The translations under genes and the position numbers were made by a program. A DNA stretch of 63,901 nt, the filler included, from Reclinomonas americana ATCC 50394 (taxonomy: Eukaryota), in assembly GCA_048213135.1 (NCBI GenBank). It is 19 parts of 19 records of this genome, joined end to end, with 100 filler letters (N's around TTAATTAATTAA, not from the genome) between each part and the next. Parts side by side here need not be neighbours in the genome. Positions count along the whole stretch, not along the records: positions 1,602 to 12,069 come from AFZH01019041.1; positions 12,170 to 17,137 come from AFZH01019042.1; positions 17,238 to 18,581 come from AFZH01019043.1; positions 18,682 to 19,720 come from AFZH01019044.1; positions 19,821 to 30,921 come from AFZH01019046.1; positions 31,022 to 34,985 come from AFZH01019047.1; positions 35,086 to 36,747 come from AFZH01019049.1; positions 36,848 to 38,610 come from AFZH01019051.1; 11 more parts are not named here. The stretch is one strand, 5' to 3'. Positions 1 through 63,901 of the stretch are shown here, piece by piece. The first letter of the stretch is position 1; every line of letters begins with the position of its first letter. The notes below the pieces were generated by a model. It saw nothing but the letters and a program-made list of their open reading frames with translations. It did no database searches and was not told where the DNA came from.

Positions 1-407
1 TGCAACGCAGTGTGCAACGCAGTGTGCAACGCAGTGTGCAACGCAGTGTGCAACGCAAGTGTGCAACGCAAGTGTGCAACGCAGTGTGTGCAACGCAGTG
101 TGTGCAACGCAAGTGGGCAACGCAAGTGGGCAACGCAGAGTGCAATGCAGTGTGCAACGCAGTGTGCAATGCAGTGTGCAACGCAGTGTGTGCAATGCAG
201 TGTGCAACGCAGTGTGCAATGCAGTGTGCAATGCAGTGTGCAACGCAGTGTGCAATGCAGTGTGCAACGCAGAGTGCAACGCAGTGTGCAACGCAGTGTG
301 CAACGCAGTGTGCAACGCAGTGTGCAACGCAGTGTGCAACGCAGTGTGCAACGCAGTGTGCAACGCAGTGTGCAACGCAGTGTGCAACGCAAGTGCAACG
401 CAGTGTG
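1..407. repeat. 12-bp minisatellite (TGCAACGCAGTG)n inside a Miro intron
   Basis: Direct tandem repeat with small variants (TGCAATGCAGTG, extra TG); lies just past the donor at 428 of the minus-strand Miro exon. Confidence 0.95.
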
Positions 408-428
408 CTTCTTACAGTTCCCACACAC

Positions 429-1601
429 CATCAACGCCGTGAATCCCTCAAAGGTGATGCACCCATCTCGGACGCTGCCGGCGTACAGTCCCACGAGGTA
501 CTGCTGGAATTCGTCCCAGCAGTTCTCGACGCGTGTGTTGAAGTGGGCCTGTGCGAAGACGGCTTGTGAGAAATAGACTTGAGAGCAGATAGTGAGATCA
601 AGTAACATCACGCTAGGAGACAGTAGAGAATAAAAGAGGTTAGAATGCGGAGAGAGAGAGAGAGAGAGAGTGAGAGAGAGAGAGAGAAACAGCAAGTGAG
701 TGAGAGAAGAGAGGTTGACGTTCCAGTCCCGGCCTCACCTGCAACTCGCTGGCCTCCTGCTCATTCAGCATGCCATCCTGATCCTTGTCGAGCACGTAAA
801 AGATGCGTTTGCAGGCCATAAGGAACTCGGGAGTTAACCGCTGCATCACTGGAGTGTCAGCTCTCGTCAGTTTGAATTCCCAAGAAGAACAATCGCACCC
901 CCGTGCTGTTGTCGAGCAACACGTAGCGCGGGAAAAGCGCAAACTCGGGACCGCGATGCAACACCTCGAAAATGTCCATTCCACGCAGGGCCGAGCACGT
1001 CACGTAGTCCCACATGGCGGCTGGCCAGTTGTCCTGCGGCGCGCACGGCATGTGAGCACCGGCGACAACGAGAACACGCAGGTCGGCGTATTCAACCACC
1101 TTCAAATACGCGATAATGTTGCGCGAATGCTCAAACGTGATGCGCGATGCCTCGTCGGGGACAGCGTCCTTTTTGTTGGCCACGACAATCAGCGGGCACT
1201 GCAGACAGACAAGCGTGAGGCGAAGGAATGAGAAGGCAGAATGAATATGGCAATCCGGGGTACCTTCACATCCTTGTCGCGCAACATCGGGATCCAGCGA
1301 GTGCGCAGGGCGGAAAGGAAGTTGAGGTCGCCCATGTCGTAGAAGAGGAGGACAGAGTTGGCGCGGTGGAGTTCGCGCTCTTGGCGGAGTGGGTCCAGCA
1401 CTTCGAGTGGGGAAGAGAGAGACGTGAGAGGGTGAGAGGAACGAGAAAACACAAGGGATTGAGAGGAACGAGCAGCGAGAAGCAGAGGGTGCGGCGAGCA
1501 GNNNNNNNNNNNNNNNNNNNNNNNNNNNNNNNNNNNNNNNNNNNNTTAATTAATTAANNNNNNNNNNNNNNNNNNNNNNNNNNNNNNNNNNNNNNNNNNN
1601 N

Positions 1602-1646
<45 letters not shown>

Positions 1647-2288
1647 TGTGAGTGAGTGAGTGAGTGCCAGAGTGTGTGTGTGTGAGTGAGTGAGTGAGTG
1701 AGTGAGTGAGTGAGTGAGTGAGTGAGTGAGTGAGTGAGTGAGTGAGTGAGTGAGTGAGTGAGTGAGTGAGTGAGTGAGTGAGTGAGTGAGTAAGTGAGTG
1801 TGTGTGTGTGAGTGTGGGAGTGAGTGGAGAGAGTGAGTGTGTGAGCGAGTTGTCTTTCTCTCTGAGCATCCGTGTATGACGCATCTATTCTCTTCCCTCT
1901 CTCCTCTCTCTCTCACACACTGTCTCTCTCCCACTCTTCTCTCTCTCTTCTCACCATCACCCAACAAAACCACTCGCAGCTCCACCACACTCACACCACC
2001 ACCCGCGACATCCTCATCACTCTCCACCTCCACCTCCCCCACTTCCACCGTCACATCCAACGAAGGAAGGGCGGCAGACGGGGAAGCAACAGGCGAAGAG
2101 AGCGACGAGGAGCGGCGATGATGATGCTGGTGGCGTTGTTGGCGACGAGAGGGCGGGCGAGGCGAGGGGGCGCCACTGGAGCTGGCGCTGACGGGAGGCG
2201 GGACGAAGGGGCGGGGTTCGAGAGGTGGAGTGGGCGAGGGAGGCGGGAAGAGGCGCGTGGAGGAGTCGGGGCGGGGAGGGCGTGACAT
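429..2288 (-). CDS. MIRO: Mitochondrial Rho GTPase Miro, 5' part (N-GTPase + first EF-hand); multi-exon, continues off the left edge
   Basis: Spliced exons read LRVVLLGDG (P-loop start), ANSVLLFYD..LRTRWIPML, PLIVVANKKD (G4), YVTCSAL (G5), LTPEFLMACKRIFYVLDKDQDGMLNEQE (EF-hand), then GCITFEGF: the Miro domain order. Confidence 0.85.
1502..1601. other. Artificial scaffold gap linker (first of 18; others start at 12070, 17138, 18582, 19721, 30922, 34986, 36748, 38611, 40547, 42093, 43401, 46275, 51078, 55188, 56827, 58303, 62783)
   Basis: Identical N44-TTAATTAATTAA-N44 each time, giving stops in all six frames; usually adjacent to microsatellites. Confidence 0.97.
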
Positions 2289-2679
2289 ACTCCTCGTCTC
2301 TCGCGCGCGGGCGATGATGATGATGGTGAGGGACAACTTCGCTTCCGTCCTTACGATTGCGATCTGGCAAGAGGGACGCCCTGGAGAGCACATGGCCGTG
2401 ACACATTCAAGTGCGAAGAAGGTAAATGTGGAGAATGGTGGGGAAGGCAAGGCTGCAAGGATTGAAGAGACGAGGGGACGAGATGAAGCAACCTCGAAGC
2501 ACCCCCGACCCTTCATCGAGACCGCCATACCTCCACTGCATGCCACATCCATGGCGCATATGAGACGGCTTCAGATCACTGCCTCCCCACCCAAGACCGA
2601 CACGCTTGCCTCACAACATCCTCGTCCATTACGCACTGCTCACTCTCTTTCCCTCTTCATCTCTCCTTCCACCAACCGC

Positions 2680-4550
2680 TCACAGACTCGGTCCCCTCGG
2701 CATACCGTTCATCGGCCACGCAGAGCCGAGGTAGTCGGCGAGCAGGTGCATGCGGTCGCTGCCAAAGAACAGCTCGGAGTTTTGGTCGCCGCCGCGCGTG
2801 ACCATGAGGGTGGGGGCGCCAAACATGCCGCGCTGTACGGCGCGCTCGGTCTCCTTGGTGAGTGCCTCCTTGGTGGCGGGGTCGTTGCTCTGCGTGGAAG
2901 GGCAAGGAAGTTAGAGAGGGAAGGGGAAGAAACGACAGGAAGAAAGGTTTACCTTTTTCACGAGATCCTCAGCCACCGCCGTGGAGAGTCCCGCCGCCTC
3001 GCAGGCCGCCACTAGGCTGGCCGCGCTCTTGACATCCTCGTCGCGGAACCAGACTCGACGGTAGAGCTGGCGGGTGACCTGGAGGGGGGAGAAGGAGAGG
3101 GAGAAGGAGAGGGAGAGGGAGGGGAGGGAGAGGGGAGAGAGGGAGAAGGGGGCACCAAGGGAGCTTGTTGGTGAGAATGTCGCAGATGAAAAAGCAAGCA
3201 GCGACAGGGGTACGGAGCGACAGAAGCAATAGAGCGGGGAGCGACAGAGCAAACAGCGACAGAGCAAAGAACGACAGAGCAAGAAACGACAGAGTAAGCA
3301 GCGACAGAGCAAGACGCGACAGAGCAAGCAGCGACCGAGCAAGCAGCGATGGGAGCAAGCAGCGACAGAGCAAACAGCGACAGAGCAAAGAACGACAGAG
3401 CAAGAAACGACAGAGTAAGCAGCGACAGAGCAAGCACCGACAGAGCAAGCAGCGACAGAGCAAGCAGCGACAGAGCAAGCAACGACTGGGACACGGAGCG
3501 ACAGAGTAAGGAGCGACAGCGCAAGGCACCGACAGAGCAAGCACCGACAGAGCAAGCACCGACAGAGCAGGCAGCGACAGGAGCAAGGAGCGACAGAGCA
3601 AGGAGCGATAGAGCAAGCACCGACAGAGCAGGCAGCGACAGAGCAAGCAGCGACAGGAGCAAGGAGCGACAGAGCAAGCAGCGACCGAGCAAGGAGCGAC
3701 AGGAGCAAGGAGCGACAGAGCAAGCAGCGACTGAGCAAGCAGCGACAGAGCAAGCAGCGACCGCGCAAGCAGAGACAGAGCAATGAGCGACCGCGCAAGC
3801 AGAGACAGAGCAAGGAGCGACTGAGCAAGCAGCGACAGAGCAAGCAGCGACAGAGCGAGCAGCGACCAAACAAGCAGCAACAGGAGCAAGGAGCAACCGA
3901 GCAAGCACCGACAGAGCAAGCACCGACAGCACAAGCACCGACAGAGCAAGCAGCGACAGGAGCAAGGAGCGACAGAGCAAGCAGCGAAAGCGCAAGGAGC
4001 GACAGAGCAGCGGCAGAGCAAGCAGCGACCGAGCAAGCAGCGACCGAGCAAGCAGCGACCGAGCAAGCAGCGACAGGAGCAAGGGAGTATGTGCGTTCCC
4101 ATCCTCTCTCTCTCACACACACACACACTCTTCCCCTCTCTCTCCGTTTCCCTTCTCCCTTCCCTCCCTCTCCCTCTCTCCCCTCCCCCCCCCCCACCAC
4201 CCACCTCCTCCACAAACTCCGGCTTATGCAACTGCACCGCCATCAACAACCGCTGCGCCTGCAACGTGTGAAAGATCACCTCAAACTCCTTGGGCGCGCG
4301 CAGCGGCAAGCGATAGAAATCCGCCAAACGCGCCAAGTCGCGGAACATGTACACGCGCTTGGCCATGACAAGACCGGGCGGGCGATTGCCCGTCGCCTTC
4401 ATCACTCCGCCGAGGAAGATTGGGCGGAGGACGAGGCGGGCGCGCAGGTGCGGGCCGGCGCAGCGACACAGCAGCTCAAAGGCCACGTAGGAGTACGGGC
4501 TGGCAATGTCGTAGTACAGCTCGATGGTGTGGGGGAGGGTGGAGGAGGTC
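2680..4550 (-). CDS. GSTK1: Glutathione S-transferase kappa / HCCA isomerase (DsbA-like fold); 3 visible exons, start codon not resolved
   Basis: IELYYDIASPYSY, PIFLGGVMKATGNRPP, AKRVYMFRDL, GMFGAPT, ELFFGSDRMHLLA motifs; exons ~4550-4204, ~3078-2953, 2889-2680. Confidence 0.92.
3195..4083. repeat. ~15-bp minisatellite (GCGACAGAGCAAGCA)n in a GSTK intron
   Basis: Tandem units with variants; produces the spurious low-complexity ORFs in all frames. Confidence 0.93.
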
Positions 4551-4669
4551 CTGAGAGAGGGTGGTGGAGTGAGTGGGAGAAAGGGGGAAAGGGGAGAGGT
4601 GAGTGAGTGCGCAGGTGACGGAACATTTGGATTGGTGGGTGAAGTGTCCTGCGAGTGGTGGTGCAAGAG

Positions 4670-5300
4670 GGACCGTGAGCGGTACTCGTTGAAGGTAGTA
4701 TTCTTGGTTTCCAAGGTCGGTGTAGCTGCTTCTGGAGAGTCGCACGCGTGAAAGAAGCGATAGGTGCAAATGTTCGCTGAAATCGGAGTTGGTTTGGTTT
4801 GCAGTAGACGCTGCGGGCGGTGAACAAGGTGTGTGGACCGCATGCTGCGCTCAACGGAGATCGCATTCTTGTTTTCCACGGCCAATATATCTGCTTCTGG
4901 AACGTCGCATGCGCAGGTGAAAGTTATTGGTGTATTTGTTCGGATTGGGATTAGAAAAGAGCAGAAGCTGCAGGCGGTTGGCAAGGTGTGTGGACATGCG
5001 AGCGGTACTCGTTGAAGGTAGCATTCTTGGTATTCAAGGCGAGCTGCAGTGCAGTTGCCTCCAGAGCGTCGACGTCGCAGCGATCCATCGATTTCGAATT
5101 TGCAAATGTTCGGAGTGTTTTGGTTTGCAGCAGGAGCAGCAGACAGTGGGTGACGTGTGTGGACCACATGCTGCACTCGTTGAAGGTTAGCATTGTTGGT
5201 TTCCAAGGCCGGTGCAGTTGCTTCGGGGTCCGGAGCGTCGCACGATGCGACTCGCCGTGAAAAAAGCGCAGCGATCGCAGCGTGCCGATGCAAATGCTGG
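4670..5300. repeat. Diverged intergenic tandem repeat (~150-330 bp units)
   Basis: Recurrent GAGCGGTACTCGTTGAAGGTAG..TTCTTGGT and TGCAAATGTTC segments (~4678, ~5000, ~5175). Confidence 0.7.
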
Positions 5301-6267
5301 GATCCGGAGACAATGTCGGCGGTGGTCAGGCGGTGAACGGGCAACAAGCGGTCCAACAAACCAAACTGCGAACAGGAATGCAGAAACAACTTGCGGAAGA
5401 GAATTCACAAACGAAGTAGCAAGGGTTTTCCATAGCAGAGGTTGCCCACGTTGAGAATTTGATTTCCAGTTTCGGCGATTGAAATCGGAAAGTCAGCCTT
5501 CGCTGTACGCACAGGAAGCAAGCTTGCCTCTGGTCGTACTCGAGATCGTGCAATAGCTTCACACGTACGCTACTTACGAACGGCCACTGCGCCGAAGTGC
5601 TTCGAAATTCGATATTCGCCGGCGTCACTTGGCCCAGTCGCTCCGCCAACGCAGCCCTTCAACCTCGGCGACCGACCGACGTGCAACAACACAGGTCCTT
5701 GCGCGAGAAAAAAATGGTCTTTGCAATTGGTGTGTCTCGACGTTCAGCAAAACTTCGGACGAATGGACAAACGCGGTCCGTCAAATATCACACGCTCCTG
5801 CGACGCACTCAGGAGCCCTCTCTCCCTTGCACACACACCCTCCCACCTCACTTCTCTCTCAGTGTGCACGCGCGCGCGTGTGTGTCTCGCAACCACAAAG
5901 CATCACTCTTTGTGCGCGCGCGCGCAAGTGAACCGGTCTGTTTTCGAGAGCCGTTGGGTCCTCTCCTCACGCGCGCTCTCTGTCTCTCTTTGACTCGAAA
6001 CGCTGTGTGTGTGTGTTACAAGGTACGTGCATCAGTCACGACGCTGCATCAGCATGAGTGCGAGAAGAAAACTCTGTGAGCGAGAAAACAAGTGCCTCTG
6101 GCTCACGCGCGCGCGCAATATGACACGCTCTCTCTTCGCGCACAATGAGAGAGAGAGACTCGACTTCCTGGCGCGCTTTATCCTTCGCCTTTTGCACACT
6201 TTATGCATTCTCTTACTCATTCACGCTCTCTCACTTGCAAACACGCAGCCACTCAAACACACACACA

Positions 6268-6300
<33 letters not shown>

Positions 6301-6824
6301 TCATGCATATTCAGTCGCTCAGTTGCAATCTCTCGGACTCCTCTAAAACACGCAGTCGTTCGCTCACTCTCCTTCTCTCTCTCCCTCTCACTCTCTTTCT
6401 CTCTCCCCCCTCTCTCTCTCGCCCCCACACTCTCATTCTCTCCTGTCATGTTGTTCCTCCACTCTTCTTCGCTCTTCCCTTTGCACCCTTCTTCCCACCG
6501 CCCTTCTCTCCCCTCTCCACTCTCTTCTTCACACTGCCTTTCATTCCCTTTATTCCCCTCTTCCGTGTCGCTCTTCCCTTGCACCATGCCACCAGTCTTC
6601 TCTCTCCTCTTCACTCTCTTTTTCTCGCTGCCCTGCGCTCTCTCACACACACTCTCTCTCTCACCGTTCCCATCATCCACTCTTCGCTCTCACCTCCCAT
6701 CGCCTTCTCTCTTCTTCATGTTGCCAAGACTCCTCTCTCACTCCCTTTCAGTCCTCTCCCCTTCAATCCTCTCCCTTCCACCTCCCCTCACTCACCCTTC
6801 CCTCTCTACCCCATCCAGCTCCCC

Positions 6825-9800
6825 ATGTCCGCTCGCCTCCTCCACCCGCACATCGCCCTCCGTGGTGGCGGCTGCGCACACTCGACGCAACGCAGTGGTG
6901 CCGCGGCGAACAATGACAACACTGGCGCAGCTGGAGCAGCAGCTGCGGCGTCGTCTGCTGACGGTGACAAGCGCAGAGGCGGCAGTGTCGTGCCCTTTGC
7001 GGGCACGCCGCCCTCGGAAGCAGTGGACACTGACAGCGGTAAGTGTGCGGAGGAGAACAAGGTGACAGAGCGCAGTACGTGTCTCATTGTTCGAGCAGAG
7101 AAATGGCACAATCTGGCTGCCACGGGCGACGGGCCGTCACCATCGCCGAAGAGGTTGTTTGATCCGGTGAGTCCTCTCGAACAGCATTATGCTGCACATC
7201 GCGTTGCTGTCGAGTCGCTGCGCTTCGCTCGCTCCCCTTGAATTTTTCGTGGTCGCATGGTCGCTGCGTTTCGGTTGTGTCCTCCCAAGTCGCTGCGCTT
7301 CGCTCACTCCTCTTTTATTCTCGCGTGTGGGATACCTTGCGTTTGTTGTGTCGCTCCGTCTTGTTGGCTGTGTAAGGCCTCTGCTGTCGCGTTGTCGTTG
7401 AGTCGCTGCGCTTTGCTCGCTCCGTTGGATATCTGTCTTGCGGGAAGCAAGGCCTTCTATTGTTCCTGCTTAGTCGCTGCACTTCGCTCGCTCCGTTTTT
7501 ATATCTATCATCTTGCTGGCAGCAAGGCCTCTCTTCCCTTGTTTCGTGTCTGCCGAGTCGCTGCACTTCGCTCGCTCCGTTTTATATCTATCTTGCTGGC
7601 AGCAAGACCTCTCTTCTCTTGTCTCGTGTCTGCTGAGTCGCTGCGCTTCGCTCGCTCCTCTTTATATCTTTAGTGAGGGAAGCAAGGCCTCTCTCTTTCC
7701 TTCTGTTCTTCCTATTGAGTCGCTGCGGTTCGCTCGCTCCGTTTGATTTCTGTCTTGTGAAGCGAGGCCACTTTCTATTCTGTGGCAAGTCGCTGCGCTT
7801 CGCTCGCTCCCCTTGAATTTCTCTGGCCCCCGCGACCTGCTCACCGCCCACCCTCTTCTCCCTTCAACAGTCCCCCTCCTCCGTCCCCACCCGCGTCTCC
7901 CCCGTCGAAACCCGCGGCTCCCCAACCTCCGCCCAGTTCCTCGCCAATGGCCACTCTCACCCCAACTCCCACCCTGCCTCCCACCCCACTTCCCACCCCA
8001 CTTCTCACCCAGCATCGTACCCGAGTTCCTATCCGACATCCCACCCTCTCTCGCAAAAGATCGCTCGCTATCAAGCACGCTGGGTGAGCGAGGGTGCCGC
8101 CCGCGGTCGATCTCCCGTTTGTGACGTCTTTGGCAGTGTGTTGGTGAGTGGAGCGGTGGCGGGCGCGACGTGTTTCATTGCGTGCTCACTCTGCTGGTCA
8201 TGTACAGGTCCCACTGCTGGCGAATCAGAGCAGTGCCGAGTACATGCATGGAGCAGAGGTTGCTGTGGATGCGCTGGAGTTGGTGCACACGTTTTTGGAT
8301 TCTGCAGAGCACACAGTTGCGTCGGTGGATGTGAAGGGATGCTTGCTGCTGAGCTTTCTCTGCGTTCCATTTCGTGCACGCTGCCTGCTCTTGGGGACAG
8401 ATTTCAGTGTTTTGAATGCAATGCGAATCTCCTTCGTCACTGCTCTCTCCTTTCCTCTTCTTGTCTCTCGGATTGTATCCATCATGTCTGCTCTACGATT
8501 CCTCGTGCTCTGGTCTGTTTCAGCGGTTCCACCATCTGCGCGCGGTCGCCGTATCTTGTCCCATCGTGCCCTCTTCCGCTCTACGTCTTATCAAACTTTT
8601 CCCGTGGTTCAGAAACGATTGTGCCTGATGAATCACCTTTGCCAAGGGATCCACCTGCTCTGTTCTTTTTATCCTTTCCCTCCATTCCTCTCCCTCTCCC
8701 TCACCCTCACCTTTCCCCTCCCCCTCCGCAGTTCCTCCGCGTGGTCGGCCTCCCCGGCTCCGGCAAAACCACCCTCCTCCGTCAAACCCTCTCCCGCGTG
8801 TGCGACCAATCAGCCATCCCCGTCATCGCCATCTACATTGAATGGGCGCACATTCGCGCCGCCAGCATGCTCCCTAATTCGTTCATGTCGGCGCTGCTCG
8901 AATTTGCCGATTTTGATGCTGCAGAGGTGCGCGCTGTGCACGTCACTGCCACTGCCATTGCTCTCTCTTTCCCTCGCTGATCGACGACACAGATTGCCGA
9001 ACTACAACAATCGCCACACACGTACGTGATCGCCATTGACGACGCAGTAGGCGGTGCGGCGGCGGCCGACATGTTTGCCGAGCAGCATTTGGAGGTACGG
9101 GCGATCTGTCCGCGAAGGCGAGTCACTGGTGTTTGCTGACTGCTGTGCGCAGAGATGGGGTCGTGTGCATGTGCTCATATCGTCGACGTTCATGGGCTCA
9201 CACCCTGTCGACATCAAGGGCGAGTTGATGTGTGCGCTGAGACCACTCACCGATGATCAGGTGTATGCGTTCATCAAGCGGTGAGTTAGAAGGGGAAGTG
9301 GTTGAGAGAGTAGAGAGGAGAGGCAAATTTCTCTCGCTCTCCACGTGTGGGACCATCCTTTTCACTGCTGTTTCTTTATCACCTTTTCCCAAAGGCACAG
9401 CAATTTGTCTGTGCACTCTGATGTCGGTGCATGTATCTTTTCTTTTATCATGATTTGCAGACTCCTCTTTTCCGGTTTGTTTCGCCTTGCGGTCTCAATT
9501 CGTCTGTTCTTCACAAATTTATCATCTCTGTTTCTTTGTTGCTTCTATTTTGCTCGCCTCTCTAGTGCTCTCCTCTGGATTCATGGTCATGACCATTCTC
9601 TGCCTTTTCACCTCCTTGTTGCTTTCTTTCTTGCTCACCTCTCGTGCCTCCTCTCTGTATCTTCCCTTGTTGATACTTTCTTGCTCACCTCACTCGTCTC
9701 CGTGTATTTGTTTATCCCTATTCCTTGCGTCTTCGCCTCCTTGTTGCTGTCTTTTGGTCATCTCTCTTGTGCCCTCCTCTGCATCGCTGCTCTCTGAGCC

Positions 9801-12014
9801 TTACCTCCTTGCTGCCCGTTCTTTCTTTGAGTTTATCTCTCTTGTGCCCTCCTCTGGTTTTCTCGGCCTTCTCTTCTTTGTACTTCTTCACCTCCTTGTT
9901 GCTCTCTTCCTTGCTCACCTCCCGTGTGCCCTTCTCGCAGCCTCCCACCACAATTGCGCGTCGAATGGGAGGACCTCGACTCACTGCCCCGGTTGCGAAC
10001 ATTTGCCTCCACGGTGCGTCTCATCGCACTCACCTGTCGTGCCTCCCCGCCCACCACTCACCCTTCTCCGCACAGCCCCTGACTCTCACGCTCATTGTGT
10101 GCGCACTGGAGGCACTGCGCAACACGGATCTGCGCTCGTGGAAAGACTCGCAAAAAGTGGTGCGATGGCACCTGTATGAGGCCTTTTTCCAGTGGTGGCA
10201 CACGAATGAGGATGGGTGGCAGGCGTTGGATTCGGTGAGTGGTTGAATGGGAGAAGGGAGAGAGAGAGAGGGAGAGAGAGAGAGAGAGTGGGTTGCGTTC
10301 GTGTTTATGCTCTGTGAAGAGCAGAATGCAGAAGAGAGAAGCGGGAAAGAGAGGGCTGGCGTTTATGAGTGAGTATTTTAAGCAGCACCCTCTGTGAGTG
10401 CGCATTGAGCGAAATTGTGAGAGGTTGTTCCCTCACTTCCCTTTCCCTTGCCTCTCGCAGCACTTTGTGGACGAGGAAGGCACTATGGCCGAGATTCTCG
10501 AGTCAATATGCTCGCGTCTTGCCACAGCCATGCACGCCGCCAATGTGACGTCGATTCGCCGAGTGGTGCGTGACTTGCAGCTTGTCCCATTTCACGCCGT
10601 TTCATTGCTCACTCGCGTGAGCACAGCTCGAGCCACAAGTGCGCGATGCGGAAGCCACTTTGCGGGAAGCAGAACTGCAGGTGAGAGGCTTTGTGTGTGC
10701 ATGCTGTAGCCGGCTCAGCAATGTCTGCTTTAGCTTCCATCTTGGCTGCTCTGATCTTGATTCTCCCTTTTCTGTCTTATTCCTTGCCCTTCGTCTCCTC
10801 CGTATCCTTATTGCTCATTTCCTTTCCAGTTCACATCTCACTTTCCAAGTCTGTCGCTTCTCTCCTTCCTCCTTGTTCGTGCTTTTATCACGCAACATAC
10901 CGTTTTCCCTTCCCTCGTCCGCGCTCTCCTCTACTCTCTTTTCTCGCCATTGTAAGAAACAGAGAGAATGAGAAAGAGAGAGAAAGAAACAGAGAGATTA
11001 CGGAAGAACACGTTTCCCCCACCTCTGCCAAGACGACAGTGATAGCAAGCGCGACGACGCAGAGACACACTCTGAGAAAAGGGAAGATAGACAATGCTCG
11101 GTCGCCCTTCCCCGTGTCCTTTAGCTTCCTACCTGCCCCTGCATCTTTAACTCTCTTCCCCTCATCTTTCTTCTCCAAATCTCCCGTCTCCTCTTTCTTT
11201 CTCCACATTTGTCTTATCCATTTCCCTGTCTCTTCATATCCGTTGCCTTGTCGCTTTCTCACTCATCTTCTCCTCACCTCCGTCTCCTCACATCCCTTGC
11301 CATCACCTCCCTTCTCCTCACCTCCTTTTCCTCACCTTACTTCCCCTCGTCTTCCTTGTCCTCATCTCTTCTCCCCTCACATCCCTTGCCATCACCTCCT
11401 TCTCCTCACCTCTTTCTCCCCTCGTCTCTCTTCCCCTCCTCCTCCTCTCATCTCCCTTCTCCTAACACCCCTTCTCCCCAACGCAGGGCTCGGTGGGCGC
11501 CCCCCTCGTCACCGCGCTGAAACACGACGTCGGCAAACTGCAAACCAATCACCGTCTCTGGTTCCTCAACCTCTCATGGCGCGCCACGTACCTCGATCAA
11601 CTCTCACCAGCAGTTGCGTGTTGCGATGCGAAGGCCATGCACCCGCTAGCCACTCATTGTCTACTTGCCACAGATTCTCCTGATTCCACGCGCCACTGAC
11701 GCTTTCGGCTTTGTACACGACTCATTCCTGGACTACCTGGTTGCCACCTCCGCACTGGATGCGCTGGAGGCCTGGGTGGACGAGGTGCGTGGCACGAGGC
11801 TGACTGTTGTCTGGTCTGCGAAGCTCACCTACTTTTGAATGCACAGACGCGTGACAAGATCGACACACCGGGCGCCGACGAGAATCTGGCGCAGTCGCCA
11901 CTGGGATGCCGACCACTGTCACTTCATGTTGCGTCTGGCGTGAGGCTTGCTGTACATGTTTATCCAACCTTGCCTCTGTCTCGTTCGCTGTTTGCTCTCG
12001 CGCCTTCTCGCTCT

Positions 12015-12069
<55 letters not shown>

Positions 12070-13977
12070 NNNNNNNNNNNNNNNNNNNNNNNNNNNNNNN
12101 NNNNNNNNNNNNNTTAATTAATTAANNNNNNNNNNNNNNNNNNNNNNNNNNNNNNNNNNNNNNNNNNNNTGCCCTCTCTTGCTCTCACTCTTTCTCCCTC
12201 CCGTTGTCTTCTTCGCATTTCTTCTTTTCTTCTCGCTCCTCGTACTCACTCGTTTCACCCATTTCTCTATCTCTCTCTGTCCCACCCCGCCATCGTCTCT
12301 CTCTCTCTTTCTCTCTCTCTCTCTTTCTCTCTTTCTCTCTCTCTCTTGTCCCTCTATTCTTGTACCTCCTTCCCCTTCCCCCTCCTTCCCCTTCCCCCTC
12401 CTTCCCCTTCCCTTCTCTATCTCTTCCCTTCTCCCTTCTCCTTACCCTTCCGCCTCCTTCCCTTCCCCCTCCCCGCAGTGCTCACTCTGGCCCTCGACCA
12501 AGCCACCCTGCGCGCCGACTGGCCCCTCGTGCGCCTGCTGACCACCGGCACCTCGGGCGGCTCACCCAACGTACTACAAAAAACAGAGAATCTCGGCGGC
12601 GTGCTGCACCTGGCGGCGGCGGCCGGCGACGTTGAAGTGTGCAGTCTGGTGGTGGAGACCGATCCGGCGACCGTCAGGTGGCGCAGCCACGGCGACGGCC
12701 TGCTGGCGGCGCATCTGGCGGCGCAGGGCGGCCACCACAATGTGCTGCAGTATCTGCTCTCCCTCGACTCGTCCACGGCCTCGGCACGCGCCGACTCGAA
12801 TGGCTTCTTGCCGATTCACTGTGCGGTGACGGCCAACAGTGTGGAGTGCGTCGATCTGTTGCTGACCACGGATCCCGAGTGTGGTCTCGGGCGTGATCGG
12901 TCGTACGGAATGACGCCGATGCATATTGCGGCGCATCACGGGCATGCGAGAGTGATTGAGCGGTTATTGGAGGTGAGCGGGAGGGGAGAAGGGAGAGGGG
13001 GGGAGGGAGGGAAAGGGGGAAGGAGAAGGGTTTGGGTGTCTGCGTTGCTATCCCTCCTTTCTCTATCCTTGTCCCTCTCACTCTTTTCTCCATTCTCGAC
13101 AATTATTGATTGCTGTATCCCTATTCATCCCTTTTCCGTTCTCATTCTTCCTTGCGCTTCTTCCTCTCTGGGCCGTTCGCTCTTTCCCTTCATCTCTTTC
13201 TCCCTTCTTCCCTTCCCCTCCTTCTCCCTTTCCCCCTCCTTCTCCCTTTCCCCCTCCTTCTCCCTTCCCCCCCCCCCTCCCTCCTCCCATTCTCCTCATT
13301 CTTCCCCCACTCACCCCCTTCCCTATCTTCGCAGTCCACCGGCCGCGCCGGCACGGAATCCTGCGACCGCCAACTCTTCCTGCCCATCCACCTGGCGGCA
13401 CTGGCCGGCAAGGAAGACGCATGCCGCGCACTGCTCGCCGTCAACCCCAACACCGCCATGGCGTGCGGCGTCGGTGCCGTGTCGCCGCTGCATCTGGCCG
13501 CCGCGCAAGGCCACCTCGGACCCGTGCAACTGCTGACGGAAGCGTGCCCGCAGGCGGTTCACATGCGCGACGACGAGCAGCGATGGCTGCCGCTGCACTT
13601 TGCCGCTTTCAACGGTGCGACGAGTGTGTGCGAGCGATTGCTGTCTCTCGATCCGTCCACGGCGCTCGTGAGGGCGAACGATGGATCGTTGCGTGGATGG
13701 GAGGAGAGGGAGAGGTGGAAAGAGAAGAATGCTCATTCTTTCTCTCTATCCCGCCCACAGACTACCGGTGCACTTGGCCGCTGTCAAGGGTCACGTCTCG
13801 ACGGTGAACTGCTTGGTGACTGCCGCTCCCGATTCACTGGCCGTGCGCAGCGACGCGGGCACACCATTAGAGGTGGCACACCAGGCGCACCAGGATGCCG
13901 TCGTGCAGCTGTTGCATCGCACGGCCACTGCTCGATTGTTGCGTGGTGTTGTCGGGATTGTGGTGGTTGTTGAATGA
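6825..13977 (+). CDS. STAND NACHT NTPase with C-terminal ankyrin repeats (NLR-like); many exons, at least one exon probably lost in gap 12070-12169
   Basis: VPL..ALELVHTFLDS-FLRVVGLPGSGKTT (Walker A, ~8730-8772), YVIAIDD (Walker B), ISS, LRPLTDDQV, PLTLTLIV, FGFVHDSFLDYLVA (NACHT winged-helix motif), then about 9 ankyrin repeats (LHLAAAAG, TPMHIAAHHGH, SPLHLAAAQGH, LPVHLAAVKGH) at 12479-13977. Confidence 0.8.
7211..7820 (+). repeat. Intronic array with conserved AGTCGCTGCGCTTCGCTCGCTCC core (locus 1, NACHT gene)
   Basis: About 8 near-identical cores separated by ~45-90 nt spacers. Confidence 0.9.
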
Positions 13978-14189
13978 TGCTGACATGCTGTTGTATTGTG
14001 TGCTCGCAGCCGTGTGTGACGAGCCACGAGAATTAGTTTTTTGTTCATCGTTGTTTGTTTGTTGTTGTGTAATATTGGTCGTCGATGGGCATTAAAGCCC
14101 ACCTGTCAACATAACCGAGTATGTGGGAGGAGGGTGACGTTTGGTGTGGCGTGGATTGTGCACAGGGAGTTCTTTGTGCTCTCAGTCTG

Positions 14190-14580
14190 CGTTTGGTGGC
14201 GAGGGAGATCCTGGAGACTGTTGGAAGCAAGCATTTGGAGACGGTGGCAAGATTCTATGCTGGGCGAGATTGTGCGTGAGATCACGCGCCAGGCGAGACG
14301 CGCACCACCTCGGTGGCACTGCAGTTGCAGATGGTGGCGGGAGATTCTGGATACAAGACTGTTGGCAGCTGGCTTCCGACACGGTGCCCGGTGAGGGACA
14401 CTCTGCCTCAGTGGCACTGCGACTGCAGCAGCAGATGGTGGCGAGGGACATCTTGGATCGAAGACAGTTGGAGGCTGGCGATTGGAGACGGCGGCATGAA
14501 CATGCGCCAGGCGAGAGATGCAACACCGCAGAAGCAGATGGTGGCGACGAGCTGCTGGATGGAAGGCTGTTGGCCATGCA
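14190..14580. repeat. Diverged intergenic tandem repeat
   Basis: Recurrent (GCAGAT)GGTGGCG.GG.A.AT..TGGA and CGCCAGGCGAGA segments. Confidence 0.6.
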
Positions 14581-14990
14581 AGAGACGCACCACCTCGGAG
14601 ATTGAGGCGGACCCGCTTGGGCTTTCCGTAATCCAATGGAATACCAGTCTAGTCGCCTTGCAGAGAGTGCCGCCGAAAGCAGTTGCAGATATCGAAAAAG
14701 ACCCAAACTGCAAAACCCCCAGTCCAGTCGGCCGCTCACCTCGTACACCCTCTCCACCCATCGCCACAGTACGCACCTTACACAATCAAAAGCACAGCGA
14801 GTCCGAAAAAGGGACCACGCGCAGTTTTGGCGCGAAATTTCGCGTGCGACTCGCCCCACCTCTCTTGTCGCATGCTCGTGAGAATACGTCGCCACTAAGA
14901 CAGCAACGCACTCAAGCAACGAACAGACACACACTCTGTCTCTCACACTCACCAACAACAACAAAAGAGGAAGCAACAATCGATCAGACA

Positions 14991-15302
14991 ATGAGGTGCG
15001 ATAAAGAGAGAGAGAGAAGAGAGATCGAATATCAGTCACTCTCACCCGCCCCCCCCCCCCCCACTCTCTCACACACAGTGTGTCTCTCACAGTGTGTGTG
15101 CGTGCTCTCTTTGTCATGCTTATTGTGTGTCTTTGTTTGTCTCTTTGTGTTCTCTTTGCGCTCTTTCTCGCAGTCTTCTCTCTCTCTCACACACACACAC
15201 ACACACTGCTGAGCTCCTCTCTCTCTCTCTCTGTGCCTCTCTCTCTGTGTGTCTGTGTGTGTGAGACAGAGAAGAGGTATTCTGTGTTCGCATCTGTTGG
15301 AT

Positions 15303-15339
<37 letters not shown>

Positions 15340-17366
15340 CCTCCTCACTCCTCCTCCTCACTCCTCCTCTCTCTCTCTCTCCCACTTCTATCCCTCCTCA
15401 CCTTCCCGTTCCTTCTCACCCTTACCCTCCTTCTCTCCTCCCTCCTCTCTCTCTCTCACCTCCCTTTTCCCTCCCTTTCCTCCTCTCTCTCTCTCTCAGC
15501 ACCGTGGAAGGCCCGACGTCGCCTAAACCGCCACTAAGCGCAGCAGCCGTGTCGGCGACACACGGTGTGTTCCTGCTGCCGACGCTCTCTGAGGAGCGCG
15601 CGTATCTCTCTGAGGAGGAGGATGCTGCTGGTGGTGCCAGTGGAAGTGGAGTGCATGAGATGGCGAGGGTAGTTGGTGTTGGCGAGGGAGAGGGCGAGGA
15701 GGGAGCGAGGAGAGGCACTCCGCCGGTGGATGATGCCGCGGGCACGGTGAACTTTGATGAGGAGCCGGCGGGTGAGTTGGAGAGGGGAGAGTGGGGATGA
15801 TCGGTCTCTGAAACACCATGTTCACTGGGCGTTCGTCTGCCTCAGACTATTGCACAACGCCTTACTTCACTCGTTTCTCATTCCCTTTATGCCCTGCCTT
15901 TGAGTCACCCTTACCTTTTGCGTTCGTACGCGCCAGACTGTTGTCCAACGTCTTGCACCCTCCGTCACTTCCTGTTTTCTTTGTGCCCTTCGTTTGAGTC
16001 AGCCTTACTTTTTGCGTCCGTCTGCCTCAGACTGTTGTCCAACGCCTTACTCTCTCTCTCTCTTTCACTTGCTGTCTTTCTTATGTCCTTCGTTTGAGTC
16101 GCCTTTGGCGTCCGTCTGCCTCAGGACTCTCTTTCTCTTTGACACAACTCTTTAACTCACTGTCTCCTCATTCCGTTTATGCTCTGCTGTTTGTCCCCCA
16201 CCCTTGCTCTCACTCCTTTCGACTGCCCGTGAGTCGCTTCTTCGCTTGGCGTCTCTTTCTCTTTGTCCCGTTCCTCTCCGCTGCTGCCCTCACTTTCTTC
16301 TTCTCTCGCTTTCTTCTCGTTCCATTGTGCCCTTCCCTGCGTCTCAACCTCCACTCCTTCTGATCCTCACAAATGCCTTCTTTCTTCCTCTTTCTCAATG
16401 CTCACATATTCATGGAGCTCTCTCTCTCCCCTTTCCTCTTGCCTCCACTCCTCTCCTCTCTCCACCTTCCACTCTATGTTGTCCGCGACGAGTTCCCCAT
16501 CATGGCAATCATTGTCAGTTTGCTCTCCACTTGTCCTCTTTCTCCCGCGCTCTTTTTGTGCTCTGATGTCACGCACTGACGATGTGGACTCGTGGCACTC
16601 AGATGGCGAACACTCGTCGTCGTCGGAAGAGGGCGAGGTGGCAATCGGCTCTGGTCTGCTGGATCTCGGCCAGGGTGAGTTGTCTGGCGTGAACTTCTTC
16701 GCTGCTCTCTCTTCGCATCGCTGATGCACGTGCTCGCAGAGGACGACGAGGGATCGGTGGAGTACAAGTGGTCGCTCGCTGGCGACATTACCGAGGAGCG
16801 TTTTGAGCGTCTCGTCACGCAGATGAAGTACAGGTGGATTGATTGGTGCAACTCACGTGCGCATCACGGTGCATGACGGCTCACATTATTTGACAACACA
16901 GGCTCACCGAGGGCCAGGGAGAGTGCCTGTACGAGCTGGGCGTGGAGGATTCGGGTTTCCCGAAGGGGTGAGCTGGGTGGCAGTCACTCACACTTGCACT
17001 GCATATTTTTTGTCGCTCGCTGCATGCTCCCTCCCATACCCCCATCGATAAGATCGCGCGAACGGGAACGCGCGGGAACAGTGTCCCATTATTGTTCCTG
17101 TCCTCTCTCTCTCTCTTCTCTCTCTCTTCTCATTCACNNNNNNNNNNNNNNNNNNNNNNNNNNNNNNNNNNNNNNNNNNNNTTAATTAATTAANNNNNNN
17201 NNNNNNNNNNNNNNNNNNNNNNNNNNNNNNNNNNNNNCGTACTACTTTTATTTTCGTTTCGTTCCGTCCGTCGTCGCTACGTCTCCTCCCTACCCTACCC
17301 TACCCTACCTACGTACGTAGTACGCGCGACGGACGGACGGACGGCGGACGGACGACGTCGTCTACT

Positions 17367-17423
<57 letters not shown>

Positions 17424-19237
17424 CAACCTGTCTTTCCGTTCGCTGAGAGACAAGACTCACACTGCTTGCCTTCGCTCGCTCCTCTTGAATCTTCTCGTTC
17501 CTCGCTCTTTGCCTTCACAAGAGAGCCGATCCGATCAAAAGTCGATGCGCTTCGCAAGCTCCCTTTAGATTCTTTCAGTCGTGACCAGACTAGTCGCTGC
17601 GCTCGCTTCGCTCGCTCGCTCCCGTTTTGTTCTCTCAGCTGCGACCGTCTACCTTCACCTCGTTCAGTGCCGAGTCGCTGCGCTTCGCTCGCTCCTCGTC
17701 ACCCTTTTTTCCATGCAGAAGTGAGTCTGTTCTTGCAAAGTCGCTGCGCTCGCTTCGCTTCGCTCGCTCCATTTTATTCTCTGTGTCGCGATCGTATTCC
17801 TTCATCTCTCTCACTCTCTGACCTTGCTGAGTGGCTGCGCTTCGCTCGCTCCTGTTCAATCTTTTCTTTTCATGCAGAAGAGAATCTGTCCTGTCATTGT
17901 CGCTGCGCTCGCTTCGCTCGCTCGCTCCATTTTATTCTCTGTGTCGCGATCGTTTACCTTCATCTTTTCACTCTCTGAACTTGCTGAGTTGCTGCGCTTC
18001 GCTCGTTCCTGTTCTCATGAACAAGAGAGTCTGCCCTTCCAAAGTCGCTTCGCTCGCTCGCTCCCATTTATTTCTCTCCGTCAACCAACCGCCTTTTCCA
18101 TTCCTATCACTCTCTGTGAGCTGAGTCGCTGCGCTTCGCTCGCTCCACTTCAATCCTATATTTCATTTCCGTTACCTGCAGTCCTGTCATTGTCGCTTCG
18201 CTCGCTCGCTCGCTCGCTCGCTCCCCTTTATTCCCCTCACCACCCTCTGCCCCCCTCCCTCTAGCCTCTCGGAGGCCGACATGACCAAGAGCAAGGAAAC
18301 TCTCCGCCGCATGGTCGAGCGCCTCAACGCCGACATCACCCTGGTGGCCGAGCGCGACGGCGAGCTGGGCAAGGTCGCCGAGTTCCTCGTGCGCCAGGTC
18401 TGCGAGGAGCAGTACATTGACATGCGTATCGCCGTGTGCGGCAATGTCGACAGCGGCAAGAGCACCATTATTGGCGTGCTCACAAGAGGTGCGCTGTCTA
18501 TGGCAAAGCGTGAGAGTCTTCATTGATGATGTCTGACTCACTTTCCCCCACTCACAGGTGTCCTCGACAATGGCCGTGGTCNNNNNNNNNNNNNNNNNNN
18601 NNNNNNNNNNNNNNNNNNNNNNNNNTTAATTAATTAANNNNNNNNNNNNNNNNNNNNNNNNNNNNNNNNNNNNNNNNNNNNAGAGAGAGAGAGAGAGAGA
18701 GACTCCCATTTGCTCATTCCCCTTTTTTACCCCACACAGGTCTCGAGTGTCACGGGCGACTCGCTGGACCAGATCCGCCAGTTCCTCAACCTGGCGCCCA
18801 GAAGACTCGACTGGGGCACGCTGTCGCAGGAGCCGGCCGAGGTGCTGCTCGACGAGACCTTCCACGTGACGGGCGTGGGCACGGTGGTGTCGGGCACGGT
18901 CACGCGCGGCAGCATCTCGGTGGGCGACACTCTCATGCTGGGTCCCGACGGCAACGGCCACTTCACCAAGGTGCCCATCAAGGGCATTCACACGAAGCGC
19001 GTGCCGGTGCGGCGCGTGATGGCCGGCGCCAGTGCCAGCTTTGCGCTGAAGAAGATCAAGCGGAACCAGATTCGCAAGGGTGAGAGACGAGGGGGAAGGG
19101 GGTGAAACGACAGGACGCTCACGTTCTTCTGTGTTGAAATAGGTATGGTGCTGGTGGATCAGTCGCTGCGCCCGAAGGCCACGTGGGAGTTTGAGGCAGA
19201 TATCGTCATCTTGTACCATTCGACGACTATTAATATC
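14991..19237 (+). CDS. GTPBP2: Translational GTPase of the GTPBP1/GTPBP2 family; 3' end lost in gap
   Basis: EDDEGSVEYK, FERLVTQMKYRLTEGQGECLYELGVEDSG, RIAVCGNVDSGKST, GVLDNGRG, VSSVTG, GVGTVVSGT, IRKGMVLV, WEFEADIVILYHSTTI; first exon ATG-AG at 14991 is phase-consistent with exon 15500. Confidence 0.93.
17590..18225 (+). repeat. Intronic conserved-core array (locus 2, GTPBP intron)
   Basis: Same GTCGCTGCGC(TCGC)TTCGCTCGCTC core, here with two alternating spacer types. Confidence 0.88.
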
Positions 19238-20461
19238 GTTGCGGGAGAAGGGCAAAGGGGGGAAAGGGGAAGAGAGGGAGGAAGAGGGAATGCGTGAGAG
19301 AGAGAGAGAGAGAAAGCGTCAGTGGAAGGCGGGGAAGTGAGAGGAATATGAAGGAAACGGGGGAAAGGGGACAGGGGGAGATGGCGAGAGAGGGTGAGCG
19401 AGAGAGAGAGGTAAAGGAAAAGAAAGTGCATGTAGTTAAGGCAGCAAGCACATTCTCTGTTGCCATCGGTGCTGTTGGATCAGAAAAACGTTGCTCCTTG
19501 TTTATCTTGACGGATGCTGGAGAAAAGGAGCACCTCCTACCTCTTGTGGCTCGCAGTGAAATTAGTTGAATCTTTCCCATCTGCTTCTTCTCTCTCTCCT
19601 CTGCATTCTCTCTCTCGCTGTTCGTCCCTTTCCCCTCTCCTCTCCTCCCCTCTCCTCCCTTCTCCTCCCTTCTCCTCTCCTCCTCTCTCCTTCCCTCCCC
19701 TTCCCTCTCCTTCCCTCCCCNNNNNNNNNNNNNNNNNNNNNNNNNNNNNNNNNNNNNNNNNNNNTTAATTAATTAANNNNNNNNNNNNNNNNNNNNNNNN
19801 NNNNNNNNNNNNNNNNNNNNGAGAGAGAGAGAGAAAGAGAGAGGAGATTGTGGGTGTGCGTGCTGGATCTCGTCTGTAATTGTGAGTTCTGTTATTTGGA
19901 GGCTTGTGCAGTCTGTCACCTGTTCTTCGCAGTCTGTGTGTGCGTGTATGTGAGAGAGAGAGAGAGAGATACAGTGTGCTCGATCTCGTGCGTTGGTGTG
20001 AGTTCTGTTGTTTGAAAGCTTGTGCAGTCTATCGCCCGTTCTTCGCAGTCTGTGTGTAGGAGAGTGAGAGATCGTGAGTGAGTTTGTGTTTCCGTGTTGC
20101 GAATGACAGAGTGAGAGAGAGAGAGAGAGAGGGCCTGGGAGTGTGTTCTCGATTCCCTTCGCCTTAATCTCTTCTCGCTTCCTTCGTCGTGCGTGAGCTT
20201 GTGGTCTGCTGCTTGCTCGCCTGTTTGCTCTTTGAGCCTTGCTTTCCCTGCGTGACCACCACTTTGTTTCTTCTGTCTTCTCTCCTTGTCCCTCTCTCTC
20301 GTCTTCCTGGCCTTGTTCGATCCCCCTTGACCTCTTTCTCCCCTGCACACCTTCCCGGCGCTTTATCACGTGCTTTACTACGTCGTGTGCACGAATGCGC
20401 TCGTCGAGCATTCGCTTCCTTCTCTTCCCCATCCCTCACCATTGACGCTCTCCGCTTGCAG

Positions 20462-22468
20462 AGATGCGACCAGCCGTGTTCCGCTGGCCATACGGTGCGT
20501 GTTCCTTCTATCGCTTATTGTGTCGACGTGCGCTCACATTTGGCGGTGTAGGCGGACACGCGGTGTATGTCACAGGCACATTCAACGAGTGGAAGGCCAA
20601 GATCCCACTCAGCAAGGTGAGTTGGTGGCCTGACATGTCGCCCATAAAGTTCGTGTGTCGCTGACACGCGCAACGACTGCAGTCGGGTGACGATTGGGTG
20701 GCGTTTGTGGAGGTGCCAAAGGGTGCACACCAGTACAAGGTGAGAGACGTGAAGAGAAAATCGAAGTGAAGGCTGGAGAGAAGAGAATGAGGAGATGAAT
20801 AAGAAGAGTAGAGAGCGAAAGAGAGAGTGGCGAAGACTTGGGGAACCGTTGACCGAGTAGTTGAGAAAGATAGCGAGCAGCAGAGTAAATGCGCATGAGA
20901 AGCGGGATGTGAACAGATTGTGTGAACAGGGAGCGAGTCTCGTATGTATAGAATGTTTGGCGAAGAGAGAGAGAGAGAGGCAACTTCACACAAGCAGAGC
21001 GAACGAGTGAGATGTCGTGTCTGCACAGCATCTCGTCGCTCATGATAGCTGCACTACTGTGAGAACGAGAGATAGAATCTTCTGTTCGGCTCATTTGTCT
21101 CCTTCACAGTTCATCGTGGACGACGAGTGGAGGACAGACCCTGCCGCTCCGTCAGCAATGGATGGTTAGCTTCCACTTTCTCTCCTCCCTCCCCTCTCAG
21201 CTCCGCCCCCTCACTCCCTCGCCTTGGCAGAGCACGGCAACATTAACAATTTCCTCGACGTGATGGAAGGACATCGGTTGCAGGACGCTGACATTGGTAC
21301 GCTCTTGCCTCAGCTCTCTCACTCCATTCTTGTCTCACGTACATGGCTGTACAGCGGAGCGCCCCGACTCGCCGTCCAGCGATGCGGAGTACGGACAGGA
21401 TGAGCACGAATTTGAGGAGAATCGCAAGGTTGGCGAGCAGTGCCGCTGCAAGGCGTCTGTCCTTCTTGGCCACTCACACGTTGTGCAGATGCCTCCATTC
21501 CTCCCGCCACACCTCGACCACACACCTCTCAATCACGGCTACAAGAAGCGCATTCACGATCCATTGATTCTGCCAGTGCCAGATGTTTCGTTGGGGGTGT
21601 TGCGATGCTGTGGACGGTGTTTATGTGCTCACTTGGTGTGCGCTCGACACAGCATGTCACTCTTGGTCATGCCTACATTTGCCAGCACCAGGTGAGTGGA
21701 CTGCGTGTTTGTTACTGCATGCTGCATCTATGTTGTATTATATGTGCTCTTCCGTTGTGTCCCTCTGGTCAATGTTGGCCTCGCTCTGTCGCCCTTGTGC
21801 CTTTCTATCCTTTTGCATTTCCGTTTGCACTCACATCTGTGCACATCTAAATCTCAGCTGCCTGTTTACTCACTGTTGTCTTTCCCTCTTCCCTGTGTGT
21901 CCCTTCCTTCGTCATTGAATCTCCTCCTTTTCTCGTTCTCCCTCTCTTTTCCCTTTTCTTCTCCTCTTCCCTTGTCTCTCGTTGTTCCTCTCATCTCTCT
22001 GTCCCTCTCTATTTTGTCTCTCGTTCTCCTGCACCTGTTCTCTCTCTCTCGTCATCACGATCTTCTTGTCTCTCTTTGTTCCTGTCATGTCCTCTTTTTG
22101 TCCCACTCCTTCTTTTTGTCTCAAGCTCTCTCACACCTGTTCTCTCTCCCGTCCTCACGTTCTTCTTTCTCTCGTCCTCACGTTCTTCTTTCTCTCGTCC
22201 TCACGTTCTTCTTGTTCCTGTCATATCTCTCGTTTTACCCCTCTCCTTCTCGGTTTGCCTCTCATTCTCCTGCACCTTTTCTCTCTTTCTCCCTCTCCAT
22301 TCTTCCCTCTCTCTCCCTCTCCCTTCCCCATCGTCTCACCTCCCTTTCGTGTCATTGCAGGACTACTTTGCACTCGGCCTCACGCACCGCTACGAGGGCA
22401 AGTTCTCCACCATTCTCCTGTACAAGCCCTCCTTTGCCAGCGGTGACGACCAGTACATGGACACGTGA
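20462..22468 (+). CDS. PRKAB: AMPK/SNF1 beta subunit (CBM48 + ASC domain); N-terminus missing
   Basis: PAVFRWPYG-GHAVYVTGTFNEW, GAHQYK-FIVDDEW, GNINNFLDV, PPFLPPHL, DPLILPVPDHVTLGH, THRYEGKFSTILLYKP. Confidence 0.95.
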
Positions 22469-22727
22469 GGAGGCGTTGCGTGTCGTGGACCGCAGCACAT
22501 ACACACAGCACCTGCGGCAGCGGTGGTGGTGTTGGTGGTGTTTGCGATAGCAACTCTGTTTGGCCTGCTCCGGTGATTGTAAAATCGATAAGGAATCGTT
22601 CGTAAGATGATCTAAAGGGTGTGGGAGCAGGTGGGTGGAGTGCTTAGCAACTCCAACAGCAGGCTCGTCCATAACTCTCTCTCTCTCTCTCGCTTCGCGC
22701 TTTCTCTCATTTTTCAAGCATGCAAAC

Positions 22728-23590
22728 AATTCCCTGATATCGCCACTAAGAAATTCCACTTCGCAGCTGCTCACTCCACAGCGCAATACAACGCAACTAC
22801 GCAGCTCTCTGTAATTGCAAAAAAAAAAAAGGCCAGAGCTGGCATTACAATTCGACGATGATTGCGTCCGTTTCGCCCCTCGATTTTCACTCTTTGCGCG
22901 AGAGAGGAACGATCACACAAAGAAACACCCTCATTCACACAAGTGATGTTACGATCCTCCAGTGGCGCCACTTTCTCCTCTGCCTCCTCAGCCAGCATTG
23001 CATCTGTACGGTACAATTCACTGATATTGCCTTTGAGAAGTTCCACTTTGTTGCTGCTCACTCCACAAGTGAATACAATACAACTACGCAGTTCTTTGTA
23101 ATTGCAAAAAGAAAGGCCAGCGTTGCTGCAACTCTCTCATTACAATTCGACGATGATTGCGTCCGTTTCGCCCCTCGATTTTCACTCTTTGCGCGAGAGA
23201 GGAACGATCACACAAAGAAACTCCCTCTTTTCTCGAGAAGTGATGTTACGATCCTCCAGTGGCACCACCTCCTCCTCTGCCTCCTCAGCAGCAGCAGCAT
23301 TGCATTTTGTACGATACAATTCACTGATATTGCCACTTAGAAATTCCACTTCGCAGCTGCTCACTCCACAGCGTAATACAACGCAACTACGCAGCTCTTT
23401 GTAACTGCAAAAAGAAGGCCAGAGTTGCTGCAATTCGCGACGATGATTGCGTCCGTTTCAGCGCGAACGATTTTCACTCTTTGTGCGAGAGAGGAAATCT
23501 GAAAACACCCTCTCTCTTTTCTTGAGTGATGTTACGATCCTCCAGTGGCGCCACTTCCTCCTCCTCCTCCTCTGCCTCCTCAGCAGCAAC
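22728..23590 (+). repeat. Three tandem ~290-bp copies of the TRIM37 upstream region plus its first ~20 codons
   Basis: GTGATGTTACGATCCTCCAGTGGC at 22943, 23240 and 23526 with alignable intervening sequence. Confidence 0.88.
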
Positions 23591-24144
23591 AGGAGCAACA
23601 GGAGGACTGCGCTCTTCTTCTTCTTCTTCTTCTTCTGCTTCCTCGCATCATCATCCGCATCATGGCGCACTGGCCACTCATCATCATCATCACCAGCAGC
23701 AACAGCAGCAGGCGTATCAGAGAGCAAGTGAGTGTGGAGAGAGAGAGGGAGGGAGAGAGAAGGAGTGTGTGTGTGTGAGCTCTGATCGTATCATGAGTTG
23801 TCATGTGTCTTTGTGTGTGTTTCTCTGCGTGTGTGTCTATCACTCTGTCTCTCTCTCTCTCTGTCTCTCTGTGTGTCTCTCTATATGTGCGTCTCTCTCT
23901 CTCACACACACACTCAGTCACTCTCTCACTCAGTCACTCTCTCACTCTCTTCTCTTCTCTCTCTCTCACACACGCTCACTCACTCACTCACCCACTCACT
24001 CACTCTCTCTCTCTCACCACTGGGGCCCACTCTCCTCTTTGTCATTTTCTGGTTTCTCGCGCGGCCCTCTCAACCTCCACTTGTCTCTCTCGTGGTCTTT
24101 CTGTGGCTCCTGTGGCTCCTCTTGCACATCTACCTTGGTCCTAC

Positions 24145-24175
<31 letters not shown>

Positions 24176-24188
24176 TCTCCTCCTGCTC

Positions 24189-24271
<83 letters not shown>

Positions 24272-27200
24272 TCTTCTTCTTCTCCTCTTGCTCCTCCTCC
24301 TCCTCCTCCTTCCCCTTCCTTCCCCCTCCTCCTCCTCACCCCTCACCCCCCTCCTTCCCCTTCTTCCCCCTCACCCCCTCCTTCCCCTTCTTCCCCCTCA
24401 CCCCTTCCCCTCTTTGCCTCCCTCTCACAGGCTCCTCCTTTGCCGACTCCACCGCCCCCCGCATGAGCGCCCTCGAATCCCGCCTTAACGAACTCGCCCA
24501 ACTCGGCGTGGCTGTGGTGCCCGCCCGCGCCTCCGTCGCCCCCATGCCTGCATCATCCGCCGCTGCGCAACCCTCCGCAGCAGGACGCGGCTCCTCCTCC
24601 TCCTCCTCGGCATCCTCCGCATCTCGGTTCGTGAGAATCCTTCCCGTTGCTTCCAATCCAAGTCACTCACTTTGTCCCTGCGCAGTGCCGTGTCGGGAGG
24701 CTCTGGTCATTCGCCACACGCTCGTCGCTCGGCTGGCGGCAGCACCGGTCGTCTGCAGCAGCAAGGAATGGACGCGCTGGAGCCCACTGATGAGGACGAC
24801 GACGACGCGGAGGTGAACCATCGAAAAACTCCAGCGTCACTCTGCAAACTCAATTCTCACCTTCACTGGTCGCAGCTCGATGACGACGACGGCGCTGACA
24901 CCCCGAGCAACTTGGGTGGCCGCCGCGGCTCGTCAAGTGGCCCCTCGCGAGCCAACGCCTGTGCGCCATCCCTTTGCTCTCACGCGATACTCCCTTCTGT
25001 GCCTCTGTCTCACCTCTCACTCCCCTCCTCGCGACAGCCGATTTGCACGACATTCTCAGTCAGCACTTTACCTGCTTCATCTGCCTCGACCAGGTGCAAG
25101 ACGCGCACCTCTGTCCATGCTGCTCCAAAATCGGCTGCTACGAGTGCATTCGGGTGAGTACTGGCCACTCTGATTGGGAAAAGCGCTATTCCGCGTCACT
25201 CACCTTGTGCACGCACAGAAATGGATCACCGACCAACCCAACTGCCCGCACTGCCGCTCCCCGCTGCGTCTCTCACAACTCGTCAAATGTCGCTTCGTGA
25301 ACGAGCTGTCGGAAGATGTCGCCCGTCTCACTCGCGCACAGCAAGAGGAACGGAAGCGACAGCGGAGAGCCAAGCGGCAGGTTTGCTTGTGTCTCGTAAC
25401 GTGCGATCAGGGAATGAGTCTCACTCACTCTGCGTGGTGGTGGTGGCGATGGCAGGCCTCCCGCGCAGAAGAAGCCGGCTCCTCCTCGGCCCCGTCGTCC
25501 TCCTCCAACCAAGCGGCAGTCGGCGCCGCCGAGCAATGCACCAATCACCGCCTGCCGCTGTACTACTTTTGCAAGACGTGCGCCACCGCCGTCTGCTCCG
25601 ATTGCGCCATGTTTGACGAGGCGCACAAGAAGCACGAGTTTGAACACATTGATGCGGTGTACGAGCGGCACGTGCAGCTGGTGACGTCGGAGGTGTCGTC
25701 GCTGGAGCGGCGGTATCGCGAGTTGACGAATTTGCTGGGGTGCGTGGGGTGGGAAAGAAGTGAGATGCGCTCCTCAAGCAGAGTTGACATATCTTCGCCT
25801 TTTTCTCCCCGTGATGTACCTCTTTGCTGTTCATTAACTCTCTACCCTCCACCTTTTCCTCTTTGCAGCGGCGTCGAAGGTACCATCAGCTCCGTCACCC
25901 GCGCCAAGGAATGCACCGTCGACCAACTGCGCTTGTCATTCGAGGGCATGCTGCAGCGGCTCGACGCACAACTCAAGGCCAAATTGCTGACCCTCCTCGG
26001 TGTGTTTCTTCGTGTCCTTTCTCTCTGTTTCATTCTCTATTCGCTCACCGCCCTCGACGCAGGTCAAAAGGGCGCCATGTGCGAGGAACTAGAATTGTTG
26101 GAGGGCGTGATGGAGGAGGTCAGCAGGCAGCTGTCCAAGTCCACCAAGGCCTCGTTCATCCAAAAGACGCCAAGCCTCGTGAACATGTTGCAAGAGGTGC
26201 GTCGTGCTTCACTCCGCCCTCTGCCGTCCATCTCCTAAACCCACCATCCTTCTTCCAACAGCTGCAAATGAAGCCGACCACCCGACTCGTGCAGACGCGC
26301 GTCGACTGCGAGTTCGCCAGCGAAGTGGTGCCGACGTACGACAGCGCCGTGTTTGAGATCACCAATTTCAGCGAGTTGCAGAACACGGTGGAGGTGTTGT
26401 ATTCGCCGCCGCTGCAGGCCAATGGGCTGACGTGGAGGTTGAAGGTGTACCCGAATGGTGAGTGGCTGTGGGGGGAAAGGGAAGGGGGTGGGAGGGAGAG
26501 GGATGGAGAAGGGAGGTGCTCGGAGCTTGCGTTTCCGTTTGTTCTACTCTGAAGAAGAGGGACGCAAGGGGTGAGAGAGAAGAGGAGGGGTAGAAGGAGA
26601 GGCAAAACAATAGGATTGGGCGATGGCAGTGTGCGGCGAGACGACATGGAACTGAATGTGGTCACACGAAGAGCCAAGAAATTAGTACCAAAAGAAACTG
26701 TGAAAGAGGGGGCAGCGACTGCGATGACACAGCGAGAAGAAGAAACAGGTGCAGATTCCGTGAAGATGTGGAACAAAGAGACTGACACGAGAGAAAATGG
26801 ATGAATGGAACTGGGGTGACGATGAAGTGCAACTGAGAAGAGATGAAGCTAACCACTCATCGCCCCTCCTACTATGCCTCAAGCTTTCCTTCTCTTTCGA
26901 CTGTCCACTTCTTCGCGCTCTTATCTTCCTCCCTTCTCCCTGTCTTCCTCTTCCTCTTTCCTCTCTCCTTCCTCACCTTCCTCACCTTCCTCCCTTCCTC
27001 TCTCTCTCTCCTTTTCTTCCTCTCCCTCTCCCTTCTTCTCCTCTCTTCCTCTCCTTCCTCCCTTCCTCTCTCTCCTTTTCTTCCTCTCCCTCTCCCTTCT
27101 TCTCCTTCCTCTCCTTTCTCTCCTACCTTTACTTCCTCCCCCTTCCTCTCCTTTCTCTTTCCCCTCTCCTCCCCTCTCCTCCCCTCTCCTTCCTCCTCTT

Positions 27201-30200
27201 CCTCTCCTTTCCTCTCCTTTCCTCTCCTTTCCTCTCCATTCCTCTCCTTCCTCCTCTTCCTCTCCTTTCCTCTCCATTCCTCTCCATTCCTCTCTTTCCT
27301 CTCTTTCCACTCCTTCCTCTCCTTCCTCTCCTTCCTCTCCTCCCTCTTCTCCCTTCCCCCTTTCCCTTCCCCTTTCCCTTCTCTCACTCCTTCCCCCTCA
27401 CGCAGGCAACGGCAACGCCAAGCAAACCTACCTCAGCGTCTTCCTCGAGCTGCTCAAGGGAGTCAACGAGCCGACCAAATACGAGTACAAGATCGAAATG
27501 GTCCGCCCGCCCCGTGCAATCCTCTCCCCTTTCTCCCTTTCCCTGAAACACTCATCCCCCATCCCAGATCAACCACGTCGACCCCACCCAATGCGTGGTC
27601 CGTGAGTTCTGCTCGGATTTCGAGGTCGGCGAGTGCTGGGGCTACAATCGCTTCTTCCGCTTGGATCTGTTGGAGAGTGAGGGCTATCTGATCACCGACA
27701 GACGTGCCGCCTCGATGGCACAAGCGGCCGCCAGTGTCGCGGTGAGTGCCGCTGTCGAAGCAAAAACACAGGTTTAATTCGATTCTCATGACTCAAAACA
27801 CGCAGTCGGAGCAAGACGGCGGCGATGACAGGCGCGGCTCTTTGCACTCTTTTATCTTCTCACCGTCGCTGAATCTCACTGGCTTGCATCACACAGACCT
27901 GGTGTGGATCGCGATCGACGGCAGTCTGCCGCAGCCGGTTCGGCTGCATCCTCGGCGGCGGCGGCGGCTGGCTCCTCCATCACGGCGCCGCGTGAAACGC
28001 TGGTACTGCGCTTCCACGTGCGCCCCCCGACGTACTTCCAGCAGTGCATGGACATGAAGCGATACATTTCCACCATGGAGGGTCAGCGCATCCAGATTCA
28101 CCGCAAGGTCTGTGCGTCGATACTGGTGACTTGCACCACACGCTGACCAGCTTCCTCCGCTGCAGATAAGCACGATGGAGAAGGAACTGAAGGCGCTGAA
28201 GCTCGGTGAGTGCCGCAGTTACCGCACGGCACCGTTGTGTTTCTACTCACATCGCAATTTTTTAGCTCACGGGCTTCCACTCGGCGACGCGCCTGGCGAC
28301 GGCGATGGCAGTGAACCAATGGGCGACTCACCACCGCCAGTACCGTCGCCGGAGATGGGAGGCGGCGATGACAGCGAACAATTCACCGAGGTGGCAGACG
28401 ATGCGGCGGGTCTCGCGGCATCTGCAGAGGTTGAGTGCGCGCTTGTGGCCTGCACACGCCGCAGTTTGCTTGCATATCTCACACACGACAAACAGAGACA
28501 TGCGGGCGAGAGGCGGTCAAGTATTTCCTCGTCGAGTTCACGATATCCGGCCTCCTCCGCGACTTCCTCGTCGGCATCACAGGCGCACCAGGAGCAGGTC
28601 CGTTCTGTGCTATCGTTTCTCCCCGTCACTCTCATGCTCACCCGTGCGCTGCATTTTTCACTGCACAGCTCTTGTCACCACCGCGGAGCGACAGAAACGC
28701 GGCGGCAGCGGCGGCAAGCCGGTCGCCACCAACTGCACCAACGAATGTGCAAGCAGAATCGGCTGCCGTTGCGTGGTATTGACAAGGACTCTCCTGCTTC
28801 TGCCTCTCACATTGCCCTCTCTCTCTCCCTCGCTCTATCAACAGGCCGGCGACTCTCGCGCGACGACTCACGCCCGCGCAGGCATGTTTTCGCTCCCATT
28901 TTTTGCATGCCTTCATGCATCCACTCGTCTCACCTAGCAGCAGGTCTTGCGTGGGGTTCCTTCTCCTCGTCGGATTCGGAGGGTGAAATCTACGGCGATT
29001 TTGAGCAGGAGAACGACAGCCATGTGCCAACCATCTCAACGCGGCTCACCGACGAAGTGGATTTGTCGGCGCTGCCGTCGTCGGCGTTGGCGCAGATGCA
29101 ACAGCAGCAGCAGCAACAGTGCGTGTGACGGGAGAGAGAGTGGCAGGAAGCACTGCACGCCGAAGCCTTTTCTCTTCGCTCGGTCGCTCCATCGAAGAGC
29201 ACAAGAGTCTGTCGCCTCTGTTTATCGCCTTCCACCTTCTTTCCGCTTGTTGTGTCACTGTGTCACTCGTCGTTCTCGCCCTTATGTAGTCGCTGCGCTT
29301 CTCTTGCTCCGTTTCTATCCTCGCACAATTCGCCATTGGTCCACGCGACACGATACGTCGCTGCGCTTGCTCCTGTTCTACGTTTTTGTTGTGTCGCTCA
29401 GGCGCCCCTGCTGCGCATATCGTTCCCGCCCTCAAGTAGTCGCTGCGCTTCGCTCGCTCCGTTTCTCTCTCTTACAATTCGCCCTGTTGGACCACGCGAG
29501 ATGAGGCGTCGCTGCGCTTGCTCGTGTTCAATCTCTTTGGGGTGTCCTCTTGTCGTTCTCGCCCTTAAGTTGTCGCTGCACTTCGTATCTCTCACAATTC
29601 GTCGATGCGTCGCTGCGCTCGTTCTTGTCCAATCTCTTCGCTGTGTCGCTCAGTTGGTGTGTTTGTCATTCTCTTTCTTCGCGCGTAGTCGCTGTGCGAC
29701 TCCCTTTCACTTGCTCAACTCGACCAGGATAGTCGCTGCGCTCGCTACACTCGCTCGCTCCCTTTGATTCTTGATCTCGCTTCACGCAACTCTGTCTCTC
29801 ACTTTCGGTTATCTTACTTCGTTGCAACTTCACTTGGCTTACCAAGTCGCTGCGCTCGCTTCGCTCGCTCGCTCCCTCTCACTCTTCTCTTGCAGCAACC
29901 ACCACGACTCCGTACTGGTCATGGAGGAGGACGACGAGAGCGGCGACGAACAGAGCCCCCCACCTCAAACCATGGAAGTGCGACTGCACTCTGGCGACGC
30001 CGCCGGCAGCGACCTCAGTGATCAGGATCACGACGAGGAATTTGCGCAGGCGGCTCACCAGCTCCTGGACGACGACGACGATGACCTGCTGCTTGACGAT
30101 GGAGGCGAGTACCACGACGAGTACGAGACGCACGCCACCGACGACGCAACGGCGTACGCACTGCCTTCGTCCTCCTCGTCGACCATGCCAGCGGCCCATG

Positions 30201-30815
30201 TTGCGCTACCGTCACGAGTGCGTGTGAGGCCACGTGAAGACTCACTGCGAAAATCCACACAGCACGCACAAGCTCTCCCCGTGCTCCCGTCTCCACCGCG
30301 TCCACTCAATGTTCGACCCCCACCACCGTTGCGTGGCCCTTTGTTTCCCCTCCTCCTCCTCCTCCTCCTCGCGTCTCACGATTGAAACACAGCGACTCTG
30401 TGGAAGCACGCTCCGCGGCGGCAGCTGCAGGTCGCGCAGGTGCGTCTCCCCCGCGTTCATGTCTCCTTTCCCCATTCCTCCCGTCTCATCCCTTTCCCCT
30501 CCTCCAACAGCGCTCGTCGCCGGCGTCCCACAACCACAACTCGCTCCTCCGCACGTGCTGGTGCATCAGGCCAGTGCCGGCGCGCTGGCGTCGATCCAGG
30601 GTGCCATCACGGTGTCGCCGGGTCTGCAGACGCCGTCGCGAAACCTCCCGTTGTCGCGCCCAGTGAACCGCGAGAGTGAGCCGTCGCCGAGCGCACCACG
30701 CCGCCCGTCGTCACGCTCGTCGGGGGTGAGTGAGTCCTTTGTGGCAATGTGCACCGGGAAGAGATGATCTCAACTGTGCATCTCTTTGCAGTCACGCTCG
30801 GCGCCCGACCAATAA
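23529..30815 (+). CDS. TRIM37: TRIM37-like E3 ligase (RING, B-box, coiled coil, MATH, acidic disordered tail)
   Basis: [40 protein letters not shown] (RING); CTNH..YFCKTC..CSDC..H..H (B-box); [73 protein letters not shown] (TRIM37 MATH). Confidence 0.95.
29285..29875 (+). repeat. Intronic conserved-core array (locus 3, TRIM37 intron), more degenerate
   Basis: Repeated GTCGCTGCGC(T) cores, including full AGTCGCTGCGCTTCGCTCGCTCC at ~29438. Confidence 0.82.
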
Positions 30816-31021
30816 GCACCACCGCACCCTCGCCCAATGATTGTCACATTATGAAACACACAAATTCTCTTGTTGTTGCAGTTTATTTACTTCTATGCAT
30901 TCTCTCCTTCCGATTACAATCNNNNNNNNNNNNNNNNNNNNNNNNNNNNNNNNNNNNNNNNNNNNTTAATTAATTAANNNNNNNNNNNNNNNNNNNNNNN
31001 NNNNNNNNNNNNNNNNNNNNN

Positions 31022-31837
31022 CTGGTAGCCCACACACTCAAAGTAGTTCGGCGGGAACACCGTGTCGGTGTCGCACGAGGTGCAGATCATGGCCTCGCGA
31101 TCCAACTCGCCGCGATCGGCCAACCGCTGCACCACCTGCCGCCACGCGTAGTTGCTGTTGCTGCACGAGCCCGGCCGCTCCATGGGACACCAGTTGCGCG
31201 GATGCCGCGTCACCACCAGATCGTGAAACACGCCGTCAAACTCGGCATAGAACGCCGCATCGTACTCGGCCGGCGAGCCCTCCTCCAACCCGACGACCAC
31301 CACCAAATCGCGCACCACACTCTGCACACGCAGCGAGTTGATTGTGCTAAACATGAGCTCCAGCGGCTCCTTGTAGCCTCGCATCAGCACGAGGTGCTTG
31401 AGGCGCGCCGCACGCGAGTCACCCGCCGGATACAGCGCTCTCCACGAGGTCACCTTGCGCGCGGCATACAACTTGCTCATCACACGAATGCACGTGCACG
31501 CCGTGTACAACAGCACCGCGCTGCCATACAACTGCATCACCATCACGAACTGGAGGCCGGACTTGCACGCCAGCGGCAGCAGGTAGAAGGGGAGGAGAGG
31601 GAGACCAAACACAAAGAGAACTGTCCACAGAATCGACCAGCGCACGTAGGCTTGCACGGGCTTCTCGCCGCGTGTGGGTCGCACGTAAAAGTCTTGTTGG
31701 TAGGCTTGCTCGGAGGCGTGGCGGCCGAGAGTGGCGGCGCGACGCATGACAGCGCTACTCGCGCCACTGCTCCAACTGCGAGTGGAGCGCGTCTCCGAGA
31801 GCGCTTGCTCGCGGGGGGTGAGGAGCGGGTTGTCCAT
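31022..31837 (-). CDS. Membrane GT2-like glycosyltransferase, single visible exon, 3' end in gap
   Basis: Two N-terminal hydrophobic segments, HLVLMRGYKEP..STINSL, VVVGLEE, TRHP..ERPGSCSNSNYA, and a DxD motif (CDTDTVFP). Confidence 0.75.
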
Positions 31838-32270
31838 GGGTGGAGGGAGGAGGGGAAAGGGTGCGTGCGTGTGCACGTGTGTGAAGGGAAAGGGGTGGGG
31901 GTCGGTGATTTTTCGGTCTCGTCGGAGTGTATTTCCGACAGATTGAATGCAGTGCAGTGCAGCAGTCGTCGAAACTGCAGTCAAAAGAGGGGGCGAAAGA
32001 GGGAGGGACGGTGGTGGGTCCGGAGGTGAGAGGGTGGTGGTGAGACACAGTAAGAATTCGAACATGACAGCGTGCTGCGCGGAGTTGCGCACTGGAAGCA
32101 GAACGGTACGTGCACTGCAGCACTGATTATGAACCTTCGATATTCGTCATCGAGTGGATAGTGGCTGCAGCAGCGAGCCCACTGCAGGTCAAAGTCGACA
32201 GGAAAGGTTGCGATATCGCGATATCGAAATTCTAGAAAACCGCGACAACAACAACAACAACAACAACAAC

Positions 32271-32385
32271 TTCTAATCCAAACAGCAACACAGCTGCTTG
32301 ATGATCACCATCTTGAGTGAGCACCAGAAACTCAGACATCACGGAAAAAACGAGAAAAAGTCGAGATGGCTAATGCGCATGCGTC
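32271..32385 (-). repeat. Dispersed repeat copy (same family as 33650-34115 and 58403-58545)
   Basis: Reverse complement matches GCCATCTCGACTTTTTCTC..GTCTGAGTTTCTGGTGCTCACTCA..GCAGCTGTGTTGCTGTTTGGATTAG. Confidence 0.85.
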
Positions 32386-32700
32386 ATCAGCACTGTACCT
32401 TGGCGTTGATGCTCTGGTGGCGCAGTCAGACAGCTGCAGATTGCCGTCAGTCTGGATGCGCAGTCGAAGTCGAGATCGGGACTGAAGCTGGCGCGTCCAC
32501 TCCCAGTTTTGTCAAAACTCCGGATCCGAGCAAATGCATGCACTTCAAGACGTGACGTCAATCGAGGATATCAACGATGATGATGACACCACACGCAGGC
32601 GAGTCTGCTTGACGCCCTGCATCCAACACTGGCGTGCAACGAAGGCGTTTGTTGTCATGTTGTCCCGCATCTCCAATCCAATAAATACATTTGCTCGTCG

Positions 32701-33463
32701 ATGAGCGACGCACAGGGCGATTATCAGTTGCTTCCCCCACTCCCTCTCTCCCTCCCTCCCTCCCTCTCCTCTCGCCTCCACTCACTCCACCTCCCCCACA
32801 CGCACACACACACACAGCGTGGCGTTCCTGGCCACTCCGCCCACCACCACCACCACCTCCTCCTCGCGCTCCTGCTGGAGCGACTGCTACTGCTGCCCCG
32901 ACGCCTGCGGCTGCACCAGCACCCACTGGTGCCGCACCGCGCACTGCTGCTGCTGGCTGTTCTCCTGCGCGCCCTCCATGGCCGTGTGCACCGGCTGCGC
33001 CGCCTTCTTCTGCCCCTTCATGTGCTGCTGCTACACACTCGCCGGCGGGCCCTGCAGCGAGACCGTACGTGTGCTCACCCACACCGCGTGCTTCCCGTGT
33101 CGCTTCGCCCCGTGGCTGGTGTGGTCGTGGATGGACTCGTGCAACATCCTGTCCAAGTCCAACACCGACAATTGCTGCAAGGGATGCGATCCGCCGAGCC
33201 CCGGCGAGATTACCGTGGCCGGCCACAACTGCTGCTGCTGCAGTTGCTGTCAGGGCGATCAGCTGGCGGGCGCCGGCGCGATGATGGTGATTGTGCAGGC
33301 CGATCGTGAGGCCGCGGCTCCCAATGTGAAGCCGATGGGAGGTGGCGGAGGTGAGGTGGTGGCGGCGGCGGCGGCGGCGGCGGCTCCAGCAGAGTCGGCG
33401 ACGGACTTTTACGTGGACAAGAATGGAGTGAGGAGACCAATGCCGCCAATGAACAGGTGGTAG
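32701..33463 (+). CDS. Cysteine-rich protein of unknown function (2 exons)
   Basis: GC3-rich codons; exon 1 MSDAQGDY(H) splices in phase via GTTGCT...CAG (32817) to an ORF with 30 Cys in ~130 aa. Confidence 0.7.
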
Positions 33464-33649
33464 GGTAGGGAGGGGGGGGGGGGGGTCGGAAAAAGAGTGT
33501 GCATGTAGGTACAACTCATGATCATTCAAGCAACAACTGCTGCCTTGATGAGCAAGTCCAACCGTGACAGGCTCAAGCCAATTGCAAGTGAGAGCCGGGA
33601 GTCGCAAAAAAGGAACCAAGAGGGGGCGCATTATACGGCAGTTTCTCTT

Positions 33650-34115
33650 GCAGAAACGCCAGCATTTGCCGGCGCCATCTCGACTTTTCTCTCGCCGTTT
33701 CCGTGAGTTTAAGATCATCATGCAGCTGTGTTTGCTGCTTGGATTAGTAATAACCATGCTTGTCGACATGCCATGAGCGCGCAGCCGTGGTTTCTCTGCA
33801 GAAACGCGCGCCAGCATTTGCCATCTCGACTTTTTTCTCCCTTTTTTCCGAGAGATGTCTCAGTGGTGCTCACTCAAGATGCTGCTCATTGTGCAGCTGT
33901 GTTGCTGTTTGGATTAGTAATATCCATGCTTGGCATGAGCTCGAGCCGCACGCGTACGCGTGGTTTCGAATTCGAATTCGCAGTAAATTGTCTGCAGAAA
34001 CGCATGTGCGCGCCAGCATTTGCCATCTCGACTTTTTCTCACCGCTTAATGTCTGAGTTTCTGGTGCTCACTCACGATGCTGCTCATCATGCAGCTGCGT
34101 TGCTGTTTGGACTTG
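33650..34115 (+). repeat. Three diverged tandem copies of the dispersed repeat family
   Basis: CCAGCATTTGCCATCTCGACTTTT..GCAGCTG..TTGCTG.TTGGA units at ~33660, ~33811, ~34013. Confidence 0.85.
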
Positions 34116-34179
34116 CAAGTGCCCGTCCCTTTTGCATTTGAATTTTCACTCACTTTATTACTTTGTTTGCGTTTTGACA

Positions 34180-35682
<1,503 letters not shown>

Positions 35683-35879
35683 AGAGAGACCGGGAGTCGA
35701 TTTTTCCCTCCGCACTCCTTCTCCTTTTTTTACCACCCCCCACCCTCTTACGACTCTTCTTTATCTTTAGAAGGACGAGCCCCTGTCTCCGCATTCACCC
35801 CTCATGTTGATGAACGACGACAAAATTGTGTCTTCAGGTTCCGAATGTCAGTAGCTTCAATTTCCAGCATGCAAATTTG

Positions 35880-36720
35880 CAGTAGGCAACAGCAAATCGA
35901 CGATGTTCATAGTGATGAAGAAGATGAGGAGGATGTTGTGCTGGTAGAGCAATGCTCTCCAGCACGAACAGTATCGAAATCGAACAACTGCAAACATTGC
36001 TCTCAATAGCGCTAGTGAACAGCTTGCAAGAACGTCACAGTCGCTGGATGCACTCTGGATATACAACCATCGAAGGCGTTTCCTGGCTTGCAAAACACAC
36101 GATAACACACATGGCTTCCCGCGCATTTTTGACGGTTACGATTGCTCGCGCCTCCACTTGCACTCTCACAGCAAAACCTCCACCACAACAACAGCAAATC
36201 GACGATGATCACAGTGATGAAGACGATGCCGATGAAGAAGACGAGGAAGACGATGATGATGACGATGGTGATGTTGTGGTGCTTGAGCAATGTTCTCCGG
36301 CATGTACAGTATTTCAAAAAGTTTTCGATATCTAAATCGAACAAGTGCAAACATTGCTCTCAGAAGCGCAAGTGAACCGCTTGCGAGATCACAACAGTTG
36401 TAGCATCGTCTGTGTATACCACTAAGCTGTGCGTTTCCTGGTTTGCAAAACTTGTAATACCTGCAGGTCTTCCCGCGCATTTTTGACGGTTACGATTGCT
36501 CGCGCGCGTGAGTGACAGAATAGAACAGCACGATAGAAGGATGGCCTCACAAGGCGCTCACGTGCTTGTGCCCCCTCTGGCCCTCTCACGACTACTAGCA
36601 CCTCCACAAGAGCAACAACAACAGCATGATCACAGTGACGAAGACGATGTCGATGAAGAAGACGAGGAAGACGATGATGAAGACGATGACGATGATGATG
36701 ATGATGTTGTTGTGGTTCGT
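35880..36720 (+). pseudogene. Decayed, tandemly triplicated acidic + CxxC fragment, possibly a BED-finger/hAT transposase relic
   Basis: Three alignable units; frameshifted SPA-QYFKK..NKCKHC followed by WFAKLVIPAGLPAHF; stops and frameshifts. Confidence 0.35.
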
Positions 36721-37315
36721 GTAGGCGCGCCTTCCATGAGCAATGGGNNNNNNNNNNNNNNNNNNNNNNNNNNNNNNNNNNNNNNNNNNNNTTAATTAAT
36801 TAANNNNNNNNNNNNNNNNNNNNNNNNNNNNNNNNNNNNNNNNNNNNGTAGGGAACGAACTAGCTCTCCTCTCTCTCTCTCTCCTCCTCTCTCTCTCTCT
36901 CTCTCTATCTTTTCACAGCCTGTGCATATTCATCATTCTGACACCCTATCTGTGCAAATGCCCAACCCTCTTCTTCGTTCTCTTGATTTCTTATCCACAC
37001 CTCTGCAGTCCTTTCTTCCCCTGCTCATCCTTACTCGTACTTGACTTCTGATCCGTCATCCGTCGCCATCATATATTTGAAGAATACCCATGTCAGTTTC
37101 TTCATGTTACCTCCAGTATTCTCCCTCCTCACCCTTTCCCCCTCCCCCCTCCTCACCCTCACCTCTCTCTTCCTTTCTCTCCTCCTCCCCCCATCCCTCC
37201 TTTCCCGCCCACCTCCCCCAATTTCTCCGCTTATTCCCTCCCTTTCCCCCTTTCCCCCTTTACCCCCTTTCCCCCTGTACCCCCTTTCCTTCCCCTCACT
37301 TCCCCCCCTTCACAG

Positions 37316-45410
<8,095 letters not shown>

Positions 45411-45562
45411 ATGCGTTTACTTACAGTCCGAGCAATCGTGCGCGCGCGCGTGTGCGTGTCCGTGGGAGAGCACGCGTGGCCCCCCCTACCATACAGGCGA
45501 CTGTCGTGATTCCGTCGCAGTGGCGCATCGTCGTCCTGGCACGAGAAGGAGAAAGTGGGGTG

Positions 45563-46446
45563 CTACTGGCGGCCACCACCCATCTCGAGTTGCTTCTCCA
45601 GCGCGATCAGTTTCTCCACGCCAGCGTACACCGACTGCACGCACATCAGTGGCGAGACGCCCAGGCGCCGCACATTGAAGACCTCCATCAGGCCGCGCAC
45701 GTGGTCCACCTGGCGGATGTCGAGATGGCGCTGGCGGAGGACCTGCGGGGAAAGGGGAGAAGTGAGAGGGAGAAGGGAAGAGAATGACATGGGATGAAGA
45801 AATCGTTCAAAAATGAGGGCGAAGAGAGAACTAGAAACGGTGGGGATATGAGACAGAGGTGAGAATAGAGTAAGTTGTGGACAGAGGGCACAGAGCGAGA
45901 GCAAGTGAGAGTGGAGTGATGGAATTCTTAATGGTAGCGACAAAAAGCATGCGTCCGAGAGAGTTGACGAACGGAGGGATGATGCAACGCACACACACAC
46001 ACACATGCACAGTGACACGGAGAAGGAGAAGGAGGAGGAGGAACAGAAGAAGAAGAAGAACATCATCATCAATAACAACAATAAAAATAACGAATACCAA
46101 CAGCAAGAAAAAGAAGAGGAATAGAAAGCAGGCAATAATCCACATGGCTTGAGAGACTATAGAGAGCAGTGAACCGGAGCAGTAAGAAATACACCAACAA
46201 ACAAAACAGAAATGATAAGAAACCGTGGCTGCCATTGCGCTCCCGCTCACCCTCCATTTCTCTCTCTCTCTCTCNNNNNNNNNNNNNNNNNNNNNNNNNN
46301 NNNNNNNNNNNNNNNNNNTTAATTAATTAANNNNNNNNNNNNNNNNNNNNNNNNNNNNNNNNNNNNNNNNNNNNTCTCTCTCTCTCCTCCCTTCCCCTCC
46401 TCCCCTCCTCCCTTCCCACTCACCTCCCCGACTCTCTTCTCTCTCA

Positions 46447-46480
<34 letters not shown>

Positions 46481-47551
46481 TCCCCTCTCCCCCTTCCCCT
46501 TCCCCCTTCCCCTCTCCCCCTCTCCCTTCCCCTTTCTTCCCTCCCCACGCACCTCTCTCATCACCTCCCCGCTCTCCACCAACCTCGGCAACCGCACCGT
46601 CACCGACACCCGCATCCCCGTGCCCACATTCCCCGGGCACACCGTCACAAAGCCCAACTCCGCCGACACCTCGAATCGCACATGCTCGGCCAGCAGCAGG
46701 AGAACGCGCTGCACGCGTGCATACACACGCGCCAGCCTGCCCGTGCGCTCCGACGCCACCACCTTGACATGATCCTCCTCATTGACGAGCACCAACACCG
46801 ACTTGTCCCGATTGAAGAACAAGGCACGCCCGTGCGGCCAATCCGCCTCCAACATCGCCGCCCGCTGATACCGATCCGCATCGGGAAACAGCTGTCGCGT
46901 GCGCTCATCCAGTCGCCCATCACTCAACGATCGCCACTCGCCCACCAGCAACTCCGTGTCCGCTGCGGCCTTGCGCACCGCCTCCATCACCAGCTGCTCC
47001 ACGCGCACTCGCTGCGCACGCGACATGCGCGGCGCGAGCGGGAAGCTGTGCACATTTCGCGCCACTCGCACGCGCACGGCGTACACGTAGCGCTCGTCGA
47101 GTGGAGGCACGTCATTCTCGCCCCACTCTGCTCCTCCCATGTGCACGTGATGCCGCGGCACCACTGCTCCGTCCAGTCGATGAACGTGCGCCAGCAGCGC
47201 CTCCAACAGCTCGTTCCTGCTCTCATATGCCTTTGCGCAGGCGATCATCAGTCCCACTCGCGCGTCTGCATGCTGGAGGCCGATCAGACGCAGGCACGAC
47301 TGCTGTGAGTGTGCTGTGCTCCACAGGTGCGGCGAGAGGAGAGAGAGGCCACCGCCTGCACGCTGTGCCTCCCAGACTTGATGCAGCGGGTAGAGAGTGT
47401 GTGAGCAGGTGGAGGGCGGGAGAGCAGTGGTGAGATGCCATGCAGAGCGCGAGGAGGAGGTGGGCGAGGGGCAGGTGGGGGAGGAGGTGGCAAAGGAGGA
47501 GGAGGAGACGAGGAGGAGGAGCAGGAGGAGAAAGAGGTGATTGCGTGGCAT
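45563..47551 (-). CDS. ATP:guanido phosphotransferase (phosphagen/arginine kinase family) with N-terminal signal peptide
   Basis: RVRVARN, DWPHGRALF, VNEEDH, LGFVTVCPGNVGTGMR, N.RRLG.S..VQ..GVEKLIALEK; N-terminus MPRNHLFLLLLLLLVSSSSFA. Confidence 0.9.
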
Positions 47552-47713
47552 GAGTGGATTTGATGAGGACGAGGACACAGCGAGGAGACGGAGGACACCC
47601 TTGTCGTTCATTGGGTGGCAGGTTGGGATGCTCTTCGACAATTAAGCATCGCAGTTGTTGCTGGTGTTTTCTATTCCAACAAAACACACAAAACAAGTTC
47701 ATGACATCACCCT

Positions 47714-48802
47714 TCACTGTCGTACGCGCACTTCCCGAAGCACCACCTCGGCCTCCTCGACCACGAAACAGCGCAGCACAATCTCCACCAGGCAGCGTGG
47801 ATCCTCGTCGCCCTCGCGGTGCATCGGCGTTGCCTGCACAGCCAGCATGGCGGATCGTGCGTCGTCGAGCTCGTGCCGCGCGAAGCAGCTGGGCGTGACG
47901 CCGGGCCACACGCACACGGAGCAGTCGTTGAGGCCTCCAGAACTCACAATGTGTCGACCGTCGCGTGTGACGGCGACACACAGCACCGCCCACTTGTGGC
48001 CCCGCAGCACGCGCACCAGTTCCCCCGTCGCCAGCGACCATATGCGTACGATGGCGTCGAGACTGCCGGTCACCAGGAACTTACCGTCGGCAGTGACCGC
48101 CACACAGTACACAGCGTTGTCGGGGTCATCCTCGAGCACCTGTCGCACGTGCTGCCCGTTGGCAATGGACCACAGGTGCACTGCGCCGTAATGGCTCAGT
48201 GTGACAACGTACAGGCTGTCGGGAGTGACGGTCGCTGAGCGCAACGTGGGTGCCTCCAGTCGCTGCACTCTGTTGCCTCCCCACAACGGCCACACGTACA
48301 CGGAACTGTCACTGCAGACGAAAACAATGTGCTGCCCGTTGGGTGTGACGGCGATCGATTCGATGCCCCTGGTGCACTCGTTGAACCGATCTATCGTCAT
48401 CCCAAGCACCAGTGATTCCACGTAGACAATTGGGTCACTGCCTCCTCTGACAATGTAGCGACCATCTGGCGTGATGGCGAGGCAATGCACATCACTGGAA
48501 TCAAACACATTCGGTTCTCGCACTTGCTTTCCACGCTCCACTGACCACACTCGCAAGCCGTCGTCGCCCCCACTGACAATGTGCTGACCATCGGGCGTGA
48601 CAGCGACGCACAGCACACCTCCAGTGTGCCCCTTCAAGCACAGCACTTGTTCTCCGCTCGCCAGTGACCACACGCGCACTGTGCAGTCCTCACTCCCGCT
48701 GACAACGTACTGATCATCGGGGGCGATGCACACAGAGGGGACACGCTTAGTGTGGCCCAACAGGGTCTTGCAGCGGAGGATGGGAGATGATTGGCGTGAC
48801 AT
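47714..48802 (-). CDS. Intronless WD40 repeat protein (copy B)
   Basis: About 7 repeats of GH..V.CVAVTPDG..IVSG..D..VRVW; conserved C-terminal tail shared with its neighbour. Confidence 0.92.
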   Translation of the reverse strand: MSRQSSPILRCKTLLGHTKRVPSVCIAPDDQYVVSGSEDCTVRVWSLASGEQVLCLKGHTGGVLCVAVTPDGQHIVSGGDDGLRVWSVERGKQVREPNVFDSSDVHCLAITPDGRYIVRGGSDPIVYVESLVLGMTIDRFNECTRGIESIAVTPNGQHIVFVCSDSSVYVWPLWGGNRVQRLEAPTLRSATVTPDSLYVVTLSHYGAVHLWSIANGQHVRQVLEDDPDNAVYCVAVTADGKFLVTGSLDAIVRIWSLATGELVRVLRGHKWAVLCVAVTRDGRHIVSSGGLNDCSVCVWPGVTPSCFARHELDDARSAMLAVQATPMHREGDEDPRCLVEIVLRCFVVEEAEVVLREVRVRQ

Positions 48803-48913
48803 ATGAGGAGAAGAGAACGAAATGGGAACACTCTCAGTCGTCCTGGAAGGCCTTCACTGGCTCCTGGAGAACACATATCATCACTCACTTGCCATTCACT
48901 GGGGACGCTATTA

Positions 48914-50047
48914 CTACAGATGCAAGCAGGGATCCAGTGCGCACCGCTGAAGCACCACCTCGGCCTCCTCGACCACAAAGCACCGCAGCACAATCTCCAC
49001 GAGACAGCGCGGATCCTCCTCGTCCTCTTCGCCCTCGTCACCCTGCTGCTGTTGATGCTGCTGCACAACGAGCATGGCCGCCCGCGCGTCGTCGAGCTCG
49101 TGTCGAGCCAGGCCGCACGGCGTCGACCACACGCGCACCGAGCCGTCGTGGAGACCACCGGAACTCACAATGTGCTGGCCACTGGGAGCGACGGCGACAC
49201 CAAGCACCGCAGCCAGGTGCTCCTGCAGCACGCTAACCAGTTCTCCACTCGCCACGGACCACAGTCGCACCGCACTATCGAGACTGCCCGTCACAATGTA
49301 CTTGCCGCAGGGTGTGACTGCCACCGAGTACACCGGGTTACCGCTGTCGTCGTCGCCGCTCTGCAACTCATGCACTTGTTGTCCACTGGCCATGGACCAC
49401 ACGCGCACGGTGCTCTCGTAGGCCCCACTGACAATGTGCAGACCGTCGGGAGTGACAGCGACCGACCACACGTACCCCGTGTGTCCCTCCAGTCGCCGCA
49501 CCTCCTCCTCCTCCTCCCGATCACTGCTCCCTTGCAGCGGCCACACGCGCACGGAACAGTCACTGCAGCCAAACACAACGTGGCGGCCGTCGGGCGTGAC
49601 TGCCACCGACAACACCTCACAGTCACTCTCACACTCGCATCGACGCAGCTCCTCGCCACTCGCCAGCGACCACACTCGCACCGTCGTGTCGTGACTGCCA
49701 CTGACAATGCACTGCCCGTCGGGAGTAATGGCCACAGAGAACACCTGCCCCGCGTGTCCCTCCACTCGCCGCTCCTCTTCCCCACCACTCACCAGTGACC
49801 ACACGCGAATGGAACGATCCGCACTACCACTGACAATGCGCTGCGCGTCGGGGGTAATGGCCACTGAGAGCACGCGATCGGTGTGTCCCTCCAGGCAGTG
49901 CACCTCGTCGCCACTTGCCAGTGACCACACGCGCACGTGCTTGTCGGCGCATGCGCTCACCACGTGTCTCTCGTCGGGAGTGACGCGGACGCAGGGAACG
50001 CGGCTAAAGTAGCCGGGAAGGACCTTGCAGAGGAAGGTGGTGGACAT
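48914..50047 (-). CDS. Intronless WD40 repeat protein (copy A)
   Basis: LEGHTDRVLSVAITPD..IVSGSADRSIRVW-type repeats; start at the MSTTFLCK ATG. Confidence 0.92.
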   Translation of the reverse strand: MSTTFLCKVLPGYFSRVPCVRVTPDERHVVSACADKHVRVWSLASGDEVHCLEGHTDRVLSVAITPDAQRIVSGSADRSIRVWSLVSGGEEERRVEGHAGQVFSVAITPDGQCIVSGSHDTTVRVWSLASGEELRRCECESDCEVLSVAVTPDGRHVVFGCSDCSVRVWPLQGSSDREEEEEVRRLEGHTGYVWSVAVTPDGLHIVSGAYESTVRVWSMASGQQVHELQSGDDDSGNPVYSVAVTPCGKYIVTGSLDSAVRLWSVASGELVSVLQEHLAAVLGVAVAPSGQHIVSSGGLHDGSVRVWSTPCGLARHELDDARAAMLVVQQHQQQQGDEGEEDEEDPRCLVEIVLRCFVVEEAEVVLQRCALDPCLHL

Positions 50048-50541
50048 GAGGGAGAGGGAGAGAGAGAGAGGAGGCGGGGAGAGAGAGGCGCACAAGACAA
50101 CAGGAGGCCAAGGATCAAAGGGGAAGAGGGTGTTTGCTCTTGAGAGTGAAACTGCAAATGTCTTTTTTTGCGACGTCGAAGTCACACGATGTCACACTTC
50201 AAGAGCTCTGTCTGCACTACATGCAAGAGCAACATGTGCATACTGACCTTTACACTCAGCACGAGACACGCTCAGAGGATGCAACAAAGTGCGCGGTTGA
50301 CTTCGCGCGCGCGCGATCGCGATCGACGTCGATGTCGACTTTTTCACATCTGCGCATGATGCCACAACACGCCGCTCTGTGCTACAAGCTTGACACATAT
50401 AATAGTGTATGCCACCTTTGTTGCTGCTGACCAACCTTTTTGTCAACATCAACACAGTTTTTTGTGTTTTGGCGGGAAATGCACTTTTGTAACGTTCACA
50501 AATCAAAAGTCACTCTTGTGAGAGAAGAAAGAGAGAGGCAA

Positions 50542-53500
50542 ATGTCGCGTGCGAGCTTGAGTGCAGAGGTGAGCGCATAGGAGAGAGGGAGAGAGAAGAG
50601 TGAGAGAAGAGAGGAGACAGGAGAAACAAAGACCTGAGAACGCAGAGAGAGAGAGAGAGACAAAGAGAAGAGGCACACAGACACTGCAACAGAGGCAGGC
50701 AGAGTGTGAGAGAAGAGTGAGAGAGAGTGTGTGTGTGAGAGAGACAAGACAGAAGAGTGAGAGGAAGGAGAGAGATAGAGAGAGCAGAGAAACAGGCTGG
50801 AAAGGAAGGGAAGTGCAGTGAGAAGAAGAGACAGACAGACAGACAACGAGGGAGACACACACACGCACACACACACACAGACAGAGAGAGAGAGAGAGGA
50901 GAGTTTACTCATGTCTTTCTTGCCTTTTGTGTGTGTGTGTGTTAGGAAGCACGTGAGGCGCTGCAGTCGAAGCGTCGACAGGGCACTGGTCGACGGACCA
51001 CCAGTCGCTCGTTTGAGTTCCGCTCACGCAACTCCTCCATTGGCTCGATTGGTCGGTGAGTGTGTGGGAAGAGGAGANNNNNNNNNNNNNNNNNNNNNNN
51101 NNNNNNNNNNNNNNNNNNNNNTTAATTAATTAANNNNNNNNNNNNNNNNNNNNNNNNNNNNNNNNNNNNNNNNNNNNGATCAAACAGGTGAACAAAGCAA
51201 AGATCCTGTTACACAGAGAGAGGAGGGGAAGGATAGAGAGAAAAGTCAATGACCACACAGATCAGAATGTGGGATAGGATCATGTGGGAGAGAGGGGAGA
51301 ATGAGAGTGAGAGAGAAGGGCAACGATGTGCGAGGATGATGGAGAGGGAAGACTGTGACCAAACAGGGGAACAAGGCAAAGATCCTGTCAGAGAGAGAAA
51401 GAGAGAGAGAGAGCAGGAGGAGGGAGGGAGAGGAAAGCCAATGACCAAAGAGATGAGAACGAGGGCCAGGATCATGTGGTAGAGAGGGGAGAGTGAGAGT
51501 GAGAGAGAGGGGCAACGATGAGCGAGAGGAGGAGGACAGAGAGGGAAGCCTGTGACCAAGCAGGTGAACAAGGGCCAAGATCCTGTCAGAGAGAGGGAGA
51601 GAGAGGAGGGCAACGATGAGCGAGAGGAGGAGGATAGAGACGGAAGCCTGTGACCAAGAAAGGTGTGAACGAGGGCAAAGATCCTGTGCAAGTGAGTGAA
51701 TGAGTGAGAGAGAGGCGAAGGGCCAGGCCGAGGAGGATGCGTTGATGAGCCACAGTGGAGGCAGGGCAGCGATTCGCGACGAGAGGGAGAAGGATTGAGA
51801 GACAATGTGAGGAGAAGGGTATTGACAGAGTGGGAGATAGTGAGAGAGTTGGCACGGCGAAGGAGCGAGATCGGTCGAGGAGAGGGGGAACGGTGCAAGA
51901 AGAGGCCAGGGAGCCCCACACAGAGAGGGAAGAGTGAAAGGTCCGCCATTTGGTCTCTCTGTCCGCTCGCAGGCTCCTCTGTGTAGAGAGAATGCCGATG
52001 CACATAGAAGGCAGACGGATGTACGTGAAACCTAAGAGAGCCGAGTGACTGAGGCTTTGCCTTGGAATTGCGTCGTCACAGAGAGAAAGAGAAGAAGCTG
52101 CTCAGCGAAGTTTCTCTCCCCTTCACCTTCACCAACCCTTCTCTCTCCCCCCATCCCGTACAGTCGCACCGGTGTCAAGGCCAAGGACAATGTCAAGTTG
52201 AACGCCGACGGCCTGGAGGATGTGGACGACTTTTTCCGGTTCGTGTTCCTCGCCGTTTCTCCTTTTTTGCAACTTCACCGACTCACACTTCGCCTCCGTG
52301 TTCGCCAGTGATGACGACTTTAGCGGCTCCTCCGACATGGAGGACATGGACTTGCCGCTGGCGCCCGACGCCGACAAGGAGAACGTGGTGGAGCGCAGTT
52401 GCGTGTCGTCATACATGCACACACCAACTTTTCGCACACGGTGTATTTATCCTCTTGCGCAGCTCCACGTGACAAGCGGGTCAGCATTGGTACTGGGGTG
52501 GGACTGCTGCCGACGTCGGCCAGTGCCTCGGGTGAGAGTACGTGCATGTCGAGCGTGCGGTTTTCTCTTTGATGCTCACGAACGGAGATGTAGCTCGTCG
52601 TTCGTCTCGCCGCAACAAGGACAACAAGGATGTGTCGCCTGGTGAGTCGCGAGAAAGACAAGACGATCGTCAACGCCGCTCTTATCCTCCTTTCTCGATC
52701 TTGCAGCGAGCATCGGCGCTCCCGTGCGCGACCCGACCATGAGTGGTGAGACTGTCGTGTTCAACTCTGCTGGCCGCCGCGTGCCCAGCAGTCGAGGTGA
52801 GGGAGCGCAGATTGTGATTTTTTTGTCTGGCAGCTCGCTGACTTGAACGATGCAGCGGACGCACGATCAATTCCAGTCATTCAGCCGAAGCGCAAGCTCG
52901 ATTTCCCGGAGGAGGATGGCGGTGTGTGATTTCTGTGAAGGTCCAGAAGTCGTCACTGCATGCTTATCAGTGTGTACAGGTGCATCAAGCAGTACCCAGC
53001 AGAAGCTGAAGGAGCTGGCAAAGCGCGGTCTCTCTGCCGCCTCGCGAAAGCCACAGGACCAGGTGCGGCGATCACTTTCCTCCTTTGACAGCTTCTTCCT
53101 GCCTATTCTCTGGGGTCGTATCAAAATGGCCACCCTCGCTGCTCTTGATTTCTCCCCCCTCTCCCTCTTCTCGTCCGCTCTTCTCGCCTTCCTGTCCTCA
53201 TCGTCTCCCTTCCCTTCCCCTTCCCCTTCCCCTTCCCCTTCCCCTTCCCCTTCCCCTTCCCTTCCCTTCCCTTCTCCCTCCCTCCCTGCTTACTTCTCCT
53301 CATCAGATCATGGCCTCCCCACCACCAGTTTCCGATGTCGAGTCTCTCGCGGCTCCAACTTTCGGTTTGCTTTGCTTTGTGGTTGACATTGCTTCACGTC
53401 CGCCACTCACTGTACGGTGCGCACCGCAGAGCGGGACATGGAGGAAGAGGAGGACGAGGAGCCGGCACCAAAGACGCGCACACCTCGTGCGTCGTCGTCT

Positions 53501-54834
53501 GCGAAGAAGACGGCCGCCGAGAAGAAGCCGAAGAAGACGACCAAGAAGGAGGCGGCCAAGAGTTGCGTTGAAACGGGTCGTGAGTGACTTGTACAAGCCC
53601 TTCCTCACTCCGCCTGTTTCAGAGCCGACCAAGGCTGCGGCCAAAAAGGCCAGCAAGTCGGCCAAGATGGAGGTGGAGGAGGAGGACGACGAAGACGATG
53701 GTGCGGAGAGCGAGGTCGATCGTCGCGAGAAGGATTCGGAGTTGCCGGCGCAGATGCGGCGACGACGCCGCCGTACACTGGGTTGCGTTCCTCTCTCCAT
53801 CACTACCTCCGGCTTTCGTGTGTTGGTGACTCATTCATGGCGTGCAGAGACTCCCACTCCACTCAAGAGGACGCAGATCCTCATGTCGCCCGACGGACCA
53901 GTGGAGATTGCGTTGACCGACTCGGACGAATCGGACTATGACGACGAGCAGGCGGCGGCTGCGGCCATGTCGGTGGACTCGCCGTCGACGCCGGTGACAG
54001 TGTCGGGTGAGTGGGTGAGATTTGAGATGGGAAATGAGAGAGACGAGAGGCACACGAAAGGGAGACAGAAAGCGAGAGGCGAGAGGCAAAGGGGGCAAGA
54101 AAAGAGAGGCGAGAGACGAGAGGCGAGAAACGAGAGGCGAGAAACGAGAGAGAGAGAGAGAGAGAGAGTCCATGAGACAAACTATGTTGTACAAATCCTC
54201 ACGCTTCCTCCCTCCCCCCCCCCCCCCCCCCCACCAGCCAATGGCAAGAAGAAGGCAGCCAAGCGGTCGGCGCAGGCCATGGAGGTGCCTTCGCGTCCCT
54301 TTTCTGCGATCATCATGCGTCGCTTCTCATTTTCTCATTCGGTGTAGATGGACGATTCGCTGCCGGTGCGACGATCGCAGCGCCACAAGGTGCGACCCAC
54401 AGAGTTCTGGCGCAACGAGAAGGTGCGCATGCGCACTGCGGCCGACGGACTGCGTGAAATCGTTGCGTGCATCCTCGTGAGCGCCATGTACTGCCTGCTT
54501 TCCCTCAACACATCAGCTGTCGTACCACAGGTCGGCATCTCCCCTGGCTACAAGACCCCTGCCAAGCCGCCGCGCAAGAGGCAACGCACCGTGTACGACG
54601 AAGTGCCGCGCAAGCTGGTGGTTCGCAACGAGAAGAAGGAGACGTTCGAGTCTGGTGCGTGGGGGGGGTTGTGGCTGCAAGAGATGCAACGTATATATGC
54701 TCACCGCATGGATACAGGTGTGGTGCGCGTGCCCGGCGACTTTGAGCTGACCGAGCTGGATCCGGGAGAGGGTGACAGCCCCAACCGCCACTACTTGGTG
54801 GATTACGGATGGCACACGGAGTCGTTTGATGCTG
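50542..54834 (+). CDS. CENPC: Centromere protein C (CENP-C/Mif2); cupin 3' end lost in gap
   Basis: N-terminal IGSIGRRTG..NADGLEDVDDFF (Mif2_N-like), CENP-C motif VRRSQRHKVRPTEFWRNEK (54366-54422), start of cupin (SFDAG). Confidence 0.88.
51180..51690. repeat. Diverged ~100-bp tandem repeat in a CENP-C intron
   Basis: Recurrent GGGCAACGATG..GAGG, TGTGACCAA, AAGATCCTGT. Confidence 0.75.
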
Positions 54835-55091
54835 GTGAGTGGTTGAGGGAGAAGAAAGTGAGGGGAGAGTGAAGGGAAAGAGGCATGGAGAGAGAATGTC
54901 ATACAGAGACGTGAGCAGCCCGCTGCGAGAAGAACAGGAAGTCACCGATATGCAGCGCGATGTTCTGCGTGAGTCGTAGAGAGTGAGGACGTGCGTGACA
55001 TCTGTGAAGCAACAAAAGGACACAGAAGCTGTGACAGCACGACGGATGCAGATACTGAAGTGAGTCAAGCATGACTACTGAGTCGTCAAAG

Positions 55092-55144
<53 letters not shown>

Positions 55145-55364
55145 GACCGAAGAAAGAACTACAACCTCCCTACACTTCCCACTCCTCNNNNNNNNNNNNN
55201 NNNNNNNNNNNNNNNNNNNNNNNNNNNNNNNTTAATTAATTAANNNNNNNNNNNNNNNNNNNNNNNNNNNNNNNNNNNNNNNNNNNNTGATGATGAGTGA
55301 AGGACGGGGAGGACAAGGGATTCTTGCCGTCGGCCGAGTCTTCGTGGATGCCTTCTGTCACAGC

Positions 55365-56000
55365 GCCTCCCTCTCTCTGTACCTCACTTCACTACGTCTC
55401 CTTCTCGGTGCACCTCCCTCTCTGCGCACCCCCCTTCTTCACCTACCACTCCTTGCGCCTTCCTCGGTGCCTCTCCTCGTTGCGCCTTCCTCTGTGCCTC
55501 TCCTCGTTGTACCTCCCTCTGTGCCTCCCCTCCTTGTGCCTCCCTCTCTGTGCCTCCATCGAGGACCCCTTCTTCACTCCTTGCGCCTCTCTCTTTGTGC
55601 CTCACCTCTCTGTGCGCCTCACTCTCTGCGCCTACCATTCCGTGCCTCCCCCTACAATCTGATCCTCCCTTTCTTAGTACCTCTCTCTGAGCCTCCCCTT
55701 CTTTGTACCTCTCATTGCCTCTCCTCCGTGTGCCTCCCTTTGTGCCTCCCCTTCTCAGTGCCCTCTCTTCGGTGCCTCCCTCCCCCTCGATGTGCCTCGT
55801 CCCCCTGTGCCTCTTTCTCTGCGTGCCTCCCTCTCTCTGTGCCTCTGTCTGTGCCTCCCCCTTCTTTGTACCTCTCTCTCGTTGCCTCACCGTCCCTGTG
55901 CCTCCATGTGTGCCTGCCTCGTTGTGCTACCATATCGTACCTCTCTCTGTGCCTCTCCATCTTAAGTGCCTCTCTCTCGCTGTGCCTCTCTTTGCTTTCC
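55365..56000. repeat. TGTGCCTC-based low-complexity repeat (AMPK gamma intron)
   Basis: Many TGTGCCTC/TGTACCTC units. Confidence 0.8.
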
Positions 56001-56043
56001 TTTCAGCGCCACCCTCTACTTCCCCCCACTGCCTCCCACCCAC

Positions 56044-56926
56044 CGATGTACTCGTCCAGTGACCAGCCTGTCTAGTGCATCGCCGAGCGTCTCCGACGGC
56101 TCGCACGTCAGAATGTGTCCGATGGTTGGCCGGTACGCCAGCGCCTCGTTCAATGAGATACTGAGGTCGTACTTGCGTGCGGCAGCCAGGTACTGCGCGC
56201 AAAGCGGACACGTAAGATATTTCTTCCACGAGGAAAAGAGACACGTACACAAACCATTACGTCTGTGCGTGAATAAATGTCCTCCAGTTCCCTCGTCTCC
56301 GGGTCGACCACTGGCAGGGCGGAAATGGACTTTTCTTTCAACAATTGCAGCACTTGCTGCAGGGTCATGTCGCGCGTGGCCACAATCATGGAGGTCGAGA
56401 AGGTGCCGAGCTGCAGCTCGGCAATCGTTTTCCTCCACACCGGCAGAGTCTTGTCGATGTGTCGGTACATGTATTCCAGCACCGCCTGCGATATGGGGGG
56501 AAGGGGAGAATGGGGAAGGGGGAAGCGGAGAAGGGGGGAAGGGAAAAGGTTGGTATGAAGGGAATTCAAAAGAGAAAAGAAGAACGAGAAGTAGGAGGCA
56601 GACATGATAGCATGCAGCTGAAGGAGAATCGACCAACGACGGGGAAGACAACGAATAAATGACTACAACGGATAAGTGGGAGGAATAGACAGCTGATGTC
56701 TTCTCTCCCTCTCCCTCTCCCTCTCCCTCTCCCTCTCCCTCTCTCCTTCCCCCTCGCCCTCGCCCTCTCCTTTTCCCTCGCCCTCGCCCTCTCCTTTTCC
56801 CTCGCCCTCTCCCTCTCCCTCCCCCCNNNNNNNNNNNNNNNNNNNNNNNNNNNNNNNNNNNNNNNNNNNNTTAATTAATTAANNNNNNNNNNNNNNNNNN
56901 NNNNNNNNNNNNNNNNNNNNNNNNNN

Positions 56927-56980
<54 letters not shown>

Positions 56981-58205
56981 GTGAGCGACACTGTGTGTGA
57001 TTGTGTGTGATTGTGTGTGTGAGCGAGACTGTGAGTGAGTGTGTGTGTGAGAGAGAGAGAGAGAGACAGTGTGTGAGCGAGACTGTGTGAGAGTGACTGT
57101 GTGAGAGTGACTGTGCGAGCGACTGTGTGTGAGCGACTGTGTGTGTGATTGTGTGTGATTTTGTGTGTGAGCGAGACTGTGTGTGAGCGACTGTGTGTGA
57201 GAGAGACTATGTGTGAGCGAGACTGTGTGTGAGAGAGACTGTGTGTGAGCGAGACAGTGTGTGAGCGAGACTGTGTGTGAGCGACTGTGTGTGAGCGACT
57301 GTGTGTGAGAGAGACTCTGTGTGAGCGAGACTGTGTGTGAGAGAGACTGTGAGTGGGAGAGACTGTGTGAGAGAGACTGTGTGCGAGAGAGACTGTGAGA
57401 GCGAGACTGTGTGAGAGCGAGACTGTGTGTGAGAGAGACTGTGTGTGAGAGAGACTGTGTGTGAGAGAGACTGCGTGTGAGAGACTGTGTGAGAGAGACT
57501 GTGTGAGCGAGACTGTGTGTGAGCGAGACTGTGTGTGAGAGAGACTGTGTGTGAGCGAGACTGTGTGTGAGCGAGACTGTGTGTGAGCGAGACTGTGTGT
57601 GAGAGAGACTGTGTGTGAGCGAGACTGTGTGTGCGTGTGAGTGTGTGTGAGTGTGTGACAGAGAGAGACGAGAGAGAGAGAGAGAGAGACTGAGTGTGTG
57701 ATTTTGTGTGTGAGACTGTGTGTGGGAGAGACCGTGTGTGAGAGAGACTGTGTGCGAGCGAGACTGTGTGTGAGTGAGACTGTGTGAGAGAGCCTGTGTG
57801 AGAGATGAACTTTCGTCTCACTCTTTCTTCCTCTCAATCTCTCTTTCTCTCTCTCAGAGTGCAAAATGATAACAGTGTGCCACTGTGAGTGAGAATGCAC
57901 TCAGAACACGAGAGAAAAAGATGCGCTCACACACAGGAGTGAGAGATGTCACATATTAATCCTCACGCATTATTCGTCCAGCTTCTCCTCGCTCACACTT
58001 ATTGCGCCCCTCTCTCTTTGTGTGTGTATGTGTGTGTGTGTGTAAACAGCTCACCCTCAAACTCCATCTCCTCAGGCACCGAGGCCTGTGAGAGATGGCC
58101 GCGCGCGCCATCTGCGCCCCCTGCCGCCCCCGCTGACCCCCGCGCATCGTGTGGACCAGGGGTGACCTCGCCTTGGTCCATGTCAAACATCAACTCTTCA
58201 CTCAT
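56044..58205 (-). CDS. PRKAG: AMPK/SNF4 gamma-like CBS-domain protein (partial; exons lost in gaps)
   Basis: KTIAELQLGTF, LLKEKSISALPVVD, DIYSRTDVM-YLAA, LNEALAYR, LTCEPSETLGDALDRLVTGRVHR (CBS3/4 of AMPK gamma); the 5' exon MSEELMFDMD at 58205 is assigned by inference. Confidence 0.8.
56975..57800. repeat. ~16-18-bp minisatellite (GACTGTGTGTGAGCGA)n
   Basis: Direct tandem units; source of the HSL/THS-rich spurious ORFs. Confidence 0.9.
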
Positions 58206-58402
58206 CCTCCTTCTCACAAAGCAAATGCGTGCGTGGGGGAAATTGGGAAGAGGACACGCGACGTTCGCTGTAAACCTTACACAACATGCACCGTCGCAAA
58301 GANNNNNNNNNNNNNNNNNNNNNNNNNNNNNNNNNNNNNNNNNNNNTTAATTAATTAANNNNNNNNNNNNNNNNNNNNNNNNNNNNNNNNNNNNNNNNNN
58401 NN

Positions 58403-58545
58403 CTCAGACATCACGAAAAAAAGCGAGAAAAAATCGAGATGGCTAATGCTGGCGTTTCTGCAAGAGAAACCACGGCTCAACAACAACATCAACAACAACT
58501 TTACTAACCCAAACAGCAACACAGCTGCATGATGATCACCAGCAT
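58403..58545 (-). repeat. Further copy of the 32271/33650 dispersed repeat family
   Basis: CTCAGACATCACG.AAAAA.CGAGAAAAA.TCGAGATGGCTAATGC and AAACAGCAACACAGCTGC. Confidence 0.8.
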
Positions 58546-59403
58546 GGATTTGACGCCGAATTCCACAAAGGAAACGAGAAAGATAGCAAGAGGTGTTGGT
58601 ATAGGGATTTGTGGACATTTGTCGCATTTTTGGAATGTGGTGAATGAAGTGTTTTTCTTCAGAAGACATATGTAAAACCAACAGAGCCAGGCAACACGCA
58701 ATTAGGAGCTGAGGTGCAGTCGAGTGGTTGTCGTTGGTGAGGCCGATCCGGATCCGTTGGCAATAACATTACTATCTAGACAGGAACACCTCTGCAAAAA
58801 CAAACACCTCATTCGCCAAAAAGCATGACAACGAGATGATAATCTTCGACTAAGATCTGCAGCGTATCGTGCGGACCAGGCGTACGCGTCACCTCGCGGT
58901 CCATGTCAAACATCAGCTCCTCACATCCTTCTCTCTCACCCTCCTCTCTCTCTCTCTCTCTCTTTCTCTCGCTGTCGCCAAGCACAGGTAAAGCCTCACA
59001 CGTGCACAAAGCACAACAAAAAACAACGTCTTGACGTATCCACAACTCTACTGCAACACGAAACGCCAGTCGTTGAGGGCAGCGGCAGGTTTTCTTGAGC
59101 TTCGATCGCGAACAAGTCGGGCTGTGATCTTCACCGAATTAGCGCGGTTGTACAGTCGCTTAGTGTTTTCTGTGGTCACGGCACATCGAGTCTCGAATTC
59201 GGGGAAAAGCCAAAGCCAAGCAAACAAAGCAACTCCAAGAAGAGTTGTCTGGTGCCGAGGTTGAAGACAGCAGCCAGCAAATCGGCGGCGACGTGCAGCT
59301 GTTACTGTGTTGTCACTGGCCCGATTGCTGTTGCTGTGTCGCCACCGGCGCAGTTGAGGTTGCGAGACGACAGTCGTTGCTGCGGATACAGCAGTCCTTC
59401 ACT

Positions 59404-60220
59404 TTAAATCTTCAACCCCGACGTGCAATCCCCGCTCGTCGCACACGCCGTCACCGTCGACGTGGCCACCACGCCACTCTTTGGCACACACTGCTTGGTC
59501 GACGCCGTGAATGTCCACGAGCCGCAGGCAGACAACTGAGAGCACCACAGCGAGCACGCCTGTGGTCCGGTAGTTGTTTTTATCGCCCACGTGAGATCGC
59601 CACCAGGTCGATCTGCATGCAAACAACAAACAAATTAGTCACGATTCTCTCATTTCTCATCTCCTTCCCCTCCGGGGACTCACCCGTGTTGGTCAGGAAG
59701 CCGCTGCTGTCATATGCCGCCGCACTCGTCTTGCGCCCCGACACCAGGCAGAAGTGCGAGCCACACACGTTGCTGGTCTCTGCATTGGCGGCCGCTGCCG
59801 GCACGGTGCTCTGCATGCAACAGAAGAGGTCTGTGAGCTCGCCATTCCGTCACAAGCTCCCTCCTCTCGATTACGCGCCTTCAGAGTGCACACACTCACG
59901 CCAAAAGTGTTCGACGCCGCAGCAGCATCCAGGAATGTCCACGACCGACACTGCGAATACTGATCGCACATCTCACAACATCCGACCTCACTTCTTGCAG
60001 AAGCAACGGTGGCCACAATCGTGCCGCCGGGCCGATCCACGGCCTCAAACAGGCACACTTCCAACGCCGCTGCTCGACATGACGAAGAGAGTGAGACGGC
60101 AGAAGATGGTGGTGCATGCGGTGAGAAATCAACGCAACGAGCCACAACTCCATTCTGCGCCGTTCCGCAACCCGTATTCGATGCTGCACGCGCACCGCAA
60201 TCAATCATCGTCAGCACCAA
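59404..60220 (-). CDS. Protein with two PAN/Apple (PAN_4-like) domains; may be the C-terminus of the upstream adhesin
   Basis: DRPGG..CCEMCDQYSQCRSWTF and DRPGGD..ACSLWCSQLSACGSWTF..CVPK..CTSG. Confidence 0.75.
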
Positions 60221-60555
60221 TCACATGTTCAAGAGAGAGAGAGAGAGAGAGAGAGCACGTCTCCGTTGGCTGAACAACACCCGGCGGAGCCAACGGTAGT
60301 AACAACATGAGAGAGCAGGCAGGAGTGACAGGCAAATATCCCCACTCTCTGCTGCACACTACAAGGTTCAAGGACCAACAAGTGTGCACTGGAATCTTAC
60401 ACCCACTCTGCTTCTTCATCGTGCTTCACTATCTACCAATCACTCGCCAGCCTCAGCATCACAGTACCTCTGCTCTTCTCCTTCCACTGCTGCCATTCCT
60501 TCTCCCCTCCCCCTTCCCCTTCAATTCGCATGGCCCTCCCTTCCCCATGGCGCAC

Positions 60556-63360
60556 CATACACAATCGTGAACTGCTTGGTGTACGTCAGCGTGCCGTCGC
60601 TCACTTGCACAAACACTTGCAGTCGCCGACTCAGTGGCGGAGCCACCGAGATGGTCAGCTGATTGCCGCCAACCAGGCTGAAGAGAGCCGCATGCACGCC
60701 GCCCACAACGCTGAATGTCGGCGTCTGTCCCGTGTTGAGATCCACCATGCTGAGGGTGCCCACGGTGAACGGAACCGTGGCACTCGAGTACGTCTGCGAG
60801 CCCGACAGCAGAATGTCGCTCGGGCCAACAGTCCCTGCAGATACACTCCGTTTAGTCGACGCACGCATACACACTCATTCACACATGCTTGCATACATAC
60901 AAACACACATACACAGACTGGGAGAGGGAACAGAGAGAGAGAGAGAAAGAAAGAGAGAAAGAAAGGAGAACCAGCGAGAGAGAGAGAGAGGAACAACATG
61001 TGGGAAATAAAAAGCACAGCTCTAGATCTCCACACACAAACAAACAAGAAAACAACAGCTGAAGGCTCCCTGCACTCTCCCTTCCCCTCATTCCTCACCA
61101 ATGGCGAATGCTGACACGGCTACATATCCCTCTGCTGGCGCCCATCGTGCGCACAGCTCGTACGTGCCTGTAGTTGCACCCGCCGCTCCAATCGTCAGCG
61201 TAATGCTGGTCGAACTGCCGAATGCGCTACTAATGGTAGTGCTGGCCACGGCCGTCGGTGGTGTTGTGGCGCCACAAAGCGGAGTGCCCAACACATACGC
61301 CGACGCGTCGGCCGAGTTGTTCACCAGCCCAGTGCCCGTCAGTGTTATCAACTGGCCAGCCAGTGCCGACACGAAGGTGGCCGACAGCGATGTCACAGTG
61401 GGTGCTGCATGAAGGAGGGCAATAGGCAAATCAGCATCATCGTGCACCACAACAAAACACAATCACAATAACATCAAACCAGAAATGTTGAGGGTCTGAT
61501 CGAAAGACATGGCGGGATTGCCGTTGTCGGTCGTGCGCACAATCACCACCAACGACGCCGTCACTCCCGCAGTCGCAAACTGCAGCTGATTGCCAGACAC
61601 AATCGTCACCAATGCGCTGCTGGCACCGCCCACCACCGAATACGTGAACGACTGCTGCGAGTCCACATCACTCGTGCTCATCGTACCAATCGCCAGTCCC
61701 ACCGTGCTGGGCGGGATGTACGCGCTCGCACTCAGAGTCACAGCCGTCGGCGCATTGTTCACTGCGGGAAGACAAGGTCAATATCCACGCCGAGAAACGA
61801 ACAACACTCCCAGTCAATCATCCACTCACCCGACGTCACAGTGAATGACTTGTCGAAGAACATGGGCGGCGTGCCATTGTCGAATGAGCGAATCGTGACG
61901 GCCAGTGGACTTCCCGACTGGCCCGCCGACGTGATCTGCAGCTGCGCGCCTCCTCCGCCCAGGGAGAAGACGCTGCTGTTCGCTCCACCGGTGATAATGT
62001 ACGTGTACGACTGGCTCCCGTTGCTGTCGCTCGTGCTCATCGTGCACACGGGCATGCTGGCAGTTGACGGTGCGACATATGTGGTGGCAGGGCACACAAT
62101 GTCAGTGGGCACCGCGTTGGAGGTGGTGAATGACATGGTTGAGCCGGTGAGAGTACTGGGCACAGTAGAGGTGGAAATGGCACGAAAGTAGTACGTCCAG
62201 TTGGCAGCGAGCGATGTCAAAGAGGCGGTCAGGGCGGTGCTTGAGGCGACACCTGAAGAAGCCGGGGTGGCCGAGACGGTGGTGGACCCGATAGTGAGTC
62301 GGCGGATGGTGGAGTTGCCATATTCTGCGAGCACAGTGAGCACCAAGTCAGTCGACCATTCAACAACGGACCTCGTACCTGCAAAATACAGGGTGGACGA
62401 AGCGGCATCGTATGCCATGTAGTGCTGCGTTCAAAATGATAAAATTGAGGTGCAAGCAGGCTCCCGTCGGGAACGCAAACAAACGAAAGCGCGTACCGGC
62501 TGGCTGAACCGAGCAACAGTGAGTGGACTCCCATCCGCTGATCCACTCACTCCCGCAGAGCCCGCGATAGTTGTCACAGCACCAGAGCTGATAACAATTT
62601 GTCGAATTGTGTGGTTGACCGCCTTTGTGGTGCGCGAGTGATGAGATGACGAAGATTGCAAAGATCTCAGTGCAACACGCAACATCAGAGACGTAAAGAA
62701 CACCTCGCCCTCGATCGACCAGGACCCCAATCGGTGTATTGAATCGAGCAGCAGTACCAGTGGCATCTGTCGACTGGGCAACNNNNNNNNNNNNNNNNNN
62801 NNNNNNNNNNNNNNNNNNNNNNNNNNTTAATTAATTAANNNNNNNNNNNNNNNNNNNNNNNNNNNNNNNNNNNNNNNNNNNNAAGGAACAGGGGGAAGGA
62901 GACGGGGAATGAAGGGAGGAAGAAAATATGACAACAAGGGACAGAAAGCAAAGAAGTACGCGGAGATAGCGTGGGTGGCAGAAAGTGAGATCTCCACACA
63001 CCAATCTGTGCTGATCCTATTGAAGTCCACGACGTGCCCATATCGAATGAAAGGCACACTGTTTGTGGCGCATTGACGCCGGTCAAGTCGATGGACGCTC
63101 GAAACTCGCCGGCGTTCAACAATGTGCCGGAAGCCGTCAGCCTAGTGCCCGAGCCGCATGTGCCGGTGTTCGTCATCTCCACCCGCTGTGGCGAGCGATA
63201 CACGGTTGAGTCACGTGCACACACACACACACACGCATCACAACAAATCAGGCGAATAGTCCAAACGCAACGAGATTGCCATTCAGCGTGTTGCCAGTGT
63301 CGAGAATGGAAAGCGGTGATGCCGCAGACGGCCAGAACGATGTTGGCATGAAGCTGAAGG
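60556..63360 (-). CDS. Large extracellular adhesin-like protein: NHL repeats, three cadherin-like domains, IPT/TIG domain; continues off the right side
   Basis: AARFNTPIGV..LYVSD-AVNHTIRQI..VTTIAG..ADG..ARFSQP (NHL); NNAPTAVTLS..IGTMSTSDVD..FTYSVVGG..GNQL..VRTTDNG (cadherin-like); PTVTSLS..ITLTGTGL (IPT). Confidence 0.8.
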
Positions 63361-63773
63361 CGGCTGTAATTAAAAAAAGGAGAAGGGTGAGTGAAAAAAA
63401 CGAGGGAGAGATCAGAAAGGGCGAAGGATTGGAACGGCAGAGGCAGGAAGAAGACAGCAAGAACGGGACGACGAGGGTGGAGCAGAGCAGCAGGAGAGAA
63501 GATGGAGAAAGGATGTGTGAAGCGTCGACAAGAAAGAGGGAGGCCCAAACAGGGGAGGTGAAGGTCGAGAGAGAGACAGAAAAGGGAACAGGAAGAGAAA
63601 TAAAGGGAAACGAGCAAGACAAGAAAAGAGAGAGAGAGAGAGAGATGTGAAAGAAGGGAACATAAAGAGGGAGAGACAAAATACATTGTTGCGCAGTGCG
63701 GGTATAAGAGAACGAGAGAGGTTGCGAGAGAGACAAACAAGAGCAAAGACAAAGAAGAACTACTATGTTGCAC

Positions 63774-63901
<128 letters not shown>

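Follow-up and report, generated by a model that had tools for sequence, protein, structure and literature searches.

GTTGCGT-type 5′ splice sites in Reclinomonas americana and their possibly displaced recognition register

Beside ordinary donors, a group of introns in Reclinomonas americana ATCC 50394 begins with GTT, typically in the word GTTGCGT. Judged from sequence, and in part confirmed, these sites appear to be genuine 5′ splice sites of GT-AG introns that are cut directly before the GT. The class accounts for roughly a quarter of the introns modelled in the window, that is, the whole stretch of 63,901 nucleotides analysed here; GTTTCGT and GTTACGT appear to be rarer words marking the same type of donor. 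Such a donor form is very rare in humans as compared with the usual GTGAGT and GTGCGT found here, and ordinary GTGAGT donors remain the commonest in the window. On balance we lean towards a reading in which real donors, cut at the GT, are recognized in a displaced register, probably by an altered snRNA.

Occurrence of the word and its use as a donor

GTTGCGT occurs 31 times in the window (21 matches on the plus strand, 10 on the minus strand), against 8.82 ± 2.72 expected from 100 dinucleotide shuffles of the window, none of which (0/100) held 31 or more. For scale, the ordinary donors GGTGAGT and GGTGCGT occur 36 and 18 times, against 11.5 and 8.0 expected. T at +7 is required, since GTTGCG[ACG] is not enriched in the window (29 against 30.2); GTTTCGT is not enriched there either (6 against 6.9). 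When scored for local coding and acceptor context without regard to the donor, GTTGCGT ranks first of 910 heptamers: the top tenth contains 13 of its 30 scored sites (p = 2e-6), compared with 1/29 GTTGCG[ACG] sites.

Donor use was surveyed with a home-made gene finder in three runs, for which we set the donor classes ourselves and whose recall was limited: 7/8 known copine introns were recovered at the higher donor bonus and 3/8 at the lower. At equal bonus, sites of the form GTT-RMG-T were chosen as donors in 15/37 cases and decoys in 2/164 (Fisher p = 6e-11). When all GTT words were favoured equally, GTTGCGT was used at 13 of its 31 sites (p = 3e-12), against 4.1 expected from independent positions. 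About 17–19 of the 73 modelled introns belong to the class, in agreement with the suggestion of the first-pass annotation that it serves a substantial minority.

The sites listed by that annotation fared unevenly. Its 15 plus-strand sites and 62683(−) do read GTTGCGT, apart from 19238, which is GTTGCGG; 21585 and 44912 (GTTTCGT) and 38555 (GTTGAGT) lie where they had been placed, and the GT given at 28429 begins at 28430. Twelve of the 20 were used in at least one of the three runs, and 8316, 34278, 34667, 28430 and 38555 were left without support. At 38555 the site may simply be the end of a coding sequence, because a TGA lies in frame inside the GTTGAGT motif. GTTGAGT was not borne out as a donor class: it is under-represented in the window (5 against 11.3 expected) and was chosen by no gene model. 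Conversely, the models took five unlisted donors, namely 13938, 37998 (GTTACGT), 41237, 60138(−) and 63271(−). Outside the copine-like gene considered below, the introns and sites are as follows.

11613..11673, plus strand: intron, 61 nt, GTTGCGT, 3/3 model runs, ACAG end, CTCAT upstream
13688..13760, plus strand: intron, 73 nt, GTTGCGT, ankyrin-repeat gene, ..RANDG[S]LPVHLAA.., 3/3 model runs
13938, plus strand: modelled donor, not listed earlier
21585..21652, plus strand: intron, 68 nt, GTTTCGT, AMPK-beta-like gene, ..LILPVPD / HVTLGHAY..
37998..38060, plus strand: intron, 63 nt, GTTACGT, not listed earlier, 2/3 runs, CACTCAC, ACAG acceptor
38238..38306, plus strand: intron, 69 nt, GTTGCGT, 3/3 runs, donor-blind local score at the 96.8th percentile
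41237..41315, plus strand: intron, 79 nt, GTTGCGT, not listed earlier, 2/3 runs
52398..52462, plus strand: intron, 65 nt, GTTGCGT, exon end ..GCGCA, 3/3 runs, local score at the 99.9th percentile
53562..53622, plus strand: intron, 61 nt, GTTGCGT, 3/3 runs, 99.8th percentile, read-through meets a stop
53782..53847, plus strand: intron, 66 nt, GTTGCGT, 3/3 model runs
54462..54530, plus strand: intron, 69 nt, GTTGCGT, preceding exon with the motif RRSQRHKVRPTEFW, 2/3 runs
60070..60138, minus strand: intron, 69 nt, GTTGCGT, not listed earlier, 2/3 runs
63186..63271, minus strand: intron, 86 nt, GTTGCGT, not listed earlier, 3/3 runs
62623..62683, minus strand: candidate intron, 61 nt, GTTGCGT, ..GVLYVSD / AVNHTIRQ.., open spliced frame
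19238..19244, plus strand: candidate donor GTTGCGG, GTPBP1-like exon end ..YHSTTINI, intron leaving the contig with no acceptor within

At 21585, the Pfam AMPKBI match (profile 3–34) stops at the final codon before the donor, and we take the spliced reading to fit the AMPK-beta C-terminus; a PDB search gave no match, and the acceptor differs between model runs (68-nt intron in the all-GTT-words run, 776-nt in the equal-bonus run). The donor at 62683(−) was chosen in 0/3 gene-model runs, and Pfam found no match on the split halves of its product, which we take to be of the NHL-repeat type. The exon upstream of 19238 matches GTP-binding protein 1 in the PDB (E = 4.8e-34) and no other GT lies nearby; similarity to human GTPBP1 presumably ends at this site. 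The candidate intron starting at 11928 likewise extends past the end of its contig.

On the 3′ side, modelled GTT-type introns resemble ordinary ones: median length is 69 nt versus 66 nt, and the acceptor is GCAG or ACAG in 16/17 versus 44/48. A branch-like CTCAY motif, which was no input to the gene models, lies at most 45 nt upstream of the acceptor in 12/17 versus 23/48 (background 7.4%), at 13–37 nt before it. It would thus seem that both kinds of intron use the same 3′ machinery.

Position of the cut

Three junctions, all within the copine-like gene, are fixed by outside homologues. A profile was built from 45 copine homologues, and the bits obtained with the cut at the GT were compared with those for a GC donor 3 nt downstream. 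GTT-type sites make up 4/9 donors of this gene.

43889..43960, plus strand: candidate intron, 72 nt, GTTGCGT, variable loop, 2/3 model runs
44021..44303, plus strand: ordinary intron for comparison, G/GTGCGT donor
44363..44422, plus strand: intron, 60 nt, GTTGCGT, phase 0, ..GDAETK / GTDVF.., 274.9 bits (GT cut) vs 268.9 (GC donor), indel within ±4 residues in 1/45 homologues
44588, 44680, 45007 and 45175, plus strand: further ordinary donors
44794..44863, plus strand: intron, 70 nt, GTTGCGT, phase 2, ..ASNY[P]LSIV.., 274.9 vs 268.2 bits, nearby indel in 0/45
44912..44976, plus strand: intron, 65 nt, GTTTCGT, phase 2, ..PWGE[M]EKYDD.., 274.9 vs 269.0 bits, nearby indel in 0/45

The gain of 5.9–6.7 bits with the GT cut at 44363, 44794 and 44912 equals the margin seen at ordinary donors. 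The cut first read from ASNYP/LSIV at 44794 is thereby fixed by homology; since the exon after this intron begins with C, the conserved proline is obtained only from GT..AG boundaries. The candidate at 43889 scores 274.9 bits spliced, 274.5 with the cut moved by +3 and 270.8 retained, at a place where 45/45 homologues carry indels.

Outside the copine-like gene, the cut at 13688, previously placed by DGS/LPVH, is supported by the spacing of the ankyrin repeats in the same protein, the gene having Ank matches in Pfam. Cutting at the GT gives the G-x-LPxH spacing that matches the repeats NGFLPIH and YGMTPMH, whereas moving the cut by +3 adds one residue to the repeat.

Register and the recognizing RNA

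The argument on register draws on 17 modelled GTT-type introns versus 48 ordinary ones. G stands at −1 in 2/17 GTT-type versus 37/48 ordinary donors, a proportion below that of the latter yet not clearly below base composition; among scored GTTGCGT sites it is 3/30, in keeping with the first observation that A, C or T usually closes the preceding exon. At +5, C is found in 17/17, while the matching +4 of ordinary donors is A in 27 and C in 21 (Fisher p = 2e-5). The conserved block thus lies one base deeper in the intron than that of ordinary donors, as had been supposed, and because these donors need T at +7 and have lost the preference for G at the exon end, we infer a displaced register of recognition. 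The (T)GCGT block corresponds to the ordinary G/GTGCGT block moved one base into the intron, with the first G of the intron standing where ordinary donors hold the last G of the exon. The RNA that first recognizes the donor would most likely pair in a register offset by one position from the cut, the point of cleavage being set by the GU itself in a later step.

Duplex energies were calculated with a human-type U1 5′ end, that is, with the sequence of another organism and ignoring pseudouridines and U1 proteins. On these terms they amount to −0.6 kcal/mol for GUUGCGU, −3.8 for GUUGAGU, −6.1 for GUGCGU and −10.5 for GUGAGU, with means of −1.3 kcal/mol for GTT-type (n = 17) versus −7.6 for ordinary donors (n = 48). 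Could the ordinary human-type U1 nevertheless read these sites by shifting one position, as at rare human donors of the GUUAAGU kind, only much more commonly here? The TGCGT block shared by G/GTGCGT and GTTGCGT, the T required at +7 and the lack of a preference for G at −1 would all accord with this, and human cells are known to use a shifted register, as far as the available parts of PMC4856993 and PMC9311317 go. However, when GUUGCGU pairs with AUACUUACCUG in the shifted register, the duplex contains two internal mismatches and has the −0.6 kcal/mol given above; GUUGAGU is predicted to do better, yet GTTGAGT is depleted and never modelled; and C occupies +5 without exception although ordinary donors admit A at the matching position. 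We therefore regard the earlier proposal that the human mode has merely become common as rather unlikely. A variant U1 or U6 would fit better, if the sequences are a guide. Since C at +5 is obligatory and human-type U1 hardly pairs, it is tempting to speculate that the recognizing snRNA probably has a 5′ end unlike that of human-type U1, or that there is a second U1 variant. No snRNA genes were found within the 63,901-nt window. A single altered U1 pairing with C at +5 would suit the common GTGAGT donors less well.

Displacement could also be avoided if G+1 and U+2 paired normally, one U of +2/+3 bulged out and pairing resumed at GCGU. Bulging at +2/+3 has been validated in human, with 68 predicted and 54 curated sites in the accessible part of PMC4856993, and the cut would fall at the GU without any shift. 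A bulge keeps the pair between the exon G at −1 and C9 of U1, and the preference for that G should therefore persist or grow from 37/48, in contrast to the 2/17 observed; the difficulty posed by C at +5 for a human-type U1 also stays, so that this reading is unlikely.

Very improbable is the view that there is no splice-site class at all, GTTGCGT being enriched as a word of coding sequence or of repeats, such as Val-Ala codons or copies of a dispersed element, and meeting exon ends by chance in a few cases. Chance alone would indeed account for about 9 of the 31 occurrences, 17 are unused in the equal-bonus models, among them 34278 and 34667 in low-complexity GT-rich DNA, and the first donor-blind tests were weak. 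Against this stand the three junctions verified by homology, the acceptors and CTCAY motifs at the right distances and the rare use of decoys given the same bonus; moreover, the interiors of GTT-type introns share no similarity, with 0 pairs of two such introns among 6 similar pairs. Finally, it is hardly credible that these are GC-AG introns cut three bases on, before GCGT, the upstream exon ending in GTT by chance: GC is a legal donor dinucleotide and the frame is kept at every site, but the copine profile loses bits at all three testable junctions, an extra residue absent from 44–45/45 homologues is needed, the ankyrin spacing at 13688 is broken, and no account is given of why T is required at +7 or why GTT is invariant.

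Comparison with known systems

Displaced recognition, the reading we favour, has a human counterpart: Roca and Krainer reportedly described, in 2009, a rare class of shifted-register 5′ splice sites that are said to be read by ordinary U1, and A is reportedly favoured at the human position matching +5 here. As far as the sources available in part allow, the likeness extends to U at +3 after the GU, a consensus displaced by one base with cleavage at the GU, and a first intron G that takes the pairing place of the last exon G, making G at −1 unneeded. The sites studied here differ in representing about a quarter of modelled introns, in consisting of nearly one word, GUUGCGU, with its obligatory C at +5, and in hardly pairing, by prediction, with human-type U1. 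The +2/+3 bulge register (Roca et al. 2012; Tan et al. 2016, PMC4856993) likewise has, in the portion of the source available, an extra U right behind the GU and a consensus resuming one base on; the human total it gives is tiny (68 predicted, 54 curated), and that register retains the exon −1 G pair, unlike the present sites.

In Archamoebae, according to the part available of Roy and Bowser (bioRxiv 10.1101/2022.06.08.495308), U1 snRNA co-evolved with transformed donors: the U1 5′ end is AACAAAC in Entamoeba, matching GUUUGUU donors, and ACGUAC, again different, in Mastigamoeba. These changes show, within the same limits, that the 5′ end of U1 can change along with the donor consensus. Entamoeba donors also carry U at +3 together with a preference at position +7, but there, in an intron-poor genome, a single atypical donor serves almost all introns (about 88–90% GUUUGU in that part of the source). 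Here, by contrast, two donor families coexist in an intron-rich genome, even inside the copine-like gene (4/9).

U12-type introns, too, form a minority class with a rigid 5′ word that coexists with the major class. We take the GTT-type word to differ from the minor-class consensus; acceptor, branch-like motif and length equal those of ordinary introns here, and the 3′ side is therefore no separate system. R. americana could show an uncoupling of the position at which introns are cut from the sequence by which they are recognized.

Donors placed by homology and repeat spacing

GTT-type donors, which carry T at +3 and have the conserved block one base deeper in the intron than ordinary GTGAGT or GTGCGT donors, could be positioned by homology in a copine-like gene with very short exons on the contig at 43501-46274. 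An exhaustive profile search with one exon gave 150 relatives, a spliced model was built from the frame view, and 45 relatives spanning the domain supplied the scoring profile. The best copine relatives belong to a bivalve, plants and an oomycete. A word-index search with a copine exon found no match, and Pfam coordinates obtained exon by exon lacked the precision to fix the junctions. In the modelled part of this gene, the only one compared with outside homologues, GTT-type sites make up four of the nine donors, three of the four being fixed by homology.

Donors in the modelled part of the copine-like gene
43889, + strand, GTTGCGT
44021, + strand, GTGCGT
44363, + strand, GTTGCGT
44588, + strand, GTGAGC
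44680, + strand, GTGAGC
44794, + strand, GTTGCGT
44912, + strand, GTTTCGT
45007, + strand, GTGAGT
45175, + strand, GTGCGT

With every cut at the GT the copine model scores 274.9 bits. The sole frame-keeping alternative at the GTT-type donors is a cut 3 nt downstream, which would make them GC-AG introns; moving it lowers the score to 268.9 bits at 44363, 268.2 bits at 44794 and 269.0 bits at 44912. Moving the cut likewise at four ordinary donors lowers the score by 4.1-6.6 bits, so that GTT-type and ordinary donors are resolved equally well. Near the junction (at most four residues away), 1 of the 45 homologues has an indel at 44363 and none has one at 44794 or 44912. The donor at 43889 falls in a variable-length loop, with 274.5 bits when the cut is moved and indels in 45 of 45 homologues, so homology does not decide there. 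In the ankyrin gene, cutting at the GT of 13688 gives RANDG-S-LPVHLAA, with the G-x-(L/T)P-x-H spacing of the other repeats of the same protein, and the cut at +3 leaves one residue too many. Removal of GT..AG thus restores the conserved protein without gaps for three copine introns and one ankyrin-gene intron, and the GC-AG reading is rejected on the copine bit scores, the junction indels and the ankyrin spacing.

Two further genes bear on single donors. In an AMPK-beta-like gene the Pfam match stops at the last codon ahead of the GTTTCGT at 21585, and removing a 68-nt intron joins PVPD to HVTLGHAY, a junction that presumably fits the C-terminus of the AMPK-beta family; PDB and word-index searches with this exon gave no match. 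On the GTPBP1-like contig, the exon preceding the one that abuts 19238 matches GTPBP1 in the PDB (E = 4.8e-34), and the next exon ends right before GTTGCGG, with no other GT nearby and with the intron leaving the contig; the similarity of this exon to GTPBP1 presumably stops there too. The best relatives of the GTPBP1-like exon, at 58-67% identity, are metagenome proteins, Heterolobosea sp. BB2 and Naegleria, together with the Amoebozoa transcriptomes of Vermamoeba, Artemidia and Nolandella; a metagenome scan for its relatives found no match. The exon at 54400-54461 (+), ahead of the donor at 54462, encodes ..SLPVRRSQRHKVRPTEFWRNEKV.., which may resemble the CENP-C motif.

The GTTGCGT word and the size of the class

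Word counts were compared with those expected from 100 dinucleotide shuffles of the window.

Observed and expected heptamer counts
GTTGCGT: observed 31 (21 on +, 10 on -), expected 8.8 +/- 2.7; 31 reached in 0 of 100 shuffles
GTTGCG[ACG]: observed 29, expected 30.2
GTTGAGT: observed 5, expected 11.3
GTTTCGT: observed 6, expected 6.9
GGTGAGT: observed 36, expected 11.5
GGTGCGT: observed 18, expected 8.0

The excess belongs to the whole GTTGCGT heptamer, and its size (about 22) matches that of the commonest ordinary donor heptamer. The T at +7 is conserved like the T at +6 of ordinary donors, one base displaced.

Introns were modelled with a semi-Markov gene model whose components were donor classes, a prior on length, an acceptor matrix and three-periodic scores for coding sequence. 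Given no donor information, it was too weak on exons of 30-160 nt and found 0-2 of the 8 known copine introns, yet the donor heptamer it picked most often was still GTTGCGT. A donor-blind local score (coding potential on both sides, acceptor and length) ranked GTTGCGT first among 910 heptamers, with 13 of 30 scored sites in the top tenth (p = 2e-6); for GTTGCG[ACG] the figure was 1 of 29, and for GTGAGT 14 of 127, so unspecific is this score. Two simpler approaches were uninformative: a test for an acceptor 50-90 nt downstream gave no signal, GTGAGT included, and when short GT..AG pairs were ranked by the coding potential on either side, in-frame pseudo-introns in long open frames dominated the list.

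When comparable bonuses were assigned to ordinary donors, to the test words and to a set of decoy words, the higher-bonus run yielded 73 introns in all, with 7 of the 8 copine introns among them.

Use of donor words in the higher-bonus run
GTRMGT: 31 of 243
GTRMG[ACG]: 17 of 616
GTT-RMG-T (GTT, then R, M, G and T; includes GTTGCGT): 15 of 37
GTTTCGT: 2 of 6
GTTCGT: 2 of 26
decoys: 2 of 164
all other GT: 4 of 6249

The lower-bonus run gave 47 introns, using 9 of 37 GTT-RMG-T sites and 1 of 164 decoys. Models that favoured only ordinary donors, plus an equal bonus for all GTT words, recovered 3 of 8 copine introns. In the run favouring all 1,328 GTT sites equally, 47 were used, among them 13 of the 31 GTTGCGT (p = 3e-12), compared with 4.1 expected from independent positions; the outcome that the first-pass annotation had named as a refutation, a lack of shifted GCGT/GAGT enrichment among donors with T at +3, is therefore not what the models show. 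As a rough and model-dependent estimate, the GTT-type class would comprise some 17-19 of the 73 modelled introns.

That annotation had listed individual GTT-type donors from the sequence. All of the strings are present, subject to three corrections: the word at 19238 is GTTGCGG, the site given as 28429 starts one base later (28430), and the third concerns the reading of 38555, given below. Homology or repeat spacing backs 44363, 44794, 44912 and 13688, a profile boundary together with gene models backs 21585, and gene models agree with 11613, 38238, 43889, 52398, 53562, 53782 and 54462. As donors, 62683 (-) and 19238 are plausible but unproven, and 11928 lies at a contig end. The remainder found no support: 8316 and 28430, then 34278 and 34667, which lie in GT-rich low-complexity DNA, and 38555, where an in-frame TGA falls inside the motif. 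Its statement that exons before GTTGCGT mostly end in A, C or T holds, G standing at -1 in 3 of 30 scored occurrences.

A shorter word, GTTCGT, with T for G at +3 and no displacement, also appears as a donor.

GTTCGT donors
24627-24685, + strand, intron used in a gene model
52239-52308, + strand, 70-nt intron; donor ranked first among all GT sites by the local score

These two donors suggest that T at +3 is tolerated in the ordinary register too.

Contents of the window

The window (G+C 55%) is not a single locus but 19 short contigs of 1.0-11.1 kb, chained by linkers of the form N44-TTAATTAATTAA-N44 (1502-1601, 12070-12169 and 16 further places), so that adjoining segments are not necessarily genomic neighbours; contig ends are often CT/GA microsatellites. 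Eukaryotic domains are encoded in the long open frames: DSBA-like, ankyrin, EF-Tu domain 2, AMPK-beta interaction domain, B-box, MATH, ATP:guanido phosphotransferase, WD40, CBS and PAN. Within the window no Rfam family reached its gathering score, and relaxing the threshold to E <= 1 gave just chance-level microRNA and snoRNA matches; no snRNA gene appeared at either level.

Other features
3240-4083, - strand, 15-nt tandem repeat of about 56 copies, encoding a five-residue repeat within an 811-residue open frame that also has a DSBA-like thioredoxin domain
7214-7795, 17592-18131 and 29289-29846, all + strand, dispersed satellite-like family (unit length about 80 or 157 nt) that includes TGAGTCGCTGC..CTTCGCTCGCTCC..TTTTAT
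12973-13109, both strands, several sub-threshold microRNA-precursor models matching the same 110-140 nt (E 0.009-0.5, far under gathering scores)
46376-47641, - strand, arginine/creatine-kinase catalytic segment (Pfam ATP-gua_Ptrans, profile 43-140) in a 422-residue open frame

The satellite-like family accounts for the fourfold over-representation of GTCGCTG (69 against 17.2 expected). A GTTTCGT at 7541 lies inside its 80-nt tandem array 7466-7757, and a GTTGAGT at 7397 within the cluster just upstream of that array. The matches at 12973-13109 suggest that this CT-rich part of the ankyrin-gene contig holds an inverted repeat or hairpin. In the kinase frame no N-terminal domain was detected and the gene leaves the contig; the protein atlas gave nothing beyond generic arginine/creatine-kinase clusters.

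Anatomy and recognition of GTT-type introns

Seventeen GTT-type and 48 ordinary modelled introns were compared.

GTT-type and ordinary introns
median length: 69 nt GTT-type, 66 nt ordinary
GCAG or ACAG acceptor: 16 of 17 GTT-type, 44 of 48 ordinary
CTCAY at most 45 nt upstream of the acceptor: 12 of 17 GTT-type, 23 of 48 ordinary
G at exon -1: 2 of 17 GTT-type, 37 of 48 ordinary (Fisher p = 3e-6)
C at the fixed position: +5 of GTT-type, C 17 of 17; +4 of ordinary, A 27 and C 21 (p = 2e-5)

The 3′ signals are common to both kinds of intron. The acceptor of modelled introns is nearly always GCAG or ACAG, and CTCAY (often ACTCAC or GCTCAC, as in introns 10014-10075 and 37998-38060), which is likely to be the branch motif of R. 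americana at 13-26 nt before the acceptor, stands 13-37 nt before it wherever it occurs in the two compared sets; its background frequency before any AG is 7.4%. As CTCAY was not an input to the models, it provides an independent check on them. At the 5′ side, +4 of GTT-type introns is G in 14, T in 2 and A in 1, so the working word is GTT-N-CGT, N being mostly G. U12-type introns were considered and rejected, since the 3′ signals of GTT-type introns are those of ordinary ones; the 5′ consensus of that minor class also differs from GTTGCGT. Introner-like repeated introns were likewise rejected: when 65 interiors were compared all against all, 6 pairs were similar and none of these joined two GTT-type introns, whose mutual dissimilarity argues against a repeated element.

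The block G-N-TGCGT is common to GTTGCGT and to GGTGCGT, the ordinary GTGCGT donor with its exon G; the base right after the cut is the second G in the latter and the first G in the former. The recognition helix is probably displaced by one base from the cut, with the first G of the intron standing in for the G at exon -1. Such a displacement would predict three of the features seen: the block in common, the need for T at +7 and the lost preference for an exon G. The first-pass annotation had proposed shifted U1 pairing or a variant U1 or U6. A bulged U at +2/+3, with the usual pairing of the exon -1 G and of G+1/U+2, would also bring the block into place, and we rank it below the displaced register because a bulge would keep the exon G pair, whereas among the 17 modelled introns the preference at -1 is gone, an indirect indication. 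Shifted and bulged registers are established at human sites according to PMC9311317 and PMC4856993, the latter predicting 68 sites for the +2/+3 bulge, which makes them rare in humans.

Human-style shifted pairing by a human-type U1, taken over unchanged, does not agree with these data. When calculated with the human U1 5′ end that PMC4856993 prints, which may not match that of R. americana, mean duplex energies are -7.6 kcal/mol for ordinary modelled donors and -1.3 kcal/mol for GTT-type donors. Such a U1 would prefer GUUGAGU (-3.8 kcal/mol, exactly in the shifted register) over idealised GUUGCGU (best duplex -0.6 kcal/mol), but the genome uses GUUGCGU and not GUUGAGU. This misfit leads us to consider, for a helix displaced from the cut, that the U1 of R. 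americana may differ at the positions facing +4/+5, that there may be a second U1, complementary to GUUGCGU, or that proteins may carry most of donor recognition. It is tempting to speculate further that the major spliceosome has two parallel systems of 5′ splice-site recognition, an ordinary U1 for GTGAGT/GTGCGT and a second U1-like snRNA (5′ end ACGCAAC, complementary to GUUGCGU) dedicated to about a quarter of the introns, although we regard this as unlikely. It would account for a word that hardly varies, for an obligatory C at +5, for the missing GUUGAGU and for the lack of any demand on the last exon base, in introns that otherwise share branch and acceptor signals.

Altered U1 5′ ends that match altered donors have been reported elsewhere: bioRxiv 10.1101/2022.06.08.495308 gives AACAAAC for Entamoeba, with GUUUGUU donors, and ACGUAC for Mastigamoeba. 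In Entamoeba, as described there, a single donor type is nearly universal, whereas here 17-19 of 73 modelled introns are involved, mixed with ordinary donors within genes. No description of a GTTGCGT donor class stood among the matches listed in literature searches for the GTTGCGT/GUUGCGU word or for atypical donors with co-evolved U1 in protists. On these models, the class may represent a donor of noncanonical register raised from rarity to a major, nearly invariant class.

To our knowledge, work on how the U1 binding site is separated from the cut is nearly confined to reporter constructs and a few dozen rare human sites, and the case for co-evolution of donor sites and U1 comes mostly from lineages with few introns, such as Entamoeba. 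A genome that bears one rigid word with an extra U after GU in a quarter of its introns, beside ordinary introns in the same genes, would offer a large natural sample for the question of binding versus cutting, and would allow the co-evolution of the donor site and the U1 5′ end to be tested in a setting where introns remain numerous. About every fourth intron of R. americana would be misannotated by gene finders that were trained on GTRAGT-type donors.
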